Assembly (NCBI GenBank): GCA_046583195.1
Contig: JAYGCV010000021.1
Coordinates: 11,660-75,659, forward strand
Length of the DNA stretch: 64,000 nt
DNA from: Myxococcota bacterium
GTDB taxonomy: Bacteria > Myxococcota_A > UBA9160 > UBA4427
Reading direction: 5' to 3'
Below the pieces are notes generated by a model that made no database searches, was not told where the DNA came from, and was given only the letters and a program-made list of their open reading frames with translations. Position 1 is the stretch's first letter. Each line of letters starts with the position of its first letter. Position numbers and translations under genes: made by a program. Shown piece by piece: positions 1 through 64,000 of the stretch.

Positions 1-1982
1 TGCAGCAGCGCTTCGGCTCCGCGGTCCTGTCGCAGCGCGCCGTAGACCAGCCGACGCAACGGCGCCTTCGCCACAGGCTGCAGCGCCCGCGCCGCATGGT
101 CGGCTTCTGCCCCGAGCTCGTAGGCACCGAGTAGCGCGTAAAAGGCTCCCATCCGATCGAGCGCTTCGAAACGCCGGGCCGGGTCCGCGTGCCCCCGGTC
201 GCGCAGCCACTGGGGATACGCAGCGGGGAGCAGGCCACGATCGATCAACCAACCCGGAGCCTCGCGCAGCACGGCGTCGATTTCGAAGCCGCGACGCAAA
301 TCGAAGGGCACCCCCTCGCTTGCGTAGAAGCGCGCCACGCGCCCCAGGTTTTCGCGATTGCGCTCGCTGTCGCGCAGGTAGAGCGCGTGCCCGGGGCCGC
401 GAAAAATCGGCAGCCAACCGGGAACCCCCTCGAGGTGCGCGGTGGTGTAGATATGCTCGCCGAGCGCAGGAAAGCCGACGCCAAAGAAGACGTCGACTCC
501 GTAGCGATCGAGGGCCTCGAGTGCCGTCTCGCCCGGATCGACCTCGCGGCGATGGGCGATCCGAAAGTAATCGGCGAGGACTTTGCTCGGGTAGTGCTCG
601 GTGCGCCCATCGACGAAGGTCCGAAGCCGCGGCGCGAGTCGGTACCCGAGCAATCCACCCATCGTGTAGCGGTTGTAAAGGTTGCCTTCGAGTGCAGCCT
701 CCTGCAGAAAGCGAATGCCGGGCTCGTAGGTGCCGTGACGCACCCTCGATTCCGAGAAGTAGCCGGACAGCGAATCGGGGAGTCTCGAAAGGCGCGCGCG
801 GTAACCCGGATCGAAGGCCAGGGCGGCCACCAACAAAAGGGCAACCAGGCCCGCTGCCATCGCGGTCCCGCGCCTGCGAGGCGTGAGGCCTTCTTCGGAC
901 TGCGCCGCAAAGCGCAGGAGGAAGAGCAGCGGGAAAATGCCCATCCACAGGAAGCGCACCGAGACCAGAATGGCCACCGCTGACGCCGCGGCCAATCCCA
1001 GGTAGAGCGGGTCGAGGGTCCGCAGGTCGCAAGCTCGGCGACGCCAGGCAAAGCGAGCCACTCCGAAAATCGCCAGCGTGATCGCGGCGGCGTAGAGCCC
1101 ATCCGTGAGCGCCCAGGCAAGATCTCCGACCGGCGCCCCCCCCGCCAGCGCCGACGGCAGCACGAACGGATTGAAGGGAAACCACTCGTCGGCGATGTCC
1201 CAGATCCCGAACTCAGAAGACGAGGAGAAAAAGGTGAGATGCTGGTCGAAGCCACGCGGGTTGAGGAGCCCCGCCCCGATGATCGCCAACCCGGCCAGCG
1301 CCAAACGCTTTGCGCGCCGCCACTGCAGTGGCGCCCCGGGAAGCCGCGCCCACTTCAGGGCCGCGGCGTGCAGCAAGACGCCGAGCAGCGCCGCTACGAC
1401 CAGCGCCGGTGCCAGGCCGTAGAGGGAGTGGAAGTTGGCCCAGAGAAAAGCCACGAAAGCGGCGGCGGCGACGCGGCGCCAGGAGGGCGGGTCGCGGCCT
1501 TCAAAGAGCAGGAGGGTGAGCCCGAGTGTCGCGAGAATCGAAACCAGGTCGGGCCGCATCTGGACGAGGCGCGGCCAGGCGAGCAGCAGGAAAACCGTCG
1601 CCGCCAGCGCTGTCCACGCGGTCGGTGCCCTCGCACGCCGCAGCACAGCCACCGCAGCCAGCACGATCGCGAGGACCGCGACGCCGTGGAGCACGCGCAC
1701 GCCTCCGAGGCCGGTCCCCACGTCCACGGCGTGCATGGCGACCCCGAAGAGCCACTCGTGCTGGACGGGTGCTTCGGCGTGGGCCGTGTGGAGCATCGGG
1801 TCTGCTTCCGGCCACGGCCCTTCGGACGCGTAGGTTTCCCCCGCGCGCGCGTGGAACCAGAAATCGCTGGTGTCAATCGGGCCCGCCGCCACCCACTCGA
1901 CCATCAGCACCGCCGCGAAGAGCGCCCCCCACGCCACAACGCCGACATCGAGCCCGCCATCGCGGGCGCCGAGTGTTCTCAT
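1..1982 (-). CDS. polytopic membrane protein, GT-C-like glycosyltransferase candidate (3' end outside window)
   Basis: Absent from the ORF track because it has no stop inside the window. Reading the minus strand from ATG 1982..1980 gives MRTLGARDGGLDVGVVAWGALFAAVLMVEWVAAGPIDTSDFWFHARAG... I spot-checked codon by codon at 1982-1861 and 1082-1020 and found no stop; no other minus ORF is listed in this frame. The N-terminal ~400 aa are multi-TM (e.g. FLWANFHSLYGLAPALVVAALLGVLL, FLWMGIFPLLFLL) and the C-terminal part is soluble. An acidic D-x-x-D-F-W-F-H loop follows TM1. Track ORFs 189..983+, 245..1255- and 320..886+ here are Arg/Ser/Pro-rich shadows. Confidence 0.6.
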   Translation of the reverse strand, partial: MRTLGARDGGLDVGVVAWGALFAAVLMVEWVAAGPIDTSDFWFHARAGETYASEGPWPEADPMLHTAHAEAPVQHEWLFGVAMHAVDVGTGLGGVRVLHGVAVLAIVLAAVAVLRRARAPTAWTALAATVFLLLAWPRLVQMRPDLVSILATLGLTLLLFEGRDPPSWRRVAAAAFVAFLWANFHSLYGLAPALVVAALLGVLLHAAALKWARLPGAPLQWRRAKRLALAGLAIIGAGLLNPRGFDQHLTFFSSSSEFGIWDIADEWFPFNPFVLPSALAGGAPVGDLAWALTDGLYAAAITLAIFGVARFAWRRRACDLRTLDPLYLGLAAASAVAILVSVRFLWMGIFPLLFLLRFAAQSEEGLTPRRRGTAMAAGLVALLLVAALAFDPGYRARLSRLPDSLSGYFSESRVRHGTYEPGIRFLQEAALEGNLYNRYTMGGLLGYRLAPRLRTFVDGRTEHYPSKVLADYFRIAHRREVDPGETALEALDRYGVDVFFGVGFPALGEHIYTTAHLEGVPGWLPIFRGPGHALYLRDSERNRENLGRVARFYASEGVPFDLRRGFEIDAVLREAPGWLIDRGLLPAAYPQWLRDRGHADPARRFEALDRMGAFYALLGAYELGAEADHAARALQPVAKAPLRRLVYGALRQDRGAEALL

Positions 1983-2000
1983 GCCGGGGATGGTAGCCTG

Positions 2001-4280
2001 ATGACCGCGCGAGAGTCCCGCTCTGCGCTCGCGCCGGGGGGATCGAATACGAGCGTGCGAAATGCGACTTCGCAAGGGGCGGGCGCTCGGATCGGCGCAC
2101 CGCTCGGGCTGTTCCTGCTCTCGTTCGCAGTGCGGAGCCTCCCTTTCCCGACGGTCCGCGTCGGCGATTCCATCCACTTCCTCGGGATGGACGCCTATTA
2201 CCACATGCGCCGGATCGCCTACGGGCTCGAGCGCTTCCCCGAAACCCTCGTCTTCGACCCGTATATCAACTTCCCGGCCGGAGCCACGGCCATCTGGCCC
2301 CCCCTCTTCGACGTGCTCTGCACCTGGCTGGCCTTCCCCTTCCACGCCGCGGGGGGGATCGCCGCCGCGGAGCAGGCGCTCGTCTGGGTGCCGCCGCTCT
2401 TCGGGGCCGGAACCGTCGTCCTCGCCTATTGCCTCGCGCTGCGCTTCCTCGGCCTTTCGGCCGCGCTCTTTAGCGGCGTCTTCCTGGCGCTCTCCTCGGG
2501 CCACGCCTGGTATTCGCAGGTGGGGTTCCTGGACCACCACGCTGCAGTCGCCTTCGCGACCACAGCGCTGCTCTACGCGGGGATGGCGACTGCCCGCGAT
2601 CTCGCTCTCCCGAGCGCGAGGCTCACGCGGAGTGCCCTCGGCCTCGGGGTCGCCCTCGGCGCGAACCTTCTGCTCTGGCCCGGAAGTCTCCTCCACGTCG
2701 GAATCGTGATCGGCGCTCTCGGGGTGTGGGTGCTGGGCCAGCCCCAACCCGCCGCCGCCGAACGCGGTGCGCGCACGCTGGCCCTCGCCTCGCTGGTGGC
2801 GTTGCTCGTCGTTGCACCGTTCTCCTGGTCGAACGATTGGGCGCGCTGGGGAGCCTTTACGCCGACGGTCCTCTCGCGCTTCCAACCCTGGTTTTTTGCA
2901 GTGCTCGCGGTCGGCTTCGCGATTCTCACGCAATGCGCGAAAACGCGATTCGGTCCGCGCGGGAAACCACGCCCGCTGCCGGGGTTGCTCGTCGCGATCG
3001 GTCTTCTCGGGCTGTCTGCCGTCTGCCTGCCGGGCCTTCGCGAGGGCCTCGCCGATGCCTGGCAGTGGTTGGCGAAGGACGAGGCCTTCCAGGCCAGTGT
3101 GCTCGAATCGCGTCCACTCTTCTCGGTGCGCGGCCAGTGGTCGAGCCGTATTGCAGAAGGTCGGCTCTCCTACCTGATCTACCTGCTGCCGGCGACACTT
3201 CTCTACTTCGCTTACGCGGTCCGGAACCGCGAGGACCGCTCCGCCCTGCGTCTGCTGCTCATCTGGACCCTCGTGCTCGCCGCGGTGACCCTGCTCCAGC
3301 GGCGCTTCTTCAACAGCTTCTCGGTCGCACTCTCGTTGGTGATGGGATGGGGGTTCGCGGTGGCCGTGGGTCGGTCGCTCGGCACTCGGGCCAGCAGTCT
3401 GCGACGCATCGGGATCGCGGCGGCGGTGGGCCTCTCTGCGCTCTACCTGCTTTCGCCCATGGAGGCCTCGTTTCGCCCCTCGCTCGACAACCTGCAGCGC
3501 GCCTTCGCCGGCCGGCCGGTGCTAAAGCGAAGCGCTGGGCCCGACTTCGAAGCGCTCTTCGAAACCGCCGCCTGGATCCGCGAGCACACGCCGAGCACCC
3601 GGGGCTACCGCGACGCGTCGCTGCCTCCCGAGTACGGCCTGATCACGCTCCCCGGCATCGGACACCTCTTTGAGTACCGCGCCGAACGCCCCGTGGTCGC
3701 TGACAACTTTGGGGACGACATCGGCATCGAGAACTACGCACTCGTACGTCGGTACTTCTCGTCGCTCTCCCAGGAGGAGGCCGCCGAGATCGCCTCCGAT
3801 CTGCGCGCGCGCTACGTCGTCGCCACGGCTCCCGCTGCGCGCCAGCGTGGGGGGACCGGCATCCCGCTCCTCGAGCGCCTGGCGCACGGGGACGGCCAGG
3901 GCCTCGGCAGCCATCGCCTCGTCTTCGAGGCCTCGCGCCTCGGTGTGAACGCTCGGACCAACCGCCCTCCGCCCAAGGTCTTCGAGCATGTGCGCGGTGC
4001 CCGGGTCGAAGGCCTCGCGCCTGCCCAGCAGAACGTCAGCGCCCGAATCGACGTCGAAACGAATCGCGGTCGGCGCTTTGTCTACCGACAGAGCGTGCGC
4101 AGTGATGACCAGGGTCGGTACCGGCTGCAACTTCCCTACGCCAGCGAAGCGCGAAATGGCGCCTCGAAAACCGGATCGGCGTGGCGAATCGATTCCGGCG
4201 GTGCCTCGCACCCGCTGTCCATTCTCGAAAGCGCCGTGCGCACAGGGGGCGTTGTGCCGGGGCCCGATTTCGGTTCTTGA
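2001..4280 (+). CDS. STT3/AglB-like oligosaccharyltransferase homologue (GT-C), divergent
   Basis: Frame of track ORF 1239..4280. The first 254 codons are junk antisense to the upstream gene, and protein-like sequence begins at ATG 2001 (alternative GTG 2055). The multi-TM half carries FLGMDAYYHMRR (D codon at 2190) and GFLDHH (2532-2540). These resemble the first-loop D-x-x-Y-H-x-R motif and the D-x-H metal-site motif I recall for archaeal AglB/STT3. The soluble C-terminal ~250 aa includes ...AERPVVADNF... downstream of the expected WWDYG position. Confidence 0.75.
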   Translation: MTARESRSALAPGGSNTSVRNATSQGAGARIGAPLGLFLLSFAVRSLPFPTVRVGDSIHFLGMDAYYHMRRIAYGLERFPETLVFDPYINFPAGATAIWPPLFDVLCTWLAFPFHAAGGIAAAEQALVWVPPLFGAGTVVLAYCLALRFLGLSAALFSGVFLALSSGHAWYSQVGFLDHHAAVAFATTALLYAGMATARDLALPSARLTRSALGLGVALGANLLLWPGSLLHVGIVIGALGVWVLGQPQPAAAERGARTLALASLVALLVVAPFSWSNDWARWGAFTPTVLSRFQPWFFAVLAVGFAILTQCAKTRFGPRGKPRPLPGLLVAIGLLGLSAVCLPGLREGLADAWQWLAKDEAFQASVLESRPLFSVRGQWSSRIAEGRLSYLIYLLPATLLYFAYAVRNREDRSALRLLLIWTLVLAAVTLLQRRFFNSFSVALSLVMGWGFAVAVGRSLGTRASSLRRIGIAAAVGLSALYLLSPMEASFRPSLDNLQRAFAGRPVLKRSAGPDFEALFETAAWIREHTPSTRGYRDASLPPEYGLITLPGIGHLFEYRAERPVVADNFGDDIGIENYALVRRYFSSLSQEEAAEIASDLRARYVVATAPAARQRGGTGIPLLERLAHGDGQGLGSHRLVFEASRLGVNARTNRPPPKVFEHVRGARVEGLAPAQQNVSARIDVETNRGRRFVYRQSVRSDDQGRYRLQLPYASEARNGASKTGSAWRIDSGGASHPLSILESAVRTGGVVPGPDFGS

Positions 4281-4326
4281 AGATTCCTGCTGTACCGTCC
4301 GCTTTCGCAAGGGGGATTTCCCGTCG

Positions 4327-6372
4327 GTGAATGCCACGCGCCCCGATCAGAACGTGACGCGCTTCCTGCGGGCGCTCTGCGCCTCGGCGGCCATCCTGGC
4401 GGCGGGCCTGGTCGTCTGGGCCGTCGCCTTCTCGCCCGACTTTCCAATCCTTCCCCAGAGCGAAGGAGCGGCGTGGATCGCAGCGCCCGATCGGGTCATC
4501 ACCGGGGCCGTAACGACGTCGACCCGAGCGCCTCGGCGCGTGCGCTTCGTGCGCACAGTCGACCTCGAAGCCTCGCAGGTTCCCGGCGGGATCGAAGTGC
4601 ACGCACTGCGAAACTTCCGCCTCTCGATCAACGGCACCCCCGTGGCGCAGCGACTCGGCCCTGCGGGCGACGACCACGGGGCTGATTCCGGCACGGCGGC
4701 CGCGAGTAACTGGAAGCGCGCCACCCGGATCGACTCGCCCCCCTTCGTTCCCGGAAGGAACCGGATCGAAGTCGAGGTCTGGAATCCATCGGGGCCGCCG
4801 CTCCTCCGACTCGGGAGCCTTCGCAACGAGCGCGGCTTCGAGAGCGACGAGCGCTGGCAGGTCACCGAGGGGGCCGCGCCGCTGCGGCCCGTCCGCCTCG
4901 CGGACGACACGCTGCCCGCAGTGGCCACCCTGGCCGCAACGCCCGCCTGGGACGAACTCGCGAATCACCGCGGAATGCTCCTCGCGGCCGCGGCCTTCGG
5001 GGTGGTCGCCGCAGGCGCCCTCGCCCGGCCGGGTCGCAGTCGCAGTCGCGGCGGGTCGCACGGCGAGCGGGGATCAAGCGCTCTCATCGTCGGCCTCGGG
5101 ATCGCCGCTTTCTGGGTCTTTCTCTTCGTGGCACGCTTTCGCGAGCTGCCCCTCTACGCCGGCTTCGATGGCCCCCATCACCTCGAATACATCCGCTTCC
5201 TGGCAACCGAGGGGCGCCTTCCGCTCGCCACCGACGGCCCCGCGATGTACCACCCTCCGCTCTACCACGCACTCGGGGCGCTCCTGCGCTTCTTCTCGGG
5301 CGAGCATCCGGGAACCCCGATCCGACTGCTCTCCTTCGTCTCCGGCGGGGTGCAGATCTTCGTCGCCCACGGACTGGCGCGTCGGCTCTTCCCCGAGGAC
5401 GCGACGCAGAAGACACTCACGATTGCCGTCGCGGGGCTGCTCCCGCTGAACCTCTACATGTCCGCCTACCTGTCGAACGAGCCGCTCCACGCCGCCCTCA
5501 GCGCAGTCGTTTGCTTGATCGCAGTCGACCTCCTGCTGCTTCCGGGCTGGCCCCTGCGGCGCCTGCTTGCCCTGGGTATCGCGCTGGGGTTGGCGCTGCT
5601 GACGAAGGTGACGGCGCTCCTGCTCGGGCCGCTGCTTGGGCTCTTCCTTTTGGCGAAGGCACTTTTCGGGGAGGCCGCCCCCGTCCGCAGCTGGGCCGCT
5701 CGGGGTGGCACGCTGCTCGCACCGGTGCTCGTGATCGCGGCCGGCTTCTACCTGCGAAACTGGATCGAACTCGGTCGGCCCTTCGTGGGCAACTGGGATC
5801 TCCCCGGCGCCACCATCGGCTGGTGGCAATTTCCGGGTTTCCATACGGGCGAGTATTTTTTCAGCTTCGGGGAAGCCCTGCGCCGGCCCTTCTTTGCCGG
5901 CTTCCATTCGCTGGCCGACGGGCTCTACGCAACTCTCTGGAGCGACAGCCTGGTCGGCGGCGTCTCGGCCATCGTCCACCGCCACGCGCAGTGGAATTGG
6001 GGGTGGATGACGGTCCTGCCGGCACTCGCCTTCCCGGCGACCTGCGCAATGGCGCTTGGCACCGCGTCCCTCGCTCGTCGCTGTTTCGCCGAAGTCGCCA
6101 CACCGAGGCGCCTGGCCTTCGGATTTCTGGTAGCGACCGTCGCGACCTACCTCTTCGCCGTCGTCTTCATCAACCTGAGGCTTCCCTTCTACGCCCAGAC
6201 GAAATCGGCCTACCTCCTCGCGGTCGCCGCACCGCTTTCGTTGGCACTCGCCCGTGGCTTCGTCGTAGCCGATCGCAGGCTCGATCAGCCCGGCCTGCGC
6301 TGGATGCGATGGCTGCTGCACGGTTGGGGGGCCGCGTTCGTCGCGGCCATCGTGCTGGCGTTCGCGGGCTAA
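4327..6372 (+). CDS. PMT_2/ArnT-family GT-C glycosyltransferase with N-terminal extracytoplasmic domain
   Basis: Frame of ORF 3988..6372, with real sequence from GTG 4327 (alternative GTG 4354). It has one TM (FLRALCASAAILAAGLVVWAVAF), then a ~250-aa soluble domain, then a multi-TM core. The core contains FDGPHHLEYIRF...MYHPPLYH...LLTKVTALLL, typical of dolichyl/undecaprenyl-phosphate-sugar dependent PMT_2/ArnT-like enzymes. Confidence 0.7.
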   Translation: MNATRPDQNVTRFLRALCASAAILAAGLVVWAVAFSPDFPILPQSEGAAWIAAPDRVITGAVTTSTRAPRRVRFVRTVDLEASQVPGGIEVHALRNFRLSINGTPVAQRLGPAGDDHGADSGTAAASNWKRATRIDSPPFVPGRNRIEVEVWNPSGPPLLRLGSLRNERGFESDERWQVTEGAAPLRPVRLADDTLPAVATLAATPAWDELANHRGMLLAAAAFGVVAAGALARPGRSRSRGGSHGERGSSALIVGLGIAAFWVFLFVARFRELPLYAGFDGPHHLEYIRFLATEGRLPLATDGPAMYHPPLYHALGALLRFFSGEHPGTPIRLLSFVSGGVQIFVAHGLARRLFPEDATQKTLTIAVAGLLPLNLYMSAYLSNEPLHAALSAVVCLIAVDLLLLPGWPLRRLLALGIALGLALLTKVTALLLGPLLGLFLLAKALFGEAAPVRSWAARGGTLLAPVLVIAAGFYLRNWIELGRPFVGNWDLPGATIGWWQFPGFHTGEYFFSFGEALRRPFFAGFHSLADGLYATLWSDSLVGGVSAIVHRHAQWNWGWMTVLPALAFPATCAMALGTASLARRCFAEVATPRRLAFGFLVATVATYLFAVVFINLRLPFYAQTKSAYLLAVAAPLSLALARGFVVADRRLDQPGLRWMRWLLHGWGAAFVAAIVLAFAG

Positions 6373-6375
6373 CGC

Positions 6376-8043
6376 GTGGCCCACCAGCCCGCAGCCAGGC
6401 CCGCCCCCATGCGCTTTCGATTCGCCGTTTTCGCCATACTCGCTCTCGCAGCACTGTTGGCGGGGCGCTCACTCGAAGCGCCCGGCCTGTATTACGACGA
6501 GGCCGTACAGGCGCGACCCGCGCTCGAACTCGCCACGGGCCAGGTTCGCGCGGCCCCCCTTCCCGGGAGCCATTCGGTCTGGGTGGGCGGCACCCGGGTT
6601 CCGCTGATGACACAGCCGTACATGGGAGCCCTCAAATCCCAGGTCCTCGCGCTCCCGCTGGCAATTTCGGGGCCGGACGTCCGCGTGCTGCGCGCCGTCA
6701 CCCTCGCCATCGCACTCTTCGGGATTGCCGGCATCGCCTGCTTTGCGCGGCGGGCCTTTGGCAGCGCAATGGCACTCATCACGACGGGGCTCCTGGCCTC
6801 CGACCCGAGCGTTCTGCTGCTCGCCCGGCACGATTGGGGATCGTTTTCGATCTCGCTGCTGCTGCGGGCGGTAGTGCTCTTCTTCGGCTTCCGCTTCTTT
6901 GAGAGCCGACGGCCGTGGCACCTGCTGCTGGCGGGCTTCGCTCTCGGTCTCGGCTTCTACAACAAGGTCGATTTCGGGATCTTCGTGGTGGCCGTCGTGG
7001 CGGGGCTCCTGCTGGCGTTCCCCCGCGAATGCCTGCGCCTCGTGCGGGAACAGCGCGTCGCAGTCGTGTCGGGGCTGGGCGCAGTCGCGCTGGGAATCGG
7101 CCCGCTCTGGCTCCACCTGCGTGGCGTGCTCTCGAGACCCGGCGCCTTCTCGCACGAGGGCGAAATGGCGGCCAAGTTCGAGACCTTGTGGACCACCTTC
7201 GACGGCTCCCACTTCCATCGCCTGATGCAGAGCGGCGGCCTCTTCGACGACCTCGGCGGCATCGGCGACGCCGCCTCCGGTCCCTTCGTGGTCGTACTGA
7301 TCTTCGCAGCGACCTGGGCGGCCTTCCGCGCCTTCGCCCCGGGTGGCAGCAAAGCCGACCGCGGGACGCTGCGCTTCCTGCTGGTCGCAAACGCCTTCGG
7401 GATTGCCACCTACTTCCTGCTTCCCGGCGGCGAACGCATCCATCACGCGCAGAACCTCGTGCCGCTGCCGCAGCTCCTCGTCGCCGGGGTTCTCGTCCAC
7501 CTGGCCGGAATCGGGTCGGGGGCGCGACGCGGTCGCGTGCCGCGGGCCCTGGCCGCCGCCGGGGTCGCGATCTTCGTGGCGCTGCAAGTGGGCGTCTACG
7601 AGGAAACCCGCCGGGACTTCAGCGCCTCCGGCGGGAAGGGGCGCTGGTCGAACGCGATCGCCGACCTCGCCCGCGACCTCGCGGCCGAGCCTCTCGGAGT
7701 CACCAGCCTCGACTGGGGCTTCCAGGAACCGCTGGCCTTCTATGGCACCGCAGCCTCCCTGGACGAAGCGCACTGGCGCATTCTGGAGCCGCTCCGCCGG
7801 GGCAGAGCCTGGCGACAGCGCGGCGATGCCCAGCAACTCTACCTCCTGCACCTGCCGCCCTTCGATCGCTCGGGTTTCGGAAGCCCCTTCCTCGAAGCGG
7901 CGCGCGCACGGGTGAGCGAAGGCTTCGGCCAGATTCGATTCCATCGAGACGGCGATGGCGAGGTGGCATTTGTCAGCGTGCGCTTCGCCGGCGATCACCT
8001 GATCCACTACGACGGACGCTTTCGAATCGAGCGACTCCGCTAG
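6376..8043 (+). CDS. GT39/ArnT-like GT-C glycosyltransferase
   Basis: GTG 6376, 3 nt after the upstream stop (alternative ATG 6409). Signal-anchor TM followed by GLYYDEAVQ (the D-E loop-1 motif of PMT/ArnT-type GT-C enzymes). Multiple TMs follow (LGFYNKVDFGIFVVAVVAGLLL), then a soluble C-terminal ~130 aa. Confidence 0.7.
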   Translation: MAHQPAARPAPMRFRFAVFAILALAALLAGRSLEAPGLYYDEAVQARPALELATGQVRAAPLPGSHSVWVGGTRVPLMTQPYMGALKSQVLALPLAISGPDVRVLRAVTLAIALFGIAGIACFARRAFGSAMALITTGLLASDPSVLLLARHDWGSFSISLLLRAVVLFFGFRFFESRRPWHLLLAGFALGLGFYNKVDFGIFVVAVVAGLLLAFPRECLRLVREQRVAVVSGLGAVALGIGPLWLHLRGVLSRPGAFSHEGEMAAKFETLWTTFDGSHFHRLMQSGGLFDDLGGIGDAASGPFVVVLIFAATWAAFRAFAPGGSKADRGTLRFLLVANAFGIATYFLLPGGERIHHAQNLVPLPQLLVAGVLVHLAGIGSGARRGRVPRALAAAGVAIFVALQVGVYEETRRDFSASGGKGRWSNAIADLARDLAAEPLGVTSLDWGFQEPLAFYGTAASLDEAHWRILEPLRRGRAWRQRGDAQQLYLLHLPPFDRSGFGSPFLEAARARVSEGFGQIRFHRDGDGEVAFVSVRFAGDHLIHYDGRFRIERLR

Positions 8044-9443
8044 TGGGGCGGGACTGCCTGCGGCACCTCGGGCACATAGCCGAGAGCGCGAAGGCTCTCC
8101 TCGTCGATTCGGTCGAGTTCGACGGCCGCGGCGCTTGGCGTGCGCTGCGCGAGGTGCGCTTCGAGGGCCGCCTTCAACGCGGGATCGGGCAGGGCCGCCA
8201 GCCAACGACCGTCGTCTTCGCGCCGGGAGCCGATCCATCGCAACACCCCTTCCGGGGCCAGCGGGTCGCTGCGTAGGGCGCCGCGCCCAGGGCGCGCCTG
8301 CAAGTAGGTGTCACCTCGATAGGCGGTGATTTCGCGTGCGCTCTCGCTGAAGAGTATGCGTTCGGCAGCGGGCTTTCCGCCTTCGATCCGCGCCACCAGA
8401 GACTCGCCCTGGGCGTCCCCCAGCGGGGGGAGGCCGGCGAGTGCGAGCAACGTGGGAGCCACGTCGATGTGATGGACGCGTTCGGTAAACCGCGCGGGCC
8501 GCACCGTCGGTGCCAACACCAGGAACGGAACGTGCACCTGGTCGGGCGAAGTGCGCTCACCGTGCTGAAAGAAGAAGCCGCTCTCTCCGAGGCTTTCGCC
8601 GTGATCGGCGGTGAGCAGAATCACGCGATCGCGTTCGGCGGCTCCGGTCCCTTCGAAGGCGGCGACGAGCTTCCCGATTTCGGCGTCGGTGTAGGCGACC
8701 TCCTCGGCATAACGGCGTGCGTAGACAGCCGGGCGCCGTTCCGCGTCGACCGCCTGGTAGCGCGGGATGCCAGCGCGCCCGCTGTCCCGTTCGAGAACCG
8801 GAAGCGCGCGAACCACCCGCACCTCGACGGGATCGAGACTCTCGTGGAAAGGCTCGGGGGGCTGGTAGGGACCGTGCGGGTCCTGGTAGTGCACCCACAG
8901 AAAGAAGGGGCGCTCGGCGCGGGCGGCCAACCAGGCCACCGCCCTCGCGGTGGTCTGCGCTGCACTGCGCTCGAGATAACCTCCACGCACGGCCTCGGAT
9001 GCGTCGAGCGCATCGTCATACAGTTCGAAACCCGCATCCAGGCCACTGCGACGCTGCAACACGAAATTGCTGACGAAGGCGGCGGTGTCGTAGCCCGCTT
9101 CGCGAAAGCGCTCGGCGAGGGTCGGGTGCCCCTCGAGGCGGGTCGAGCCGTTGAAGCTTCGGACCGAATGCGCCCGCACCCACCGCGAAACCATGATCGA
9201 AGCGTGCGAGGGAACCGTTCGGCTCGAGGCTGCGATCGCGTTCTCGAAGAGCGCACCCCTCGCAGCCAGTGCATCCATCTGGGGCGTTGAAGGTTGGGGA
9301 AATCCGTACGTGTGGAGGGCATCGGCGCGGAGCGTGTCGACGGTGATGAGAAGCACGTCGGGCGGTTCCGCCGGCGCCCTGTCGCACGCGAAAAACGCCG
9401 CAACCAACATCACGCAGAGGCAAGGCACTGCGCTATTGCGCAT
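8040..9443 (-). CDS. sulfatase-like hydrolase/transferase (alkaline phosphatase superfamily), predicted lipoprotein
   Basis: Frame of ORF 8040..9917, real start ATG 9443. MRNSAVPCLCVMLVAAFFAC is a lipoprotein-like signal. LLITVDTLRAD is a metal-site Asp motif, and ...SSRTVPSHASIM... occupies the nucleophile position. LLTADHGESLGE and HVPFLV match the sulfatase-fold core. Confidence 0.8.
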   Translation of the reverse strand: MRNSAVPCLCVMLVAAFFACDRAPAEPPDVLLITVDTLRADALHTYGFPQPSTPQMDALAARGALFENAIAASSRTVPSHASIMVSRWVRAHSVRSFNGSTRLEGHPTLAERFREAGYDTAAFVSNFVLQRRSGLDAGFELYDDALDASEAVRGGYLERSAAQTTARAVAWLAARAERPFFLWVHYQDPHGPYQPPEPFHESLDPVEVRVVRALPVLERDSGRAGIPRYQAVDAERRPAVYARRYAEEVAYTDAEIGKLVAAFEGTGAAERDRVILLTADHGESLGESGFFFQHGERTSPDQVHVPFLVLAPTVRPARFTERVHHIDVAPTLLALAGLPPLGDAQGESLVARIEGGKPAAERILFSESAREITAYRGDTYLQARPGRGALRSDPLAPEGVLRWIGSRREDDGRWLAALPDPALKAALEAHLAQRTPSAAAVELDRIDEESLRALGYVPEVPQAVPPH

Positions 9444-10842
9444 AACCCAACGCCTCCAGGCCCCGCCGGTCCTCCTGGCTGAGCGGCCGCGCTTCGACCT
9501 CCGGCTGCGCCGTTCGCAAGGTAAAGGCCGCGAGCTGGCGGCCCAGATCGGCCGCGCGGTCCGGGTGGAGACGACGGACGTTCTCGGCCTCGGAGGGGTC
9601 CGCCCGCAGGTCGTAAAGTTCGCCGTCCAATCCCGAAGCGCGGGCGATGTACTTCCAACCCCCGCGCCGAATCCCGAAGCGCTCGCCCTCGACCCAGGTT
9701 TTTTCGACCATCGTCGGGTCGTAGGGCCTGCGGTGAAGCCAGATGGGACGATCCTGGTCGACGACGCCATTGCCCTCGAGACGATTGGCCAGACTCCGTC
9801 CCGCGCCAAAGCCCCCGGCGGACGTGCCGTCGGCCCCGGCCTCCACCCATTCCAGCAGGCTGGGAGCGACATCGACGAGCGAGACCGGGTCCTGCAGACG
9901 ACGATTCGCAGGAACATGTCCGGGCCAGCGCACGATCAGGGGCACGCGAATCGCTTCGTCGTAGAGATGGACTCCGTGGCCCAGATGCCCGTGCGTCATC
10001 AGTCCCTCGCCGTGGTCCCCGACGACGACCACGATCGTGTCGTCTTTCAGGGCGAGTCGGTCGAGCCGGGCGAGGAGTCGGCCGATCTCCCGGTCGGTGA
10101 AGGCTAGCTCGGCGTCGTAACGCGCGACGATTCCGTCGAGGGGGCTCTCCCCGGTCGGGAAAAAGCGCTCCTTGAATTCCTGGGGCGGCTCATAGGGATC
10201 GTGGGGATCGAAGTAGTGCACGAAGAGCAGGAAGGGCGACTCGATCTCCGCGAAGACGTCGAGCAGCGCGATGGCCCGGCGGGTCGTGTCGTCGGCGCGT
10301 CCGTTGAACTTTCCGGGAACGCTCTCCCCCTCCCACAGACGTCCGTGTCCAATCACATCAGCGCCGGAAAAATCTTCGTCCCAGGTCGCGAAGCCCTGGT
10401 CGAGACCGAAGCGCTTGGAGAGGACATAAGACGAAACGATCCCCCCGGTTTGGTAGCCGCCCTCGCGGAGTCGCTCGGCCAACGTCTCGTGGTGGGGGGC
10501 GAGGACACGTCCATTCTTCACGACCCGGTGCGCCAGCGGATACGCCGAGGTAAAGAGACTGGCGTGGCTCGGCGCCGTGGTGGCCGAGGGCGCGAAGGCC
10601 GACTCGAAGAGTGCGCCCTCGCGAGCCAGCGCTGCGAGTACGGGGGTCGTGTCCCGCTCGTAGCCATAGGCCGAAAAGTGGTCGGCGCGCGCGGTGTCGA
10701 TCGAAATCAGCAGGATGTTCGGCGGACGCGCAGGCGATGGGCTGCACCCCAACAAGAGGGCCGCCGCCCACAGCAGCGCCGGGGCCCTCGTTTGGGCTCG
10801 CCGGGGAAGAGCGGAATGCGGGACGGGGTACGACGGGGCCAC
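9433..10842 (-). CDS. sulfatase-like hydrolase/transferase (alkaline phosphatase superfamily), predicted lipoprotein; tandem paralogue
   Basis: Frame of ORF 9433..11160 with probable GTG start at 10842. The signal peptide ...APALLWAAALLLGCSPS has an LLGC lipobox. Motifs include LLISIDTARADH, ATTAPSHASLFT, VVVGDHGEGL and IRVPLIV. It is roughly half identical by eye to the downstream paralogue. Its stop overlaps the paralogue's ATG by 11 nt (9433-9443). Confidence 0.8.
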   Translation of the reverse strand: MAPSYPVPHSALPRRAQTRAPALLWAAALLLGCSPSPARPPNILLISIDTARADHFSAYGYERDTTPVLAALAREGALFESAFAPSATTAPSHASLFTSAYPLAHRVVKNGRVLAPHHETLAERLREGGYQTGGIVSSYVLSKRFGLDQGFATWDEDFSGADVIGHGRLWEGESVPGKFNGRADDTTRRAIALLDVFAEIESPFLLFVHYFDPHDPYEPPQEFKERFFPTGESPLDGIVARYDAELAFTDREIGRLLARLDRLALKDDTIVVVVGDHGEGLMTHGHLGHGVHLYDEAIRVPLIVRWPGHVPANRRLQDPVSLVDVAPSLLEWVEAGADGTSAGGFGAGRSLANRLEGNGVVDQDRPIWLHRRPYDPTMVEKTWVEGERFGIRRGGWKYIARASGLDGELYDLRADPSEAENVRRLHPDRAADLGRQLAAFTLRTAQPEVEARPLSQEDRRGLEALGYAQ

Positions 10843-10964
10843 GATGTCACCGGACCATACGTCGCGGTCGGCTTGACGGGAACCCCCTCGGGGCGAGGCG
10901 GCGCATCGCTGGCGACAGCGGTCCCGGCCTGCCACCGCGGTTCCTCCTGAAATAGACTGGCCGC

Positions 10965-12587
10965 GTGGCTCACACCGCTCTCTTGCCCGCAAAGCCCCCC
11001 GAGCGTGCCCACGCCGACACGATTTCGAACGCACGGCGCTTTGGCCCCGTGGCACTCCTGGCCCTCGGTCCCTTCGCCTGGTTCTACGCCGAAAATCGCA
11101 GCGAATCGCTCGCCCCCGCGGACCTCTGGCTCTACGCACTGGCCACCGCCGCAATGGCACTCCTTGCCGCCCGGGTACTCGAAGCCTGCACGGGATCGAA
11201 AACCGGGCGCGTCCCCGCTGGCGTCGGCGTCGGCGTGCTCTTCTTCTTCAGCTACGCAGGGATCGAAGCGACGCTTTCGCGCGTCGGCGCAGGCCCCGAC
11301 ACCACCGCTGCCGCCAGCTGGGGGCTGTCGCTCCTCGGGATCTTCGTGGCAGGCCGTCTCGGCTCGAAGCCCGGATTCCAGCGCTTCCTGCTGGTCTTCG
11401 CGGCGGCAAACCTCGCGCTGGCCCTCGTCATGACGGGCGCAGCGGGACTGGACTCCGGGAGCGATGAGCTGTCTTTGAAGGCCCCGAGCGACCAACTCTT
11501 TGCGAACGACGTCTGGTCCGGCGCGGCGCAGCGCCGACCCGACGTCTATTGGATCGTCGTGGACAGCTACCCGAATCGCGAGCAATTGCTCGAAGCCTAC
11601 GGCTTTGACAACAGCGCATTTCTCGATGGCCTTCTCGAGCGGGGCTTCGCCATCGCAGAAGAGAGCTTTGCCAACTACAGCGAAACGCTGCTCTCGGTGC
11701 CTTCGACCCTCGAGATGGAATACATCTTCGACGAGGAAGACCCCGTCTACGAGGAGAAGCGCGGCGGCAACTGGGTGCGGCGCCGCGGGCGCACGCGCTC
11801 TTCGGTCAACGAGGCGGTCGCCGGGGTGAACCGCAGCGTTTCGTTTTTTCGGCAACTCGGTTACCAATATCTCCACTTTGACGGCGGCGGCTTCCAGATC
11901 ACGCGCTGTCAGGGTTTCGAAGATCTCTGCCTCGAGGCGGAGGTTCCCGGACTCTCCGAACTCGAACGCCAACTCGTCGCGATGACGCCCGCCTCGCGCT
12001 GGGCCCACACCTCCAGCGCGGTGCAGCAGTGGCGCAAGCCCGTGTCCCCCAGCGCGTCGGGGACCGGCATCCCGGAACTCAGGGCCCAGCTCGCGTCCAC
12101 GCCACTCCCCGAGCCATTCTTTCTCTATGCCCACATCGCGTCACCGCATCGCCCCTACTGGAATGACGCCGATTGCAACCTGCTTCCCCCGGCGGCCCCT
12201 CGCCGGGGGAATCGCCACTTCGTGGCGCAGCTCCGCTGCGTCAACCGCCACCTCGACGATCTCCTCGATTCGATCGAGGCGCGCGACCCCGAGGCCATCG
12301 TGCTGCTCGCTGCCGACCACGGACCCCGCCTGAGCGTTCGCAAAGGCACCTCCCTCTACGAGCACTCGAGACGGCAGATCCGCGAGAGCCTCGGCATCCT
12401 CCTGGCCCTGCGAGCGCCAGCCGCCTGCCTCGAATCCTTCCCGGCGGACCTCTCGCCAGTCAACAGTCTGCGACTCGTATTTGCCTGCATCGGAGGCGAG
12501 GCACCGCGCCTGCTGCCGAACCGCCATTACCTCGCGCGTCCCGACTCTCCCGAACGAGGCCTCATCCGGCGGGTGCGCGTCGATTGA
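10965..12587 (+). CDS. membrane-anchored sulfatase/LtaS-like (alkaline phosphatase superfamily) protein
   Basis: GTG 10965. About 5 N-terminal TM helices (FGPVALLALGPFAWFYA..., GVGVGVLFFFSYAGI..., FLLVFAAANLALALVMTG). An extracytoplasmic domain follows with YWIVVDSYPN, LLSVPST, FLYAHIASPHRPY and LLAADHGP. This architecture resembles LtaS/EptA-type phospho-transferases. Confidence 0.6.
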   Translation: MAHTALLPAKPPERAHADTISNARRFGPVALLALGPFAWFYAENRSESLAPADLWLYALATAAMALLAARVLEACTGSKTGRVPAGVGVGVLFFFSYAGIEATLSRVGAGPDTTAAASWGLSLLGIFVAGRLGSKPGFQRFLLVFAAANLALALVMTGAAGLDSGSDELSLKAPSDQLFANDVWSGAAQRRPDVYWIVVDSYPNREQLLEAYGFDNSAFLDGLLERGFAIAEESFANYSETLLSVPSTLEMEYIFDEEDPVYEEKRGGNWVRRRGRTRSSVNEAVAGVNRSVSFFRQLGYQYLHFDGGGFQITRCQGFEDLCLEAEVPGLSELERQLVAMTPASRWAHTSSAVQQWRKPVSPSASGTGIPELRAQLASTPLPEPFFLYAHIASPHRPYWNDADCNLLPPAAPRRGNRHFVAQLRCVNRHLDDLLDSIEARDPEAIVLLAADHGPRLSVRKGTSLYEHSRRQIRESLGILLALRAPAACLESFPADLSPVNSLRLVFACIGGEAPRLLPNRHYLARPDSPERGLIRRVRVD

Positions 12588-12672
12588 CTCCCCACGATCA
12601 GCGCGGCTCCAGGCGGCAGAAACGCTACCCTTCCGCTTCTTGCCGGTGCAGGAGTGCCGACCGAGCGCGGTG

Positions 12673-14310
12673 ATGTCCAGCAACGCACAGCGCCCCCCGA
12701 TTCTCATCGGCCTGGTCCTACCCCTGGCCGTCGGTGCGCTCGTCCGTTGCGTCGGAATTCGAGGGCAGGTTCTCACCGACGACGAACTCCACACGGTCCA
12801 CGCGGCGCTCTCGATGCCGCTCTCGCAGATCTTCCGGACGTGGACCTTTGGCGGTGCCGACTACAGCGTCCCGCTCACCGCCCTGCATCGCGCCCTGATG
12901 GACTTCGGCATGGTGTTCACGGAACTCGGCTTTCGCTGGCCGCCACTCCTGGCCGGACTGCTCGCGGTGGTACTGCTGCCTCGATTCGCCCGGCACCGGA
13001 TCGGCTCCCGGGCCGCGCTGGCGCTCGCCTGGCTGATCGCATGCTCGCCAATGCTCGTTGCCTACAGTCGAATCATTCGCCCCTACATGGTGACGGGCCT
13101 GTGCGTCGGCGTGGCGGCGCTGCTCTTTGACCGCTTCCGGCAGGGGCGCTCGCGCTGGGACGCGGCCGGCTTCGTGCTTGCGTCGGTGCTCGCGATCTAC
13201 AGCCATCTCGGAGCCGCCCCCGCCATCGCCGGGATGCTGCTCTTTGGCGCGGCGCACGCGCGCCAGAAGGCCCGGGACGAACTCGCGATCGCCGGGCTGG
13301 CCGCCATCACCTTCCTACTCGCGGCCCTGCTCGTGGCCCCGGGCCTCGACTCGATCATCGAAGTCGTCCGCACGACGCGAGACGGCCACTGGCCCTCGGG
13401 GTCCGTGTGGTCCGATACCGGGCGCCTGCTCGTGGGGACACCCTCCGTCGGCGTTTCGCTCCTCGCTGGGGCGATCTGGCTTCGGGGCCTGGTGTGGCTG
13501 ATCCGAGACCAACGGGATTTCGCCGGTTTGCTCGTGTCGACCCTCGCGGCCCAGGCGATCGGCTTGTTGCTGCTGTCGCCGGATCGGCTGGAAGAACGCC
13601 TGGTGCTCACGCGCTACCTCGTGGTCGTTCTGCCGCTGGCCCTCGTTCCGCTCGCGGTGGGGACGATGCATCCCTGGTGGCCAGGGGCACCGACGTGGGG
13701 TCGCCGGGGCGAAGCGTGCGTGGCCGCCGGGCTACTGGTCCTCCTGGTTGCGAGCGGACCCCTGCGCCTTGACCCGAAGGCCATGGGATCCTTCGCCCAC
13801 GCGCCTGCATCCCTCGATTTCGTGGGCATTGGAAATCGCATCGCGAAATCACAGCTACCCGATTTCTACCGCGAGCTCGCGCGCTCACCAGAGCCCGCGC
13901 CGCTGATCGAGTACCCGTGGCAGAACCTCTCCTACCACGTCTTTGACGCGTATCAGCGCCACCACCACCAGCCGCTGCAGATCGCGAGTGTCCTCGACCG
14001 GAGCGATGAATTGCGGATTGCCCTCCGCAGCCGCGTCGAGCCCCAGCCCGAGGCGATGCTTCGCAGCCGCGCCCGCCACATCGTGGTGCACCTCGATCTG
14101 CGCGGCGAAGCACTGCGGATCGAGAGCAGCGACCCGAGCTTCGAAAAATGGCTGCGCGCCCGACGAAATCTGTGGACCCCGTTGCAGAGAGCCGGCACCG
14201 GCATGGCTCGGCGTCTCGAGGGCGAATGGGGCGAACCCGATTACCGCGACGAACACATCGCTGCCTGGGACCTGGAGCGGATTCGCGCCACTTCGGGGGG
14301 CATGCCGTGA
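12673..14310 (+). CDS. polytopic membrane protein, GT-C-like glycosyltransferase candidate
   Basis: Frame of ORF 12481..14310 with ATG 12673 (GTG 12670 adjacent). TM1 is followed by GQVLTDDELHTVHAA, an acidic loop-1 motif. At least 9 further hydrophobic segments follow. The soluble C-terminal ~170 aa includes EYPWQNLSYHVFDAYQRHHHQPL. Confidence 0.55.
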   Translation: MSSNAQRPPILIGLVLPLAVGALVRCVGIRGQVLTDDELHTVHAALSMPLSQIFRTWTFGGADYSVPLTALHRALMDFGMVFTELGFRWPPLLAGLLAVVLLPRFARHRIGSRAALALAWLIACSPMLVAYSRIIRPYMVTGLCVGVAALLFDRFRQGRSRWDAAGFVLASVLAIYSHLGAAPAIAGMLLFGAAHARQKARDELAIAGLAAITFLLAALLVAPGLDSIIEVVRTTRDGHWPSGSVWSDTGRLLVGTPSVGVSLLAGAIWLRGLVWLIRDQRDFAGLLVSTLAAQAIGLLLLSPDRLEERLVLTRYLVVVLPLALVPLAVGTMHPWWPGAPTWGRRGEACVAAGLLVLLVASGPLRLDPKAMGSFAHAPASLDFVGIGNRIAKSQLPDFYRELARSPEPAPLIEYPWQNLSYHVFDAYQRHHHQPLQIASVLDRSDELRIALRSRVEPQPEAMLRSRARHIVVHLDLRGEALRIESSDPSFEKWLRARRNLWTPLQRAGTGMARRLEGEWGEPDYRDEHIAAWDLERIRATSGGMP

Positions 14311-15815
14311 CGCGCGACCTCCTCGCGAAAAAAACAGAGACCCGGCTGACAGGCTGGGTCGCAATCGCCGCCTTCTGGTTCTTCGGCGTCTTTAGCCACG
14401 GCCACTTCATGGGTTCGGATGAAGTCGCGGTCTTCGAAATGACGCGATCCCTCGCCGAAGAGGGGAACCTGAGCGTCCCGGAGATGCAGCACACCGCGAT
14501 CGGAATCGACGGTCGACGCCACAGTTTCTTCAGTCCCGGGCAATCGGTCCTGGCACTTCCCTTCTACCACGCCGGCCGCCTCGCCGAGCGCTGGCTGCCG
14601 CTGGATGCTCAGCGCGTATTGCGCGGCCCGCCCAGCGGCTACGGCAACTACACCTTCGGAGGCGATCTCTCCATTGCCTTCGCCAGCCTCTTTTCGACGC
14701 TGGCCGGCGGCATCCTGATGGCGGTGTTCTTTCGCTTCGAACGGCGCCTCGGGGCCTCGCGCCAGAGCGCCCTCAAAGCGACCGCGCTGGTCGCCTCTTC
14801 GACCTACGTGCTGATGCTCTCGACCTACTTCCTGCGGCACGTCGCCGAGGCAGCTTGCCTGCTCGGCGCGATCCTCTTCGTGTTTCGGTACGCCCACGGC
14901 AGCGGCCCGCGCGATCTTCTGGCGGCTTCGGCGCTGGCCTCGGCGGCCTTCCTGCTCCGGGTCCCGGCAGGCTTCGCGGCCCCGGTCCTCGCCGGCTACA
15001 TCGGCTGGGCCATCTGGCTGCGGAGCGATGGGCTGCGCCGCCATCGAGACGCCGCTCGCGCCGTACTCTGCGTGCTGCTGCCGCTGGCGCTGGCGCTGGC
15101 TGCCTTTGGCTTCGTGAACCAACTGCGCTGGGGAAACCCCTTCGGCTCCCCGATGGTCGACCAGTGGTCGCGACTCGGAAACCCGATCCAGATTGGGCTG
15201 CGCGGCTTCCTCCTGAGTCCCGGCGCGAGCCTCTTCGTCTACTCGCCGCTGCTCCTGCTCTTGCCGTTCACCTTTCCGGTCTTGTGGCGGAGTTGGCGCG
15301 CGGAGGCCATCGCCTTTGGGGCACTCTGTCTCTCGCTCTTGCTCATCTACTCGAAATTCGACGGCTGGGAGGGACTCTGGTCGGCGCCCGGGCCGCGCTA
15401 CCTCTTCTTCGCCACGCCCCTGCTCCTGCTGTCTCTGGGACCGTGGCTCGACCGGCCCAGTTCGAAGTTGCGAAGCGGCACACTCGTCGTGCTTGCAGCG
15501 CTTGGCTTCTTCGTGCAACTCGTTTCGACCGTGGTGCATTGGGGATCGGTTCCCGCGCTGGCGAACTACGAAGGTTTTGAAACCGGCTGGGAATTCCTCT
15601 TCGTGGTGGACCGCGCACCGGTGGTGGAAATGGCTCGTCTCTTCTTTTCCGGGGGGCCCTACGACCCCTGGTTGATCCGCCTGGGAGAGGGCTGGCTCGG
15701 GGTGAATGGACGCCCGGGCCTGGCCTTGGCGCTCTTCGCAGCGTGGGCCGCCGGTCTCGGGGCGTTGGTGGTGGCGATCCGTCGAGAATGCCAACGCCTG
15801 GACTCGGTGGACTGA
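14307..15815 (+). CDS. polytopic membrane protein, GT-C (GT39/PMT_2-like) glycosyltransferase candidate
   Basis: Frame of ORF 14148..15815. GTG 14307 overlaps the upstream TGA (GTGA, 14307-14310). WVAIAAFWFFGVFSHGHFMGSDEVAVFEMTRSL is TM1 plus an S-D-E loop motif as in ArnT/PMT-like enzymes. The remainder is multi-TM. Confidence 0.6.
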   Translation: MTRDLLAKKTETRLTGWVAIAAFWFFGVFSHGHFMGSDEVAVFEMTRSLAEEGNLSVPEMQHTAIGIDGRRHSFFSPGQSVLALPFYHAGRLAERWLPLDAQRVLRGPPSGYGNYTFGGDLSIAFASLFSTLAGGILMAVFFRFERRLGASRQSALKATALVASSTYVLMLSTYFLRHVAEAACLLGAILFVFRYAHGSGPRDLLAASALASAAFLLRVPAGFAAPVLAGYIGWAIWLRSDGLRRHRDAARAVLCVLLPLALALAAFGFVNQLRWGNPFGSPMVDQWSRLGNPIQIGLRGFLLSPGASLFVYSPLLLLLPFTFPVLWRSWRAEAIAFGALCLSLLLIYSKFDGWEGLWSAPGPRYLFFATPLLLLSLGPWLDRPSSKLRSGTLVVLAALGFFVQLVSTVVHWGSVPALANYEGFETGWEFLFVVDRAPVVEMARLFFSGGPYDPWLIRLGEGWLGVNGRPGLALALFAAWAAGLGALVVAIRRECQRLDSVD

Positions 15816-15818
15816 GCC

Positions 15819-17252
15819 GTGGCGCTGCGAAGGATCGCGCTGGGCATCGTCGCTTTGGTGGCGGCACTTTCGATCGCCTACGCCGTGGCGCTGCGCGTTC
15901 CGAGTCCGGTCTCGCTGAACTACGTCGAGGGCTTCGCGCAGATCGACGCGCAGCGCGTTGCGGCGGGAAGCGCCCTCTACCGGAACCCGGCCTCCCCGCC
16001 GTGGACGTTGCACGTCTACACGCCCCTCTACACTTTTGCGGTCGCCGCGATCACCAGCGACTTCGGGAGTTATGCACCGGGTAGACTCCTTTCTCTTGGC
16101 GCGCTGCTCGCCACCGCGCTGCTCATGGGTGCCAGTGGAGCGCGGAGAGCGGGCTGGGTCGCCTGGATCATCGCGGGCCTCTACCTGTCACAGCCGCTGC
16201 TCACCCAATGGGGCGCAGTGGTGCGTCCAGACAACCTCGCGGTCTTCTTCTCCGCCGTCGGCGTCGTCTGCGTCGAACGCCTTTCGGGGCTGCGCGGTCT
16301 ATTGCTGGCGGCCGTCTTCTTCCTGCTGGCGCTGGCCACAAAGCAGAGCGTCGGTCTGGGGCTGTTGGCGGCGATCCTCTTCCTCCTCTTGCAGGCACCC
16401 AGGCGCGCCCTGGTCCTCGTCGCCCTGGTGGCAGTGGGCGCCCTCTCAACGACCCTTGCACTCGAAGCGCTCTCTGGGAACTGGTTCATCTTCCATACCT
16501 GGACCGCGAACCTCGCCCCCTTCTCGCTGGAAAAGAGCCTGCACCTCGGCGGGATCTTTCTCCGCGAACACGTTCCCCTCGTTGCGGCCGCCTTCGCGGT
16601 GCTGATCGCCTGCGGATTGCAGCGCCGCCTCTCGATCCACGCCCTCTGGTTCGCTGGGGCAGCGGTCTCGACGGTCGCCTCGGGACGGATTGGGGCCGAC
16701 ACCAATTATTTCCTCGAGAGCCTGGCGGCGGCGGGTTTCCTGCTGGCGAACGAGTGGCCGGTCCTCCGGGAGCGTTTTCGCGCGCGGGCCCCGGGCTGGC
16801 TCGAAACGGCGCTGCTCACCGTCGCCATCGCGATGGCGCTGTTCCAGGCAAGGACCCTGCACGCGAATTACGCCTGGATCGAGGGCGCCGAAACGCGCTT
16901 TCTCGAGGCCCGGGATCGGATGCGGGAGAAACCGGGAGCCATTCTCTCCGACGACGCTGGACTGCTCGTGTCTCTCGATCGACCGCTCGTCTATCGACCG
17001 TTCGCAATGACCCAACTCGTCTACGCCGGCGACTTCGATCCCACGCAACTCGTGCAGATGCTCGAGTCGGGCGAGTTCGCCTTCGTCGTCTTCGAAGCGG
17101 TCCCAGGCCGGGGGCCATCGCCCGCACGCTACACTGCGGAAATGCGCGCAGCGCTCGCACGGAACTACCGAAGCGAAGGTCGCTATCGCACCTTTTCCAA
17201 CTTCGAGGTCTACGCTCCGCGCAGGCCCGGGAGCCTGGATCCGGCCCTGTGA
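15819..17252 (+). CDS. polytopic membrane protein, GT-C-like (family unassigned)
   Basis: GTG 15819, 3 nt after the upstream stop. About 10-11 hydrophobic segments, then a soluble C-terminal ~120 aa (LSDDAGLLVSLDRPLVYRPFAMTQLVYAGDFDPTQLV...). No family motif recognised with confidence. Assignment rests on architecture and context. Confidence 0.5.
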   Translation: MALRRIALGIVALVAALSIAYAVALRVPSPVSLNYVEGFAQIDAQRVAAGSALYRNPASPPWTLHVYTPLYTFAVAAITSDFGSYAPGRLLSLGALLATALLMGASGARRAGWVAWIIAGLYLSQPLLTQWGAVVRPDNLAVFFSAVGVVCVERLSGLRGLLLAAVFFLLALATKQSVGLGLLAAILFLLLQAPRRALVLVALVAVGALSTTLALEALSGNWFIFHTWTANLAPFSLEKSLHLGGIFLREHVPLVAAAFAVLIACGLQRRLSIHALWFAGAAVSTVASGRIGADTNYFLESLAAAGFLLANEWPVLRERFRARAPGWLETALLTVAIAMALFQARTLHANYAWIEGAETRFLEARDRMREKPGAILSDDAGLLVSLDRPLVYRPFAMTQLVYAGDFDPTQLVQMLESGEFAFVVFEAVPGRGPSPARYTAEMRAALARNYRSEGRYRTFSNFEVYAPRRPGSLDPAL

Positions 17253-18793
17253 TTCGCGAGTGGGGAGGCGGGCTCGCAGTGAGCCGCGCAACGCTGGGGG
17301 TGGCCGCTGTAGGGCTCCTCTTCGCGGGCCTCGTGATCGACCGCGCGTGGGTCTCCGACGACGCCTACATCACCTTTCGCAGCGTCGACAACTTCCTCGC
17401 GGGCCACGGTCTGCGCTGGAACGTCGCCGAACGCGTACAGGCCTACACCCACCCGCTGTGGATGTTTCTCGTGGCCGGCGCCACTGCACTCTCCGGGGAC
17501 GTCCACGGTGCTTCGCTCGGCCTCTCGCTCGGCCTGTCTTTCGCAGCCGTGTGGGTGCTCGCCCGGCGCGTGGCCCGAGGGCCGATGGCGGCCCTCGTAG
17601 CCCTCGCACCGCTGATCGCGTCGACTGCCTTCCTCGATTACTCGACTTCGGGTCTCGAAAATCCCCTGCTCCATTTTCTGCTCGCGGCCTTCTTGTGGCG
17701 ACTCTTCTCGGACCGCGAGCCCGAAACCCGGCTGCTGCACCTCTCGCTGCTCGTCTCCGCATTGGTGCTCACGCGGCCCGATGCCGTGCTGCTGGTCGGA
17801 CCGGTTCTTGCGGCGCTGGGCTACCGGGGGCGGGGTCAACGCCCACTCGCTGGCATTGCGCTGGGCCTGCTTCCACTCGCTGCCTGGGAGTGTTTCTCGG
17901 TCGTCTACTACGGCTTCCCGCTCTCCAACACGGCCTACGCGAAGCTCGGGACCGGCATCGAAGCCGCGGCGCTGTGGCAGCAGGGGGGCCTTTACTTCCT
18001 CGACTCTCTTCGGAGCGACCCCGCAACGCTCGTCTTTACCGGACTCGGGATCGGCTGGGCGATAGGGCGCGGAAAGAGCAGCGATCGCCTGCTCGCCACC
18101 GGCGCAATCCTCTACCTGCTCTACGTGGCGACGATCGGCGGCGACTTCATGCGCGGCCGCTTCCTGGCAGCGCCCCTCTTCCTGGCCTGTGGCCTGCTGG
18201 CGCGCGTCCCCATAGCGAGGGTTCGCAGCGTCGCGGTCGTCTTCGTCGCGGCATTCCTGTTGGCGGCAATCGGGACGAGTCCGCCCTGGAACCCTCGCGG
18301 CCATCATCAGATCGGGATCGGGCCTTCCCCTGCGCGCCACGGGATCGTCGATGAGCGCGCGCTCTACGCGGAACACACGGGGCTGATGGAACGGCTCACC
18401 GGCCTCGGCCACCCGTCGCAACATCCCTACGCAATCCGCGGTCTCAGTCTCCGACGAACCGGCGGCAGAGGCGGTGCCGGCCAGGCCCTCGGCCTCTACG
18501 GCTACTACGCCGGGCCGGGGGTACACATTCTCGACGTCGTCGCCCTCACCGACCCCCTCCTGGCACGACTCCCGGCGCGCTCCGGCCGTTGGCGGATCGG
18601 CCACTTCGAAAGAGCGATCCCACCTGGCTATGCCCGCAGCCTCGACGAGGGTCAGAACCGGATCACCGACCCTGCACTGGCCGATTACTATGAAGACCTG
18701 CGACGCGTGACCCGCGGGCCCCTCTTCAGCGTTCCGCGTTGGCGCGCCATCGGGCGCCTCAACTTCGAGGCGGCGCCCGAAACCGCGAAATAG
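17249..18793 (+). CDS. polytopic membrane protein, GT-C-like glycosyltransferase candidate (DD loop motif)
   Basis: Frame of ORF 16208..18793. GTG 17249 overlaps the upstream TGA (GTGA, 17249-17252). TM1 is followed by RAWVSDDAYITFRSVDNFLAGHGLRWN. From memory this D-D-x-[FY]-I-[ST]-F-R loop is found in arabinofuranosyl/other GT-C-type transferases. Multi-TM core with a soluble C-terminal ~150 aa. Confidence 0.6.
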   Translation: MIREWGGGLAVSRATLGVAAVGLLFAGLVIDRAWVSDDAYITFRSVDNFLAGHGLRWNVAERVQAYTHPLWMFLVAGATALSGDVHGASLGLSLGLSFAAVWVLARRVARGPMAALVALAPLIASTAFLDYSTSGLENPLLHFLLAAFLWRLFSDREPETRLLHLSLLVSALVLTRPDAVLLVGPVLAALGYRGRGQRPLAGIALGLLPLAAWECFSVVYYGFPLSNTAYAKLGTGIEAAALWQQGGLYFLDSLRSDPATLVFTGLGIGWAIGRGKSSDRLLATGAILYLLYVATIGGDFMRGRFLAAPLFLACGLLARVPIARVRSVAVVFVAAFLLAAIGTSPPWNPRGHHQIGIGPSPARHGIVDERALYAEHTGLMERLTGLGHPSQHPYAIRGLSLRRTGGRGGAGQALGLYGYYAGPGVHILDVVALTDPLLARLPARSGRWRIGHFERAIPPGYARSLDEGQNRITDPALADYYEDLRRVTRGPLFSVPRWRAIGRLNFEAAPETAK

Positions 18794-18830
18794 CGATCGC
18801 TGACCGGCGACTCGCTGGCTTCGCGAAAAC

Positions 18831-21035
18831 TCAGATCAGATCGAGATTCGCATAGCGAACCATGATCGTCTTCATCCCGACGCGATCGAAACGAATCCGA
18901 AGCTTCGTATTCGTCCCGGACCCGACCGACTGGAGAATCGTTCCGTCGCCAAAGACCGCGTGCCGCACGCGTTGGCCTTCCGGTACGGCCCCGGATTCGT
19001 TCGGCTCCTGGGAATACGAGTAGTCGAGCGAACTGCCCCCCCCCGAGCGCACGCTTCGTCCTCCATAACGCCCCCGGCGACCGGCCTCCGAGGTCGTCTC
19101 TTCGAGCCACTCGTCGGGGATCTCGTCGAGAAAACGCGAGGGCGACTGGTAATTTACCGATCCGAAGCGGCGGCGTTCGTCGGCCGCGGTGAGCGTGAGC
19201 GTTTCCATCGCGCGAGTCATGCCCACGTAACACAGGCGCCGCTCTTCCTCGAGGCCGTCTTCGTCGGACATCGCCGAAGCGTGGGGGAAGATTCCTTCTT
19301 CCATGCCCACCAGGAAAATATGCGGAAACTCGAGACCCTTCGCGGAGTGCACGGTCATCAGCGAGACACACTCGGCGCGCTCCCGGTAGTTGTCGAGGTC
19401 CGCGATCAGCGCCACCTGATCGAGATAGATCTCGAGGCCGCTCCGCTCCTCGGAGCCCAGCACCTCGGCATTCGCCAGATGAAAATCCTCGGCCCCCACC
19501 ACCCACTCGGCGAGGTTGCCGAGGCGCGATTCGGCCTCGGGGGTCGCCTCGTTCTCGAGGGCACGCCGCATTCCCGACTCTTCGAGCACCCGCGAGGCGA
19601 TTTCGTGCACCGGGTCGGTCTTGATCCCCTCGCGCATAGCCTCGATCCACTCGAGAAAGGCGCGAACCTTTGCGGCGGTGCGGCCTCCGGATTCGGAGGC
19701 GTATTCGAGGAGACCCTCCTGCAGCGAAAGGCCACCGCGGGCCGCCCGCTCTGAAGCGCGGTCGAGGGTCGTCTTTCCGATCCCACGAGCCGGCCGGTTC
19801 ACGATTCGCCGCAGCGCCTGGTCGTCCCTCGGGTTCACCAGCAGGCGCAGATAGGCAAGCGCGTCCTTCACCTCGGCACGTTCGTAGAAGCGAACCCCAC
19901 CCACCACGGTGTAGGCGATGTCGTACTTGAGGAGCTCTTCCTCGAAAACGCGCGATTGGTTGTTGGTGCGGTAGAGGATTGCGTGCGCACCGAAAGAGGC
20001 GCCGCCGTCTACCGAGCTCAGGATGCGACGAATGACCTCTTGCGCCTCTTCTCGATCGTTGAGGGCGTCGAAGCGGGCGATCTTCGCGCCACTGCTTCGC
20101 TCGGTGAACATTTCCTTGTCCTTGCGGCCGGCGTTGTTCTTGACGACTGCCGTGGCCCCCGAGAGGATCGGCTGGGTCGAGCGATAGTTCTGCTCGAGCT
20201 TCACAACCGCAGCTTCTGGGTGGTCTCGTTCGAAGTCGAGGATGTTGCGGATGTCCGCACCTCTCCAGGCGTAGATCGACTGGTCCGGATCCCCCACCAC
20301 GCAGAGATTTGCGCGCTCGCCTGCGAGCAGACCGACAAGGTCGTATTGCACGCGGTTCGTGTCCTGGTATTCGTCGACCAGGATGTACTGCCAGCGACGC
20401 CGGTAGTGGGCCAGCACCTTGGGAGTGCGCCGGAAGAGCTCGACGGTGAGCAGGAGCAGGTCGCCGAAATCGAGGGCGTTCGAGTCTGCCAGCAGCTTCT
20501 GGTAGCCCGCGTAGAGGTCGGCGTTCAGCTCGTCGCCCCCGAACCCCGACTCCTGGGCGAGATGCGACGGCAGCCAGCCCGCGTTCTTCCATTGGTCGAT
20601 CCGCCAGCGAATGCGTTTCGGGTCGTGGACCTTGGGGTCCAGGGAACGTCGCTTCAGCAGCTCCTTCACGACCCCGAGACTGTCCCCCTCGTCGTAGATC
20701 ACAAAGCCCCGCGAGCGCCCAAGGTGGCCGATTTCGCGGCGCAGGATGCGCACGCAGACCGAGTGGAAGGTGCCGAGCCAGAGTTCTCGGGGTTCCCCGC
20801 CGAGATGCTTTTCGACGCGTTCGCGCATCTCGCCCGCGGCCTTGTTCGTAAAGGTCACCGCAAGGATCGATTCGGCGGGGATGCCGCAGACCTCGATCAG
20901 GTAGGCGATCCGCGAGGTGAGCACGCGGGTCTTTCCACTCCCCGCACCAGCCAGGACCAGCAGCGGCCCTTCGGTGGTCTTTACCGCCCGGGTCTGTTCC
21001 GGATTGAGCCCTTCAAGAATCGACTCGACCGACAC
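18831..21035 (-). CDS. uvrD: ATP-dependent DNA helicase UvrD/PcrA family
   Basis: 734 aa with GTG start. LNPEQTRAV...LVLAGAGSGKTRVLT (Walker A), ILVDEYQDTN, and the SF1 helicase motifs VGDPDQSIYAWRGA, QNYRST, TVHSAKGLEF and YVGMTRA. Confidence 0.95.
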   Translation of the reverse strand: MSVESILEGLNPEQTRAVKTTEGPLLVLAGAGSGKTRVLTSRIAYLIEVCGIPAESILAVTFTNKAAGEMRERVEKHLGGEPRELWLGTFHSVCVRILRREIGHLGRSRGFVIYDEGDSLGVVKELLKRRSLDPKVHDPKRIRWRIDQWKNAGWLPSHLAQESGFGGDELNADLYAGYQKLLADSNALDFGDLLLLTVELFRRTPKVLAHYRRRWQYILVDEYQDTNRVQYDLVGLLAGERANLCVVGDPDQSIYAWRGADIRNILDFERDHPEAAVVKLEQNYRSTQPILSGATAVVKNNAGRKDKEMFTERSSGAKIARFDALNDREEAQEVIRRILSSVDGGASFGAHAILYRTNNQSRVFEEELLKYDIAYTVVGGVRFYERAEVKDALAYLRLLVNPRDDQALRRIVNRPARGIGKTTLDRASERAARGGLSLQEGLLEYASESGGRTAAKVRAFLEWIEAMREGIKTDPVHEIASRVLEESGMRRALENEATPEAESRLGNLAEWVVGAEDFHLANAEVLGSEERSGLEIYLDQVALIADLDNYRERAECVSLMTVHSAKGLEFPHIFLVGMEEGIFPHASAMSDEDGLEEERRLCYVGMTRAMETLTLTAADERRRFGSVNYQSPSRFLDEIPDEWLEETTSEAGRRGRYGGRSVRSGGGSSLDYSYSQEPNESGAVPEGQRVRHAVFGDGTILQSVGSGTNTKLRIRFDRVGMKTIMVRYANLDLI

Positions 21036-21162
21036 GCATCCCTTCCCGGCAGGCTCCCCGCGAAGAAGCCGCGACCCACCGCGGCAGGCGGATGGATCGA
21101 GCCGAGCATAATCGAGTGCCGACCGGCACGGAAGGCGCCGGACGAAGATTCGCGCTGCGGGG

Positions 21163-22998
<1,836 letters not shown>

Positions 22999-23038
22999 GA
23001 CTGCTTCACTCCCGACCGGGGCTGCATGCCCCGTTCCT

Positions 23039-24376
23039 TCAATCGCTCTTCTTCGACGCCCTGCGCCGGGCCGCCCAACCCTCGATCTCTCGCTGCCGGG
23101 CGCGCGCAACCACCAGCGAATCCGCTGAGGCATCCTTTGTCACCGTTGAACCGGCGGCCACGAAACTGCCGTCTCCCAGGGACACCGGTGCAATCAGGTT
23201 GGCGTTGCAGCCGATGAAGACACCCCGACCGACCTTCGTCCGGTGCTTCGAAATGCCGTCGTAGTTCACGGTGATCGACCCACAGCCGAAGCTCGACCCC
23301 TCTCCGACGTCGGCGTCGCCGATGTACGAAAGGTGGTCGGCCTTTACGAAGGGCCCGAGCACGCTGTTCTTGATCTCGACATAGTTGCCGACGCGAACGC
23401 CCTGCATCAGGTGGGTCCCCGGGCGCAGGTGCGCACTCGGGCCGACCACTACGTCGTCGTCGAGGCGACTCGATTCGATGGTGCAGTGGGGCTTCAGATG
23501 AACCCCGCGGCCGATCACGCTGGCTCCCTTGATGATGCAACCGGGCTCGATCAGGGTGTCGGCACCGATTTCGACATCGACGTCGATGTAGCTGCTCTCC
23601 GGGTCCACCAGCGTAACGCCGCCCTGCATCAGGCGAAGAGCGGTGCGGCGGCGCAGAACCCGGGCGGCCTCTGCCAATTCGGCGCGCGTGTTGACCCCCA
23701 GACATTCCTCCGAATCCAAGAGGGTGAGCGCCTCGACGCGGTGCCCGCCTTCGACCGCGAAACCGACGAGGTCGGTCAGGTAGCGTTCGCCCTGGGCATT
23801 GTGGTCGTCGAGGGAGGCCAGGCCCTCGCGCAGCAGGCGGGCGTCGAAGAGATAGACGCCGGTGTTTCCTTCCTGGATCTCGAGTTCCTCGGGCGTCGCG
23901 TCGGTGACTTCGACGATCTTCGACACCGCGCCGGTGGCGTCGCGAACAACGCGCCCCGGGAGCGGCTCGGGCGAAGTCAGCATTGCCAGCGCCGCGCCGG
24001 TGCGCGCCTTGAAATCACGCAGTTCGAGCAGGGTCTCGCAGCGCAGCAGCGGCGTGTCGCCGTAGAGCACCAGCACGTCGCCTTCGTGATCCTCGAGCTT
24101 CGGCTGGGCCTCCTGCACCGCGTGGCCGGTTCCCTTCTGCTCGGCCTGGAGCACGAAGTCGGCGCGGCCGACGAAGGCGGCCCGAACCTCGTCGGCGTCA
24201 AACCCGACCACCACCAGAAGTCGCGAGGGCGCTAGCGCTTCGGCCTCTGACAGCACGTGCCCGAGCATCGGACGCCCGCACAACTCGTGCAGCACCTTCG
24301 CGCGAGCAGACTTCATGCGCGTCCCCTGGCCCGCGGCCAGAATGACGACTGCAATGTCCCTTGCGCTTTGCGCCAT
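23039..24376 (-). CDS. glmU: bifunctional UDP-N-acetylglucosamine diphosphorylase / glucosamine-1-phosphate N-acetyltransferase
   Basis: VVILAAGQGTRMKS pyrophosphorylase motif, and C-terminal left-handed beta-helix hexapeptide repeats. ATG 24376 is preceded by GAGGAGG (alternative ATG 24394). It lies upstream of glmS, as in the classic glmUS arrangement. Confidence 0.95.
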   Translation of the reverse strand: MAQSARDIAVVILAAGQGTRMKSARAKVLHELCGRPMLGHVLSEAEALAPSRLLVVVGFDADEVRAAFVGRADFVLQAEQKGTGHAVQEAQPKLEDHEGDVLVLYGDTPLLRCETLLELRDFKARTGAALAMLTSPEPLPGRVVRDATGAVSKIVEVTDATPEELEIQEGNTGVYLFDARLLREGLASLDDHNAQGERYLTDLVGFAVEGGHRVEALTLLDSEECLGVNTRAELAEAARVLRRRTALRLMQGGVTLVDPESSYIDVDVEIGADTLIEPGCIIKGASVIGRGVHLKPHCTIESSRLDDDVVVGPSAHLRPGTHLMQGVRVGNYVEIKNSVLGPFVKADHLSYIGDADVGEGSSFGCGSITVNYDGISKHRTKVGRGVFIGCNANLIAPVSLGDGSFVAAGSTVTKDASADSLVVARARQREIEGWAARRRASKKSD

Positions 24377-24616
24377 CGGCCTCCTCGCGGGCAATCCTGT
24401 GAAAACGCGCCGTCGAACCGGAAGGATGGCGCACAGCGGCTCGAATCGGTAACGATCCGCTCCGCTCCCCGCGCTGACCCCCCGGGGAGGAGCGACTCAC
24501 CCTACAGTGAGTGTCCCCGACGGCGTGTATCGTGTCACGGGTGCTCGCGACCGCGATGCGCGACGAACCGGACGCGCCCCCATTCTGCTCATCGCCTGCA
24601 CAACCCGGAGCCTTCG

Positions 24617-26401
24617 ATTCCGATCCACGGCAACACCCGCGGCCTCAAGGCCAGCCAGATCCGCGCGGCGACGAAGCTTTCGGGGCGGCGGATCCCGGCG
24701 GATCGCCTGATCACCCAGGAACTCGCCCGCGAACTCTGCGAACTCAGCTCGGAAATTCACCGGCAGGTCGGGGTGCTCGTCGATCGCCGGGGCGCCGTCT
24801 GTCACGTGATGGTGGGCGACGCCCACAGCATCGAAATGCCCGACTGGGGGCGACTGCGCGCGGGGCGAGGTCGGCTTCGCGGCCTTCGCTGCCTCCACAC
24901 GCACCTCGGCCAGGAAGGCCTGACCCGCGACGACGTCACCGACCTCGCACTCCTGCACCTCGACGCGATGGTCTCGATCCAAGCGGAGGAGGACGGGCTA
25001 CCCGGCCTCGCCTTCACGGCGACCCTCGAACCCGCCGGACGCCCCCTTGGGCCCAGCCCCGATGGCATCGAGCGGCTGCCGCCGGCTCCCCCCTCGCAAC
25101 TCGATTTCGATTTCCAGGTGTTCATCCGTGACCTCGAGGCAGAGCTTTCGCGCGACGCGGACACGAGCGAGGTCGGCCGCGACGACCGGGCGATCCTGGT
25201 CTTCGTTACGGCCGGACGAAACCGCGAAGATTGCGAGACCCATCTCGACGAGTTCCGCGAACTCGCGTACTCGGCGAATCTCACGGTGGTCGACGCAATC
25301 ACCCAGAATCGGCCTCGGGTCGACCCGAAGACCGTCATCGGCCGCGGAAAACTCCAAGACCTGGTGATTCGCGCCTTTCAGAGCGACGTCGACCTGGTGA
25401 TTTTCGACCAGGACCTGAATCCGACCCAGGCGCGCAACCTCGCGGACCGGATGGAACTACGGGTGATCGACCGGACCCAGTTGATCCTCGACATCTTCGC
25501 CCGGCGCGCCCGTTCTCGGGACGGAAAACTCCAGGTCGAGCTGGCCCAACTGAAGTACCGCCTTCCCCATCTCGCCCAGCGCAGCGACCTCTCGCTGTCG
25601 AGGCTGGCCGGGGGCATCGGGGGCCGCGGCCCGGGCGAAACACGCCTCGAAGTCGACCGGCGAAAAGTGCGTTCTCGCATCACCCGGCTCGAGTCCGAAC
25701 TCAAGAAGCTCGGAACCCAGCGAGCCAATCGCCGACGCCGCCGCAGCCGGCGCAACGTCCCGGTGCTCTCGATCGTCGGTTACACCAACGCCGGCAAGAG
25801 CACCCTCTTACGCTCGCTCACACGAGCCGACGTGCACATCGAGGACAAGATGTTCGCCACCCTCGACCCGGTGTCGCGCCGGCTTCGCTTCCCGCGCGAG
25901 CGCGAGGTGTTGATCACCGACACGGTCGGGTTCATCCGCGACCTGCCGCCCGATCTGGTGTCGGCCTTCGAGGCGACACTCGAGGAACTGCGCGATTCGA
26001 CTGCGCTACTCCACGTCGTCGATGCCGCAGCGCCGGACTTCGAGCGCCACATCGAAGCCGTCCACAAGGTGCTCGACGGCATCGGCCTCTCCCAGACACC
26101 GGAATTGCTGGTCTTCAACCAGATCGACCGGCTTCCTCCGGGGGAGGGCGAGGCACTGGCGAAGCGCTACGGAGGGGTGGCAGTGTCTGCGCTCAAGAAA
26201 AAGGGACTGCGCGAATTGCTTCTGCGAGCCGAAGACCTGCTCTGGCAGGAGGGCGTCTCTCCCGAGACCTTTGCCCGGATCGCGGGAATCAGCAACGAGG
26301 GGGAAACCGATGACAGCGCTTGGAACGACAATGCGAGCTACTCGAAGCCGGGTCGTGGGAACCGGGATGTACGTCCCGGAGAACGTCGTCACGAACGATG
26401 A
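24617..26401 (+). CDS. hflX: GTPase HflX (long form with N-terminal domain)
   Basis: Frame of ORF 24257..26401. Motifs include the HflX N-domain (DRTQLILDIFARRARSRDGKLQVELAQLKY, GPGETRLEVDRR), G1 VGYTNAGKSTL, DTVGFI and NQID. The start is uncertain. There is no in-frame ATG, GTG or TTG between the glmU start and the conserved HGNTRGLK segment. I place it at ATT 24617, preceded by GGAG at 24607-24610 (see findings). Confidence 0.8.
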   Translation: MPIHGNTRGLKASQIRAATKLSGRRIPADRLITQELARELCELSSEIHRQVGVLVDRRGAVCHVMVGDAHSIEMPDWGRLRAGRGRLRGLRCLHTHLGQEGLTRDDVTDLALLHLDAMVSIQAEEDGLPGLAFTATLEPAGRPLGPSPDGIERLPPAPPSQLDFDFQVFIRDLEAELSRDADTSEVGRDDRAILVFVTAGRNREDCETHLDEFRELAYSANLTVVDAITQNRPRVDPKTVIGRGKLQDLVIRAFQSDVDLVIFDQDLNPTQARNLADRMELRVIDRTQLILDIFARRARSRDGKLQVELAQLKYRLPHLAQRSDLSLSRLAGGIGGRGPGETRLEVDRRKVRSRITRLESELKKLGTQRANRRRRRSRRNVPVLSIVGYTNAGKSTLLRSLTRADVHIEDKMFATLDPVSRRLRFPREREVLITDTVGFIRDLPPDLVSAFEATLEELRDSTALLHVVDAAAPDFERHIEAVHKVLDGIGLSQTPELLVFNQIDRLPPGEGEALAKRYGGVAVSALKKKGLRELLLRAEDLLWQEGVSPETFARIAGISNEGETDDSAWNDNASYSKPGRGNRDVRPGERRHER

Positions 26402-27341
26402 CCTGGCGAAGCAGATCGACACCAGTGACGAATGGATCGTGAAGCGGAGCGGAATCCGCGAACGCCGCTGGGTCGTAGAAGGCCAGACCCCCGTCGACCT
26501 GGCCGAGGCGGCTTCGCGCGAAGCGCTGGCAGACGCCGGCCTCGAAGCCTCCGATATCGACTGCATCCTGCTCTCGACGCTCTCCCCGCAACACGATTTC
26601 CCCGGAACCTCCTTCTTCCTCCACGGTCGCCTCGGTGTCGCCGAGATCCCCTGCATCGATCTGCGCGCCCAGTGCAGCGGCTTCCTCTACGCCCTCGATT
26701 TCGCCGACGCGCTGATCGTTTCGGGAAGACACCGGCGCATCCTCGTCGTGGGCTGCGAAGTCCACTCGACGGGGCTCGAAATCTCCGACCGTGGCCGCGA
26801 CGTCACGGTGCTCTTTGGCGACGGTGCCGGTGCGGTGATACTCGAAGCCAACGACGCACCGGAGGATCCGTCGGGCCTCCTCGAGATCCGCCTGCATGCC
26901 GAGGGCCGTCACGCGAAGCGGCTCTGGGTCGACGCACCGGGTTCTGCGAACGGTCCCGCCCGGCTGACGCACGAAATGATCGACGAGGGGCGCATCTACC
27001 CCATCATGGATGGCCGCTTCGTCTTCAAGCACGCGGTCACCCGGATGCCCGAAGTGCTACGCGAGACCCTCGACGCCGCCAGCTTGAAACTCGAAGACGT
27101 CGACCTCTTCCTCTTCCACCAGGCCAACCTGCGGATCAACGAATACGTGGCGCAGCAACTCGAGATCCCCGCCGACAAGGTCTTCAACAACATCGAGCGC
27201 TACGGCAACTGCTCCGCCGCGGCGATCCCGATGCTGCTGGCCGAGGCGAAGCGCGAGGGGCGTCTCAAGAAGGGCGATCTCGTCTCGATGACCGCCTTCG
27301 GCTCCGGCTTTACCTGGGCCAGCGCCCTGTTGCGCTTCTAG
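26310..27341 (+). CDS. fabH: beta-ketoacyl-ACP synthase III
   Basis: Frame of ORF 26022..27341, start ATG 26310 or ATG 26331. Motifs: VGTGMYVPENVVTNDDL, SDEWIVKRSGIRERR, active-site AQCSGFLYAL, HQANLRI and GNCSAAAIP (Cys-His-Asn triad context). Confidence 0.9.
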   Translation: MTALGTTMRATRSRVVGTGMYVPENVVTNDDLAKQIDTSDEWIVKRSGIRERRWVVEGQTPVDLAEAASREALADAGLEASDIDCILLSTLSPQHDFPGTSFFLHGRLGVAEIPCIDLRAQCSGFLYALDFADALIVSGRHRRILVVGCEVHSTGLEISDRGRDVTVLFGDGAGAVILEANDAPEDPSGLLEIRLHAEGRHAKRLWVDAPGSANGPARLTHEMIDEGRIYPIMDGRFVFKHAVTRMPEVLRETLDAASLKLEDVDLFLFHQANLRINEYVAQQLEIPADKVFNNIERYGNCSAAAIPMLLAEAKREGRLKKGDLVSMTAFGSGFTWASALLRF

Positions 27342-27519
27342 GCCGCACGGCACCCGGCGCGGCCCCGCGGCGGATCGCCTCCCACGGCGCCGCGGGCGAC
27401 CAGACCCTGCCGCAGCGCGTCGGATCGCCTCCACCGCACGGCGGTTCAATTACGCCGCGTCGCGTCGGAGTTATCAAACAAAATTCGTAACACTACGGTT
27501 TTATTGTAGTTTTATTCTA

Positions 27520-27547
27520 TTGCCACGCTGACGCATCGTGTTATAAT
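27520..27547 (+). promoter_or_regulatory. sigma70-type promoter for the phasin gene (-35 TTGCCA, extended -10 TGtTATAAT)
   Basis: TTGCCA at 27520-27525, a 16-nt spacer, TG at 27539-27540 and TATAAT at 27542-27547. It is preceded by an AT-rich tract (27478-27519) with two TTTTATT repeats, which is UP-element-like. It lies ~95 nt upstream of ATG 27640, which has the AAGGAGA Shine-Dalgarno at 27624-27630. This is one of the few AT-rich intergenic stretches in the window. Confidence 0.55.
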
Positions 27548-27574
27548 GCACCGCGTCATCAGCTCTAACAGCTC

Positions 27575-27595
27575 TCGCGGGCAAAGAGCCCGCGG
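27575..27595 (+). other. 5' leader hairpin upstream of the phasin gene
   Basis: tCGCGGGC aaaga GCCCGCGg: a 7-bp G+C stem plus one G-U pair and a 5-nt loop. It lies between the predicted -10 and the SD. Function unknown. Confidence 0.35.
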
Positions 27596-27639
27596 CCTGG
27601 TCCCCGGACCAGATCAATAGAAAACGAAGGAGATCCAAC

Positions 27640-28005
27640 ATGGCAGCAGAAACGAATCCCGTTGGCGACGCCATCGATCGCGTCGAGGGGGCCCTCCGCT
27701 CGGCCTCGGACGAATTCGACCGACTCAAGGGCAAGGCCGAGAAGCGCTTCTCGTCCTTCGAGAAGGAAGCGCAGAAGCGCCTCGAGCAATTCCGAAGCGA
27801 CTTCGTGGATACCGATTTTGGCAAGCGCGCCGAATCCCTGCGCGCCGAGGCGACCAGCAAGGCCGAGGCCGGGATCGAAACGATCCTCGGCAGCCTCGGG
27901 GTGGCTTCGTCCAAGGAAGCCGAGAAGCTCGACCGCAAGCTGAACCGCATCAGCCGGCGCCTCAAGAAGCTCGAAGTCGAGAAGGTCGACTCTCCGCAGC
28001 TCTAG
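27640..28005 (+). CDS. phasin-family (polyhydroxyalkanoate granule-associated) protein
   Basis: 121 aa, predicted all-helical and Lys/Glu/Ala-rich. The C-terminal LGVASSKEAEKLDRKLNRISRRLKKLE matches the phasin/PhaF-type motif (LG.AS..dve.L..ki..L..rl) that I recall. Strong SD, promoter and terminator flank it. Confidence 0.65.
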   Translation: MAAETNPVGDAIDRVEGALRSASDEFDRLKGKAEKRFSSFEKEAQKRLEQFRSDFVDTDFGKRAESLRAEATSKAEAGIETILGSLGVASSKEAEKLDRKLNRISRRLKKLEVEKVDSPQL

Positions 28006-28056
28006 AGCGAGAGGACGTCGCGGGTTCGCCAGGGAACCTGCACCTCAACCCGGAAC

Positions 28057-28100
28057 GAGAAGCCCGCAGGCCCCCAAACCTGCGGGCTTCTCTCGCTTTT
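28057..28100 (+). terminator. rho-independent terminator after the phasin gene
   Basis: GAGAAGCCCGCAGG (28057-28070), loop cccccaaa, then CCTGCGGGCTTCTC (28079-28092). This is a perfect 14-bp stem followed by tcgcTTTTc. Confidence 0.7.
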
Positions 28101-28156
28101 CGGCTAGCTTTCCCCGGCGCCGCCCGCTCCCTCGAGCGCGCCGCACCGGGGGTTTC

Positions 28157-29317
28157 TTGGCCGCGACTGATTTCCTGAAACTCGACACCACCCACTTCGA
28201 CGCCGAGGAAATCCTCGTTCGGGATTCCGTGGCTGCGTGGGTGTCGAAGGAGTTCATGCCCCGGCTGCAGGAGCACGTGCGTCAGGACGGCTCCTTCCCC
28301 ATGGAACTCGTCCCCCAGATGGCCGAACTCGGCATGTTCGGAGCCAACCTCGAGGGCTACGGCTGCGCGGGGATGAACAACGTGGCCTACGGACTGTTGA
28401 TGCAGGAACTCGAGCGCGGCGATTCCGGGCTCCGCTCCTTCGCCTCGGTGCAGGGCTCGCTGTGCATGTATCCGATCCACGCCTACGGCTCCGAAGAGCA
28501 GAAGCAACGCTGGCTCCCGGGGATGGCTGCGGGCGAATTAATTGGCTGCTTCGGCCTCACCGAACCCGATTTCGGCTCATTCGTCACCGGGATGCGGGCG
28601 CGCGCCGAGCGCAAGGGCGACCACTGGGTCCTCAACGGGACCAAGCGCTGGATCACCAACGGGTCGATCGCGCATCTCGCCATCATCTGGGCAACGACCG
28701 AGGAGGGCGTCCGGGGCTTCGTCGTGGAAACCGACAGCGACGGCTTCGAGAGTCGCGATATCAAGGGAAAATTCTCGCTGCGCGCATCGGTCACCTCCGA
28801 ACTCTTCCTACAGGACGTCAAAGTCCCCGAAGCCAACCGCCTCCCCGATGCCGCCGGCTTCCGGGGACCGCTCTCGTGCCTGACCCAGGCCCGTTACGGG
28901 ATTTCCTGGGGCGCCCTCGGCGCAGCCATGGCGTGTTACGAAGAAGCGCTCGACTACGCGAAGGAGCGCGAGGTGCAGGGCGGGCCGCTGGCGACGAAAC
29001 AGTTGGTGCAAGAAAAACTCGTCTTCATGCTCACCGAGATCACCAAGGGGCAGCTGCTATCGCTCCAACTCGGGCGCCTCAAGGACCGTGGCGAGATGCA
29101 TCCGACGATGGTGTCGATGGCAAAGCGCAACAACGTCGACATCGCGCTGCGGATCGCGCGCGAGGCCCGGGACATCCTCGGCGCCAACGGCATCGTCGAC
29201 GACTACCAGTCGATGCGCCACATGCTGAACCTCGAAACGGTGCGAACCTACGAGGGCACCCACGACATCCACACGCTGATCATCGGAGAGCACATCACGG
29301 GGATGCGAGCCCTGTAG
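28157..29317 (+). CDS. gcdH: glutaryl-CoA dehydrogenase
   Basis: TTG start. It is near-colinear with GCDH as I remember it: GYGCAG...AYGLL..ELERGDSG.RS, YGSEEQKQRWLP, GCFGLTEPD.GS, GKFSLRAS, LGRLKD, NLETVRTYEGTHDIHTLIIGEHITG. Confidence 0.9.
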   Translation: MAATDFLKLDTTHFDAEEILVRDSVAAWVSKEFMPRLQEHVRQDGSFPMELVPQMAELGMFGANLEGYGCAGMNNVAYGLLMQELERGDSGLRSFASVQGSLCMYPIHAYGSEEQKQRWLPGMAAGELIGCFGLTEPDFGSFVTGMRARAERKGDHWVLNGTKRWITNGSIAHLAIIWATTEEGVRGFVVETDSDGFESRDIKGKFSLRASVTSELFLQDVKVPEANRLPDAAGFRGPLSCLTQARYGISWGALGAAMACYEEALDYAKEREVQGGPLATKQLVQEKLVFMLTEITKGQLLSLQLGRLKDRGEMHPTMVSMAKRNNVDIALRIAREARDILGANGIVDDYQSMRHMLNLETVRTYEGTHDIHTLIIGEHITGMRAL

Positions 29318-29327
29318 CGATACGACC

Positions 29328-32153
29328 TTGAGCACCCTACTCGGTCTCATCTTTTTTCTCTCGGGCGCTTCGGCACTACTCTTCGAAACGCTGTGGTTCT
29401 TCCAGACGGGGCTGGCGCTCGGCAATTCGATCTGGGCTTCGAGCCTGGTGCTGGCCAGCTTCATGGCAGGGCTGGCCCTCGGCAACGGAATCGCCAGTCG
29501 CTTCGGCCATTGGATCCGGCGCCCGGTCGCGGTCTACGCCGGGCTCGAGGTGGTGATCGGCGTTTCGGGGGCCGGGCTCGTTTTCTTGCTGCCAGAGTTG
29601 ACCCCGCTGCTCGCCCCGATCCTCGGTCCACTCGTCGACGAGCCGACCCTGCTCAATTCGCTGCGGCTCGGGATCGGATTCCTCTTGATGCTGGTTCCCG
29701 CCACCGCGATGGGCGTCACCCTGCCGATCCTGGTGGCCGCGGTCTATGGCCGGGACCAGCGCTTCGGCCACGTCCTCGGGCGGCTCTACGGCTGGAACAC
29801 GCTGGGTGCGGTGGCGGGGGCCCTGTTGGGCGATGCCCTCCTGATCGGATGGTTCGGGATCGAAGGCTCTGCGCTCTTCGCCGCCGCGCTGAACGGGCTG
29901 GTCGCCGTGCTGGCGCTCTTCCTGTCGCCGCACCTTGGCGCCAGCCCCATCGAGAACGTCACCCCCTGGCGAAGGCGCATCTCGCGTCGAGGCTGGGCCC
30001 TGCTCGGCGCGGCCTTTCTCGCCGGGGGAGGGCTGCTGGCCCTCGAAGTGATCTGGTTCCGCTTCCTGCTGTTCTTCATTCCTGGCACGAGTTTCACCTT
30101 CGCGGTGATGCTCGCGGTCGTGCTCGCCGGGATCGGGCTCGGTGGCTTTGCCGGTTCGGCCCTGCTTTCACGTTGGCCCGAGGCGTTCCGGTTCTCGGGG
30201 ACCGTCGCGCTACTCGCGGGTGGCCTTGCGATCTGGCTCTACACCGGATTCGAGATCTTCCTGCCGGAGTCGGGGCGCATGCTGAAATCCGGCTTCGGGG
30301 ACATCCTCAGCCTGGCGCTTCCGCTGATGCTTCCCGTGGCCCTGTGTTCCGGCGCACTCTTTCCGTGGCTCGGCGAGGCCCTCCACCGCGAAATCGGGGG
30401 AGAAACGCGGTCCGCGGGCCTCCTCACCCTTGCCAATACAACCGGCGCCGCCATCGGTTCGCTGCTGGGCGGCTTCGTGCTGCTCCCCACCATCGGGGTC
30501 GAGGCTTCGCTGCTGGTTCTGGCGGGCGGGTACATCGGGACCGCCGCGCTGGCCTTCGCAGGCGGAGTGCGCCCACAAAAGCGCCTGGCGCGGTGGAGCA
30601 CCGCGGCCCTCGGCGCGGCGCTGCTTGCCAGCCTGGCCCTGTTTCCGCTGGGCCAGGCCCAGGATCGTTTCCTCGCCCGCGCGCTATCCGACTACGTCCC
30701 CCCCGAAAAAGTCATCTCGGTGCGCGAGGGCCTCACCGAAACCCTCGTCCACACCCGCCAGGAACTCTTCGGCGAAGCGCTCCACTACCGCCTGATCACC
30801 AACGGACACTCGATGTCGGCGACTTCGCTCGGTTCGCATCGCTACATGAAGCTCTTCGTCTATCTGCCCGTAGCGGTACACAAAGCGCCTCGCACTGCGC
30901 TGCTGATCAGCTTCGGCGTGGGCGGAACCGCGCGCGCTCTTGCGGATACCGACGAACTCGAGAGCATCGACATCGTAGACATCTCGCGGGATATCCTCGA
31001 GCTTTCGAGACTGGTGGCCTGGGATGCAAGCGAATCCACCGGGCGAGGGCGGACCCAATCGCCGCTCGACGATCCCCGCACCCAGGTCCATATCGAGGAT
31101 GGCCGATTTTTTCTGCAGACCACCGACCGGCACTTCGACATCATCACCGGCGAGCCGCCGCCGCCGAAGCTTGCCGGAATCGTCAATCTCTACACCCGCG
31201 AATACTTCGAGTTGATCCGAGAGCGTCTCGCGCCCGGCGGTGTCACCAGCTACTGGGTCCCCGTGCACTCGCTCCTGATCGACGACACCAAATCGATCCT
31301 CCGCGCCTTCTGCGATGTGTTCGCGGATTGCACGCTGTGGACCGGATCTGGAAGGGATTGGGTGCTGCTCGGTACCAAGGAGGGTCGGTCGAAGGTCGAC
31401 CGCGAACGCTTCGGACTCCAGTGGAGGAAGCCCTCCGTGGCGCGCGAATTGCGGGCGGTGGGCTTCGAAGAGCCGGGGCAGATCGGTGCTCTCTTTCTCG
31501 CCGATCACGACCAGATCGCCGCGATGACCGCCGACGTGCTGCCCCTCGTCGACGACTTTCCGAAGCGCCTCTCGAACCGGGTCGGCGGAAGCACCTACGA
31601 GGCCTGGATGAACCCAGTGAATACCCGGAAGCGCTTCATCAAGAGCCGCGTTCTGCGCGAGAGTTGGCCGCCGGAACTGATCGCCGAGAGCCTCCCCTAT
31701 TTCGACCAGCAGGACGAGATCAATCGCATTTTCGGCTACAAGGGCGGCACCAAACGGCCGGGTGTCCAGGGGAACTGGCTCCCGCGAATTCACGACCTCC
31801 TCACCGAAACCACGCTGCGCACCTTGCCCCTCTGGTTGATGGACAGCAGCGTCGACATCCAGCGCCTGGCCCGAATTGCCGCGCGCAAGGGCAGCACGAC
31901 CGGCCCGGTGCACTACCACCTGGGCGCCGGTGCCTTCGTCACCGGAAACTGGCGCGAGGCCTCTCGCCACTTCGGTCGCACGCTGGCACTCCAAGCCGAC
32001 CCCAATGTGCTCCCGTATCACACCTACGCTCTGTGCCGCGCGGGTTTCTCGGAACGCGGGCTTCGCCAACTCGCGGCCGTGCGCGCAGAGGCGGAATTTT
32101 CGGAAAATGCCGCACTCCTCTCGCTTCTCGAGAACATCTGCACGACTCCCTGA
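29328..32153 (+). CDS. fused polytopic membrane / spermidine-synthase-like (class I methyltransferase fold) protein
   Basis: TTG 29328, 10 nt after the gcdH stop. The first ~470 aa form many TM helices (FFLSGASALLFETLWF is typical of this fusion family). Then comes LLISFGVGGTARAL...IDIVDIS...IEDGRFFL...FDIITGEPPPP, a polyamine aminopropyltransferase-like Rossmann motif. A ~300-aa helical tail follows. The overlapping 1196-aa ORF 29393..32983 is a shadow frame. Confidence 0.75.
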   Translation: MSTLLGLIFFLSGASALLFETLWFFQTGLALGNSIWASSLVLASFMAGLALGNGIASRFGHWIRRPVAVYAGLEVVIGVSGAGLVFLLPELTPLLAPILGPLVDEPTLLNSLRLGIGFLLMLVPATAMGVTLPILVAAVYGRDQRFGHVLGRLYGWNTLGAVAGALLGDALLIGWFGIEGSALFAAALNGLVAVLALFLSPHLGASPIENVTPWRRRISRRGWALLGAAFLAGGGLLALEVIWFRFLLFFIPGTSFTFAVMLAVVLAGIGLGGFAGSALLSRWPEAFRFSGTVALLAGGLAIWLYTGFEIFLPESGRMLKSGFGDILSLALPLMLPVALCSGALFPWLGEALHREIGGETRSAGLLTLANTTGAAIGSLLGGFVLLPTIGVEASLLVLAGGYIGTAALAFAGGVRPQKRLARWSTAALGAALLASLALFPLGQAQDRFLARALSDYVPPEKVISVREGLTETLVHTRQELFGEALHYRLITNGHSMSATSLGSHRYMKLFVYLPVAVHKAPRTALLISFGVGGTARALADTDELESIDIVDISRDILELSRLVAWDASESTGRGRTQSPLDDPRTQVHIEDGRFFLQTTDRHFDIITGEPPPPKLAGIVNLYTREYFELIRERLAPGGVTSYWVPVHSLLIDDTKSILRAFCDVFADCTLWTGSGRDWVLLGTKEGRSKVDRERFGLQWRKPSVARELRAVGFEEPGQIGALFLADHDQIAAMTADVLPLVDDFPKRLSNRVGGSTYEAWMNPVNTRKRFIKSRVLRESWPPELIAESLPYFDQQDEINRIFGYKGGTKRPGVQGNWLPRIHDLLTETTLRTLPLWLMDSSVDIQRLARIAARKGSTTGPVHYHLGAGAFVTGNWREASRHFGRTLALQADPNVLPYHTYALCRAGFSERGLRQLAAVRAEAEFSENAALLSLLENICTTP

Positions 32154-32220
32154 TCCGAAACGAGACGCCAGCCGACGAAGGGGTTGACTCGAAGGGAGGC
32201 ACGACCGCTACAGTCGCCGG

Positions 32221-34677
32221 ATGGGCTTCGAGATCGATTCGCGCGTGCTCGAGCGCCTCGAGTGGCCCCAGGTCCAGGAGCGCCTGCATGGCCACTGCAG
32301 GCTGTCGCGCACCCGGCGCTGGGCCGAGACGCTCTCCGCATCGCAGCCTGCGGGCGACGATGCGAACGCGGCCACCGGCTCGCTCTTCGAGTCGGATCCC
32401 GAGCGCGTCCGGGGGCGGCTCGCAGAAACCCGGGAAGCGCGCCAGTTGCTCGACGCAGACTTCCTCCCCCCCTTCGGACACCCCCCGGATGTCGGCCCGG
32501 CTCTCGAACGCGCACGGCGCGGCGGAAGCCTCTCGGGCAGCGAGTTGCGCGGCATCCACTCGAACCTCGCCTGTCTTCTTGAGATGGGCCGCTACCTCGA
32601 TCGCCACAGCGAGACGATCCCGAACCTGCGGGAGGCCGTCGGCGAGTTCGCGGTCGACGCCCACCTCGCACGCGAGATCGAGACCTGCATCGACCCGTCC
32701 GGGGAAGTCAGCGATCGAGCCTCTCCCGAAATTGCGCGCAGCCGCAGGGAAGCCGCGAAGCTCGCCACTTCGATCCAGAAAAAACTCGGTAGCACCCTGC
32801 GCGATCCGAAGGTCGCGCCGCACCTCACCGATCACTACGTCACCCTCCGCAACGATCGCTATGTGCTCCCGGTGCGAGCCGATGCAAAGGGTCGCGTGCG
32901 CGGGATCGTTCACGACGCCTCCAATTCGGGAACTACGCTCTACGTCGAACCCCAGGCCGTGGTCGAACTCAACAACGAGCTGAAGCAGGCCGAACTGGCG
33001 ACGGCCCGCGAGGTCCTGCGCGTTCTGCGTAAACTCTCCTTGCGCGTTCGCGAAGCGACTCCCTCGCTCGAAGTCTCTCTGCAGAAGCTCGAGCACCTCG
33101 ACTGGGCGTTCGCCCGCGCGGAACTGTCCCGGGAGATGGACGCCGTAGAACCGGTAGAGAGCAAAGACGGCAGTTTCGAACTCCTCCAACTCCGTCATCC
33201 CCTCATCGATCCAGGGCAGTGCGTCCCCAACGACGTCCGCCTGGGGAGCGACTACCGGATCCTCGTTCTTTCGGGTCCGAACGCCGGCGGGAAGACCGTA
33301 ACGATGAAGGCCATCGCCCTCGCGGCGCTTTTCGTGCGGGCCGGTCTCTTCGTACCCGCGGCGCCTGGGGCCCGAATCCCCTTCGTCGATACGGTCCTCG
33401 CCGACATCGGCGACGAACAGGACATCCGCGAGAACCTTTCGACCTTCTCGGCGCACATGGCCAACCTGGCAAAGATCGCGCGCACCGCAACTGACGCGTC
33501 GCTCGTGGTGCTCGACGAGATCGGTGTGGGGACCGACCCCGGTGAAGGGGCGGCACTCGCCCAGGCGATTCTCGAGTCGCTTGCGGACCGCGGTGCGCGG
33601 GTGATCACGACCACGCACTACAACCTGCTGAAGGAGATGGCCGAAGTCGACGACCGCTTCTGCAACGCCAGCGTCGCGTTCGACCCCGATACCGGCGCCC
33701 CCACCTACCGTCTGCGCTACGACATCGCCGGAGCCTCGTCGGCCCGGGCGGTGGCCTCACGCATGGGAATGCCCCAGTCGATCGTCGATCGCTCCCACGC
33801 CCTGCTCGAACGCGATGATCGGCAGCTCGACCGGATGCTTCTCGAACTCGGCGCCAATCGCGCAATGCTCGAGCGCGAGCAGGGCGAGGCCGAGGCGGCG
33901 CGCGCCGAAAGCGAGGCGACGCGAGACGCGTACCGCGAAAGACTCGAGCGCTTGAAGGCCCAGCGCGAGAAACTTTTTCAGGCGATGCGAAGCGATCTCG
34001 ACCGGGCCTTTGGAGAGGCGCACGAGCAGGTGGCCGGGGTGATCCGCGAACTGCAGCGCGGGGGCAGGCGCACCACCGCCCAGGAGGCCGCGAAGGCACG
34101 CGAAGAGTTGCTCTCCATCGAGGTCCCGTTCGCCCCTGAAAGCGAAGTGGAGCGCGAGGCGCCAGCGGAACTTTTACGCGACCCGGTGGACTGGAACCGG
34201 ATGACCCCAGGCGACCCGGTCACGATTCCGGGGGGCGGAGAAGCATCGCTGCTATCGCTCCCCGATTCGCGCGGACGCGTGCGCGTGCAGGCGGGCAGTG
34301 CGCGCATCGAATTATCGGCCGAATCGATTCGCAGCGTTGCCCGGTCGACGTCGAAGCCGGACCCGGCGACGCTTCGAACCGACACCCCTGCGGTCACAGA
34401 GACCGAGGAGTCCCTGTCCGGGGGAAACGTCGAAATCGCGCTACGCGGATTGCGCGTCGACGAAGCTCTCCATGCGGCCGAAGACGCCCTCGACCGTGCC
34501 GCACGAGACTGTTCGGATACCGTGACCTTCATCCACGGAATCGGAACCGGGGCCCTGCGAGAAGCCATCCACGGTTTCCTGCGAAGCTCCCCCTACGTGG
34601 CAGACTTTCGCAGTGCCGAGCGAAACCAGGGGGGCGCAGGCGTCACCATCGCCGTGCTCCGCGGTGCAGAGGAATAA
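32221..34677 (+). CDS. mutS2: endonuclease MutS2 (MutS-family ATPase with C-terminal Smr domain)
   Basis: 818 aa. Motifs: LSGPNAGGKTVTMK (Walker A), LVVLDEIGVGTDPGEGAAL, TTTHY and a long coiled coil. The C-terminal Smr domain reads IALRGLRVDEAL...FIHGIGTGALREAI. Confidence 0.9.
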   Translation: MGFEIDSRVLERLEWPQVQERLHGHCRLSRTRRWAETLSASQPAGDDANAATGSLFESDPERVRGRLAETREARQLLDADFLPPFGHPPDVGPALERARRGGSLSGSELRGIHSNLACLLEMGRYLDRHSETIPNLREAVGEFAVDAHLAREIETCIDPSGEVSDRASPEIARSRREAAKLATSIQKKLGSTLRDPKVAPHLTDHYVTLRNDRYVLPVRADAKGRVRGIVHDASNSGTTLYVEPQAVVELNNELKQAELATAREVLRVLRKLSLRVREATPSLEVSLQKLEHLDWAFARAELSREMDAVEPVESKDGSFELLQLRHPLIDPGQCVPNDVRLGSDYRILVLSGPNAGGKTVTMKAIALAALFVRAGLFVPAAPGARIPFVDTVLADIGDEQDIRENLSTFSAHMANLAKIARTATDASLVVLDEIGVGTDPGEGAALAQAILESLADRGARVITTTHYNLLKEMAEVDDRFCNASVAFDPDTGAPTYRLRYDIAGASSARAVASRMGMPQSIVDRSHALLERDDRQLDRMLLELGANRAMLEREQGEAEAARAESEATRDAYRERLERLKAQREKLFQAMRSDLDRAFGEAHEQVAGVIRELQRGGRRTTAQEAAKAREELLSIEVPFAPESEVEREAPAELLRDPVDWNRMTPGDPVTIPGGGEASLLSLPDSRGRVRVQAGSARIELSAESIRSVARSTSKPDPATLRTDTPAVTETEESLSGGNVEIALRGLRVDEALHAAEDALDRAARDCSDTVTFIHGIGTGALREAIHGFLRSSPYVADFRSAERNQGGAGVTIAVLRGAEE

Positions 34678-34688
34678 TCCCCGAAACC

Positions 34689-35360
34689 ATGCTCGGTACC
34701 CGATTCGGTTTCACCGCTGTCGCCTTTTTCGCGGCACTCTGCTTCTCGGCAGGGCTGCTCGGAGTGCCCGCCGCCAGCAGCGACCAGGCCTTCGACGGCC
34801 ATCGCACCGTGGGCGTTCGCAAGTGCGCGACCTGCCACAAGAAGAAGACCCTCGGAAACCAGCTCGCCGCGTGGCGGGCCGCGCCCCATGCACGCGCCTT
34901 CGAGACCCTCTCGAATGCGGAATCCCGGGCGCTCGCAGAAGCTGCCGGGCTCTCGCTTCCGCCGAACCAGGCCCCGGAGTGCCTGCGCTGTCACCAGACG
35001 GGTTTCGGCTTGCCCGAGGCGGCCTTTGCCTACGAAATCGATCCCGCGGACGGCGTGCAATGCGAGAGCTGCCACGGACCCGGGCGCGACTACCGCAAGA
35101 AAAAGATCATGTCGGACCCAAAGAAGGCGCACGCCAAGGGGCTCTTCGACAGCGACGACCCCGCGATCTGCACCGCTTGCCACAACGCCGAAAGCCCGAC
35201 CTTCGACCCCGATCGCTTCCTCCTCGCCGATGGAACCCGCTCGGCCTTCGACTTCGAAGTAGCGAAGAAGAGCATCGCTCACCCGATCCCCGAAGCGACG
35301 AAGGGTCACTACCTCGAGATCGAGAAGAAGTTGAAGGCCCAGGGGAAGAAGGTCGAGTAG
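34689..35360 (+). CDS. secreted tetrahaem c-type cytochrome
   Basis: Signal peptide (FGFTAVAFFAALCFSAGLLGVPAASS) and four CXXCH motifs: CATCH, CLRCH, CESCH, CTACH. The segment CxxCH...W...PHA.AF..L resembles multihaem cytochrome c554-like families. Confidence 0.85.
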   Translation: MLGTRFGFTAVAFFAALCFSAGLLGVPAASSDQAFDGHRTVGVRKCATCHKKKTLGNQLAAWRAAPHARAFETLSNAESRALAEAAGLSLPPNQAPECLRCHQTGFGLPEAAFAYEIDPADGVQCESCHGPGRDYRKKKIMSDPKKAHAKGLFDSDDPAICTACHNAESPTFDPDRFLLADGTRSAFDFEVAKKSIAHPIPEATKGHYLEIEKKLKAQGKKVE

Positions 35361-35368
35361 CCCGGCGG

Positions 35369-37528
35369 CTACTCGTAGAGCGACGCGAAGTCGACCTCGA
35401 CCTCCACCGTGAAGGTGTGAACCGTCTCGCTGGTGTCGAGGAAACCATCGGGGTGGGTGTCGTCGAAGTCCTGGAGCCGGTAGCCCCACCCGAGAGTCAC
35501 GGCCTTCGTAAGCCTGTACTCGATGTCGGTCTCGAAACCGACGATCCGGTTATCGAGCCGGTTCGCCGCGTCGAGCACCGCCCCAGTCGAAGAGTTTCGC
35601 GAGAGATCGGCACGCGTCCAGGTGAGCGAGACCGCCGCACCGACGGAAACGGCGCTCCCGATGGGATGGCGTCCGCCCACCGCCAACGAATAGACGTCGC
35701 TCTCGTAACGCTGGTCCGAGTCGATGAAGAGGTCGTTCGAGACTGCGCCGCTCGAACGCGGCAACTGGATCCGCAGGTGATTCCAGTCCTGGCCGTCGTG
35801 GTGCTGGGTGTAGTGGGCGAAGACACTCAGATCACCAATGGGAACCGCGGCGAGCGAAACGTTGTAGCGCCAGTTCAGGCGCTGGTACTCCTTCGATCGC
35901 TCGGTGCTCGCGGTGAGCGACCAGCCCGGGGCCTTCCCCGAACGCACTCCACCGGACACCGAGAGCGTGAGCGGGACCGCGACGGGAAACGTGTAACTCG
36001 CGCGAGCGTCCGCGTAGACCGCCTTCGAGAGTTCGTTGGGATACGCGGTTTCAGGCCCCCAGTCGTATCCCAACTCGCCTTCGAGCCGCAGCGCTCGACT
36101 GCGCAGGTGCCCCGCGAGATAGAAGACGTGGTGCAGGCTGTTCGGACCGACGAGAGCCAAGCTCTTCGGAACGCCATCGGTGGCAAAACGCAACTTGCGA
36201 TGGCTGTAAGCCGCGCGGTAGCCGAAGGCGGCCCGCACCCCCGAGCGCGGCCGAAAACCGAACTCGACGTTCGCCCCCAGTCTCCCCAGGTCGCGGATGT
36301 AGGGCGAATCCTGGGCGGCGAGCGGGGTGACTCCGGGGCCGAGTTGATTGACATCGATGCCGTTGTGGAGGTGAAACCACTTCGCGAAGCCGGTGACGTC
36401 GAAGCGCTCGGTCAAAGGCCAGTCGAAGCTGCTCCACAGCGAATAGCTCGTGCGATCGTTGTCGCCGAGCGACGCGGCCTGCTGCCCCGGCGTCTTGCGA
36501 CCCACCTGGGAGAGATGCGTGAGGGTGGCGCCTCCCTGCAGGCTCGCGGCGCCCCAGCGTCGCGAGAAGTCGAGCCTTCCGGCGACGCGGTCGGTGTCGG
36601 GAACGAAGTCCAGGGCGACTTCGCGCCCGGGCAGGAGTTCGGCGGTCTGGAGCGGGGCGTCCTCCCGGAACGATTGGAAATTTGCGCGCAGCGCGGTGGT
36701 CCACTTCGGGACGGGCTGGAAGACGAGCCCACCCCCCCCCGTCGTGATCTTCTGGTCCAGCTTGCGGCGGCGCCCCTGGTAGCCGGTGGTTCCGCCGGGG
36801 CCCGGCGTGCAGGCGAGGCACATGCTGTCCTGCCGGTATCCGCTGCGCGTTTCGTAGTCGCCGTAAAGATCGATCTGATCGAGGAAGGGAACCTCCCAGT
36901 CAAAGCCCTCCGGGCGAAGCGAGACCTCTCCACCCACGTTCTGCCGGCGAATCCAGAAGCGGTTGTCCGCATCGAAGATCGCGGCGTTCGGCACGTCGGG
37001 GTTGTAGATCGAACCAAAGCAGCAGATCCCTCCGAACTGGGTCTCGCCGGTGCCTTCGGGAAATGCGCGCAAGTAGTCGCCCTGGTAGCGACGCCACTCA
37101 CCTTCGACCTCGAGGCCCTTCCAGTCGAGGTCGAAGAAGCCGCGTTCGTTGAGCGCGTTCGGGCTCCAGCGTTCGAGCCTGAGAAGCCAGGTGTCGTCGC
37201 TGCGGCGAAGCCCCAAGTTCGCGTGGAAGAGATCGACGAAGTACGGGGGACGGCCGCCCTGGTTGCGGATATAGCGCCACTGATCGAAAAAGCCCGACAC
37301 GTTCGACGAATCGAAGGGGGCACTTACCAGGTAGAGGTGCGCGCCCAGGGTGGCCTTCGCTTCGAAACGAAGGCTCTCCTCCTCTTCGTCATCTTCTGCC
37401 GCCACGATCATGGCGGGGGCCAGGCAGAGGACGGCGAAAAAGGTGCCCGCTGCGATTCGAAGCCGCGCGATTCGAAGCCGCGAGGCGCTAAGCCCATTCG
37501 GCGCGGTGCTAGTAGCGGAGTTTCGCAT
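35369..37528 (-). CDS. large outer-membrane beta-barrel, MtrB/PioB-like (decahaem-associated porin candidate)
   Basis: 719 aa, ATG 37528, with signal peptide ...AAGTFFAVLCLAPAMIVAAED. Amphipathic beta-strand patterning runs throughout (AVTLGWGYRLQDF, IVGFETDIEYRL, HTFTVEVEVDF). No TM helices and no cofactor motifs. It lies immediately downstream of the decahaem gene and overlaps it by 20 nt. Size and gene order match the MtrAB/PioAB/MtoAB paradigm. Family membership is not verifiable by eye. Confidence 0.65.
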   Translation of the reverse strand: MRNSATSTAPNGLSASRLRIARLRIAAGTFFAVLCLAPAMIVAAEDDEEEESLRFEAKATLGAHLYLVSAPFDSSNVSGFFDQWRYIRNQGGRPPYFVDLFHANLGLRRSDDTWLLRLERWSPNALNERGFFDLDWKGLEVEGEWRRYQGDYLRAFPEGTGETQFGGICCFGSIYNPDVPNAAIFDADNRFWIRRQNVGGEVSLRPEGFDWEVPFLDQIDLYGDYETRSGYRQDSMCLACTPGPGGTTGYQGRRRKLDQKITTGGGGLVFQPVPKWTTALRANFQSFREDAPLQTAELLPGREVALDFVPDTDRVAGRLDFSRRWGAASLQGGATLTHLSQVGRKTPGQQAASLGDNDRTSYSLWSSFDWPLTERFDVTGFAKWFHLHNGIDVNQLGPGVTPLAAQDSPYIRDLGRLGANVEFGFRPRSGVRAAFGYRAAYSHRKLRFATDGVPKSLALVGPNSLHHVFYLAGHLRSRALRLEGELGYDWGPETAYPNELSKAVYADARASYTFPVAVPLTLSVSGGVRSGKAPGWSLTASTERSKEYQRLNWRYNVSLAAVPIGDLSVFAHYTQHHDGQDWNHLRIQLPRSSGAVSNDLFIDSDQRYESDVYSLAVGGRHPIGSAVSVGAAVSLTWTRADLSRNSSTGAVLDAANRLDNRIVGFETDIEYRLTKAVTLGWGYRLQDFDDTHPDGFLDTSETVHTFTVEVEVDFASLYE
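37452..37481 (-). repeat. perfect 15-bp tandem duplication inside the barrel gene's signal-peptide n-region
   Basis: The plus-strand unit gcgattcgaagccgc occurs at 37452-37466 and again at 37467-37481. The duplication is in frame and encodes the repeated ...RLRIA-RLRIA... in MRNSATSTAPNGLSASRLRIARLRIAAGTFF. Confidence 0.9.
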
Positions 37529-38435
37529 CGCTGTAGGACCCGTGGATCGCGCCGTGGCAGTCGGTGCAGCGTCGCAGGAAGGCCCGGGCCTCGTTCGCCT
37601 TCAGGAGTTCGCCGGCGGCGCTGGGGAAATCCTGCGTGATCTGGCTATTGCCGGTGATCCCCGTGGCCAAAAGATCGTGGTGAAACTGGTCGTTCAGGGG
37701 ATGACACCCCAGGCACACCACCGGCTGGATCGTCGCAAGCAGGTTGTCGGCCACCGCGCCGTGGGGCGCGTGACAGCTTCCGCAATTTTCGACCACCGGG
37801 GGATGTTCGTAGACCCAGGGACCGACGATGTCCTGGTGGCACTGGGCACAGACCTGGTTCGTCGTGGCATGGGCCACGCGCGAGTCCTCGTGGGGGTCGT
37901 GGCAGCTGGTGCAGGCCATGCCGCCCTCGCGCACCGGGTGGTGCGAGGGATAGTTGAACTCGGCCGACACGTCGCGGTGGCATTCGATACAGAGCCGTGA
38001 CGGAACGTCCATGTTCCTCGACCCGGGTTGAGAGAAGACCCGCAGGTGATCGCGATCGGTCGAGTGAGGGTTGTGACAGTCGGTGCAGTAGAGCCCCGCC
38101 CGCGAATGCTCGCCGGTGCCCCACGAAAGATGCGTATCGAAGCCCACCGCGTGGCAGCGAAGGCAATCCGTGTTTGCGGGGTGGCGGATCTCGAGGGGAT
38201 CCTCGCTGTCGGCGTGCAGGCTCCCGCCCCCGTGGCAACTCTCGCAGTCGGCGTGGTAGGCGGCGATCTTCTCGTGCCCGTGCACTTCGTCGTGGCACAC
38301 CAGGCACTCCTCCGCCCCGACCCTCATCGCCCCCGCGACCGGGGCGGAACGATGCGGACCCAGGGCGCTCCAGTCGAGCGAAACACAGGCAGCCCCCAGG
38401 AAGATCGCACCGAGGATGGCGACCAGGCGCTTCAA
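37509..38435 (-). CDS. periplasmic decahaem c-type cytochrome, MtrA/DmsE/PioA family-like
   Basis: 308 aa, TTG start at 38435, with signal peptide LKRLVAILGAIFLGAAC. Exactly ten CXXCH motifs: CLVCH, CESCH, CLRCH, CTDCH, CIECH, CTSCH, CAQCH, CGSCH, CLGCH, CTDCH. The C-terminal CTDCHGAIHGS resembles the MtrA-family end (C..CH..IHGS). Confidence 0.9.
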   Translation of the reverse strand: MKRLVAILGAIFLGAACVSLDWSALGPHRSAPVAGAMRVGAEECLVCHDEVHGHEKIAAYHADCESCHGGGSLHADSEDPLEIRHPANTDCLRCHAVGFDTHLSWGTGEHSRAGLYCTDCHNPHSTDRDHLRVFSQPGSRNMDVPSRLCIECHRDVSAEFNYPSHHPVREGGMACTSCHDPHEDSRVAHATTNQVCAQCHQDIVGPWVYEHPPVVENCGSCHAPHGAVADNLLATIQPVVCLGCHPLNDQFHHDLLATGITGNSQITQDFPSAAGELLKANEARAFLRRCTDCHGAIHGSYSDAKLRY

Positions 38436-39790
38436 GCCGGGAGTCGCTCGTCTGCGATCAACGCACCCGCGGCGCGCTCCCCCGAAACCACCAACGCATC
38501 GAGGTCCGGCCCCTGGAGGTAGTCCCCGGCGAAATAGAGCCGACGCCCCTCGCGTCGGAGTTCGGGCTGGATCTTCTGGAAACGCGCCAGGCGCCGGTAG
38601 CTGCCAACGTCAAAACACGGAACCGCGAGTTCGGAGCGCAACCAACGACGAAAGCGAACGGTCCCCGTAGCTCCCGGGTCGATCTGCTCGTAGGCCGCCT
38701 CGATTTCCTTCGCGACCACGTCGTCGGCCACGCCAGCTCGCGCGCTTACGAAATCCTCCCGGGCCTGCAGCATCAGCATTCCGCGCCCGTTGGGCACCCG
38801 GCCACCCGCGAACCCCGGCTCCGAGAGAACCGCCTGGATCGGACTGGACTCGCTCTTGGGAATGCGGAGAAACTCGGGGATTCCGGTGCGCGCGCGATCG
38901 AGGCCGAGCACCAGCAGCGCCTCGGGCGCGTAGCGAACCGGGAGCAACGCATCGCGCTCGGTGAGCGACAGGCAGGAGCCGGCCACCTTGCAGACGGCGG
39001 GGGCCGGAATCGCCAGCACGACCGCGCGGGCTTCGAGGGTTTGGGCGCCCGAGGTTGCGACTTCGCACGCTACGCGGTAGCCGCCATCCTCGAGGGCGAC
39101 GATTTCCCGGGCGGCGAAGCCGTAGCGCATCGACAGCCTCTCGGCGGCGGCCCGCGCCAGAGCTTCCCAACCCGCGCGCGGCAATGCGATTTCGCCGCGA
39201 CTCTCACGCAGCCACTGCAACAGGAAAGCCACGCGGCTCGTGTCTTCCGGGCTGCCACCGCTGGCAGTCGCCAGGGTCGGCGCGACCCATCGATCGAGAA
39301 CATTGCTGCCGAAGTAGAGCCGCGCGAAATCCGCAACGCTGCGGTAGTCCAGAGCCGCCGCCCGTTCGGGAAACTCGAGGTCGAGCTTCGCCTGGTAGCG
39401 CTGCAACAGACGCGGGAGTCGCAGCAGCCGAAAGCCATCGCGCAGGCCCAGTCCGGGAGTCGACGCCAACCCGCGCAGCGAATCGATTTTTACAGCCCGT
39501 GGGCGCCCGCGGTGGAGATGCGCCATCGATACGAAGCACAGCGGCAGCAGCCCCTCTTGCACACCGACCGCTGCCATGAAGTTTCGCAAGCGCGAAGCTC
39601 CGCTCGACACCAGCGGCAGGCGGCTCTCGACGGAGAATCCCTCAATGCGCTCGCCACAGGCCCGGCCTCCCGGCTTCGAGGCCTGCTCGAGAACCACTAC
39701 CGGAAGCCCCGCGGCGCGCAGCTGCCAGGCGGCGGAGAGTCCGGCGAAACCACCGCCCACGACGAGAATGGGTCTCGCTTCGGCGTTCAT
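38432..39790 (-). CDS. FAD-dependent oxidoreductase (protoporphyrinogen oxidase / amine oxidase / phytoene desaturase superfamily)
   Basis: 452 aa. The N-terminal ILVVGGGFAGLSAAWQLRAAGLPVVVLEQASKPGGR is a GxGxxG dinucleotide fold plus the E...GGR motif. The C-terminal YFAGDYLQGPDLDALVVSGERAA is the typical flavin amine-oxidase-fold closing motif. Its TGA (38432-38434) overlaps the TTG of the decahaem gene (38433-38435). Confidence 0.7.
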   Translation of the reverse strand: MNAEARPILVVGGGFAGLSAAWQLRAAGLPVVVLEQASKPGGRACGERIEGFSVESRLPLVSSGASRLRNFMAAVGVQEGLLPLCFVSMAHLHRGRPRAVKIDSLRGLASTPGLGLRDGFRLLRLPRLLQRYQAKLDLEFPERAAALDYRSVADFARLYFGSNVLDRWVAPTLATASGGSPEDTSRVAFLLQWLRESRGEIALPRAGWEALARAAAERLSMRYGFAAREIVALEDGGYRVACEVATSGAQTLEARAVVLAIPAPAVCKVAGSCLSLTERDALLPVRYAPEALLVLGLDRARTGIPEFLRIPKSESSPIQAVLSEPGFAGGRVPNGRGMLMLQAREDFVSARAGVADDVVAKEIEAAYEQIDPGATGTVRFRRWLRSELAVPCFDVGSYRRLARFQKIQPELRREGRRLYFAGDYLQGPDLDALVVSGERAAGALIADERLPA

Positions 39791-39799
39791 GCGCGCAGA

Positions 39800-42361
39800 T
39801 TAGCGGCTTTCAAGACCCGGCGACCCGGCGCCGAAGCCGAGACCTTCGAGCGCCTGCACGACATCGTCGAGTGTCTCGAAGGGCCAAAAGGCCTCGCCGC
39901 GGGCCGAAAGCGCCGAGGCCAGCGTGTCCTTCGCAAAGGCGAGATCGGCGGCGATCGCCCCGCACAGGTCCGAAACCTGGCCGTTTCCGATGTGGACCAG
40001 AACCACGTCGGGATGTTCTCGCCGGTAGCCCTCGATCCGCGCGCGCTTGCACACGCCGGTGCCGCAGGTGCAGGCGGGATCGGGAGCGCCGGGGGCGATC
40101 GACCAGCGTCCTGCCTCGTAGACCAGCCGGTTGGCGAGGTATGGGAAATCGAAACCAAAGAGCTTCTGCAGTCGGTCAAGGTTGTAATCAAAGCCATCCG
40201 AGAGAATCTCGAAATCAATCGCGTGGACGCGACTCCAGTCGAAGAGCCTGCGCGCTCCGGGATCCGGATCGATGCTCCCGAGGAAGGCGTCGAGGTCTTC
40301 CTCGGGCAATTCGAGCCCGTGAAGCAGCAGCATGTTGGACTCCCAGGCAGTGATCTCGCGTCGCCGAAAACGCTCCTGGACCGCCGGCCGCTCCTTCGCG
40401 CGATGGAGCATCACAAGAGTACTGCCAACATCCTGAACGGAAAAAGTCCCGTCGAAATCGCAGAAGACCGCGAGTTTTCGCCGCGGCGGAGTGTCGTCGA
40501 TTCGACTGGCATGGGCCGGAAGGGGAGCGCTTCCCGCCGAACCTTCGACGCCACTGCCCGGGTTGAAGGCGACCTCGACGCGCCGGGCACCCACCCCCGC
40601 CTGAACTCGACCCGGCGTGTCGGCTTCTAGCAGGTCCGGAACGCGCACCCCGCCCATGGCATCGACCCGGCGCGCAATCTCGATGCATTCGGCGACGGTT
40701 CCCACTTCGACCTCCTGAAGTCCCGGAACGTCATCCGAGAACACCACCATCCCGCCGGTCCCGGCAATCACGTTTGCCAGCGAAGTGGATTCGGCGGCGC
40801 TGAGTTGCGTGGCCCGGCTTCGCGTCATCAGGCAATCCGGGTCGTTGATCCAGAGCCGCCGCTGCATCCAGGCCCGAAGTAGGGTGCTGCGCAGGGCGTT
40901 CGCCGTCGAGGGCATGGCGGCTTCTATGCCCGGAACGATCGGTGGCTGCGGATCCCAGGCGGGAGCGACATCCGGACCGATCCGCATCGCGTCGACGATC
41001 CCCACCGCGGGCCCCAGCGGCGAACCGCAGCCCAGCAGGAAGGCGTCTTCACCGGCGCCCCGGCGAATCGCCAGGAGACCCTCCCGCAGGCGCGCGGCGC
41101 GGTTCATCCCGCGGTCCATTGCTCTGGAACGCGCCGCCACGCAGTGCAGGAAATCGAGCTTCAGGTACTCGAAACCCATCGCGGTGAGTTCCCGAAAGAT
41201 CTCTTCGATGTGCAGGCGCACGTCTTCCCGGCTGGGATCGAGAGCGTGCACGGCACCGGTTGCCGTCCACTCGCGCACGAAGGTCCCCACCCAGGGTTCA
41301 GCATCTGCTTCCGGTCCTTCCTCCGGGTTTCGCAACAACCACTCGGGATGCGCCGCGTGGACGCGACTCTCCGGGACCACGCAGAAGGGCGCCGTCCAGA
41401 TCCCTGGGCGGAACCCCGCGTTGCCAATGCGTCGCGCGATCGCCGGAAGACCACTCGGAAATTTATCATTCGTCTCGAGCCAGTCTCCAACGGCCCGCTG
41501 GTAACCATCGTCGAGTTGGACCACTTCGATAGGAAGCGCGTCCCGCCGATGGGCCAGCGCGTCGAGATTGCGAAGCAGCTGATCCTCGGTGACGCCGTGG
41601 AAGAAGTGGTACCAGGAACACCAACCGGCCTGGAAGGCACCCGACGCCCGGGCGTCCGCGCTGCGCCCCCAGAGCGTTCCGAAATTCTCGAGCAGCCCGG
41701 AAGCATCGGGGCCAAGAGCAATGCAGAGCGGCTCGAGAACTACGTTTTCGCCGGGTTCGAGAACAGTTTCGACTTTCCATTCCAATTCGAATTCGACCGC
41801 ATCGCCTGCCCGACGCAGGTAGACGACGCAAAATTGGCGAACGCTCTCCTGCGCACCCACCAGGCAAGCCGCACCGCGCCGGCGCGTGCCCGCGACCCCG
41901 ACCGTCGCCGATTCGAACCAGCCGGCACGATCACCGGGCACCTCGGCCTCGACGTGGTGGAGGCCGCGTAACCACGGGCTCCCGGGAAAGGCAGGGTCGG
42001 CGCTCGCATCGAGGTTTCGGGCGCCGGTGAAAGACCAGGATTGCCAGCCGTGTTTCAAGTAGCGAAGCGCGCCGGCGTTCGCGGGAGGCGTCCAAAGCAG
42101 GGAAAGCACAACGCTCTCGACGGACACCGGCGCCGCGCTGGGGTTGGCCACCTGCGCCTCGAACTGAAGCGACTCGAGACGATTCGCGATGGCGAGTTCG
42201 ACGCGCAGGGGTCCGAGGCGCTGTTCACCCGAAGACGAGAATTCGGGACCGAAGTCGAGCGCTTCGGCAGAAGCGGTTGCCTTCGTGCGGCGCAGCCCCA
42301 GGCGCAAGCTCGCGACCCGGCCCGCCTGGGGATGCGAGAGGATGGCGCGGGAACCCGACAT
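39800..42361 (-). CDS. GH36-like alpha-galactosidase domain fused to C-terminal HAD-IB (MtnX-like) phosphatase domain
   Basis: Frame of ORF 39800..43405. The N-terminal 348 codons are junk antisense to mmuM, and ATG 42361 gives 853 aa. The GH-D clan core has GWCSWYHFF, VVQLDDGYQ, GIWTAPF, YLKLDF (nucleophile Asp context), GCGSPL and INDPDC (acid/base context). The C-terminal ~215 aa have LAVFCDFDGTFSVQD (DxDGT), and ACTCGTGVCK and IGNGQVSD as in MtnX-type HAD phosphatases. Confidence 0.65.
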   Translation of the reverse strand: MSGSRAILSHPQAGRVASLRLGLRRTKATASAEALDFGPEFSSSGEQRLGPLRVELAIANRLESLQFEAQVANPSAAPVSVESVVLSLLWTPPANAGALRYLKHGWQSWSFTGARNLDASADPAFPGSPWLRGLHHVEAEVPGDRAGWFESATVGVAGTRRRGAACLVGAQESVRQFCVVYLRRAGDAVEFELEWKVETVLEPGENVVLEPLCIALGPDASGLLENFGTLWGRSADARASGAFQAGWCSWYHFFHGVTEDQLLRNLDALAHRRDALPIEVVQLDDGYQRAVGDWLETNDKFPSGLPAIARRIGNAGFRPGIWTAPFCVVPESRVHAAHPEWLLRNPEEGPEADAEPWVGTFVREWTATGAVHALDPSREDVRLHIEEIFRELTAMGFEYLKLDFLHCVAARSRAMDRGMNRAARLREGLLAIRRGAGEDAFLLGCGSPLGPAVGIVDAMRIGPDVAPAWDPQPPIVPGIEAAMPSTANALRSTLLRAWMQRRLWINDPDCLMTRSRATQLSAAESTSLANVIAGTGGMVVFSDDVPGLQEVEVGTVAECIEIARRVDAMGGVRVPDLLEADTPGRVQAGVGARRVEVAFNPGSGVEGSAGSAPLPAHASRIDDTPPRRKLAVFCDFDGTFSVQDVGSTLVMLHRAKERPAVQERFRRREITAWESNMLLLHGLELPEEDLDAFLGSIDPDPGARRLFDWSRVHAIDFEILSDGFDYNLDRLQKLFGFDFPYLANRLVYEAGRWSIAPGAPDPACTCGTGVCKRARIEGYRREHPDVVLVHIGNGQVSDLCGAIAADLAFAKDTLASALSARGEAFWPFETLDDVVQALEGLGFGAGSPGLESR

Positions 42362-42385
42362 CGAAGCTAGGTTTACCCCAGTCCA

Positions 42386-43321
42386 ATGGCCGAACGCGAC
42401 CCCCTGGCAACAAACTCCGACGCCGCCTGCGGCTTTCGCACTCGACTTTCCGAGGCGCGCCCCGTGATCCTCGACGGGGCCCTCGGAACCCTTCTCGAAA
42501 GCCGCGGCATCGCCTGTACGCTGCCCCTGTGGTCGGCGCACGCGCTGCTCGAAGCGCCCGATGTCATCGAAGCCATCCACCGCGAGTACCAGGCTGCCGG
42601 CTGCGAAATTCTCACCGCGAATACCTTCCGCACCCAGCGACGCGCGCTCTCGCGTGGCGGCATCGGGGATCGTGCCTTCGAGCTCACTGCCCTTGCCGTC
42701 GAACTCGCAAAGCGCGCCAGCGCCCACGCTCCCCGGCGCTGTTGGGTGGCGGGCTCGGCGCCCCCCCTCGAGGATTGCTATCGGCCGGACCGTGTTCCCG
42801 GCGACTCCGAGCTCGCGGCAGAACACGACGATCACGCACGAAACCTCGCTCGGGCGGGTGTCGACCTGATCTTGGCCGAGACCCAGATCAAAGTCCGCGA
42901 AGCGCGGGCCGCGGCCGCCGCCGCCCACAGAACCGGTCTTCCCTTCGGCGTGAGCTTTGTCTGCGGCGCCGATTCGAGACTGCTCTCGGGGGAAAGCCTC
43001 GAGGAGGCACTCGCGGCGATCTCGGAGTACGAGCCCTCTTTCGTCGCGGTCAACTGCCTGCCACCGCGCGATGCCAGCGCGAGCCTGGAGGCGCTGCTTG
43101 CTGCTTGCGACCGCCTGGCTCTCGATTGGCCCCTCGGTGTCTATCCGAACCTGGGAAACCCCGGCCCCGGCGGCTTTCGCCACGCCAGCTCGCCCACCGA
43201 GCTCGCGGAAGCCAGCAGCCAGTGGGTCCGGCGCGGCGCGCGCATCGTGGGCGGCTGCTGCGGCACCAACCCCGAGTTCACGCGCGCGCTGGTCGCGCGG
43301 ATTCGCGAAGACTTCGCCTGA
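42386..43321 (+). CDS. mmuM: homocysteine S-methyltransferase
   Basis: 311 aa. Motifs: VILDGALGTLLESRG, ILTANTF, VNC and the C-terminal IVGGCCGTNPEF zinc-site motif of the Pfam S-methyl_trans family. Confidence 0.85.
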   Translation: MAERDPLATNSDAACGFRTRLSEARPVILDGALGTLLESRGIACTLPLWSAHALLEAPDVIEAIHREYQAAGCEILTANTFRTQRRALSRGGIGDRAFELTALAVELAKRASAHAPRRCWVAGSAPPLEDCYRPDRVPGDSELAAEHDDHARNLARAGVDLILAETQIKVREARAAAAAAHRTGLPFGVSFVCGADSRLLSGESLEEALAAISEYEPSFVAVNCLPPRDASASLEALLAACDRLALDWPLGVYPNLGNPGPGGFRHASSPTELAEASSQWVRRGARIVGGCCGTNPEFTRALVARIREDFA

Positions 43322-43542
43322 AGGCCCCCCCCGGCGTGGGCATGCCGACACCCCGACGGAATGACGACACCGGCAAGTCTCGTCGGCGCGGCCTTTGCCA
43401 TGCAACTTCCGCTGGCCGTCGCACGGTTGCCCGAAGGCTGCACCGCGACTGCGAGCGAATCATCGATCGCAGCTCAGCACGGAGATGGCACGAAGCTTGC
43501 TCCAAGCAGGGACGGCGGGGAGTCACGGCTTCCCGCGCCGAG

Positions 43543-43599
43543 ACGTCCGAGTCGGCATACCCTCCCTCCGCACGTCGTGCGAGGAGTCGACTCGGGCGT
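43543..43599. terminator. long imperfect hairpin between convergent mmuM and MFS genes (possible bidirectional terminator)
   Basis: The outer stem acgtCCGAGTCG (43543-43554) pairs with CGACTCGGgcgt (43588-43599): 12 bp with one G-U. The inner arms CGCACG/CGTGCG are partly complementary. There is only a weak T-run downstream (ctcagtttg). Confidence 0.35.
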
Positions 43600-43601
43600 T
43601 C

Positions 43602-44954
43602 TCAGTTTGCGACGTCTCTCGCGCGGTTTCGCGGTTCGTCGACAAAGAAGAGAACCACCAGGACGGCGGCGGCCTGGAAGCCGATCGCGGTCCAGAAGAC
43701 CGTTGCGTAGGATCCGACGGCAACGAGTACACCGCCCAGCAGAGGACCGATGGCGCCGGTGAATTCCGCCGCCGAGTTCGCCACCGCGATCCGCATCGGG
43801 AGTTCCTCGCGCTCCCCGAACTCGAGCACCATGTTCTGCGAGGCGAGCACGAAGCCACCCAGACCAACTCCGATTCCGGCGAAAGCCAGGCTCGTGCCGA
43901 TGAGTCCCTCGGCGGGCATCAACGCGATCCCGGCGACCATCCAGACAACGAGTGCCGCGAGAAACACCAGACGAAACCCGCTGCGGTCCGCGATCCAACC
44001 CCAGACCGCGTTCGACACCGTCTGCGCCAATAGGAAGGCCAGCGAGATCACGCCCAGCGAGGTTCCCTCGTCGACACCGGTGTGTGCACTCGCGTAGAGA
44101 AAGTAGAAGGGCAGGGCCATCCGACCCATCGTCGCCAGCGAACGCGCCGAAAAATACAGGGTGAAGGCGCGGTCCGAGCGCAGCAGGCCCGGAAGATCGC
44201 GCAGTCGATCGCGCACCCTCTTGCGTTCGCGCACGCGCTCGGGTCGGGGCTCGCGCACGAAGAGCAGCATCAGCAGGCCGACACTGGTGAGCACGAAGGC
44301 CACCCCGAAGGTCGCCCCGAAACCGTTCCCGAAAACCTCTCGCAGCGCGCTGCCCACGACGGTTTCCGAGACCTCGTCGCCAACGAGGTAGCGACCGCCG
44401 CAATAGGCCGCGGCCGCTGCCGTGAGCCCGGAGAGGGCATTGCGGATGCCGAGCAGTACCCCGCGGCGCTCCACCGGAATCACCTTCGCGAAGACCGTGC
44501 TGAAGATCACTCCCTGCATGCCCAGGAAGAAACCGAAGAGCCCAAGGAATCCGATGACCGCCGCCAACACCAGCGGCTCCGGGAACACCACCGCCGCCAA
44601 CGCGAGCCCCAGGATCTGGAGGCGCAAAGCAGCGCCCACCCAGAACGCCAGTGGCAATACCCGGAGTCGATGTTCGACCCAGGTCGCGGAGAGGATCGGA
44701 GAGAGGAACATGCCCAGGTATTGCACCGATCGCGCCAAGCCCACGACGATGTCGGACCCCGAGAGCGCGTAGAGATAGGCCGGGATGAAGGTCGGCGTGT
44801 TGACGAGGCGCATGCCCGTCTGGCCCAGAAGCCCGTGGCAGAGGTAGGCGACGTAGTTGCGTCGCAGGTGGATCAGCGCCTCCTCGCGAGTGTCCTCATC
44901 GGAGGGAGTCGTTCCCCCGCTCGCGGTTCTCCCGCTCACGGTTCCCTTGCTCAC
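43602..44954 (-). CDS. MFS transporter
   Basis: Frame of ORF 43602..45332. GTG 44954 overlaps the folC TGA (GTGA, 44951-44954). About 12 TM segments with a central basic loop (REPRPERVRERKRVRDRLRDL). No substrate assignment is possible. Confidence 0.8.
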   Translation of the reverse strand: MSKGTVSGRTASGGTTPSDEDTREEALIHLRRNYVAYLCHGLLGQTGMRLVNTPTFIPAYLYALSGSDIVVGLARSVQYLGMFLSPILSATWVEHRLRVLPLAFWVGAALRLQILGLALAAVVFPEPLVLAAVIGFLGLFGFFLGMQGVIFSTVFAKVIPVERRGVLLGIRNALSGLTAAAAAYCGGRYLVGDEVSETVVGSALREVFGNGFGATFGVAFVLTSVGLLMLLFVREPRPERVRERKRVRDRLRDLPGLLRSDRAFTLYFSARSLATMGRMALPFYFLYASAHTGVDEGTSLGVISLAFLLAQTVSNAVWGWIADRSGFRLVFLAALVVWMVAGIALMPAEGLIGTSLAFAGIGVGLGGFVLASQNMVLEFGEREELPMRIAVANSAAEFTGAIGPLLGGVLVAVGSYATVFWTAIGFQAAAVLVVLFFVDEPRNRARDVAN

Positions 44955-46318
44955 GAAAGGGGCTCTGCAAAGACACTCCGTGCCCGACCCGCGAGGTACA
45001 CCGATCCGCTCACGCACAGAAGGCCCGAAGGCGGCGTCGACGCCCGCGCCAGGCGAAGCGCCCGGGCGGGGTCCTCTTCGACGTGAGTCGCCGCAAAGCC
45101 GCGGTCGTGCAGTCGTTTCGCGAGATCGCCAGGAGCGTGCGAGCGATGCGGCTCGGCGCGCGTCAAGGTGATGCGGTCGAAACACGGAAGCAGGGCCTCG
45201 AAGATGGCGTCGAGGTCCTTTCCCACCGAGATCGAGAGAACCGCGTGCCGGGGCGAGGCTTCGATGCTCCGAAGCAGGCGGGCAAGAGCGCGCGCGGAAG
45301 CGCCGGTGTGGGCTTCGTCCACCAACAGCCACGGTGAAGTGCCCAACATTTCCATGCGTCCAGGCAAGGCGACGCGCGGGAGGGCCTCCCGCACCGCGCG
45401 GGCGACTTCGTCGTCGTTGGCCGCCCCGAGCCTGCGCACGGCTGCGATTGCCAGGGCGGCGTTCCCAGCCTGCTGATCGCCGAGTACGCCGAGCGAGGCG
45501 GCCACCTCGAAACCGTCGGCAGCACGAAACTGAATCGCCCGAGGCCCCTGTACCGAAGATTCCGGCGCAACCGGTTCCGATGTCACCTCGAAATCTTCAC
45601 CCAGCACCTCGAGTGGTGCGCCCAACTCGCGCGCGCGATGGCGCACGACTTCGAGCGCCTCGGGCGGCAACGCCCCGACGACCGCCGGGACAGAGGGCTT
45701 CAGGATCCCGGCCTTCTCGGCGGCGATCGACTCGAGGTCGTCGCCCAGCAACTCGGTGTGTTCGAGTTCGATACTGGTGATGCAGCAGACTTTCGGCAGG
45801 ACGGCGTTCGTCGAATCGAGCCTGCCACCGAGACCCACCTCGAGAATCGCCCAATCGACCGCAAAGCGATCGAATAGCAGGAGCGCCGCGGCGGTCGTAG
45901 CGTCGAAGAAACTCGGGGCCGCTCCCGCTCCGGCGCGCAGGGCGTCGACGTGGGGGCGCAACGCTTCGACTGCTTCCGCGAGAACGAGACCGTCCACCGG
46001 CTGGCCGTCGATCCGGAAGCGCTCAACCCAGCTCTCGAGGTGCGGCGAGGTAAAGGTGCCCACCCGGGCTCCGAGGGCTGCCAACAGCCCTTCGGCAAAG
46101 AGCGCCGTCGATCCCTTTCCTTTTGAGCCCGCGACGTGGAGGATCCGGAGCGCCCTTTCGGGATGGCCACAACGCCGGAGCAGTTCGCGGATCGCAGCGA
46201 GGTCGAGGCGAGCCGAGCGCTGATCGCGCAGAGCTTCGACGTCGATCAGGCCCTCGAGGTAGCCCTCGGCCTCGGCGAGGGTTCTCACCCCGTGCTTCGC
46301 GGGACCGCTGCCGTGCAT
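44951..46318 (-). CDS. folC: bifunctional folylpolyglutamate synthase / dihydrofolate synthase
   Basis: Frame of ORF 44951..46492 with ATG 46318. Mur-ligase-family motifs: HVAGSKGKGST (P-loop), TSPHL, ILEVGLGGRLDSTN, IAAEKAGI, DEAHTGAS. Confidence 0.9.
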   Translation of the reverse strand: MHGSGPAKHGVRTLAEAEGYLEGLIDVEALRDQRSARLDLAAIRELLRRCGHPERALRILHVAGSKGKGSTALFAEGLLAALGARVGTFTSPHLESWVERFRIDGQPVDGLVLAEAVEALRPHVDALRAGAGAAPSFFDATTAAALLLFDRFAVDWAILEVGLGGRLDSTNAVLPKVCCITSIELEHTELLGDDLESIAAEKAGILKPSVPAVVGALPPEALEVVRHRARELGAPLEVLGEDFEVTSEPVAPESSVQGPRAIQFRAADGFEVAASLGVLGDQQAGNAALAIAAVRRLGAANDDEVARAVREALPRVALPGRMEMLGTSPWLLVDEAHTGASARALARLLRSIEASPRHAVLSISVGKDLDAIFEALLPCFDRITLTRAEPHRSHAPGDLAKRLHDRGFAATHVEEDPARALRLARASTPPSGLLCVSGSVYLAGRARSVFAEPLS

Positions 46319-46395
46319 CCGCTGGCCTTCTCCCAAAAAAGAAGAGGCGACCCGGAGGCCGCCTACTTCGAAACTACACGCCGGGCCGCCAAAGA

Positions 46396-46722
46396 CTACT
46401 GGGTCAGATACCTCTTCCACGAGCGATAATCGCGAACCGCCTGGCTGGTGCTTTCCACGGCCGGGTAGAAATACTTCACGGCGTGACCGCATTCCTTGCA
46501 GATTCGATAACAGAACTTGAATCCCTCGATCTCGCGCATGCTCCCGATGGTCGCCCGATTCTCATCGGTGCAACACTCGGAGGCCATGGGCGGAGAAACG
46601 ATCTTCCGCGGATATTCGTTGCGGGGCTTTTCGTCCATCGTGTACTTGATGATGTTCTTCGTGAGACGGTTCGAACGCCCTTCGGAATTCTTCTTCCGGA
46701 TATTGCTGCCGATTCTCCTCAA
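46396..46722 (-). CDS. small basic Cys-rich protein (putative zinc-ribbon), unknown family
   Basis: 108 aa from TTG 46722, overlapping the upstream TGA (46719-46721). An alternative is ATG at residue 29 (MDEKPRNEY...). Cys pattern: ECC...x24...CYRICKECGH. The sequence is protein-like and Lys/Arg/Glu/Asn-rich. The segment is visibly less G+C-rich than its flanks. Both overlapping plus-strand ORFs look like junk. Confidence 0.5.
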   Translation of the reverse strand: MRRIGSNIRKKNSEGRSNRLTKNIIKYTMDEKPRNEYPRKIVSPPMASECCTDENRATIGSMREIEGFKFCYRICKECGHAVKYFYPAVESTSQAVRDYRSWKRYLTQ

Positions 46723-47492
46723 GTCGCACTCCTCGGGGTTTCGCCTTCTGCTTCGTAGCGTGCCCGCAGGCTCATCTCGAAGAGAAGGTCGGTTTGATCG
46801 CGGTACGGGTGCTCGCAGGGAGCCCCCTCGGAAAATTCAAGAACGTCACTCTTGCCATCCGCCGACTGCAGGTAGAGACAAGAACTCCGCGTGCCGTAGG
46901 CGGAGGTGTGAACGCAGGTATCGACCAGCGGACCGCCGCCACAATCGTGTTCGCGACACACCGACGCCAACTCGAAGAGCGCGTCGGCGGGGACCCGCGT
47001 CGCGGCCTTCTCGGCACGCTCGAGAATGCGCGCCACCTTCGGGTCGCTGCGGTCGTCGGGGTCGACGTTGCCAATCACGTGGGCGCCGGGCTCGAGCGTG
47101 CGCAGTTGCGGGCTGTGGTCATAGAGCACGACGAAGGCTTCCTGCGCATCGGCGATGAAAAAATTGAAGGGGTTGAAGGCGTCGGCTGGGGCCTGCGCGA
47201 TGATCTCGGCACCGCCGCGCGCGCTGGGGGCCTCGAGGGCTTCGAAGACCAGCCCTCCACGGCTGCGCCTTTGGGGATCCGGCTCCTCGCCACGCCGGTT
47301 GGTGACCGCCGCAAAGACACCGCCGGGCCCAATCCCGAGCCAGGTGCCCCCCGCCTGCAGATCTTTCGGCGCGATCACGGCACCACGCAGGGCCAGGCCC
47401 TCGGCCGGTCGGTCGAGAAATTCGTCGCGGTTGGCCGCCACCACCAGCGGCGCACCGGCCACGGCGCGGTGGAGAGCAATCAGGGTACACAT
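46719..47492 (-). CDS. NRDE-family (TANGO2/DUF833-like) protein
   Basis: Frame of ORF 46719..47516. ATG 47492 gives MCTLIALHR...LVVAANRDEF, an N-terminal Met-Cys followed by the NRDE motif diagnostic of this family. GTWLGI and AVTNRR are also typical. Confidence 0.8.
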   Translation of the reverse strand: MCTLIALHRAVAGAPLVVAANRDEFLDRPAEGLALRGAVIAPKDLQAGGTWLGIGPGGVFAAVTNRRGEEPDPQRRSRGGLVFEALEAPSARGGAEIIAQAPADAFNPFNFFIADAQEAFVVLYDHSPQLRTLEPGAHVIGNVDPDDRSDPKVARILERAEKAATRVPADALFELASVCREHDCGGGPLVDTCVHTSAYGTRSSCLYLQSADGKSDVLEFSEGAPCEHPYRDQTDLLFEMSLRARYEAEGETPRSAT

Positions 47493-47691
47493 CGCGAGTA
47501 GGCGTTCCGGGGGCACGAGGAGACGAAAGGCTCGCGTAGCTCACCAAGGATCGGTCAGAGCGATCGAGAACGGGAGCAGCGAGGAGAAGGCCCAGTATAC
47601 CCCGTGGGGGCCTCTTTCGCAAGCTGGGTGGGGTATGCGACGCGCCTGCCTTCCCGGTCGGCGGCTCGATTCGGTCGGGTATTCTTCGCCG

Positions 47692-48696
47692 ATGCGAAAG
47701 CAGCGGGCCGTGTCGCCCACTCGAACCCACCACCGCAAGGGGCGGTCCCTGCGCAGCGGACACTTCAGCGTGTCCCTCGTGCTCGCCCTTGCCACGGGTG
47801 TCGCCGCGATCGCCGGGGCCGAATCGATCGACGACGAAATCCGCCTGCAGGAAGAGTTGCTCTCGCGCCTCGACGGAGGGCCCTCGCCCGTCTCCACCCC
47901 GCCCACGCTCCCCGACGCTGCCGCGGGACGATCACGGGTCGCCCCGCGCACCCCCATCGATCGCGACTACCCGTCCGCCATCTTCGACGAATCGCAGGTC
48001 GTCGTGGCCCCGGGCACCTGGGGAAACCGCGAACGCATGGTGATGATCTACCGCGTTCTGGATGCCGACCGCGATGGCCACCCCGAAGTCCAGCGCTGGA
48101 TCGACCCGGAGTCGAAACTGCTCGTGCGGCAGGTCGAGGACCGAAACTACGACGGCGTTCAGGACACCTTTAGCGACTACGCCTGGGGGGCGGTACGTGC
48201 CCGCACCCTCGACTCCAATGACGACGGCACCCCCGACACCTGGGAACGCTACGAGAAGGGCTACATGACTTCCCGCGAGGTCGATCGCGATGACGACGGC
48301 AAGCGTGACGCCTTCTACTCGTATCGGGGCGATTCGCTCAAAGAAGAGCGACACGACGCCAACGGCGACGGCCGGGTCGACCTGGTGATCGTCTACGAAA
48401 AGCGTCGCAGGCTGCGCTCCGAGGAGGACGTCGACCGCGATGGCCGCGTCGACACGCGCACACATTTCGCACCCGGGAGCGGCCCGGAGTTGGCAATCCG
48501 CATCGAACGCGACACCCTCGGAAACGGGGGAACCGATACGGTGGAATTCTTCGACACCGATAGCGGAACCGCCATCATCGGTCGCAGCGAGCGGGATGTC
48601 GACGGCGACGGCCGGGTCGACATCGTCTCCTTCTACGAAAAGGGGAAGCTGGTGCGGCGCGAGATCCACGACCCAGAGGCCGCTGCGGGAAGCTGA
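47692..48696 (+). CDS. secreted repeat protein with multiple D-x-[DN]-x-DG calcium-binding-type loops
   Basis: Frame of ORF 47155..48696 with ATG 47692 (alternative ATG 47635). Signal peptide FSVSLVLALATGVAAIAGAES. At least seven loops: DADRDGHPE, DRNYDGVQD, DSNDDGTPD, DRDDDGKRD, DANGDGRVD, DVDRDGRVD, DVDGDGRVD. They are spaced ~20-25 aa apart with Y/F-rich linkers. Confidence 0.6.
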   Translation: MRKQRAVSPTRTHHRKGRSLRSGHFSVSLVLALATGVAAIAGAESIDDEIRLQEELLSRLDGGPSPVSTPPTLPDAAAGRSRVAPRTPIDRDYPSAIFDESQVVVAPGTWGNRERMVMIYRVLDADRDGHPEVQRWIDPESKLLVRQVEDRNYDGVQDTFSDYAWGAVRARTLDSNDDGTPDTWERYEKGYMTSREVDRDDDGKRDAFYSYRGDSLKEERHDANGDGRVDLVIVYEKRRRLRSEEDVDRDGRVDTRTHFAPGSGPELAIRIERDTLGNGGTDTVEFFDTDSGTAIIGRSERDVDGDGRVDIVSFYEKGKLVRREIHDPEAAAGS

Positions 48697-48706
48697 ACGC
48701 TCCCGC

Positions 48707-50035
48707 TCAGTCTCCGCGCTCGGACTGGATCACGATTTCCTTGCGCTGACGATCCCGGAAATCCTGGATCCGCTTGCGCTCGAGCAGCAGCAGCAGCTCC
48801 TTGTTGCGCGCCTTGATGCGTTCGAGTTCACGCGCCAGTTCGAGCTTCGACAGCTTCGTTCGCGCGAACTCGAACTCGACTTCGACAGTGCCTTCGGAGC
48901 CATCCGATGCCAGTGCCGTTACCCGCACCCGGTTGGTGCCGGGCCGCGCGGGTACGAACCCCGAAAAGCGCCCGTCGGGAAAGAGCGAAACGTCGAAAGA
49001 GAGCTCCTGGGTGGTGAGATTGCGGATCACCACATCCTGCACGTCGGTGAACGACACCCCCTGCAGGAAGGACGTGATCTGGCCCGGATTGCGCACGGGG
49101 GTGAAGGTTCCCGAGGTGATTCGCGCCATTTCGTGTACCGCGATGGGAGAGGCCAGCGCGCCCTTACCGAGGGCGAAGGTGTGGATCGTGACCCCGGCCC
49201 TGCGCGCCAGGCGCGCCGCGTTGATCGCCGCCTCGATGTCGCCCGGGTCGTCTTGATCACCGCGGCCGATCGGAAAGGTCGGTCGCCCATCGGTGAGGAA
49301 GAGGAGCACCTTGCGGCGCCCGCTCTTCACCTCGCTCTTCGCCCCCGTGAAGCCCGCCAACTCGGTCACCGCCGCACGTTCCGCGGCGGCGAAGTTCGTG
49401 GCGCCGTTGGGTCCGCGCGCGAGAATCTCGTCGAGCCCGGCTTTCACGGCCGCAAAGTCGGCGGTGAGCGGAACGACGACCTGGGCGTCCTGTTGGGTGG
49501 GACTGGCGCGGCGCTTCGTCTTGGGGTTGACCTCACCGGAAAAGGCGATCACCCCGACCCGCGTGTACTTCGGATCGAGTTCGCCCACCAACAACTTCGC
49601 CGCCAACACCTCCGCCGAAAGGATCTGGTCGTCGGGGTCGGTGTTCACCAGGTGCTCGGGGTAGGTCCCGGGAACCACGAGTTCCTGCCTCGGGTTGAAG
49701 CCCGTCTCGCCATCCTCGTCGACATCAATGCCACTGGGGTAACGCGTCGAGTGCGAGACATCGAGGGCGATCATCACGTCGAAGTAACGGATGCCGGGCG
49801 TCCCAGCCCGCGCCGTTCCCTTGACGGGAGCGAGGTCGACCTCGTTCTCGACGACCTCACCCGGCTGGGGAAAGGTGATCTCCACGCGCACGCCGGGCTC
49901 TTCCGGGCTGGACTCCGCGGCGGCCAGCGGCGAGGACCCGACGCAGAGCGCACCAAAGAGCGCAGCGGCCGCCAGCGCGCGACACGGCCCGCGCCCCGGG
50001 ACGCGAAGAAGCCGCGTGTTCGAGATCGAAATCAT
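48707..50035 (-). CDS. secreted von Willebrand factor type A (VWA) domain protein with C-terminal coiled coil
   Basis: Frame of ORF 48707..50314 with ATG 50035. Signal peptide ...ALAAAALFGALCVGSSPLAAAE. MIDAS-like DVSHST (DxSxS), ...GATN..., and LLFLTDGRPT. The C-terminal ELARELERIKARNKELLLLLERKRIQDFRDRQRKE is a predicted coiled coil. Confidence 0.75.
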   Translation of the reverse strand: MISISNTRLLRVPGRGPCRALAAAALFGALCVGSSPLAAAESSPEEPGVRVEITFPQPGEVVENEVDLAPVKGTARAGTPGIRYFDVMIALDVSHSTRYPSGIDVDEDGETGFNPRQELVVPGTYPEHLVNTDPDDQILSAEVLAAKLLVGELDPKYTRVGVIAFSGEVNPKTKRRASPTQQDAQVVVPLTADFAAVKAGLDEILARGPNGATNFAAAERAAVTELAGFTGAKSEVKSGRRKVLLFLTDGRPTFPIGRGDQDDPGDIEAAINAARLARRAGVTIHTFALGKGALASPIAVHEMARITSGTFTPVRNPGQITSFLQGVSFTDVQDVVIRNLTTQELSFDVSLFPDGRFSGFVPARPGTNRVRVTALASDGSEGTVEVEFEFARTKLSKLELARELERIKARNKELLLLLERKRIQDFRDRQRKEIVIQSERGD

Positions 50036-50111
50036 CGGCTGGATTCTCCTTCGGAAGGGCGGCGGGGCGGGAGCATATCCCAACACGAAGCGCGCACGGC
50101 GACCGGGTGGC

Positions 50112-51068
50112 TCAGCGCCGGCGACCGACCGCCACGCCTGCAGGCGGGTTCTCGGAAGCCCTCCACCCGCCACCGAGACGATCGGCGCGCTCGAGGTCTC
50201 GGGCGATGCGGTCGATGGCCACGATCGAGACCTGCCCCACCGCTTCGAGGTTCGCGCGCGCCGTCGCTTCCGAGGCGGGCGAGCCCGCGGCTTCGTCCGG
50301 GGGCTCGGCGACATTCACGATCGCGACCACCTGTCCCATGCCACGCTCCAGCAGCGCCCGGTGCGGGCCGTCGGGCAGCGCCAGGTCGGCGCCTCGCGGG
50401 AACTGCTCCGAATGGCCCAGGGTGATCGCAGCGTCGAAGAAGACCTCCCGGTAGATCCCGTGGGAGCGCAGGTCACGCCCAATGCGAACCTTCGGCCCAG
50501 CGACGTCTGCAAAGTGAAAGACCGCGCGCACACGCTCGCGCCGACCCGATTCGCCGAGGAAAGCAGCAAAGCTCTCGGCACCGGGCGCGTCTCCGGTCGC
50601 CGCGTCGTCGAGAAACACGAACCAGATCGTGTAGGGCCGGTCGCTGCCGCCAAAGACCCGCGCCAACTCGAGGAGCAGGGCTGCGCCCGAAACACGCGTC
50701 ACGGCGGCCTGGGCTTTCGGTGCTTCGCCGACGACCGAATCCAGGCCCGCCAACAGCACGAGAAGGTCCGACGAGCGCCCGGGCAGGACGCCGAGGAGGT
50801 GGCGACTTGCGCTGCCCCGAGCGGCCGGCGTTAGCGGCCGCAGTTCCCGGATATCGCGGACGCCACTCCCCTGCAGCGCAGCGACGACCGCCTCTCTAGC
50901 GCCCGGCAAAGGGGGGCTGCCGGGCGAGCGCGCGTTCGAGGCGGCGAGTTCCAGGGCGCCGCCGAAACTGCGCTCGGTGGAGAAGTCCGCGGGCCGCGGC
51001 CCGGTACCGGAGACGCAGCCGAGCACGACCAGGGCGGCAAGAGCCCCGAGGGAGACCAGCGCGCTCAC
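50112..51068 (-). CDS. lipoprotein, M28-peptidase-like fold with apparently degenerate metal ligands
   Basis: GTG 51068. MSALVSLGALAALVVLGC is a lipobox. HLLGVLPGRSSDLLVLLAGLDSV and YTIWFVFLDDAATG align by eye with the M28 segments ...v.i.aH.DS and ...f.ff..EE.G. However, the His and Glu-Glu positions read Gly and Asp-Asp here. Weak assignment. Confidence 0.45.
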   Translation of the reverse strand: MSALVSLGALAALVVLGCVSGTGPRPADFSTERSFGGALELAASNARSPGSPPLPGAREAVVAALQGSGVRDIRELRPLTPAARGSASRHLLGVLPGRSSDLLVLLAGLDSVVGEAPKAQAAVTRVSGAALLLELARVFGGSDRPYTIWFVFLDDAATGDAPGAESFAAFLGESGRRERVRAVFHFADVAGPKVRIGRDLRSHGIYREVFFDAAITLGHSEQFPRGADLALPDGPHRALLERGMGQVVAIVNVAEPPDEAAGSPASEATARANLEAVGQVSIVAIDRIARDLERADRLGGGWRASENPPAGVAVGRRR

Positions 51069-51331
51069 AGCATTTTCCCCCTGGGGGATCGCGCTCTCGC
51101 CGTGCGCAGGTCCTCCCGGCCCGTTCGATCAAAAAACCACATTCCGCGCTGACACATTAGACCAGGTGAGGCCACTCCATGACGTAGGCCCTTCTCCTTG
51201 CGGGGCTTTTCAAAGGTCGGAGGCAGGGCTTCTCCCCTGGAAGTCCTGTCTCCATTCCTTTTGGACACCGCGACCGGCTTCGCCGACGAAGCACTCGACC
51301 GACACCCCTCCCGGTCCCCGAGAGCAGGCCG

Positions 51332-52828
51332 TTGTCGCACATCCTCGGAGCCGCCCTGCGCGGTATCGACGGGGTTCCCGTCGAGGTCGAAGTCCGTATC
51401 ACCTCTCAGTTGCCGCGCGTCGAAATCGTGGGCCTGGCCCAGGCGGCGGTGCGGGAGAGCGCGGCGCGCGTGCGCGCAGCGATCACCGCTTCGGGTTTTC
51501 GCTTTCCGGATCGGCGCATCACCATCAACCTGGCCCCGGCCGAACTCCCCAAGGGCGGTGCCGGCCTCGACCTGGCCATCGCTCTTGGGATCCTGGCAGC
51601 CGCCGGGAGCTTCGAACCCGCCGCCGCCGAGAAGACGACCTTCATCGGCGAGTTGGCACTCGATGGTCGCCTGCGCTCGGTGCGTGGCGCGCTTGCCCTC
51701 ACCCTGGCGGCACGCGAGTCCGGCTGCGAGCGTGTCGTGGTGCCCGCCGCCGACGCCCGGGAAGCCGCGCAGACGCCGGGTATCGAGGTACTCGGTGCGC
51801 GCCAGTTGAGTGAGGTGTTGGCCCACGTGCTGGGGGCGGAGAAGCTGACGGTGGCAGAGCCCGTCCCCGAGGCCGCCGAGGTCGATGCACCCTGTCTTCG
51901 GGACGTACGCGGCCAGACCTTCGCGAAGCGGGCGCTCGAAATCGCCGCCGCCGGCGGCCACGGGCTGCTGCTGGAGGGGCCACCGGGCTCCGGAAAGTCG
52001 ATGTTGGCCCAGCGTCTGCCGGGGATCCTGCCCCCACTCGATCCCGAGGAAGCGCTTGAAGTGGCGCGCATTCACGGCGTGTCGTCGGTCGACCGACCTG
52101 CATCACGAAGGGCTCGCCCCTTCCGAGCGCCGCACCACAGCGCCAGCCGCGCGGGACTTCTGGGCGGTGGAAATCCACCGCGACCCGGCGAGGTCTCGTT
52201 GGCCCACTTCGGGGTGCTGTTTCTCGATGAAATCCCGGAGTTCGACAGGGCCAGCCTCGAAGCGCTGCGGCAGGTCCTCGAATCGCACGAGGTCGCAATC
52301 TCTCGCGCCGCTTTCAGCACCCACTTCCCGGCCCACTTCCAGCTGGTGGCGGCCTGCAACCCCTGCCCCTGCGGTTTCTACCGGAGCGGTCAACGCGACT
52401 GCGCCTGCGATGCCGCGGCCATCGCCCGCTACCGCAGGCGCCTCTCGGGCCCGCTGCTCGACCGCATCGACCTGCGTGTGGGCGTTTCCGCGGTGACCTG
52501 GAGCGACCTTGCGCAGAGAGACCCCGATGGGCGCAGCAGTCGGGAGATCCGCAGGGGCATCCTGGCAGCGCGAGCGATCCAACGCCGACGCGGAGTGCGG
52601 GCCAATGCTGAACTTCCGGACTCGCGCCTCGACGACGAGGTTCGGGCGACCCCGGAGGCACTGCAGCTCCTCGGTCGCAGCGTCGACCGAATGGCCCTCA
52701 CCGCCCGGGGCGCGCGGCGCATCCTTCGCGTCGCGCGCAGCGTGGCCGACCTCGCCGGAGAGGAGCGGGTCTCGCCCGCGGCGATGGCCGAAGCCCTCGG
52801 CTACCGCCGCGAAACCGCCATCGGCTAG
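51332..52828 (+). CDS. comM: YifB/ComM-family Mg-chelatase-like AAA+ ATPase
   Basis: TTG start, 498 aa. N-terminal Lon-protease-like domain (VEVEV...GLPRVEIVGL, KGGAGLDLAIALGIL). Then DVRGQ..AKRALEIAAAGGH.LLL.GPPGSGKSMLA (Walker A), VLFLDEIPEF (Walker B), and a C-terminal Mg_chelatase_C-like region. Confidence 0.9.
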   Translation: MSHILGAALRGIDGVPVEVEVRITSQLPRVEIVGLAQAAVRESAARVRAAITASGFRFPDRRITINLAPAELPKGGAGLDLAIALGILAAAGSFEPAAAEKTTFIGELALDGRLRSVRGALALTLAARESGCERVVVPAADAREAAQTPGIEVLGARQLSEVLAHVLGAEKLTVAEPVPEAAEVDAPCLRDVRGQTFAKRALEIAAAGGHGLLLEGPPGSGKSMLAQRLPGILPPLDPEEALEVARIHGVSSVDRPASRRARPFRAPHHSASRAGLLGGGNPPRPGEVSLAHFGVLFLDEIPEFDRASLEALRQVLESHEVAISRAAFSTHFPAHFQLVAACNPCPCGFYRSGQRDCACDAAAIARYRRRLSGPLLDRIDLRVGVSAVTWSDLAQRDPDGRSSREIRRGILAARAIQRRRGVRANAELPDSRLDDEVRATPEALQLLGRSVDRMALTARGARRILRVARSVADLAGEERVSPAAMAEALGYRRETAIG

Positions 52829-53025
52829 ACGCAGCGGGGAAGGACCTCGGGTGTCTGAAATCGGACGCCCCGGCGCAAAAGCGTCGAAAATCGAACGCAG
52901 CTCCTTGCGGAGTGCCCCCGGGGGCGAGGCGGAACGGGAGCGATTCCGGGCACTTCGACCCGCGCTGCAGCAAGGGCGGGGGTGGCACGCCGTATGCAAC
53001 TGCAAGGGGAAGGGGAGGACATCGA

Positions 53026-53319
53026 ATGAATATCGCAATCCAGGAAACATCGATCGAGCCGGGGCTGGACCTCGAACGAGGTCCGTGTGACGCCGAACTC
53101 GCGGCCATCGAAGACATCGAAGCCAGCGAGCGCGTACAGCAGAACGCTTCGGATCCGATGCGTGTCACGCTGCTCGAGTTGGTCGAGGCCGTCAGCGACA
53201 TCTCCGAAACCGAGTCCGAGATCGTCGCCACGGTCACCTACATGCTGGGATCTGGAAGCGTCGAACTGACTGGCGCCTTCCGCGACCAGCCGATCGGAAC
53301 CCTGCTCGCGGCTTGCTAG
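53026..53319 (+). CDS. small acidic hypothetical protein
   Basis: Frame of ORF 52912..53319. ATG 53026 is preceded by AAGGGGAAGGGGAGGA. 97 aa, very Glu/Asp-rich, with no signal peptide or recognisable motif. Confidence 0.45.
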   Translation: MNIAIQETSIEPGLDLERGPCDAELAAIEDIEASERVQQNASDPMRVTLLELVEAVSDISETESEIVATVTYMLGSGSVELTGAFRDQPIGTLLAAC

Positions 53320-53376
53320 CTCAAGCGCGCGAGAGATCGCGAACGACCCGCCCTTCGGGCACGGGCCGGGCTGCGA

Positions 53377-53955
53377 TCAATAGAAGCGGTACATCGCTCC
53401 CCAGCTGAGGGACACGTAGTTCATGTCCTTCACCGGTGTACCCAGCGACCACACGTAACTCGCCCCCACTGTCAGGACGACTTCGTCCGTCAGGTAGTAG
53501 TCGACCCCGCCACCCCAGCGCGTGGCAAAACCAATTTCGCGGCCGCGGGAAGTGCGGAACGAACTCGCACCCAGGCCTACCAGGGCGTAGGGCTGGACCA
53601 GCCCCCCGGCAATCATGTCGGTGAGGGGGTACACGCGAGCGTTGAACGTCGTCGCCCAGGCCGATCCGCCGCGACCAGTCGCATTCATGTCCGGCATGAA
53701 GTCGAAGTGGACTTCGACGGCGAACCAGGAGTTCGCCCGGATGCCGGCGCGAATGTCGAAACCAAGACTGTTGTCTGCACTGTTGCCCGTGCTCGCGTCT
53801 GCGCCGAATTCCTCGAAGGCGTAGACCCCCGCACCCTGGAGATAGGTGCTCGCCTCCATCCACATGGGCCCTTCATCGTCGGCCACGACTGGCATCGCGA
53901 CGAGAACTAGAATGGCGGCACAGGTCAGCGAGCCAATCGAGAATCGATCCCTCAT
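53377..53955 (-). CDS. small outer-membrane beta-barrel protein (OmpA-N/OmpW-like porin family)
   Basis: 192 aa. Signal peptide SLTCAAILVLVAMPVVADD, alternating beta-strand pattern, and C-terminal ...SLSWGAMYRFY with a terminal aromatic residue typical of OM barrels. Confidence 0.7.
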   Translation of the reverse strand: MRDRFSIGSLTCAAILVLVAMPVVADDEGPMWMEASTYLQGAGVYAFEEFGADASTGNSADNSLGFDIRAGIRANSWFAVEVHFDFMPDMNATGRGGSAWATTFNARVYPLTDMIAGGLVQPYALVGLGASSFRTSRGREIGFATRWGGGVDYYLTDEVVLTVGASYVWSLGTPVKDMNYVSLSWGAMYRFY

Positions 53956-54176
53956 GCAGATTCCTCCGTTGATGGACTACGGCGTCCGTGTCTTTCTACA
54001 CCATCCCGAGGGCATTTTGCAGCCAAAGGCGCGTCTTCGGGTGGCAACGTGAAACCTCGCGTCGCTCCCGGATGCCGTTGGTAAAACACCCCGGCGTGGG
54101 CCGATGGCGTATCCTAGGGTTGGACGCGGCAGAGACACGCGCCGCGCCGCGAGGCCGGACGCAGGGAGGATCGCAG

Positions 54177-55052
54177 TTGAAGGGGATCATCCTCGCTGGG
54201 GGATCGGGCACACGGCTGTACCCGAGCACCCTGGGCGTGAGCAAACAGCTGCTGCCGGTCTACGACAAGCCGATGATCTACTACCCGCTCTCGACGCTGA
54301 TGCTGTCGGGAATCCGCGAGATCCTGATCATCACCACCCCGGAAGACCGGGCAGGCTTCGAGCGCGTGTTGGGCGATGGCTCGGGACTCGGGCTGCATTT
54401 CGAGTACGCGGTCCAGAAGGAGCCCGCCGGGATCGCGGAAGCCTTCTTGATCGGCGAATCCTTCATCGGCGGCGCCCCGGTGGCGTTGGCTCTCGGCGAC
54501 AACATTTTCTACGGACACGGCTTTCCCGAAGCGCTCGCAAACGCCGCACGCAGCACCGAGGGGGCCACCGTCTTCGCCTACTGGGTGCACGACCCCGAGC
54601 GCTACGGCGTCGTCGACTTCGACGAAAACGGAAACGCCAGGAGCATCGAGGAAAAGCCCGCTCGGCCGCGCTCGAACTACGCGGTAACGGGCCTCTACTT
54701 TTACGACGCGCGCGTGGTGGAAATCGCGAAAAGCCTGAAACCCTCGGCCCGCGGAGAACTCGAGATCACGGATGTGAACCTCGCCTACCTCGAGGATCAG
54801 ACGCTGCGCGTCGAGGTCATCGGGCGCGGCACGGCCTGGCTCGACACCGGCACCCACGAGTCGCTGCACCAGGCCTCGAACTTCATCCAGGCGATCCAGG
54901 ACCGCCAGGGGCTGAAGGTGGCTTGCGTCGAAGAGATCGCCTTTCGCCAGGGCTATATCGACCGCAAGGCCCTCGAGGCCGCCGGCCACGAGATGAGAAA
55001 GAACAGCTACGGCGAATACCTGCTCGAGATTGCCGGAGAAGACGCCGGGTGA
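54177..55052 (+). CDS. rfbA: glucose-1-phosphate thymidylyltransferase
   Basis: Frame of ORF 53988..55052. TTG 54177 is preceded by GGGAGGA. Motifs: [16 protein letters not shown]...[64 protein letters not shown] and GTAWLDTGT. Confidence 0.95.
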
Positions 55053-55603
55053 AGTTCCACGAGACGGACCTTCCCGGGGTCGTCCTGATCGAGCCCGACG
55101 TGCACCGCGACGACCGCGGTTTCTTTCTCGAGACCTATAGCGAGGAGCGCTATCGCGAGGGTGGCATCGAAGGCCGCTTCGTTCAGGACAACCACTCGCG
55201 TTCCGTAAAAAGCACCCTGCGCGGGCTCCACGCCCAGGTGGAACGACCCCAGGCAAAGCTCGTGCGCGTGATCGAGGGCGAGGTCTACGACGTGGCGGTG
55301 GACATCCGCCGCGGATCGCCCCACTTCGGTCAATACTTCGGGGCGCGCCTATCCAGCGAGAACTTCCTGCAGCTCTACACCCCTGCTGGCTTCGCCCACG
55401 GCTTCTGCGTCACGAGCCCCGTCTGCCAACTCGAGTACAAGTGCAGCGACTACTACGTTCGCGAAGCGGAGATTGCGATCGCCTGGAACGATCCCGAGAT
55501 CGGCATCGCCTGGCCGGTTTCCCGCCCGCTGCTCTCGGACCGCGACCGCGACGCCCCCACCCTTGCTGGGCTCGGCGAACGGCTACCGCGCTACGAAGGC
55601 TGA
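55049..55603 (+). CDS. rfbC: dTDP-4-dehydrorhamnose 3,5-epimerase
   Basis: Frame of ORF 54104..55603. GTG 55049 overlaps the rfbA TGA (GTGA). Motifs: [43 protein letters not shown] and GFAHGF. Confidence 0.95.
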
Positions 55604-55625
55604 GCCCCCAGCGCGATCGGATCCT

Positions 55626-56060
55626 CTACTCGTCGACCTGGCAGTCTACGCAGTGGCCGTAGAGTTCGTGCCGGTGCCGCAACACGCGGAATTCGTATCG
55701 TGCGGCGATGGCTTCCTGGGCGCTCTCGATCATCTCGCACTCGAATTCGATGATCTTCCCGCACTTGAGGCAGACGAGATGATCGTGATGACGGTGCTCG
55801 ATCTCGTAGCGGATGATGCCGTCGTCGAAGTGCCGCTCCTCGGCGAGGCCCGCTTCGACCAGCAGCTTCATGGTGCGGTACACGGTTGTGTAACCGACCG
55901 ATTCATCTTCTGCCTGCACGGACCTGTAGATATCCTCGCTGGTGGCGTGGCCTCCCGCGGAAAGGAAGGCTTCGAGCACCGCGTCGCGCTGGCGGGTGTG
56001 CTTCAGCCCGCGCTCCTCGAGGTAGCGAGCGAGCGCAGCCTTTTCGAGATCGTGGGCCAT
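55626..56060 (-). CDS. fur: Fur-family transcriptional regulator
   Basis: Frame of ORF 55626..56483 with ATG 56060, 144 aa. GLKHTRQRDAVLEAF, SAEDIY...VGYTTVYRTMKLL is the winged-helix region. HHDHLVCLKCGKIIEF ... GHCVDC provides the His cluster plus CxxC...CxxC structural Zn site. Confidence 0.9.
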   Translation of the reverse strand: MAHDLEKAALARYLEERGLKHTRQRDAVLEAFLSAGGHATSEDIYRSVQAEDESVGYTTVYRTMKLLVEAGLAEERHFDDGIIRYEIEHRHHDHLVCLKCGKIIEFECEMIESAQEAIAARYEFRVLRHRHELYGHCVDCQVDE

Positions 56061-56107
56061 TTCTCCCAGCCTAGCAGACGCTCGGTGGCGACCGAGACGC
56101 GCCCAAC

Positions 56108-56443
56108 CTAGTCGCGACTCGATTCTTTCAACCGATCGAGAGCGCGAAGGTTGTTGCGCGCGGCCCGATTCTCGCAGTCGAGTTCGAGAGCGCGCTCGAA
56201 AGCGGCCCGGGCTGCCAACGGCTGGCCGGCTTCCCGGTAGGCGAGCCCCAGATGATTCTGGATCTCGGAAGCCTCGGGCGCGAGCGCCTCGGCGGCACGT
56301 AACTGGGCGATCGCACGCTCGGGCTCCCCCGCGTCGAGGGCGGCGCTGCCGCCCTGGTAGAGTTCTGCCGCGCGAAAACTCGAACACGCGAAGGCCCCGA
56401 GCCCCGCGACGAGTGCCACGATCATCCGCCCGCGTCGGTTCAA
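56108..56443 (-). CDS. small TPR-repeat lipoprotein
   Basis: TTG 56443 or ATG 56425. Signal with lipobox (VALVAGLGAFAC), followed by ~2-3 TPR-like helices (AIAQLRAAEALAPEASEIQNHLGLAYREAGQPLAARAAFERALELD). Confidence 0.6.
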   Translation of the reverse strand: MNRRGRMIVALVAGLGAFACSSFRAAELYQGGSAALDAGEPERAIAQLRAAEALAPEASEIQNHLGLAYREAGQPLAARAAFERALELDCENRAARNNLRALDRLKESSRD

Positions 56444-56657
56444 GCCGCAATCCTCCGGACCGGCTCCGGTCCTTCCCGTTCACCCCAGATTCTCCGGCAG
56501 ATTAGAAGCATCGTCCATGAGCGTTGCCGCCCGGGGCTACGCGTGGTACTCCCCATCCCGCGCCGCAACCCCCGCCAAGGGCCACTCCCGGCCCCGCATC
56601 GCAGAGCCTGCATTGCAGGGGCCAGCCTGCGCGCACCCCCTTCTGGAGCCCGTGCGG

Positions 56658-58034
56658 ATGGATCCCGATCTCCAAACACCCAACGCGGCCCGGCTCCCGG
56701 CGCCGGAGCGCCGAGGTGCGCCCCGCGAGGTGCTTCACCTCGCCTACCCGGTGATCCTCACCCAGATCTCGGTGACCCTGATGCAGTTGGTGGATTCCGC
56801 AATGGTGGGGCGGATCGGTTCTTCCGAACTCGGCGCCGTCGGATTCGGGGGGATCTGGATCTGGACCTGCCTGAGTCTTTTCGTGGGTCTCGCGACCTCG
56901 GTGCAAACCTTCGTCGCGCAAGAAGACGGCGCGGGTCGTGTCGACGCTTGCGGCGCCTGGGCGTGGCATGGCTTCTACACCGTGGTGCCGGTCTCCGCCC
57001 TCGCGGGACTTGCGATCTACTTCGGGGCTCCGCTGCTGATCGCAGCCATCGATCCCTCCGAGGCACTGGGCGCGCTGGCCACCGACTACATGCAGGCTCG
57101 CTCCTTCGGATCGGCCGGACTGATCGCCGGAATGGTGCTGATCTCCTTCTTCCGAGGCTTTGGGGACACGCGCACTCCGCTCTACTGCACCGTCGCCGCG
57201 GTACTCGTGAACGGTCTCCTTGATTACGCCCTGATCTTCGGGAACTTCGGGCTACCGCAGTGGGGAGTTTACGGCGCGGGCTTCGCGACCTCCGTCGCCG
57301 AGTACTTCCAACTCGCCTGCCTGTTGTTCTTCTTCACGCGGAGAACGGTCCGCCGCCGCTACGACACCCGTCCGCGACGCCCGCAGGCTTCGGCCAGCCG
57401 ACGCCTGCTGCGCACGGGGCTTCCGATCGGCGGACAGTGGTGCCTCGAGATGACTTCCTTCGCGGCCTTTTCCTCGATCGTCGTACGCATGGGCGACGCT
57501 TCGATGGCCGCGAGCCAGGCACTGATCGTGCTGCTCTCGCTCTCGTTCATGCAGGCCATCGCCATCTCGATCGCGGTCGCGACCCTGGTGGGGCGCTACG
57601 TCGGCGCCAACGATTTCAAGGCCGCCGAGCGCAGCTTCCGCACGGGACTGGGGCTGGCCCTGGTGCTGGGGGGGCTCTTCGCCGCGCTCTTCCTCGCGAT
57701 CCCCGGTCCCCTGATCGGCATCTTCACCAAGGACGTCGACGTCCTCGCCCTGACTGCCCCGCTGCTGCTGATGGCCGCGGCCTTCCAGATCGTCGACGCT
57801 TTCGGCATCGTCGCGGACGGCGCGCTGCGCGGCGCGGGCGACACGCTCTGGCCCTTCGTCGTACGCTTCCTCCTGGCCTGGGGCGTGCAGGTCCCACTCG
57901 CCTGGTTCCTCGGCATCACCCTCGGCGGTGGACTCACCTGGATGTGGATCGGCTCGACGATCTACGTGGCCCTGCTGGCCTCGATCCTCGTGGCCCGCTT
58001 TCGCTCCGGCGCCTGGAAGCGAATCCGGATCTAG
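56658..58034 (+). CDS. MATE-family efflux transporter
   Basis: Frame of ORF 56517..58034 with ATG 56658. 12-TM architecture. LAYPVILTQISVTLMQLVDSAMVGRIG is the N-terminal MATE signature, and the second-half repeat contains LLRTGLPIGGQW. Confidence 0.85.
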   Translation: MDPDLQTPNAARLPAPERRGAPREVLHLAYPVILTQISVTLMQLVDSAMVGRIGSSELGAVGFGGIWIWTCLSLFVGLATSVQTFVAQEDGAGRVDACGAWAWHGFYTVVPVSALAGLAIYFGAPLLIAAIDPSEALGALATDYMQARSFGSAGLIAGMVLISFFRGFGDTRTPLYCTVAAVLVNGLLDYALIFGNFGLPQWGVYGAGFATSVAEYFQLACLLFFFTRRTVRRRYDTRPRRPQASASRRLLRTGLPIGGQWCLEMTSFAAFSSIVVRMGDASMAASQALIVLLSLSFMQAIAISIAVATLVGRYVGANDFKAAERSFRTGLGLALVLGGLFAALFLAIPGPLIGIFTKDVDVLALTAPLLLMAAAFQIVDAFGIVADGALRGAGDTLWPFVVRFLLAWGVQVPLAWFLGITLGGGLTWMWIGSTIYVALLASILVARFRSGAWKRIRI

Positions 58035-58933
58035 CTTCTGGGCGCGGCGTGCGGGATCTCGATGTGCGCGATCACCGGGAGGTGGTCGGAGGCGCGCCGC
58101 GCCGCCGCGGTGTCATGGGCGTGGACCTCGAGCACCTTTGCGCCGCGGACGTAGACGCGATCGAGGGCGAGCACCGGACGAGCCGAGGGATAGGAAGCCG
58201 GCCAGTCGCTGTTCTTGTGGGCCGAGAGTTCAGCATCGAGAGTCTGGATCGCCTTGCTGCGCCGCCAGGCATTCATGTCGCCGAGCAACACCGACGGTCC
58301 CGACTCGAATTGCGGGTGGGACAGCAGCGACTTCACCTGGCGCTCGCGAGTCCTATCCACCAACGAGAGGTGCGTCGCCACGACTCCGAGCGACCGGCCC
58401 ATGCCGTCGCTGAAACGCGCCCCCAGGGCACCGCGGCGTTCGATCCGCGAGTGCGAGATATCGAGCACCGAGGCCGCCGTGATTGGAAGCCGCGAGAGGA
58501 TCGCGTTGCCGAGCTGGCCTCGCTTGTGGACGCGCGTCACGGCAAAGGCCACGTGCAACCCGAGGTCGTCGCAGAGCGCTTCGAGGGGGTCGCGGGTATG
58601 GGCGGGTCGCAGCACTTCCTGCAGTGCAATCACGTCGGCGTCGAGTTCGGAGATGACGAGATGGGCGTGCAGGGGGTCCGGGCGCCTGCGCCCGGAGATC
58701 CCCATCCAGCGATGGACGTTGTAGGTGGCCACCGAGACCACGTCGCCCAGGGCCGCGAGGCCGACCGCGTCGCGCGGGGCGCGCACCATCGAAAGAAAGG
58801 GAGCGGTCCGCTGGCCAAAGCGCATCGCCTCGGGAATCGCGCGCAGCGCCAGTGCCCGGCGCGCCAGCGCGGCCGCCTGCGACGCTCCCGCCATCACCCG
58901 GGGTCGCGAAATCGTCTTCTTGCGGTCGGCCAT
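58031..58933 (-). CDS. endonuclease/exonuclease/phosphatase (EEP) family protein
   Basis: Frame of ORF 58031..59896 with ATG 58933. Motifs: VATYNVHRW, DADVIALQEV, NAILSR, THLSL, LLGDMNA and SDHLPV, which are the canonical EEP catalytic segments. Confidence 0.8.
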   Translation of the reverse strand: MADRKKTISRPRVMAGASQAAALARRALALRAIPEAMRFGQRTAPFLSMVRAPRDAVGLAALGDVVSVATYNVHRWMGISGRRRPDPLHAHLVISELDADVIALQEVLRPAHTRDPLEALCDDLGLHVAFAVTRVHKRGQLGNAILSRLPITAASVLDISHSRIERRGALGARFSDGMGRSLGVVATHLSLVDRTRERQVKSLLSHPQFESGPSVLLGDMNAWRRSKAIQTLDAELSAHKNSDWPASYPSARPVLALDRVYVRGAKVLEVHAHDTAAARRASDHLPVIAHIEIPHAAPRS

Positions 58934-59075
58934 GTTCCCTCGACCCGGAGTTCGAGAGGGGATCGCTTCGGTAAACCCCCTCTTTCTCGTCACGATAGCC
59001 GATCGCCAAGATCGTCCTTTGAAGCGGTTATGCTGCGATTGCGAGGGCCGCCCCGAAAGCAACAGGGAGGGTGTC

Positions 59076-59402
59076 ATGCCGACGGAACCCGAAACCCGAA
59101 AACCCGCCGAAGGGGTCGACACCTGGTTGCGTCCCTTCTTCGAGGATTCGTCGCTATGGCCGGTGGCGATCGTCGTTGCGCTCTGCCTCTTCACGATGGG
59201 GGCTGGACTGCTGCTGCTGGTGTGGCTGACCGCAAACCCCTTCGCACTGCTCGCAATCGTGCTGCTCGCCGGGATGACGGTCGACATCGCCGTGCGCGCA
59301 CTGCGGCGCGGCGCGGCGAAGGCACTGGCCTGGTGCGCCATTGGCCTGTGGCTCGGAAGCCTTGGCGTAGCCGCTATCGGGATCGCGTTCGGCCTGGTAT
59401 AG
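59076..59402 (+). CDS. small membrane protein (3 predicted TM helices), unknown function
   Basis: Frame of ORF 58725..59402. ATG 59076 is preceded by CAGGGAGGG. Helices: SLWPVAIVVALCLFTMGAGLLLLVWL, FALLAIVLLAGMTVDIAV, WCAIGLWLGSLGVAAIGIAFGLV. Confidence 0.5.
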   Translation: MPTEPETRKPAEGVDTWLRPFFEDSSLWPVAIVVALCLFTMGAGLLLLVWLTANPFALLAIVLLAGMTVDIAVRALRRGAAKALAWCAIGLWLGSLGVAAIGIAFGLV

Positions 59403-59418
59403 ACCGGCGCACGTGGCT

Positions 59419-60243
59419 TCAGGAACGCGGACGGCGCCGCGGCCAACTCGGCCAGTCGCGGGGAACGCGCTGCGAAAAGCGCGGCGTGCGCCGCTCGAGC
59501 CAGGCCATCGGCCCTTCGACGGCGTCCGAGCCGGCCATCAGCGGGAGGTGGAGTTCGGTCTCGAAGCGCAGAGCCTCTTCGCGCTCGAGAGTCCACGCCT
59601 GCCACAGGAGCTTCTTCGAGAGCCCCACGGAGAGGGGGGCGGTCTGCTCTTTGATCTCGCGCGCCATCGCGAGCGCCCGCGGTAACACCTCGTCGGCCGG
59701 CAGTGCCTCGAGCGCCAAGCCGATACGCGCCGCTTCGCGACCGTCGATCTTGCAGCCGGTGAGCAGCAGGCGCGCCGCCTGCTGGGTGCCCACTACGCGC
59801 GCCAGGGTCCAGTGCGAACCGGCGTCCGGCATCACCCCTCGTCGCACCTGGAGCCAGCCGTAGCGCGCGTCTTGCGCAGCAAATTGCAGGTCGCATTGCA
59901 GGGCGAGACTGAGCCCCAGGCCGATGGCGTGGCCGTTCATCGCTGCAATCACTGGCTTGCGAACCTCCCAGGCGGGGGGCGAGACCGGCGAGGCGCTAAA
60001 GGCCGCGGGCTCGCGCAGCGCGAAGGTCTCGGAGCCCCCGGCCATGTCGGCGCCGGCGCAAAAGGCCTTGCCGCTGCCGGTCAGTACCACCGCGCGCACC
60101 TCATCGTCGGCGTCGCAGCGCCGGTACGCATCCCCCAATTCCTCGCCCATGCGACCACTGAAGGCGTTCAACTGCTCGGGGCGATGCAGTCGGATCGTGG
60201 CTACGCCAGCGTCGATCTCGAAGCGAATGTCGCGGTAGTTCAT
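59419..60243 (-). CDS. enoyl-CoA hydratase/isomerase (crotonase) family protein
   Basis: ATG 60243 (MNYRDIRFE...; the track start at 60255 is GTG). Motifs: ATIRLHRPEQLNAF, VVLTGSGKAFCAGADM (oxyanion-hole segment) and PVIAAMNGHAIGLGLSLAL.CD. Confidence 0.85.
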   Translation of the reverse strand: MNYRDIRFEIDAGVATIRLHRPEQLNAFSGRMGEELGDAYRRCDADDEVRAVVLTGSGKAFCAGADMAGGSETFALREPAAFSASPVSPPAWEVRKPVIAAMNGHAIGLGLSLALQCDLQFAAQDARYGWLQVRRGVMPDAGSHWTLARVVGTQQAARLLLTGCKIDGREAARIGLALEALPADEVLPRALAMAREIKEQTAPLSVGLSKKLLWQAWTLEREEALRFETELHLPLMAGSDAVEGPMAWLERRTPRFSQRVPRDWPSWPRRRPRS

Positions 60244-60351
60244 GCTCGAAACCACTCCTCTGCGGACGGCCCTTTAGCGGTCGAAGCAACGATAGGGCGG
60301 CCCACCCGCGGCGTCTCGGATAGCATCCGCGGGGTCTCGCCGGGCGACGCT

Positions 60352-61407
60352 TTGGCACCCCGATGGAGAAATCGCTTGGGAAGCCAACCCTCACCCGACG
60401 ATCCCGCAAGGACCCGAAGCCGCATCGCGGCGGGCCTGCTCTCGCTGGTGGTCGCCATCGGCATGGTGGCGACGAAATTTTTTGCCTTCGACCTCACCGG
60501 CTCGTCGGCGATCTTCTCCGACGCGCTCGAGTCGACCACCAACATCCTGGCCAGCGGGATGCTCCTCTACAGCCTGGCCCTCTCTCTCCGCCCGGTGGAT
60601 CGAAACCACCCCTACGGGCACGGCAAGGTCGAATTTTTCTCCGCCGGTTTCGAGGGCGCACTGATCTTCGGCGCCTCGTTGGTGATCGTGGTGCGGGCCG
60701 TGCGCGAGATTCAGCGCGGTCCGGAACTCCAGGACGTCGACCTGGCACTCGTCCTGCTGGTGGCGCTCGCCCTGATCAACGGCGCGTTGGGGACGTTCCT
60801 GGTGCGTCGAGGGCGGCAGACGAACTCGATGGCCCTCGTTGCGGACGGGCGCCACGTGATGACCGACGTCTGGACGACCGGCGGCGTGATCGCGGGCCTC
60901 GTGGCGGTACGCCTCACCGGATGGGTGATTCTCGATCCGTTGGTGGCCATCGCCGTTGGCCTCCACATCCTACGGACGGGCTGGAGGCTGTTGCGCGAAG
61001 CGGTGGCGGGCCTGATGGACGAAGCCGACGACCCGCTGCTCGAACGCGTCGCAAACAGTCTGCAGACCGCGCGCGAACCCGGCTGGATCGACGCACATCG
61101 GTTGCGCCTGTGGCGCGCCGGCGCCGTGCTGCACGTAGACCTTCACCTGCTGGTGCCGCGCTACTGGGATGCCGTGCGCCTCCACGAAGTCGATGACAAA
61201 ATTACGCGCGCCGTCTTCGCCGGCGAAGACGATTTCGGAGACGTGATCGTGCACTTCGACCCGTGTCGGCCGCGGGACTGCACCCGCTGTGGTGTCGAAG
61301 AATGCCCGGTGCGCCAGGCGCCGCTGGAAGCGGTGTCGCCCTTCGCGCTCCCACAGTTGACGCGCTGGGAAGTCCCGGACGAGGCCGCCGAACCGGCCGC
61401 GAACTAG
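60352..61407 (+). CDS. cation diffusion facilitator (CDF) family metal transporter
   Basis: Frame of ORF 59812..61407. There is no in-frame ATG, and the candidate starts are TTG 60352 or TTG 60376. Motifs: TGSSAIFSDALESTTN (TM2 metal-site region), NHPYGHGKVEF, VADGRHVMTDVWT (TM5 H/D site) and a C-terminal cytoplasmic domain. Extra Cys-rich tail: DPCRPRDCTRCGVEEC. Confidence 0.8.
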   Translation: MAPRWRNRLGSQPSPDDPARTRSRIAAGLLSLVVAIGMVATKFFAFDLTGSSAIFSDALESTTNILASGMLLYSLALSLRPVDRNHPYGHGKVEFFSAGFEGALIFGASLVIVVRAVREIQRGPELQDVDLALVLLVALALINGALGTFLVRRGRQTNSMALVADGRHVMTDVWTTGGVIAGLVAVRLTGWVILDPLVAIAVGLHILRTGWRLLREAVAGLMDEADDPLLERVANSLQTAREPGWIDAHRLRLWRAGAVLHVDLHLLVPRYWDAVRLHEVDDKITRAVFAGEDDFGDVIVHFDPCRPRDCTRCGVEECPVRQAPLEAVSPFALPQLTRWEVPDEAAEPAAN

Positions 61408-62057
61408 TTCGTCTCGCCCGAGCTTCCGCCGAAGTCACGAACGAGGGCCACCGCGCGAGCCAACGCGGAACGCGCGGCGCTCTGCTCGTCGTAGAGGCGA
61501 AGGCGCGCGGTCCCGGTCGGGTAGTCTCGGCGGATCATCGTGCCGATGGCGGAATCGATCCCGGAAAGGCGTGCCCGGGCCGCATCGAGACTGGCTTCGG
61601 CCGCGGCGAGCGAGGTCGGGACCGCTATGTCGGGCTCCGCCGCTGCCACGGATTCGCCCACCTGCCGACGTACCGTTGCTTCGACCTGGGTCGCGCTCGG
61701 CAGCGTGTCGAGGTCGGCGGGTGCGGCGCTGAGTGCGCCCGGCGATTCGCTGGAGGCGATCACCGGGAGCAACGCCTCGACCGGACTGGGGAGCGCGCGG
61801 GTGGGGGTGCCCAGCGTCCCGAGGGCTTCGCTGCCCACGACCAGCGTCGAGAGGTCGGTGGGACTCACGACCATCGAATCGGGATCCTCGGAGGTCGCCA
61901 TTGCGGGCGCGCCCAGCAGGTCCTGGGCGGCCACGCCGCTGGCGGCGTGGAGCAACGCCAGCAGGACCGCGATGGCACCGCCACCGGTCCTCCAGCGCCT
62001 ACGAGGCTCCTGTAGCCCGCTTGAGGTGATTCCCCTCCCGTTCCCAGAAGCTCTCAT
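61404..62057 (-). CDS. secreted Ala/Ser/Pro-rich hypothetical protein
   Basis: Frame of ORF 61404..62195 with ATG 62057. Signal peptide GGGAIAVLLALLHAASGVAAQD. The third codon position is consistently G/C in this frame, while the competing plus-strand ORFs are Arg/Gly/Ser junk. No family recognised. Confidence 0.5.
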   Translation of the reverse strand: MRASGNGRGITSSGLQEPRRRWRTGGGAIAVLLALLHAASGVAAQDLLGAPAMATSEDPDSMVVSPTDLSTLVVGSEALGTLGTPTRALPSPVEALLPVIASSESPGALSAAPADLDTLPSATQVEATVRRQVGESVAAAEPDIAVPTSLAAAEASLDAARARLSGIDSAIGTMIRRDYPTGTARLRLYDEQSAARSALARAVALVRDFGGSSGETN

Positions 62058-62208
62058 ACGTCTGGGATCGGCGGATGCGCCGGTGAGCTTGACGACCAGA
62101 CCGCGATTTCGGGGATGAATTACGGCACACCGCGTATCGGAAACTCGAAGATCAGCAACCCCGTGGGGCCGCCCACCGTCTGGGGCGGCGATCATCGCAA
62201 ACGGGCTC

Positions 62209-62237
62209 TTGGCTCGCCGTTGCCGCTCGTTTACACT
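62209..62237 (+). promoter_or_regulatory. possible sigma70-type promoter upstream of the DUF1329-like gene
   Basis: TTGGCT (62209-62214), a 17-nt spacer, then TACACT (62232-62237). This would give a ~195-nt leader before ATG 62439. It is sequence resemblance only. Confidence 0.3.
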
Positions 62238-62438
62238 GCGCGCTCATGGCTGGCCCCCCGACCCACCGGAAAGCGACACCCCTTCGGATGACGACTCTTC
62301 CGGTTCCCGCGCAGCGCTAGGGGCGGTCGCAGCCAGTGCCTCCAGCCGGACCCCGTGCGCCCACGGCGGTACCCGGGAATGACGACCTGGTCCCATGCGA
62401 TGCCATTGGGAGCGGACAGAAAAAGAAGGAACGAAACG

Positions 62439-63773
62439 ATGAAGTCCATCCTCTTGACGCTGATCCTGGCTCTCGCCACCGCCCCTGCGTCGCTGACCCT
62501 TGCCCAGGAAAACACCGACGCGAGTCCCGACTCGGGTGAGGAGATTCCCTTCCAGGAAGGGGACGTGATCACCTTTGACCAGATCGGCAAGATCAAGCCG
62601 TACCTGCCAAAGGCGTTCTGGTCGAATCGCGACTTTTTCTTCTACGAGGGCATGCAACTCGCAATCGGTCCCACACAGGCCGACTACAGCCCGGCGAACG
62701 TGCACAAGGCCGCCACCGAGAAGTATCGCGGCCAGCCCCGCGTCGGTCCCGATGACAGCCTCGAAAATTACATCGCTGGCGAACCCTTCCCGATGGAAGA
62801 GATCGACTGCCAGGGCGATCCCAAGGCCGGCACGAAGATCATGCACAACTTCGCGAAGCAATGGCGCGGCTTTGGCGTCAACACGAAGTTCTATTACTCC
62901 TACTGGGATCGCGGCGAAGAACTCCCGCTCTACTACGAAGGCCACGCCGAAGGCGTGGGCCTATCGCGCCGCCCGGAGCCTGCCTACGAGAAGAACAAGG
63001 GCGACGTCTTCCGCGGCGAGAAGCGGCTCCAGGCAAGCGGCCCGACGGTCGACGCACCCTTCGACGCGCGCGGCATCATGCTGCTCAGCTACCGCTACAA
63101 GTCCTCGGAGAGGCCGCGATCCGAAGCCAAGAACGACGACACCTGGGTCTATCTGCCGACCCTGCGCCGCGTCCGCCGGATTTCGACGGCTCAGCGGACC
63201 GACTCGATCGCCGGCACCGACTTCACCTTCGACGATCTTTTCTCCTTCAACGGCATCGTCCCGCAATACCACTGGGTCTGCCTCGGCGAACAGAAGATCC
63301 TCGGTCCGATGAACTCGACCGCAAAGGGATACCCCTACGACAAGGATCACAACTTTGGCCCCTACGGTCTGTCCTTCGCCGACGACACCTGGGAGCTGCG
63401 CGACACCTACGTGGTGCGGATGATCCCGAAGAACGACGATCATCCCTATCACCACAAGGACATCTACATCGACAAGGAGACCCTCACGTCGATGTATTCC
63501 TTCGCGTACGACCGCAAGGAAGAGCTCTGGAAGATCATCACCCACAACAAGCGCTGGAGTGAGGACGACGCGCTCACCGGCGAGGACTGGTATAAGCCCT
63601 GGAAGGACGTCGAGGAGCCCCGCGATCTACTGATCGTTTCGGACATCATCGCCAATGTCCAGACGGGTACCGGCAACCGGATCGAGTTCTGGGATCGACA
63701 CGGCACTCCCTTCAAGAGCAAGGGAAAGATCCGCCGCTTCATCGACGTGGGACGCCTCACCAAGGGCCGCTAG
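62439..63773 (+). CDS. DUF1329-family (LolA-like, outer-membrane lipoprotein-sorting-like) secreted protein
   Basis: Frame of ORF 62355..63773 with ATG 62439. Signal peptide MKSILLTLILALATAPASLTLAQE. At ~445 aa it has segments typical of DUF1329 as I recall it: W.YLP.LRRVRR.S.AQR.DS..G.D.T.DD and KDIYIDKETL....S..YDRK.ELWK. Confidence 0.7.
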   Translation: MKSILLTLILALATAPASLTLAQENTDASPDSGEEIPFQEGDVITFDQIGKIKPYLPKAFWSNRDFFFYEGMQLAIGPTQADYSPANVHKAATEKYRGQPRVGPDDSLENYIAGEPFPMEEIDCQGDPKAGTKIMHNFAKQWRGFGVNTKFYYSYWDRGEELPLYYEGHAEGVGLSRRPEPAYEKNKGDVFRGEKRLQASGPTVDAPFDARGIMLLSYRYKSSERPRSEAKNDDTWVYLPTLRRVRRISTAQRTDSIAGTDFTFDDLFSFNGIVPQYHWVCLGEQKILGPMNSTAKGYPYDKDHNFGPYGLSFADDTWELRDTYVVRMIPKNDDHPYHHKDIYIDKETLTSMYSFAYDRKEELWKIITHNKRWSEDDALTGEDWYKPWKDVEEPRDLLIVSDIIANVQTGTGNRIEFWDRHGTPFKSKGKIRRFIDVGRLTKGR

Positions 63774-63794
63774 GCCCCGGAAACGGCCGCCGTC

Positions 63795-64000
63795 TCAATC
63801 CGGGGCGGCTGCCGCCGAACCCCTCGCGCGGGTGAGCGCGCGCCGCCACTGGCGGCGCGCCTCCCCGCGGCTTGCCTCATCGGTCTGTGGCTCGAAACGT
63901 TCGGGCTCTTGCACCCGCTCTCGGATCGCTGCCGGCGAATCGAGCAGGCCCACCGGGAGGGCGGCGAGCAGCGCCGCCCCGACGGCCGTCGTCTCGGTTT
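63795..64000 (-). CDS. FGGY-family carbohydrate kinase C-terminus (glycerol-kinase-like); 5' part outside window
   Basis: The minus-strand frame ending at TGA (63795-63797) reads ...TETTAVGAALLAALPVGLLDSPAAIRERVQEPERFEPQTDEASRGEARRQWRRAL... This matches the conserved ETTALGAA.LAGLAVG......F.P......Y..W..A C-terminal block of glycerol kinase/FGGY kinases. It is not in the ORF track because there is no start in the window. Confidence 0.55.
   Translation of the reverse strand, partial: TETTAVGAALLAALPVGLLDSPAAIRERVQEPERFEPQTDEASRGEARRQWRRALTRARGSAAAAPD

Follow-up and report, generated by a model that had tools for sequence, protein, structure and literature searches.

What is the function of a gene cluster of about 27 kb that encodes at least eight membrane glycosyltransferases and three phosphotransferase-like enzymes? 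The cluster comes from an uncultured marine myxobacterium, for which metagenomes are the only source. We analysed a window of 64 kb, meaning the whole stretch of DNA considered here, in which the cluster comprises the genes listed below. All eleven ORFs are free of internal stops when translated at these coordinates.

g1, 1..1982, minus strand: GT-C-fold membrane protein with a C-terminal TPR-like helical domain (AF2 and Foldseek)
g2, 2001..4280, plus strand: archaeal-type AglB/STT3 oligosaccharyltransferase homologue (Pfam, TIGR04154, 3WAJ profile)
g3, 4327..6372, plus strand: PMT_2-type GT-C (Pfam PMT_2)
g4, 6376..8043, plus strand: PMT_2-type GT-C, ArnT/PMT-like (Pfam PMT_2)
g5, 8040..9443, minus strand: sulfatase-fold enzyme, secreted, possibly a lipoprotein (Pfam Sulfatase)
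g6, 9433..10842, minus strand: sulfatase-fold lipoprotein (Pfam Sulfatase)
g7, 10965..12587, plus strand: membrane-anchored protein, C-terminal domain weakly alkaline-phosphatase-superfamily-like (marginal Sulfatase match)
g8, 12673..14310, plus strand: PMT_2-type GT-C (Pfam PMT_2)
g9, 14307..15815, plus strand: probable GT-C, LA_3751/LA_3752-like (below-cutoff HMM matches)
g10, 15819..17252, plus strand: GT-C-fold protein, ArnT/ALG12/GT87-like (AF2 and Foldseek)
g11, 17249..18793, plus strand: AftB-like GT-C (match to PDB 9DLF)

The operon-like packing reported in the first-pass annotation was confirmed: 3-nt gaps separate g3 from g4 and g9 from g10, GTGA overlaps lie at 14307 and 17249, and g6 and g5 overlap by 11 nt. 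Such overlaps of start and stop codons imply units of co-translation. The same annotation delimited an island of eleven genes, which proved too narrow, as further genes of the cluster lie upstream of the window. They encode a ninth polytopic protein (550 aa, a GT-C candidate by topology only), an MFS/spermidine-synthase fusion and two large TPR proteins, and the related cluster L081 has kept them all. The window start cuts g1, whose complete protein has 748 aa. The starts of g4, g6 and g7 are uncertain, as metagenome gene callers yield proteins of 544, 440–500 and 512–540 aa, respectively.

Two other marine Myxococcota lineages have the cluster in collinear form, at 40–70% identity. Synteny had been suggested as a check, and gene order is indeed conserved in L081 (from the TPR genes through g8, 40–60% identity), L007 (g2–g9) and L087 (g5 and g7–g11). 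Orthologues of g3 are collinear in L007 and L081, and those of g4 occur in L007, L081, L018 and L049. Orthologues of g7 (49–55% identity) and g8 are found in L007, L081 and L087, that of g8 also in L018, whereas g9 has orthologues in L007 and L087 (63% identity) and g11 in L087 (59% identity). Gene order kept at this level of divergence makes a chance arrangement unlikely. A core consisting of an AglB-like enzyme, an alkaline-phosphatase-superfamily (AP) enzyme with a Thr nucleophile and a PMT_2 protein was found again in distant Myxococcota and in a Planctomycetota MAG. One could still suspect an annotation artefact, in which unrelated hydrophobic ORFs merely resemble glycosyltransferases, since three of the eight membrane proteins lack a Pfam match and long spurious ORFs are frequent in high-GC DNA. 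We give this next to no chance, and consider it refuted by the GT-C fold of high-confidence AF2 models, by homologues numbering in the hundreds and by the conserved order.

The first-pass annotation did not single out g2 as an archaeal-type AglB/STT3. The protein contains STT3, AglB_core-like and AglB_L1 domains (Pfam), matches TIGR04154 (archaeo_STT3) with an E-value of 5e-94, yet under the model cutoff, and matches the profile of A. fulgidus AglB-L (PDB 3WAJ) with an E-value of 1e-54. With archaeal AglB (A. fulgidus AglB-L, 3WAJ/3WAK; the archaeosortase-A-associated STT3 of TIGR04154), it shares the STT3 core, the AglB core and the peripheral domain AglB_L1, as well as an Asp in EL1, the D-x-H motif, a Glu in EL5 and the Arg. 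Its D64, D178-H-H180, E369 and R435 align with D47, D161/H163, E360 and R426 of AfAglB, and these residues do not vary across the bacterial AglB-like family. It differs in its bacterial host, in its score below the TIGR04154 cutoff and in a degenerate WWDYG motif, which reads LPGIG in g2 and mostly P-W-x-x-G across the bacterial family (column statistics). The partners differ too: those of archaeal AglB are cytoplasmic Agl transferases, those of g2 are Thr-type AP enzymes and many GT-Cs. In a genome scan, the nearest archaeal sequences were those of Archaeoglobaceae. Judged from its sequence, g2 has intact catalytic residues and is of archaeal ancestry. As its metal- and phosphate-binding residues are kept, glycan transfer from a polyprenyl-phosphate carrier should persist. 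As it lacks the WWD that reads the Ser/Thr of the N-X-S/T sequon, this classical sequon is probably not its acceptor. Alternatively, with WWD lost, g2 could be catalytically diverted, or inactive on proteins.

The presence of eight GT-C-type proteins, as first proposed, is borne out by Pfam/NCBIfam matches (g2, g3, g4 and g8), AftB homology (g11) and AF2 folds (g1 and g10), with g9 as the weakest case. All eight are polytopic by hydropathy. A long loop follows the first TM helix in all but g9, where no helix was detected by hydropathy ahead of residue 123. The claim that the eight are paralogues did not hold: phmmer detects no pairwise similarity among them, which indicates separate families. 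Three exceed the Pfam gathering score of PMT_2 (cutoff 26.1 bits): g3 (31.7 bits; 11 TM helices by hydropathy, and an additional extracytoplasmic domain of ~180 aa that separates TM1 from the core), g4 (43.7 bits; ten TM helices by hydropathy, a YYDE motif after TM1 and a weak Agl23 match) and g8 (27.8 bits; a TDDELH motif after TM1 and an Agl23 match with an E-value of 1e-5). For g9, the match to NF047440 (LA_3751/LA_3752 'putative glycosyltransferase', E 1.9e-15) is under the model cutoff and those to PMT_2 and PMT (Pfam) are both sub-threshold. With its GSDE motif and eight TM helices (hydropathy), it is a probable GT-C and the least secure of the eight assignments. No Pfam or NCBIfam match was found for g1, which belongs to a large family without a Pfam model (226 clusters at 50% identity, E<=1e-30) and carries an invariant D40 in the loop after TM1 (alignment). 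The AF2 model of the full-length protein (P0122; pLDDT 91.6) has yeast STT3 (7OCI_F, E 1e-6) and PglB (5OGL, E 1.8e-6) as its best Foldseek PDB matches, with AftA, AglB, AftB and ArnT among the further top folds. The g10 model (pLDDT 90.9) best matches ArnT (5F15/5EZM, E 1e-7, TM 0.63–0.65), followed by ALG12, ALG9, STT3, AglB and PimE, with Emb also among the fold matches; its Y35-x-E37 after TM1 is invariant.

By homology over most of its length, g11 is a true homologue of mycobacterial AftB (PDB 9DLF, E 2e-20). Its catalytic DD motif (WVSDDAYITFR) aligns with the DD of AftB, and its match to NF041481 (E 2.3e-24) is far under the equivalog cutoff. This raises the possibility of an assembly line like that for mycobacterial LM/LAM or arabinan, in which successive GT-Cs would use polyprenyl-P-mannose and polyprenyl-P-pentofuranose as donors to polymerise and branch a lipid-anchored polymer resembling mannan or arabinan. 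Besides g11, the PimE and Emb folds matched by g10 and the Pfam matches of some g10 homologues to GT87 (the PimE/Mpt family; others match PMT_2) point in this direction, as do g1-family genes, which elsewhere adjoin PMT_2, a sulfatase-like gene and phosphomannose isomerase, the last in an operon. However, genes for decaprenyl-phospho-arabinose (DprE1/DprE2/UbiA-type) and Ppm1-type genes are absent among the window ORFs tested, Emb-type carbohydrate-binding C-terminal domains were not detected, and such a line leaves both the AglB-like enzyme and its pairing with Thr-type AP enzymes across phyla unexplained. We therefore consider it unlikely. The earlier analogy with the Emb/Aft series thus survives for g11, one of eight proteins and in another phylum, whereas for the locus as a whole an oligosaccharyltransferase-centred reading fits better, because the partnership of g2 with a Thr-type AP enzyme and PMT_2 is conserved.

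Three periplasm-facing proteins of the AP superfamily had also been proposed, which our analysis supports. The Pfam Sulfatase matches are strong for g5 (E 6.7e-44) and g6 (E 4.3e-53), which are paralogues of each other (phmmer E 1e-59), and marginal for g7 (26.6 bits, cutoff 25, in a single stretch at residues 371–458). The N-terminal signal of g5 ends in AFFAC, and g6 has an LLGC lipobox. Both have Thr in the nucleophile position (R-T-V-P-S-H in g5, T-T-A-P-S-H in g6); in the alignment of g6 with the S1 sulfatases 4UPH and 7STT, the formylglycine position is occupied by Thr and the Arg position by His. As Thr replaces the Cys/Ser of the Cys/Ser-x-P-x-R formylglycine motif, we rejected g5 and g6 as true sulfatases and predict phosphoryl-transfer enzymes, in line with the initial guess of phospho-transfer. 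Thr occupies this position in all but 3 of 66 aligned segments (duplicates included) from AglB-neighbouring sulfatase-fold genes. In g7, which has no significant PDB sequence match, the TM helices lie within the first ~160 aa (hydropathy), a layout like that of LtaS/EptA.

This combination of PMT_2/ArnT folds with Thr-nucleophile AP chemistry is shared with ArnT/EptA. The enzymes might then be an independent toolbox that remodels lipid A, LPS core or other envelope lipids, in which sugars and phospho-substituents tune surface charge and co-location reflects shared regulation rather than an assembly line. The top structural match of g10, the membership of g3, g4 and g8 in the Pfam family that includes ArnT, the weak matches of g5 and g6 to EptA/MCR phosphoethanolamine transferases (E 1e-9 to 1e-5) and the ArnC likeness of a GT2 in L079 are consistent with this. 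Yet the partner that has been conserved is of the AglB/STT3 type, which to our knowledge no LPS-modification system uses, and eight different GT-Cs are too many, as all lipid A/core modification sets that we know of have far fewer. Unlike the five-TM EptA, g5 and g6 are soluble lipoproteins that lack an N-terminal membrane domain and belong to the S1-sulfatase sequence clade; the island has no ArnA-D genes, and the TPR domains of g1 and neighbouring genes suggest protein partners. We find lipid remodelling an improbable explanation.

GT-C donors are polyprenyl-phosphate-linked and are used on the outer side of the membrane (PMC11127046). As first noted, the ORFs tested across 64 kb yielded no GT-A/GT-B transferase, Wzx/Wzy or ABC flippase, and no donor synthase or initiating transferase lies in the same 64 kb, so that the genes are tied to one pathway by synteny only. 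The sugar-nucleotide genes in the window are limited to GlmS and GlmU, beginning 2.4 kb downstream, and one RmlA-like gene (53988–55052). The absence of cytoplasmic machinery is true of this window but is not a trait of the system: GT2 genes of the polyprenyl-P-sugar synthase type lie within the related clusters L018 (AglJ-like, E 4e-33) and L079 (PgfS/ArnC-like, E 2e-58), which makes the absence a matter of this genome's layout. The three-component periplasmic glycosylation of bacteria combines a GtrA flippase, a GtrB polyprenyl-P-sugar synthase and a Gtr* GT-C (PMC11127046). These systems use polyprenyl-monophosphate sugars, presumably also the donors of the island GT-Cs, and L018 and L079 likewise have a GtrB/ArnC/AglJ-class GT2 beside GT-Cs. 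The window differs in having eight GT-Cs without GtrB or GtrA, together with an oligosaccharyltransferase and AP-superfamily enzymes.

The relatives also bear on whether the glycosyltransferases share a product. They could be independent protein O- or C-glycosyltransferases (PMT/TMTC/TMEM260-like), the AglB-like enzyme being one more, each placing a single sugar on its own secreted or PEP-CTERM-type proteins. Membership in PMT_2, the TPR-like C-terminus of g1, the PMT_2-TPR fusions of L018, two PEP-CTERM proteins beside the AglB cluster of L079 and the likeness of the L079 GT2 to PgfS of a Streptococcus protein O-glycosylation system all agree with this. However, the window and its 8-kb upstream flank yielded no PEP-CTERM proteins or exosortase, the conserved AP-superfamily partners are left unexplained, and the whole set stays collinear across lineages, which points to a shared product. 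We consider independent action quite improbable.

With somewhat better than even confidence, we propose that the cluster is a conserved, clade-specific locus for extracytoplasmic, oligosaccharyltransferase-centred envelope glycosylation in uncultured marine Myxococcota, which probably builds or decorates a cell-surface glycan outside the cytoplasm. Families and folds, active-site residues, topology and synteny are established here; donors, acceptor, order of steps and product we infer as follows. The whole pathway would act at the inner membrane, on its periplasmic side. At its centre, g2 would move a glycan from a polyprenyl-phosphate carrier to a non-classical acceptor. Seven further unrelated GT-Cs (three PMT_2, one AftB-like, one LA_3751-like, one ArnT/ALG-like and one STT3-fold-like with TPR), and probably an eighth just upstream, would each draw on a polyprenyl-monophosphate-sugar donor to attach a different sugar. 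The target would be the lipid-linked glycan, ahead of its transfer, or else the product, once transfer is complete. The Thr-nucleophile lipoproteins g5 and g6, together with g7, may attach phosphodiester-linked substituents to the same glycan or take them off. Donors would come from unlinked GT2 synthases in this genome, and from synthases inside the cluster in relatives.

As the first-pass annotation supposed, no description of this gene set was found in the literature searched. By analogy, the ER-lumen ALG enzymes with STT3, or Haloferax AglB with AglS, are closer to it than Emb/Aft. The GT-Cs of these systems (ALG3/9/12/6/8/10 and AglS) use polyprenyl-P-monosaccharide donors and, like those of the island, several share a membrane face with an STT3-family transferase; the top fold matches of g10 include ALG12 and ALG9. 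The island differs in lacking sequence-level ALG orthology, a linked cytoplasmic half and the acceptor motif, and neither system has a counterpart of its AP-superfamily enzymes. The Campylobacter pgl cluster also contains a bacterial STT3-family enzyme, PglB, and an AP-superfamily enzyme, EptC, decorates the N-glycan there too. However, pgl consists mostly of cytoplasmic GT-B/GT-A enzymes and the PglK flippase with a single GT-C, and PglB retains WWDYG. Distant homologues of g10 stand alone in unrelated contexts, which implies that at least some members can function independently.

The island is best read as a glycosylation locus that is centred on an oligosaccharyltransferase (OST) and is wholly extracytoplasmic. 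Its central gene would be g2 (2001..4280, +), the second of eleven island genes (g1 to g11, window 1-18793), which encodes a homologue of AglB/STT3. Against Pfam, g2 scored 41.5 bits for STT3 (cutoff 24.5), 67.1 bits for AglB_L1 and 26.2 bits for AglB_core-like, the last slightly below its cutoff of 27. The best PDB match of the g2 family profile was AglB-L of A. fulgidus (3WAJ, E 1e-54), and the NCBIfam model TIGR04154 (archaeo_STT3) matched with E 5e-94 and 316 bits, below its trusted cutoff of 450. In STT3-type enzymes, the EL1 Asp, the D-x-D/H motif, the EL5 Glu and an Arg bind metal and phosphate. The corresponding g2 residues (D64, D178-H179-H180, E369 and R435) are invariant across 15 homologues and align with D47, D161/H163, E360 (the Glu of the EL5 TIXE motif) and R426 of AfAglB. 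The WWDYG motif is absent from g2, with LPGIG in its place, and this site in 95 homologues mainly reads P-W-x-x-G or L-[PS]-G-x-G (e.g., L-S-G-N-G). As the WWD of WWDYG recognises the hydroxyl of the +2 Ser/Thr in the sequon, the degenerate motif suggests that the acceptor of g2 is probably not N-X-S/T.

To our knowledge, work on the bacterial STT3 family has been almost confined to PglB of Campylobacterota and Desulfovibrio. Identical copies of the g2 protein were found on 13 metagenome contigs, and its homologues came from metagenome-assembled genomes (MAGs) named Myxococcota, Myxococcales or Deltaproteobacteria, with some from Planctomycetota or Binatia and none from cultured species. The nearest archaeal matches were Archaeoglobaceae, in keeping with a published placement of bacterial Stt3 homologues inside Euryarchaeota as the outcome of horizontal transfer (PMC4973528).

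The first-pass annotation had described eight membrane proteins (g1 to g4 and g8 to g11) as GT-C-type paralogues. The GT-C assignment held, being clear by HMM or fold for seven of the eight and sub-threshold for g9. Paralogy did not, as phmmer found no similarity in any pair, which points to eight separate GT-C families. By hydropathy, each protein has 8-11 TM helices, and in seven of them a long loop comes after TM1, whereas g9 showed no helix ahead of residue 123. Conserved acidic residues occupy the first loop (D40 in g1, D64 in g2, E37 in g10), and the motifs YYDE, TDDELH, GSDE and SDDAY were read directly from the protein sequences. Matches to PMT_2 exceeded the gathering score in g3, g4 and g8. 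In g9, PMT_2 reached 22.2 bits (cutoff 26.1), PMT was also sub-threshold, and NF047440 (LA_3751/LA_3752 'putative glycosyltransferase') matched with E 2e-15, below cutoff; g9 is thus a probable GT-C and the weakest case of the eight. Searching PDB sequences with phmmer gave nothing useful for g3, g4, g7, g8, g9 or a 550-aa protein encoded upstream.

The Pfam scan returned no match for g1 or g10, and both were placed by predicted structure. The AF2 model of g10 (pLDDT 90.9) matched the fold of ArnT (E 1e-7, TM 0.63-0.65), followed by ALG12, ALG9, STT3, AglB, Emb, PimE and Pmt4. Context look-ups of distant g10 homologues ran into contig ends or unrelated surroundings and were uninformative. The product of g1, a gene that is cut by the window edge, is 748 aa at full length, and its model (pLDDT 91.6) matched yeast STT3, PglB, AftA, AglB, AftB and ArnT. 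As modelled, g1 has a GT-C fold with C-terminal TPR-like helices. In a search for a sequence-profile link, hhalign compared the g1 family with those of g10 and AglB and gave probabilities <5%, so that the AF2 model is the sole basis of the link between g1 and GT-C. The g1 family is unannotated and comprises at least 226 clusters at 50% identity (E<=1e-30).

The last gene, g11 (17249..18793, +), is by alignment a clear homologue of AftB (PDB 9DLF, E 2e-20), with g11 WVSDDAYITFRSV aligned to AftB WIADDGLIVLRTV. It did not reach equivalog level, scoring 85 bits against the terminal beta-(1->2)-arabinofuranosyltransferase model (cutoff 1050). Of the island genes, g11 alone supports the analogy first drawn with the Emb/Aft series of mycobacterial arabinan. 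Assembly of a LAM-like lipoglycan, for which g11 would speak, is a rival with lower confidence than the OST-centred reading.

The three remaining genes, g5 (8040..9443, -), g6 (9433..10842, -) and g7 (10965..12587, +), had been taken for sulfatase-fold proteins. This was borne out for g5 and g6, which are paralogues of each other and carry strong Sulfatase domains (PF00884, E 6.7e-44 and E 4.3e-53), but the match of g7 to an alkaline-phosphatase (AP)-superfamily catalytic domain is marginal, and the C/S-x-P-x-R formylglycine motif is absent from g5 and g6. Alignment to the S1 sulfatases 4UPH and 7STT placed T-V-P-S-H (g5) and T-A-P-S-H (g6) at this site, with Thr at the formylglycine and His at the Arg position; S-V-P-S-T of g7 was read from sequence, without a supporting alignment. 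Among 66 aligned segments of sulfatase-fold genes neighbouring AglB homologues in ~20 loci, all but three have Thr at the nucleophile position, and just one of those three is a true C-x-P-x-R sulfatase. In the AP superfamily, a Thr nucleophile is characteristic of enzymes that transfer phosphoryl groups, NPP, EptA and LtaS among them. This makes it unlikely that g5, g6 and their Thr-bearing AglB-neighbouring relatives are sulfatases. The Thr nucleophile of g5 and g6 and the ArnT-like fold of g10 would also fit a lipid modification of the ArnT/EptA style. Lipid-donor phosphotransferases of the EptA/LtaS/OpgB type share the Thr (or Ser) nucleophile, but their N-terminal multi-TM domain is missing from g5 and g6, whose N-termini are a signal or lipoprotein peptide only (a canonical lipobox, LLGC, in g6 and a probable one in g5). 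The g7 N-terminus has ~3-5 TM helices. Lipid modification, too, is a rival with lower confidence than an OST-centred locus.

The gene layout was as first described in its details. None of the eleven ORFs has an internal stop on translation, and the junctions recurred as claimed: g3/g4 and g9/g10 are each 3 nt apart, start and stop codons share GTGA at 14307 and 17249, and g6 overlaps g5 by 11 nt. In addition, g4 and g5 converge with a 4-nt overlap. The start codons of g1 and g2 diverge across an 18-nt spacer (window 1983-2000), which is less room than two ordinary promoters take; a start codon may have been miscalled here, or promoters may lie inside coding sequence. For g4, g6 and g7 the start is uncertain, as gene callers differ on identical metagenome contigs. 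G+C is ~67% across the window. The cluster runs 8 kb past the window start, as seen in L001, a metagenome locus that reaches upstream. The surroundings are as follows (window coordinates unless a locus is named):

Upstream of g2, in order: g1; a 550-aa polytopic protein without family match; a 1035-aa fused MFS/spermidine synthase; two TPR proteins of ~800 aa
L001 2864-5971: upstream copy of the fused MFS/spermidine synthase (NF037959)
18831-21035, - strand: UvrD/PcrA-type helicase, the right-hand limit of the island, followed by GlmS, GlmU and HflX
21163-24394, - strand: GlmS and GlmU, 2.4 kb downstream of the island
29328-32153, + strand: second fused MFS/spermidine synthase (NF037959)

GlmS and GlmU are housekeeping enzymes that make UDP-GlcNAc, and theirs are the sole sugar-nucleotide genes near the island. 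The HflX GTPase ORF (24257-26401, +) has an N-terminal extension of ~320 aa ahead of its conserved domains, and its start codon may be miscalled.

Comparison with other loci showed which parts of the cluster are kept. In two further marine Myxococcota loci, one with an AglB 49% identical to g2 (L081) is collinear with the island from the TPR genes to g8, and one with an AglB 58% identical (L007) is collinear for g2-g9 minus g6. A third (L087) has g5, g7, g8, g9, g10 and g11. The upstream fused MFS/spermidine synthase is kept beside AglB in L081; in L079 its gene overlaps the start of AglB. Beyond close relatives, the full gene set breaks up and a core remains, consisting of an AglB-like protein, a Thr-type AP enzyme and PMT_2; it was found in a Planctomycetota locus (L083) and in L082, L018 and L049, while L080 has only AglB and PMT_2. 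A set of independent protein O-glycosyltransferases, with which the PMT_2 matches would agree, is a rival with lower confidence than the OST-centred reading. Sulfatase-fold genes lay <=10 kb from AglB in 17-18 of 72 loci, a rough count, as greedy ORF clustering of neighbours over-extended starts and missed some genes. In the distant locus L082, too, AglB is followed ~1 kb downstream by a UvrD/PcrA-type helicase (13233-15332).

The L079 cluster, from a Myxococcota MAG (PL23a_bin.83), holds five sulfatase-fold genes, a GT2, a methyltransferase, TPR proteins and the following pair:

L079 1919-3874: two tandem PEP-CTERM proteins, beside the AglB/sulfatase-like/GT2 cluster

In the same MAG, a g1 homologue (L086) is flanked by phosphomannose isomerase on one side and by PMT_2, a methyltransferase and a sulfatase-like gene on the other, and an EpsI gene lies nearby. 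The PEP-CTERM pair and EpsI hint at an exosortase-substrate link there. Such a link was considered for the island itself because of the two L079 genes and the archaeosortase association of TIGR04154, and was rejected, as scanning for the PEP-CTERM motif gave no match in the window, L001, L007, L018, L081, L082 or L083.

The reported lack of cytoplasmic machinery was confirmed by a Pfam scan of practically every sizeable ORF of the 64-kb window, which found no GT-A/GT-B, Wzx/Wzy, ABC flippase or initiating transferase, and no GT2 or GtrA match among the window ORFs scanned. Likewise, tblastn of the window with the GT2 proteins of L018 and L079 found no significant polyprenyl-phosphate-sugar synthase (best E 0.27). 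The L018 GT2 is nearest to archaeal AglJ/Dol-P-hexose transferase (E 4e-33) and that of L079 to PgfS/ArnC (E 2e-58). As relatives hold synthase-type GT2s inside the cluster, the missing GT2 appears to reflect genome layout and not a donor-independent mechanism. GT-C enzymes use polyprenyl-phosphate-linked sugar donors, and from this family behaviour the island GT-Cs would be expected to do the same. In the OST-centred reading, GT2 synthases coded elsewhere would charge polyprenyl phosphate, the GT-Cs would add different sugars at the periplasmic face, the Thr-type AP enzymes would put on or take off phosphodiester substituents, and the AglB-like enzyme would move the lipid-linked glycan onto a non-classical acceptor. 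As functional analogies, the ALG/STT3 stage of the ER lumen and the three-component Gtr systems of bacteria (PMC11127046) come nearer than Emb/Aft. GtrA/GtrB/GT-C systems have an adjoining GtrB-type GT2 and GtrA-type flippase; neither was found among the window ORFs scanned, and a GT2 is present in relatives. A more ambitious version, which we consider improbable, would make the island a bacterial counterpart of ER-lumen N-glycosylation, in which a lipid-linked oligosaccharide is elongated on the periplasmic face by different GT-Cs, trimmed, or given phospho-substituents, by Thr-type AP enzymes and moved en bloc by an archaeal-derived AglB with a new non-sequon acceptor; g1, STT3/PglB-like by fold, could then be a second OST family, not recognised before.

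All island components are members of known superfamilies. In line with the first impression of their arrangement, the literature searched gave no account of AglB in Myxococcota or of this gene set. Nor did it describe eight or nine distinct GT-Cs grouped around an AglB of archaeal type with degenerate WWDYG, or conserved Thr-type sulfatase-fold partners or a frequent fused MFS/spermidine synthase neighbour for such loci. With g2, the locus stands for an AglB lineage of its own, derived from archaea and spread among uncultured marine Myxococcota, which is also present in Planctomycetota MAGs. Its partners are consistent (PMT_2 and a sulfatase-fold enzyme of the Thr type), and its motif for acceptor recognition is altered. 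If active, it would offer a new acceptor specificity for single-subunit oligosaccharyltransferases, of direct glycoengineering interest, and a bacterial case of multi-step glycan assembly entirely outside the cytoplasm. Through the structural models, two sizeable families that lack annotation would gain a GT-C fold, that of g1 being one, and the Thr sites flag a clade of 'sulfatases' that are unlikely to be sulfatases.

Elsewhere in the window, three adjacent genes look like a porin-cytochrome electron conduit (34689-38435):

34689-35360, + strand: multihaem cytochrome
35369-37528, - strand: 719-aa outer-membrane beta-barrel
37509-38435, - strand: second multihaem cytochrome

A 1201-aa ORF (39800-43405, -) has a Melibiase-like segment and, at its C-terminus, an MtnX-like HAD phosphatase; this may reflect a fusion or an ORF that was called too long. 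A bacterial homologue of the TANGO2 family is encoded at 46719-47516 (-, E 8.5e-30).

Follow-up and report, generated by a model that had tools for sequence, protein, structure and literature searches.

To our knowledge, all characterised oligosaccharyltransferases (OSTs), from bacteria to humans, read the acceptor sequon via a WWDYG motif together with a DK or MI motif. Mutations in WWDYG reportedly abolish the activity of PglB and of yeast Stt3 (Wacker 2002; Yan and Lennarz 2002). Where the motif is absent, the acceptor has to be bound in a compensating way. Here, we analysed a gene of an uncultured marine Myxococcota bacterium whose product keeps the metal, catalytic and phosphate sites of an archaeal OST and carries LPGIG in place of WWDYG.

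Among solved structures, the best match to this protein in both sequence and structure is AglB-L of Archaeoglobus fulgidus (AfAglB-L; O29867; PDB 3WAJ, 5GMY, 7E9S), and we take the roles of its catalytic and donor residues, including D47 as a metal ligand, from PMC8342417. The two proteins share a GT-C core of about 13 transmembrane (TM) helices, a C-terminal domain that includes AglB_L1, the metal ligands, the EL5 Glu and the phosphate-site Arg, whereas sequence identity is only 19-20%, several acceptor-site residues differ (see below), and the query has a bacterial host and GT-C and Thr-type sulfatase-fold genes as neighbours. Campylobacter PglB resembles the query as a single-subunit, periplasmic, bacterial member of the STT3 family with the same catalytic logic, but it is more distant (Foldseek E = 5e-8, TM ~0.47-0.49, 10-11% identity); it has the WWDYG, DGGK and MI motifs and needs D/E-x-N-x-S/T, while the lineage of the query is AglB-L-like. 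At least two archaea-to-bacteria transfers have been inferred (Lombard 2016, PMC4973528), which fits an AglB-L-like origin of the query. The C-mannosyltransferase DPY19 (PDB 7ZLI; Foldseek E = 7e-10, TM 0.57) also has an STT3-like GT-C fold, with Trp as its acceptor. Unlike the query, it uses Dol-P-Man as donor, recognises WxxW and lacks the AglB C-terminal domains, and it is far less similar than AglB; since its acceptor is not Asn, however, an STT3-like fold can change its acceptor chemistry. A precedent for an OST that works with a polyprenol-P-sugar GT-C enzyme finishing the glycan outside the cytoplasm is the pair AglB and AglS of Haloferax volcanii (PMC3871713). This succession of an OST and a Dol-P-Man GT-C mannosyltransferase resembles the STT3-like and PMT_2 genes described here as a similarity of pairing.

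The features of the locus are collected in Table 1; the window is the whole stretch of 64,000 nucleotides that was analysed.

Table 1. Coordinates of the STT3-like gene, its motifs and the surrounding island, counted from the first nucleotide of the window
Feature	Position	Strand	Remarks
Divergent membrane protein, 748 aa, cut by the window start	1..1982	-	Predicted GT-C fold and C-terminal TPR-like domain (AF2, Foldseek)
STT3/AglB-like GT-C gene	2001..4280	+	759 aa; ~13 TM helices and C-terminal periplasmic domain
First DXD-type motif, G62-M-D64-A-Y-Y-H-M-R-R	2184..2213	+	D64 = AfAglB D47, metal ligand (alignment)
Second DXD motif, L177-D178-H179-H180	2529..2540	+	= AfAglB D161-H162-H163
EL5 TIXE/SVSE-type motif, S366-V-L-E369	3096..3107	+	E369 = AfAglB E360 (alignment)
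R435 in QRRF	3303..3305	+	= AfAglB R426, phosphate site
L550-P-G-I-G-H555, colinear with WWDYGH	3648..3665	+	Ser/Thr-pocket residues absent
D568-N-F-G-D-D-I-G575, at the DGGK motif/AfAglB Q571 position	3702..3725	+	Alignment
Loop and short helix, aa 609-628, at the AglB DK motif (D611...K618...M622)	3825..3884	+	Alignment
AglB_L1 peripheral beta domain, aa 666-752	3996..4256	+	Pfam PF18079; HMMER to AfAglB-L
PMT_2-type GT-C glycosyltransferase, 681 aa	4327..6372	+	
PMT_2-type GT-C glycosyltransferase, 544 aa	6409..8043	+	
Secreted 'sulfatase'-fold protein, 467 aa	8040..9443	-	T-V-P-S-H replaces C/S-x-P-x-R
Secreted 'sulfatase'-fold protein, 500 aa	9433..10935	-	T-A-P-S-H
Membrane-anchored protein, weak sulfatase-fold domain, 540 aa	10965..12587	+	
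PMT_2-type GT-C glycosyltransferase, 545 aa	12673..14310	+	
PMT/PMT_2-like GT-C	14307..15815	+	LA_3751/3752 family, 1.8e-15
Polytopic membrane protein, no family match, last island gene	15819..17252	+	

Judged by its sequence, the 759-aa protein is homologous to STT3/AglB, far above chance. The Pfam STT3 profile (PF02516) reaches 41.5 bits (gathering score 24.5), covering aa 60-191 only, and the AglB_L1 domain is matched over its full profile (67.1 bits, cut-off 23.6, E = 1.5e-18). The AglB core domain (PF22627, aa 535-609) reaches 26.2 bits (E = 1.1e-5), just below its 27-bit gathering threshold; the matched region includes the site of the missing WWDYG. TIGR04154 (archaeo_STT3, archaeosortase A-associated) is the best-scoring curated family model (E = 5e-94, aa 36-608), but the query is bacterial and, with 316.2 bits, lies well under the curated cut-off of 450, so that it does not belong to this subfamily. 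Against AfAglB-L, phmmer gives E = 3.6e-20 for the single protein, a second HMMER stretch corresponding to AfAglB-L residues 771-864, and a profile of the bacterial family described below reaches E = 1.5e-99 across the whole length, compared with 5.5e-12 for human STT3A and 6e-9 for yeast STT3. With AglB_L1 at its C-terminus the protein has the architecture of 'long' AglB (AglB-L type); this domain is otherwise typical of the 'long' archaeal AglB. The AlphaFold (AF2) model (pLDDT 92.6, pTM 0.93) predicts a GT-C fold in which about 13 TM helices are followed by a globular C-terminal domain, and the structural comparison with AglB that had been proposed returned AfAglB-L 7E9S as the nearest structure (E = 3.8e-32, TM 0.79), the top 16 Foldseek PDB matches all being AglB/STT3. 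Thus, Pfam, TIGR04154, phmmer and Foldseek agree with the original prediction of a bacterial STT3/AglB homologue rather than a member of another GT-C family. Five metagenome contigs, independent of one another, carry the identical 759-aa product in their public gene calls.

Is this protein still an enzyme? An exact check of the translation located MDAYYHMRR (aa 63-71, 2187-2213), LDHH and LPGIG where they had been placed, and alignment bears out the assignment of the first two to the metal-site motifs of AglB: D64, D178 and H180 fall on D47, D161 and H163, with G62-M-D64 on G-N-D47 of AfAglB, and S366-V-L-E369 falls on T-I-A-E360. Across 89 sequences with a mean column identity of just 28%, D64, Y67, D178, H179, H180, E369 and R435 are invariant, and F363, Q364, V367, S370 and L373 are each at least 90% conserved. 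The whole set of D64, D178, H179, H180, E369 and R435 is intact in 219 of 236 family sequences. These numbers speak against the alternative that had been raised, an inactive scaffold or pseudo-enzyme that would organise the remaining GT-C enzymes of the island. Although PglB and Stt3 cannot do without the motif that is absent here and the gene does sit among many GT-C genes, pseudo-enzymes usually lose precisely the metal and catalytic residues that are invariant here, and many family members lie outside GT-C islands. We therefore consider a scaffold role very improbable.

The acceptor site differs from that of AglB. The HMMER alignment to AfAglB-L is ungapped from YG(545-546) to IG(574-575) and sets L-P-G-I-G-H under W550-W-D-Y-G-H555, and the same register is obtained against two short AfAglB paralogues with the motif WWDYGN. 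LPGIG (aa 550-554, 3648-3662), followed by ERPVVADNF (aa 562-570, 3684-3710), is thus indeed colinear with WWDYG, with the Gly-His kept. In the AF2 model, this segment has a strand (546-548) and then a helix (551-561) at pLDDT 96-98. A regex search for WWD[YWFN]G gave no match in the 759-aa protein, which leaves no true WWDYG elsewhere in the C-terminal domain, and none in 98 of the 100 relatives nearest to it; a WW dipeptide occurs nowhere in the protein, whose sole Trp past residue 500 is W525. Among the protein and its relatives, only the archaeal-type outlier P0099 was found by regex to have a WWDxG-type motif at another place.

The reported absence of the two Trp and the Asp holds for the query and is part of a larger loss that affects the whole family. 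Of the AfAglB peptide-site residues, D552 is replaced by G552 and Q571 by G571, and K618 of the DK motif has no equivalent. D568-N-F-G-D-D-I-G575 contains no Lys and is colinear with the DGGK region in a comparison at the level of regions; N569, F570, G571, D572, D573 and G575 in it are near-invariant and family-specific. Neither D-x-x-K nor M-x-x-I is found in aa 609-628, which align behind the RYVV strand and of which L627 alone is conserved; the family is gapped against archaeal sequences in this DK region, and pLDDT is 71 for aa 611-620, so that any spatial equivalence of L627 is tentative. A changed acceptor specificity, the central inference of the original prediction, appears reasonable.

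Could the protein nevertheless be an ordinary N-x-S/T OST in which other residues, for example the NFGDD.G block or Y559/R563, read the +2 Ser/Thr? Its overall fold and all its catalytic residues are those of AglB, the family-specific conserved residues Y559, R563, N569, F570, G571, D572 and D573 adjoin the pentamer, and basal family members retain WWDLG or FWDLG. However, the losses of WWD, of Q571 and of the DK-motif Lys coincide, and the pentamer varies widely by sublineage, which would not be expected if the pocket read a single fixed hydroxyl. Considering also that a WWDYG-type motif is essentially universal in the characterised OSTs of all three domains (PMC8342417), we regard an ordinary OST as improbable.

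Is the loss of the motif peculiar to this gene? The family comprises hundreds of clusters, mostly from uncultured Myxococcota with a few from Planctomycetota and Binatia; every member was obtained from a MAG or metagenome, and we found no cultured genome that carries one. Its pentamer is x-W-x-x-G, with the first Trp present in about 1 of 229 sequences, the Asp in 38 (17%) and the second Trp in 198 (86%). The 16-member clade of the query lacks the second Trp as well. On sequence grounds, this clade is the extreme end of a motif degeneration that runs through the family, and the loss is not peculiar to the query gene. The proposed survey of the variant found LPG[IV]G in the relatives P0001, P0002, P0004 and P0006, MPGVG in P0003, LPAVG in P0005 and LSGNG four times. 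Paralogues within one MAG differ in their pentamers (LWTHG/FWTHG, AWGDG and PWGFG/PWGYG), each of which recurs in other MAGs. Being conserved within sublineages and distinct in paralogues, the pentamer looks like the product of diversified specificity rather than of decay. A search of the query clade for positions co-varying with the missing second Trp gave R147L and F579Y only, and no compensating pocket residue came up. In the literature, which we covered incompletely and which is thus no proof of absence, we found no description of a bacterial STT3 family without WWDYG; this is a large bacterial family without the sequon reader, so far unstudied.

The gene was said to stand at the head of a GT-C island. 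It does sit in such an island, but not at its head, as the GT-C content continues upstream into the 748-aa gene. This divergent gene has no Pfam match and belongs to a family of 155 clusters; its AF2 model (pLDDT 92.8) finds STT3, PglB and AftA as best Foldseek matches and then TPR proteins, from which we predict that it also has a GT-C fold and that the island reaches upstream. Six or more GT-C enzymes are encoded in the island, together with three 'sulfatase'-fold enzymes of the Thr type; gene by gene, we count four PMT_2-type genes, at least one more GT-C gene (the 748-aa gene) and the three sulfatase-fold genes, and two further membrane genes are suspected to be GT-C. Pfam and NCBIfam searches of the 748-aa, 550-aa and 478-aa genes and of the neighbours of relatives gave nothing, and the sulfatase-fold genes had no NCBIfam match above the cut-offs. 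The start of the PMT/PMT_2-like gene was inferred at a GTG that overlaps the preceding stop codon. The synteny of the island is conserved, with 49-58% identity between the proteins. An STT3-like gene with PMT_2 and/or sulfatase-fold neighbours recurs from basal Planctomycetota members through to the query, and the most compact module to recur in the family is an STT3-like gene with PMT_2. Among the relatives, L065 has two PEP-CTERM proteins at the head of its operon, and LptF/G or an MsbA-like ABC transporter adjoins some members, all of one subclade. A scan of the remaining window for PEP-CTERM/exosortase and glycan-assembly genes gave housekeeping genes only.

Such neighbours raise the question of a non-protein acceptor. 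The protein could act as a ligase, taking a glycan off the polyprenol carrier and joining it to a lipid, LPS or polysaccharide, or as a dedicated hydrolase that frees periplasmic oligosaccharides for decoration by the phosphotransferase-like neighbours. The ArnT/EptA pair modifies lipid A and OpgB-type enzymes decorate periplasmic glucans, and the PMT_2 and sulfatase-fold neighbours resemble this pairing and this type of decoration. Moreover, the nucleophile of every partner 'sulfatase' is Thr, as in the phosphotransferases of that fold, and this predicts phosphoryl chemistry instead of the hydrolysis of sulfate esters. The complete peptide and Ser/Thr site is gone, LptF/G and the MsbA-like transporter could point to a lipid, and OSTs including AfAglB hydrolyse lipid-linked oligosaccharide intrinsically (PMC8342417). 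We nevertheless find a non-protein acceptor unlikely: conservation is very strong in the EL5 segment (FQxxVxESxPL), which clamps the peptide in OSTs, the query retains both D64 and E369, the neighbouring TPR-bearing GT-C and PEP-CTERM proteins suggest a protein acceptor, and the LptF/G linkage, limited to one subclade, may be plain synteny. Also, we know of no STT3-fold enzyme that uses a non-protein acceptor.

The reading that we prefer, with a probability of roughly 45%, is an active lipid-linked-glycan transferase of the AglB-L lineage that does not read the +2 Ser/Thr and whose acceptor is probably still a protein. We infer its activity, donor, acceptor and cooperation with the neighbours as follows. 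The Myxococcota would have acquired the gene from an archaeal line, and the enzyme would use D64, D178, H180, E369 and R435, as in AglB, to bind a divalent metal and a glycan linked to polyprenyl-(di)phosphate. Transfer of the glycan would take place at the inner membrane, on its periplasmic side. Due to the apparent dismantling of the +2 Ser/Thr pocket (WWD, DK/MI and Q571 of AfAglB), the acceptor would have to be recognised in some other way. A side-chain amide is a likely acceptor because the D64/E369 pair is kept, and it would most probably belong to a secreted or periplasmic protein with a relaxed or different sequon; hints of a protein come from the GT-C and TPR neighbour and from the PEP-CTERM proteins of L065. 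The neighbouring periplasmic GT-C enzymes may extend the glycan from polyprenol-P-sugars, and the Thr-type alkaline-phosphatase-fold neighbours may add or remove phospho-substituents. Several observations count against the preferred reading: the AfAglB phosphate-site residue H81 aligns with Ile98 of the query, the association with sulfatase-fold or PMT_2 genes was present at only 19 of the 58 loci whose neighbours were counted by six-frame HMM searches, and the window contains no initiating phosphoglycosyltransferase, cytoplasmic glycosyltransferases or flippase for the assembly of a lipid-linked oligosaccharide. The reported loss of activity in WWDYG mutants of PglB and Stt3 and the position of some relatives beside LptF/G or an MsbA-like transporter also weigh against it.

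A bolder version, tentative and rather doubtful, is that the family, derived from AglB, transfers glycans en bloc in the periplasm and has abandoned N-x-S/T altogether, and that the pentamers of its paralogues serve different targets. The query clade would then represent either sequon-independent protein glycosylation or the first STT3-fold ligase to a non-protein acceptor, in an island of about eight GT-C and three phosphotransferase-like genes.

If an acceptor other than the canonical sequon is true, the family shows how the STT3 scaffold shifts its acceptor specificity. Marine Myxococcota, which are abundant, could turn out to make a bacterial glycoconjugate of a new type, and the family could give glyco-engineers an OST free of the N-x-S/T restriction. 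It also bears on the question of non-AglB oligosaccharyltransferases, such as the unidentified one that modifies Asn-498 in Haloferax (PMC3871713). The exosortase-type PEP-CTERM neighbours of L065 recall, as an analogy only, the link of TIGR04154 to archaeosortase A.

The 759-aa product of the STT3-like gene is an STT3 homologue of AglB-L type. Two Pfam models match it above threshold, STT3 with 41.5 bits (cut-off 24.5) and AglB_L1 with 67 (cut-off 23.6); AglB_core-like falls slightly under its cut-off (26.2 against 27 bits), and the top NCBIfam model, TIGR04154 (archaeo_STT3, E = 5e-94), reaches 316 bits against a cut-off of 450. Among solved structures, the sequence matched the three Archaeoglobus fulgidus AglB paralogues only, while the family profile covers AfAglB-L, one of them, end to end (E = 1.5e-99), ahead of human STT3A (5.5e-12) and yeast STT3 (6e-9). 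From an alignment of 89 sequences, AlphaFold2 gave a confident model (pLDDT 92.6, pTM 0.93), whose closest structural match in Foldseek is AfAglB-L (E = 3.8e-32, TM 0.79), followed by eukaryotic STT3 (~1e-15), DPY19 (7e-10), PglB (5e-8) and ArnT (8e-7). Profile matches and superposition bear out the original prediction of a bacterial STT3/AglB homologue and rule out a different GT-C family. Bacterial AglB-like genes as such are not new, because Lombard 2016 (PMC4973528) had already noted a small number of bacterial STT3 homologues that nest within euryarchaeal ones, and had inferred at least two archaea-to-bacteria transfers. A literature search for a bacterial STT3 family lacking WWDYG found no description, and the family's database entries carry no label other than 'STT3 domain-containing' or 'hypothetical'.

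Based on the alignment to AfAglB-L, the Ser/Thr pocket is dismantled and the metal, catalytic and phosphate site is intact. With the residue roles given by Taguchi et al. 2021 (PMC8342417), the metal ligands D47, D161 and H163 are kept, as had been claimed, as D64, D178 and H180; the TIXE glutamate E360 is E369, inside S-V-L-E, and of the phosphate-site residues R426 is R435 and H81 is I98. The peptide-site residues D552 and Q571 are both replaced by glycine (G552, G571), and nothing corresponds to the DK-motif residue K618, in a region where the family is gapped and L627 alone is conserved. HMMER aligns Y545-G546 to I574-G575 without a gap, EYGLITLPGIGHLFEYRAERPVVADNFGDDIG being paired with TYGVISWWDYGHWIEAVAHRMPIANPFQAGIG, which makes L550-P-G-I-G554 colinear with WWDYG. 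A genuine WWDYG-type motif elsewhere is ruled out: the C-terminal domain has one Trp (W525), and WWDxG is found nowhere in the protein. AfAglB-L is the system most like this protein in working, from which it differs in lacking the two defining oligosaccharyltransferase features tested, WWDYG and DK/MI. Because both fail and the TIGR04154 cut-off is missed too, we file it as an AglB-L-lineage STT3-superfamily homologue, not as a canonical oligosaccharyltransferase.

Is this loss peculiar to one gene? Compared across homologues, it is a trait of the family rather than a lesion. Word-indexed searching gave 100 clusters, whose names go no further than Myxococcota or 'Deltaproteobacteria' MAG proteins. 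When 1.84 billion representatives were scanned exhaustively with HMMER, 2683 matched at E <= 1e-3 (509 at E <= 1e-30), and a scan with one genome per GTDB species gave 58 loci, from MAGs only; Myxococcota supply most of them, and Planctomycetota, Binatia and 'Spirochaetales' bins a few. At a mean column identity of only 28%, the 89-sequence alignment has D64, Y67, D86, D178, H179, H180, E369, R435, G554 and H555 invariant, and 219 of 236 sequences have the whole sextet D64/D178/H179/H180/E369/R435, the exceptions being mostly fragments. The inactive scaffold considered in the original prediction conflicts with this invariance of the catalytic residues, and we regard it as highly improbable. 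In the pentamer, the canonical Trp occurs about once in 229 members at position 1 and in 198 (86%) at position 2, and the Asp of position 3 in 38 (17%); the Gly-His retained here is nearly universal (Gly at position 5 in 228/229, the following His in 227/229). When a neighbour-joining tree is given archaeal-type sequences as its root, near-root members keep WD (WWDLG, FWDLG, YWDIG), and the query falls within a contiguous 16-leaf clade lacking the second Trp throughout (LPG[IV]G, LSGNG, RSGSG, PSGIG, PLNAG); the order of losses is provisional because the tree rests on Kimura distances only. Pentamers are conserved inside sublineages, and those of paralogues recur between MAGs, which argues against neutral decay. 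Constraint on the catalytic site is family-wide, and the pentamers are lineage-specific. The gene marks the extreme of a large and uncharacterised AglB-family branch in bacteria, whose acceptor site is remodelled; the motif, fold and family results together show the original observation to be real and its reasoning sound.

Some MAGs hold up to three STT3-like paralogues (L021/L027/L043 in one, L019/L024/L029 in another; also L013/L034). Paralogues of one MAG differ in pentamers that recur across MAGs (LWTHG/FWTHG, AWGDG, PWGFG/PWGYG), which suggests paralogue-specific acceptor sites.

We propose that the protein would actively transfer a polyprenol-linked glycan at the periplasmic face, and that its acceptor would not be selected by the +2 hydroxyl. 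We favour, with a probability of roughly 0.45, an acceptor that is a protein and is recognised through a relaxed or different element, because the D64/E369 pair and the clamp FQxxVxESxPL of EL5 (the loop holding the TIXE-type Glu) are kept, and because a neighbouring GT-C has a TPR domain and one operon includes PEP-CTERM proteins. Neighbours of ArnT/EptA-like and OpgB-like flavour, and the LptF/G and MsbA-like genes that one subclade has nearby, would point to a non-protein acceptor or dedicated free-glycan release, which we consider unlikely. It is more doubtful still that substitute residues read a canonical sequon. The proposed function is a sharp and testable hypothesis.

The motif coordinates first reported were all right (table below). 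Public gene calls from ENA, JGI, Logan and NCBI give the same 759-aa product on five independent contigs from metagenomes, and the listed longer ORF is an artefact of a GC-rich stretch without stop codons. Residues 1-30 have low pLDDT. The gap to the divergent gene is too short to hold two promoters. Owing to a GC content of ~68%, spurious long ORFs, many besides those tabulated, occur on antisense strands and ahead of true starts, and picking genes by ORF length alone leads to mis-calls in the window and in related loci.

Features of the window and of related loci (L numbers); positions are those of the window unless a locus is named
Feature	Position	Strand	Remark
748-aa membrane protein, divergent	1-1982	-	cut by window edge; full length L001:1470-3713(-), cluster P0237
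Spurious long ORF	245-1255
Overlong ORF	1239-4280	+	STT3 frame open 254 codons ahead of real ATG
Gap between annotated start codons	1983-2000		18 bp only
STT3-like gene	2001-4280	+	true start ATG 2001
Alternative start, in-frame GTG	2055	+	V19, still upstream of TM1
MDAYYHMRR	2187-2213	+
LDHH	2529-2540	+
LPGIG	3648-3662	+
ERPVVADNF	3684-3710	+
Sulfatase-fold gene, secreted	8040-9443	-	T-V-P-S-H
Sulfatase-fold gene, secreted	9433-10935	-	T-A-P-S-H
Membrane-anchored gene	10965-12587	+	weak sulfatase-fold domain
GlmS and GlmU	21163-24496	-
MFS/spermidine-synthase fusion	29280-32153	+	25 kb from STT3-like gene
MFS/spermidine-synthase fusion	L063:2846-5914		4 kb upstream of STT3-like gene
MFS/spermidine-synthase fusion	L065:6931-10011		immediately upstream of STT3-like gene, overlapping
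550-aa membrane protein	L002:415-2064	-	outside window
550-aa membrane protein	L063:5903-7531	-
PEP-CTERM protein	L065:1919-2731
PEP-CTERM protein	L065:3056-3874
Tandem ~720-aa proteins	L066:15699-20011		Planctomycetota bin

As predicted, the gene sits in a GT-C island. Two polytopic membrane proteins without a Pfam match, one of 748 aa and of GT-C fold and one of 550 aa, are encoded upstream on the minus strand; downstream follow two PMT_2 GT-C genes (+), the two convergent sulfatase-fold genes, the membrane-anchored gene, two further PMT/PMT_2 GT-C genes and, at the end, a polytopic membrane protein of no known family. The island is syntenic in L005 (58% identity) and L063 (49%). The membrane-anchored protein has TM segments at its N-terminus and matches the sulfatase domain only weakly at its C-terminus (E = 4.5e-6); it resembles EptA, LtaS and OpgB in architecture and is conserved in both loci. 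The remainder of the window carries housekeeping genes (UvrD, GlmS, GlmU, HflX, FabH, MutS2 and Fur among them), and no lipid-linked-glycan assembly cluster was found within its 64 kb. GlmS and GlmU (UDP-GlcNAc synthesis) lie just past the island, after the UvrD/PcrA helicase gene, a proximity that may be coincidental.

Periplasmic glycan-processing neighbours are recurrent. Six-frame HMM searches found, within 10 kb, a sulfatase-fold gene in 12 of the 58 loci, a PMT_2-like gene in 11 and either in 19, a lower bound because the PMT_2 model is weak. L064 has a reduced version, STT3-like then PMT_2 only; in L066 (pentamer WWDLG) a sulfatase-fold and then a PMT_2 gene follow the STT3-like one. 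L065 is a one-strand operon of two PEP-CTERM, two sulfatase-fold, an MFS/spermidine-synthase fusion and the STT3-like gene (P0019, pentamer PSGIG), then a sulfatase-fold gene, a gene of unknown function, a GT2, a methyltransferase and two sulfatase-fold genes. The paralogous, Thr/Gly-rich PEP-CTERM proteins at its head are candidate acceptor substrates, with no more than two N-x-S/T sites each.

All nine aligned partner 'sulfatases' carry Thr at the nucleophile position (T-x-P-S-H), in the window pair as in the L063, L065 and L066 homologues; the formylglycine motif C/S-x-P-x-R is present in none of the nine, and no NCBIfam model reaches its cut-off on these proteins. Judged by this motif, and by what generally holds in the alkaline-phosphatase superfamily, they probably act in phosphoryl transfer, as phosphodiesterases or phosphotransferases, and not as sulfatases.

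The 748-aa 'hypothetical' membrane protein has no NCBIfam match either. Its confident model (pLDDT 92.8) combines a GT-C fold with a TPR-like domain at the C-terminus. Because the top PDB structural matches are STT3, PglB and AftA, then TPR proteins, it is a further GT-C, so far unannotated and with a TPR tail. It carries an invariant D40-x-W42-x-H44 after TM1, and its family comprises at least 155 clusters in Myxococcota. The 550-aa gene lies upstream of it. Two tandem proteins of ~720 aa, weakly related to the 550-aa protein, come after the STT3-like, sulfatase-fold and PMT_2 genes of L066, one with a faint Alg9-like (GT22) match; these and the 550-aa protein may be further unannotated GT-C enzymes. 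A ~1000-aa fused MFS/spermidine-synthase-like membrane protein (NCBIfam MFS_SpdSyn) also recurs near STT3-like genes.

Follow-up and report, generated by a model that had tools for sequence, protein, structure and literature searches.

Three genes of the window, which is the whole 64-kb stretch of DNA analysed, encode two multihaem cytochromes and a large protein predicted to form an outer-membrane beta-barrel. Its sequence corresponds to a MAG at NCBI from an uncultured organism, labelled Myxococcota bacterium, with locus tags VCC68_. NCBI product names are 'hypothetical protein' for the barrel, 'cytochrome c3 family protein' for the decahaem and 'multiheme c-type cytochrome' for the tetrahaem. 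The features of the locus are as follows.

34689 to 35360, plus strand: gene for a c554-family tetrahaem cytochrome, secreted and soluble (223 aa, four CXXCH motifs), the proposed periplasmic shuttle
35361 to 35368, no strand: 8 nt separating the convergent 3' ends of the tetrahaem and barrel genes, from the ORF coordinates
35369 to 37528, minus strand: gene for the predicted MtrB-like, 26-strand outer-membrane beta-barrel (719 aa, signal peptide approximately residues 1–44)
37509 to 37528, minus strand: 20-nt overlap of the decahaem 3' end with the barrel start, read from the sequence and indicative of translational coupling
37509 to 38435, minus strand: gene for the MtrA-like decahaem c-type cytochrome (308 aa, TTG start, ten CXXCH motifs)
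38385 to 38399, minus strand: lipobox-like motif closing the decahaem signal peptide (residues 13–17, LGAAC; Cys17 predicted to be lipidated)
38432 to 39790, minus strand: flavoprotein gene upstream of the decahaem gene and co-directional with it

The initial annotation had given the three reading frames, the overlap and the gap at these positions, and had counted four CXXCH motifs in the smaller cytochrome and exactly ten in the larger, which ends in RRCTDCHGAIHGSYSDAKLRY; all of this is confirmed. Signal-like N-termini are read directly from the translations of all three proteins. The TTG start of the decahaem gene overlaps the stop of the flavoprotein gene (TTGA). A six-frame scan of the whole 64-kb window, covering stop-free segments of at least 80 aa, found CXXCH confined to the decahaem and tetrahaem frames, so the motifs in these frames are not chance occurrences. 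The scan revealed no further CXXCH-bearing ORF of the MtrC/OmcA, CymA/NapC, NapC/NirT or MtoD/monohaem kind, in agreement with the earlier statement that MtrC/OmcA, CymA/NapC and MtoD are missing from the window. Within these 64 kb there is neither a surface cytochrome (an MtrC/OmcA-type decahaem) that would complete an MtrCAB system nor an inner-membrane redox partner for the conduit; a surface cytochrome gene may lie elsewhere in the genome. The GC3 of the three genes (0.82–0.84) equals that of neighbouring housekeeping genes, and the GC profile is flat across the window. Neither measure shows a sign of recent acquisition.

Homology of the decahaem cytochrome to MtrA is demonstrated by sequence comparison. 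Residues 55–301 align with residues 91–324 of the solved MtrA (6r2q_A; phmmer against the PDB, E 1.9e-25), covering haems 2–10, and the alignment is far better than that to NrfB/NrfA. All ten CXXCH motifs are 100% conserved in 119 homologues, as are the distal histidines 61, 74, 110, 124, 166, 182, 211, 225 and 298; His 252 is kept in 97%. Ten CXXCH motifs with ten distal histidines in approximately 300 aa is the bis-His arrangement by which DmsE/MtrA proteins are recognized. Among NCBIfam models, the DmsE family TIGR03508 covers profile positions 1–257 of 258 at 170 bits, below its cut-off of 192.2. The best-scoring model, NF041028 for GSU2203 (OmcK), matches over the full length at 213.7 bits, below its cut-off of 325. 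Many homologues at 50–66% identity are named 'DmsE family' by JGI.

The decahaem is also predicted to be a lipoprotein, a property absent from the initial annotation. Cys17 is kept in 97% of the 119 homologues, and a lipobox-like [LVI..][AST..][GAS]C lies ahead of the first haem motif in 106 of them. In the window protein the motif reads LGAAC; its Gly at −3 departs further from the canonical lipobox than do the VAAC, LVAC or LGAC of relatives, and the +2 position is not Asp. Shewanella MtrA is a soluble, signal-peptidase-I-processed protein, whereas the window decahaem has this conserved lipobox.

The barrel protein is invisible to the MtrB/PioB models PF11854 (Pfam) and TIGR03509 (NCBIfam), neither of which matches it even at E up to 1. 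Both models were present in the libraries searched, since relatives of the barrel match them. The check by family models that the initial annotation had recommended was thus unsuccessful: no MtrB/PioB match for the barrel, and a decahaem score short of the DmsE cut-off. Direct Pfam matches are all generic (OMP_b-brl, 23.3 bits, below cut-off). The sole NCBIfam match is to GSU2204 (NF041027; 13.7 bits against a cut-off of 350, E 0.02); the barrel ORF contains no CXXCH, and so lies outside that family's definition as CXXCH-containing (seleno)proteins. Failure of the MtrB/PioB models and the generic character of the Pfam matches would suit a locus with no conduit at all: a large porin or transporter of ordinary type (the 719-aa protein) beside a purely periplasmic NrfB-like carrier (the decahaem), adjacent by chance. 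The presence of TonB-dependent receptors among the structural matches points the same way.

The predicted fold argues against an ordinary porin. An AlphaFold2 model built from a 72-sequence alignment (pLDDT 90.5, pTM 0.85) shows a plug-less, MtrB-like barrel of 26 long strands, the outcome of the strand count that the initial annotation had called for. The top Foldseek match in the PDB is MtrB (6r2q_B; E 2.8e-19, TMq 0.63, TMt 0.69), which leads the next matches, TonB-dependent receptors at 2e-8, by 11 orders of magnitude. MtrB 6r2q_B was again the top match for a model from an 8-sequence alignment. Identity to MtrB is approximately 11%, and the 72-sequence profile of the barrel family did not find MtrB among PDB sequences. 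More distant relatives supply the connection. A profile of the window barrel clade retrieved 166 cluster representatives, and 25 distant full-length ones were used as the relative set. Eight of the 25 pass PF11854 (best E 7.4e-26), seven match TIGR03509 and 15 match the GSU2204 model NF041027 (best E 1.1e-15). When the clade is aligned with these relatives by hhalign (probability 100%, E 1.4e-61, 641 aligned columns), the profiles demonstrate homology to PF11854 members along the full length. Membership of the barrel in the MtrB group rests on structure and profile–profile evidence, not on curated models. The initial annotation had tied refutation to two findings in the 719-aa protein, failure of the MtrB/PioB models and prediction of no large barrel. 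The first was observed and the second was not, and the refutation fails.

Gene arrangement is also difficult to reconcile with chance adjacency. The decahaem–barrel overlap and adjacency are kept in 19 of the 19 examined related loci that reach the decahaem position. Gene calls in the distant relatives L006, L008 and L012 show the exact 20-nt overlap again, and it is kept where barrels are just 31–35% identical. This repetition supports ATG 37528, at which the 719-aa ORF starts, as the true barrel start over the 680-aa NCBI call, which removes the signal peptide. Locus L019 of a more distant relative (decahaem 40% and barrel 26% identical) contains a full mtrC-mtrA-mtrB cluster and a NapC/NirT gene, with an MtrC that scores 365 bits on TIGR03507, a pass. 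Recognised Mtr-type clusters thus do include pairs of this decahaem/barrel branch. Against this background, and with a decahaem much nearer to MtrA than to NrfB, the absence of a conduit is very improbable. The MtrAB/PioAB/MtoAB-type conduit originally proposed is upheld by the homology of the decahaem to MtrA, the predicted 26-strand MtrB-like fold and the relationship to PF11854 members.

The tetrahaem gene belongs to the same conserved unit. Of 12 loci that were anchored on the barrel or the decahaem and had usable flanks, 11 have it linked with the pair; one of these is L010, where it has been relocated upstream into the same operon as the pair. In tetrahaem-anchored look-ups, the pair adjoins in all three loci. 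The convergent tetrahaem/barrel junction is tight in L006, L008, L020, L021 and a JGI contig, ranging from a 4-nt overlap to a 17-nt gap. Linkage of the three genes is conserved, and the description 'minimal two-component type' in the initial annotation undersells the module, which keeps the c554-like tetrahaem as a third component in different lineages. In two lineages (L003/L006/L007 and L004), it is the final gene of an operon for a Rieske protein, a cytochrome b6-like protein and a TM-tetrahaem.

The tetrahaem protein passes Pfam PF13435 (Cytochrome_C554; 69.8 bits, cut-off 20.8), and in the PDB it matches Nitrosomonas europaea cytochrome c554 (1bvb, E 3.1e-11) over the first three haem motifs. 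The Nitrosomonas CycA equivalog NF043010 gives 49 bits against a cut-off of 400. Judged from these scores, the protein is a c554 family relative and not a CycA orthologue. Four CXXCH motifs are present in 119 of 119 homologues, and H38, H67, H198 and M141 are conserved. Compared with the N. europaea protein (1BVB/1FT5), likewise a tetrahaem, it differs by the conserved Met141 and a charged C-terminal tail, and its gene adjoins a porin-cytochrome pair instead of hydroxylamine oxidoreductase. Its signal peptide is ordinary.

An alternative reading keeps the same conduit but places the tetrahaem outside the cell, as a cap docked on the barrel's outer mouth that would stand in for MtrC as a small functional replacement. 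Its score on PF22113 (MtrC/MtrF domains II/IV) is slightly over the threshold (32.4 bits, cut-off 30), it is weakly similar to the surface reductase OcwA (6i5b, E 8.5e-5), its linkage to the barrel is tight and reciprocal, and the module is otherwise without an outer component. MtrC and OmcA are, however, lipoproteins, and the tetrahaem has no lipobox; a lipobox-like motif appears in just eight of its 119 homologues. Cytochrome c554, its best homologue, is a periplasmic electron carrier. The operons noted above associate it with an inner-membrane Rieske/cytochrome b complex in two lineages, and in many relatives the mtrC position is taken by a large Cys-rich PEP-CTERM surface protein. An extracellular position is considered unlikely. 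The earlier suggestion that the tetrahaem could be the periplasmic partner holds, with a c554 homologue linked to the pair.

The flavoprotein gene could indicate a conduit that works for its own extracellular terminal reductase, in the way that DmsEF works for DmsAB, with the flavoprotein as catalytic partner. The overlap of its stop with the decahaem start would fit such a role, as would its retention beside the module in close relatives L005, L013 and L021. In every lineage beyond these closest relatives, however, it is absent from that position. The protein begins at a Rossmann GxGxxG with no signal or Tat sequence. Its model matches are all generic, of the amine-oxidase/phytoene-desaturase type, and fall short of their cut-offs. 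Nearby genes include neither a molybdopterin reductase nor any other exported reductase. Of the alternatives weighed here, this one is given the slightest chance. The three genes quite probably make up an electron conduit in three parts, akin to MtrAB, MtoAB and PioAB.

Several characterized or described systems resemble the module in part. Shewanella MtrCAB (6R2Q) has in common the decahaem of approximately 300 aa with ten bis-His haems and MtrA homology, the 26-strand barrel (that of the window being nearest to MtrB) and the A-before-B gene order with translational coupling. It differs in that the window is without mtrC/omcA and nearby CymA, in the divergence of the barrel, and in the partner, which is CctA/STC or FccA in Shewanella and a c554-type tetrahaem here. 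MtoAB of Sideroxydans/Gallionella and PioAB of Rhodopseudomonas palustris TIE-1 are conduits that lack MtrC and serve to oxidize Fe(II) and take up electrons. These share the two-gene core of decahaem and barrel with no surface cytochrome, and their barrels are also predicted to have 26 strands (PMC10654088). Their partners are monohaem MtoD with CymA/ImoA, or the HiPIP PioC, in place of a c554-like tetrahaem, and relatives of the window module link to a Rieske/cytochrome b complex, not to a NapC/NirT protein. The Myxococcota lineage and the sequences are far removed from the proteobacterial Mto and Pio clades. The Geobacter sulfurreducens pair GSU2203 (OmcK)/GSU2204 provides the top NCBIfam model for the decahaem and the only one for the barrel, with window scores under both cut-offs; in the literature searched, no characterization of this pair was found, and OmcK is merely listed as extracellular. 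Acidobacteriia 'Group 5' mtrCAB clusters encode a predicted periplasmic tetrahaem directly downstream of mtrB and lack a neighbouring quinol oxidoreductase of the inner membrane (Baker et al. 2022, PMC8805035). The window module shares both traits; 'Group 5' includes mtrC, which the window does not, and the likeness of the tetrahaems is one of gene position. Myxococcota are not mentioned in the main text of that paper.

The proposed mechanism of electron transfer is as follows. (i) The 719-aa protein would span the outer membrane as an empty barrel of 26 strands. (ii) The decahaem would be exported and probably anchored, by a lipid on Cys17, in the outer membrane's inner leaflet. (iii) By analogy with 6R2Q, it would run through the barrel, its ten bis-His haems forming a chain with the last haem exposed at the outer mouth. 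(iv) The c554-type tetrahaem may act as a soluble periplasmic carrier between the inner end of the decahaem and inner-membrane redox complexes. In some relatives, this complex would be the Rieske/cytochrome b complex with its membrane-anchored tetrahaem. (v) As a surface cytochrome is not encoded in the window, the exposed haem itself would be the reactive site. A site of this kind would be suited to partners in solution or in colloidal form, for example Fe(II), chelated Fe(III) or humic quinones.

The initial statement that the module does not disclose the direction of electron flow is sustained. Uptake of electrons (the MtoAB/PioAB case) and their export are considered roughly equally probable. 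MtoA and PioA do not separate into function-specific clades (Baker et al. 2022, PMC8805035), so phylogeny would not reveal the direction. The module is a divergent three-component variant of the MtrAB-type conduit, with a barrel that escapes the standard family models. MtrAB-type modules are the 'molecular wire' used by bacteria for electron exchange with extracellular iron.

Of the routes by which electrons cross the Gram-negative outer membrane, MtrAB-type conduits are the best understood, and environmental iron oxidation or reduction is inferred from them in gene surveys. The candidate conduit of the window is a module of three genes.

34689-35360, + strand: tetrahaem cytochrome gene, 223 aa, four CXXCH motifs
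35369-37528, - strand: barrel gene, 719 aa
37509-38435, - strand: decahaem cytochrome gene, 308 aa, ten CXXCH motifs, C-terminal end RRCTDCHGAIHGSYSDAKLRY

All three open reading frames lie exactly where the initial annotation placed them, and both of its CXXCH counts hold. Direct reading of the sequence likewise confirms that the 3' end of the decahaem gene runs 20 nt over the ATG of the 719-aa gene, and that 8 nt separate the ends of the tetrahaem and barrel genes. The public database calls the products 'cytochrome c3 family protein' (decahaem), 'multiheme c-type cytochrome' (tetrahaem) and 'hypothetical protein' (barrel; all NCBI). Public barrel calls (NCBI, ENA) are 680-682 aa long and start downstream of the signal peptide. 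The ATG at 37528 (start region 37397-37528) regains both the signal peptide and the overlap, which is the same as in distant relatives. In a six-frame scan of all 64 kb, CXXCH is confined to the decahaem and tetrahaem frames; the haem motifs are therefore not a chance product of GC-rich DNA. The same scan bears out the reported absence from the window of MtrC/OmcA, CymA/NapC and MtoD-type cytochromes. The GC3 of the module genes (0.82-0.84) equals that of the surrounding housekeeping genes, among them MutS2, acyl-CoA dehydrogenase, GlmS, GlmU and UvrD, and the composition profile of the window is flat.

A promoter and terminator scan of 34000-43000 found no promoter-like sites, and fewer terminator-like sites than in shuffled sequence. 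Directly 5' of the decahaem gene, three genes on the - strand (38432-42300) follow one another with gaps of 9 nt or less; their products include a cytoplasmic flavoprotein of the amine-oxidase family and a fused melibiase (alpha-galactosidase-like) and HAD-hydrolase protein. The cytochrome genes may share a transcript with these unrelated metabolic genes. The flavoprotein gene (38432-39790) overlaps the decahaem start. Its product has no signal peptide and matches generic amine-oxidase models only, and only the closest, fully syntenic relatives retain the gene. A role in haem biosynthesis as protoporphyrinogen oxidase and a role as catalytic partner were both discarded: the matches are confined to the N-terminal Rossmann region and stay below cut-off, a signal peptide is lacking, and conservation stops at close relatives. 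It is not counted in the system. Elsewhere in the window, a + strand gene run at 1239-17252 encodes a 1013-aa STT3/AglB-like oligosaccharyltransferase, several PMT_2-type glycosyltransferases and a sulfatase-like protein, and looks like a protein- or lipid-glycosylation cluster of a type rare in bacteria. The gene at 29328-32153 encodes a 941-aa polytopic membrane protein with an internal spermidine/spermine synthase domain, and is syntenic with the module in two close relatives (loci L005 and L021).

The decahaem protein is a clear relative of MtrA. Its alignment with MtrA from the Mtr complex structure (6r2q_A) covers haems 2-10 (E 1.9e-25). Full-length matches to NF041028, the GSU2203/OmcK family, and to TIGR03508, the DmsE family, both stay below cut-off (213.7 bits against 325 and 170 bits against 192.2, respectively). 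At E <= 1e-10 there are 1169 homologues, many of them labelled 'DmsE family' by JGI. An alignment of 119 homologues shows the ten CXXCH motifs and ten further histidines to be invariant or nearly so; this is the number required, and fits ten bis-His haems. A feature that the initial annotation did not mention is Cys17, conserved in 97% of homologues, which closes a lipobox-like motif at the end of the signal peptide. The pattern is present in 106 of the 119 homologues, and the LGAAC of the window is less canonical at position -3 than the VAAC, LVAC or LGAC of relatives. The MtrA of Shewanella and the MtoA of Sideroxydans are soluble and are not known to be lipidated, so a lipid anchor on the decahaem would set this clade apart. 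A lipid-anchored MtrA would be another way to hold the wire in its sheath.

The barrel is harder to place. The initial annotation had assigned it to the MtrB/PioB type; it matches neither PF11854 nor TIGR03509, even at E up to 1, and both models are in the searched libraries, where relatives match them. A word-indexed search recovers only eight homologues, one with PF11854, and a profile search run exhaustively over 1.84 billion representatives recovers 166. In a distant set of 25 full-length members, PF11854 is passed by eight (best E 7.4e-26), TIGR03509 is matched by seven, and NF041027, the model of the GSU2204 family CXXCH-containing selenoprotein, by 15. Profile-profile alignment (hhalign) of the window clade with these 25 gives a probability of 100% (E 1.4e-61, 641 columns). 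An AlphaFold2 model from a 72-sequence alignment (pLDDT 90.5, pTM 0.85) predicts 26 long strands and an N-terminal signal helix, and no plug domain, in agreement with the large barrel first proposed. Its top Foldseek match is MtrB (6r2q_B; E 2.8e-19, TM 0.63/0.69), followed by 22-strand TonB-dependent receptors (E 2e-8). The ranking was the same with an independent, lower-confidence model built on eight sequences (pLDDT 67), which the 72-sequence one superseded. The 6R2Q release (2020) is later than the training cut-off of the AlphaFold2 model used, so the agreement with MtrB is not memorisation. Among PDB sequences, the eight-sequence profile of the family found nothing, and the 72-sequence profile found weak matches to Cir, Opa and TodX only and no MtrB; the link to MtrB thus runs through the fold and through PF11854-positive intermediates. 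The MtrB-like assignment accordingly survives as regards predicted fold and profile homology and fails at curated thresholds: on the first two grounds the protein is a divergent member of the MtrB/PioB superfamily. Shewanella MtrB carries a redox-active CXXC motif. The CC (164-165) and CLAC (238-241) of the window barrel were rejected as analogues, being present only here and in a 98%-identical relative.

Conservation of the module was followed in 12 distinct loci with usable flanks, reached from the barrel or the decahaem side in genomes and metagenomes, with barrels 26-51% identical to that of the window. The decahaem-then-barrel pair is present in all 12, and a c554-like tetrahaem gene adjoins the barrel in 11, mostly tail to tail, with junctions from a 4-nt overlap to a 17-nt gap. 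In L010 the tetrahaem gene has moved 5' within the same operon (tetrahaem, decahaem, barrel); the linkage outlasts rearrangement, which argues for function. Look-ups from tetrahaem homologues on long contigs found a barrel-sized (~716-aa) gene and a multihaem gene alongside in three cases out of three; the gene call for the multihaem gene of L021 covers just a 133-aa fragment. L006, L008 and L012 share the 20-nt overlap between decahaem and barrel genes. A more distant locus, L019 (2824-9684), has a full cluster of an mtrC-like gene (TIGR03507, 365 bits; PEP-CTERM-like tail at the end of the product), decahaem and barrel, together with a convergent ~8-haem cytochrome and a NapC/NirT gene. Its decahaem is 40% identical to that of the window, with the lipobox ALAC, and its barrel falls narrowly below PF11854 (22.2 against 23 bits).

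Several other genes recur beside the module in these relatives.

Recurring neighbours of the module in related loci
~865-aa protein: L008:6401-8989, L002:3820-6318, L020:8699-11314, L001:4817-5944, L004:5-322, L012:11657-12781
Small recurring genes: L002:3212-3619, L008:5855-6292, L010:5109-6234, L011:10125-10781, L017:4700-5932, L006:15366-16091
Lipoprotein signal peptidase LspA (Peptidase_A8): L020:2695-3255; JGI 3300042731 contig, 3876-4415 of the listed stretch

The ~865-aa protein is encoded immediately 5' of the decahaem gene, at the position of mtrC in mtrCAB clusters. Its features are a signal peptide, 31-33 cysteines, a weak DUF4215 match and 0-1 CXXCH, with a PEP-CTERM-like tail in L008. 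It is a possible surface partner free of haem, and no homologue is present in the window. The two small genes encode a Haem_bd (PF14376) protein of ~150 aa and a ~216-aa protein matching choice-of-anchor V / MXAN_6652 MYXO-CTERM surface-protein models, and neither is found in the window. Two relatives encode LspA 1.4-2.6 kb away from the module; its proximity may be coincidental synteny, yet is notable beside a predicted lipoprotein decahaem.

The tetrahaem protein scores 69.8 bits on the Pfam c554 model, above the cut-off of 20.8, and matches Nitrosomonas europaea cytochrome c554 (E 3.1e-11). Four CXXCH are present in all 119 homologues, with His38, His67, His198 and Met141 also conserved. 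A lipobox-like motif is scarce (8 of 119), so the protein is most simply read as soluble and exported. In two separate lineages, a 'Deltaproteobacteria' MAG (L003, L006 and L007) and MAG KW1-S15_187 (L004), the tetrahaem is the last gene of an operon for a Rieske protein, a cytochrome b6-like protein and a membrane-anchored tetrahaem. This operon (L006:12939-15268, the same in L003 and L007; L004:4152-6503) converges on the barrel gene; its cytochrome b6/subunit-IV-like protein is fused, and its tetrahaem has a C-terminal membrane anchor. MAG KW1-S15_187 stems from work on deep-sea ferromanganese-nodule sediments (PMC10367259). Together, operon and module form a complete candidate path from quinol to the outer membrane in those lineages, and the linkage supports a role of the tetrahaem in the periplasm, shuttling between the decahaem and a complex of the inner membrane. 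A borderline PF22113 score (32.4 against 30) and a weak match to OcwA would instead suit a tetrahaem that caps the barrel from outside in place of MtrC, an arrangement that we regard as much the less probable.

With the tetrahaem as a shuttle, the evidence fits best with an insulated wire of the MtrAB type. A 26-strand barrel, itself empty, would enclose a ten-haem chain, which an N-terminal lipid probably tethers to the outer membrane on its inner leaflet and which the soluble c554-type protein would serve from the periplasm. Features can be listed for either direction of flow. Electron uptake is favoured by the lack of a surface cytochrome, as in MtoAB and PioAB, and by c554 working on the donor side in Nitrosomonas. 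Export is favoured by the operon tie of relatives to a Rieske/cytochrome b complex, quinol oxidation being the normal activity of such complexes, and by L019, where a genuine mtrC and NapC/NirT surround a related decahaem/barrel pair. MtoA and PioA form no function-specific clades, and MtrCAB can be driven in reverse (Baker et al., PMC8805035), so neither phylogeny nor architecture alone settles direction.

The system is homologous to MtrAB, MtoAB and PioAB and would work likewise. It differs in a barrel that escapes curated models, a decahaem that falls between the DmsE and GSU2203 families and has a conserved lipobox, a c554-like partner rather than MtoD, PioC, CctA or FccA, and a tie in relatives to a Rieske/cytochrome b complex, not CymA. 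Geobacter GSU2203/GSU2204 is a further point of likeness, as the decahaem scores best on GSU2203 (OmcK) and the distant barrels include those 15 matches to the GSU2204 model. Judged by sequence, the Geobacter pair looks like an MtrAB-type decahaem and barrel in which the barrel carries a haem motif; a literature search on GSU2203 returned nothing beyond the name OmcK and a predicted location. A survey has already reported MtrA/MtrB genes from a Myxococcota MAG (PMC13055281), Desulfuromonadia commonly have MtrA/MtrB-like pairs (PMC11492766), and in the mtrCAB clusters of Acidobacteriia a gene for a periplasmic tetrahaem lies downstream of mtrB (PMC8805035).

The known conduit mechanism is not overturned; its diversity is extended. 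The barrel of this clade is invisible to curated MtrB/PioB models and annotated 'hypothetical', so surveys needing both genes would under-count such conduits. The c554-type partner and the Rieske/cytochrome b operon of relatives offer a concrete, testable path from quinone pool to exterior, distinct from the CymA-based schemes of Shewanella and Sideroxydans. A wider reading, which is rather unlikely, is that the module of the window represents a widespread, unrecognised three-component class (soluble c554-type tetrahaem, lipoprotein decahaem, divergent MtrB-like barrel) found in uncultured Myxococcota of aquatic and sediment habitats and in allied 'delta' lineages. Members would connect to a Rieske/cytochrome b-type complex instead of a NapC/CymA quinol dehydrogenase, and in many members a haem-free, Cys-rich, PEP-CTERM-anchored surface protein would replace MtrC. 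If so, it would be systematically missed by HMM surveys requiring an MtrB match, and largely aerobic heterotrophs would gain an Fe/Mn or humic redox interface.
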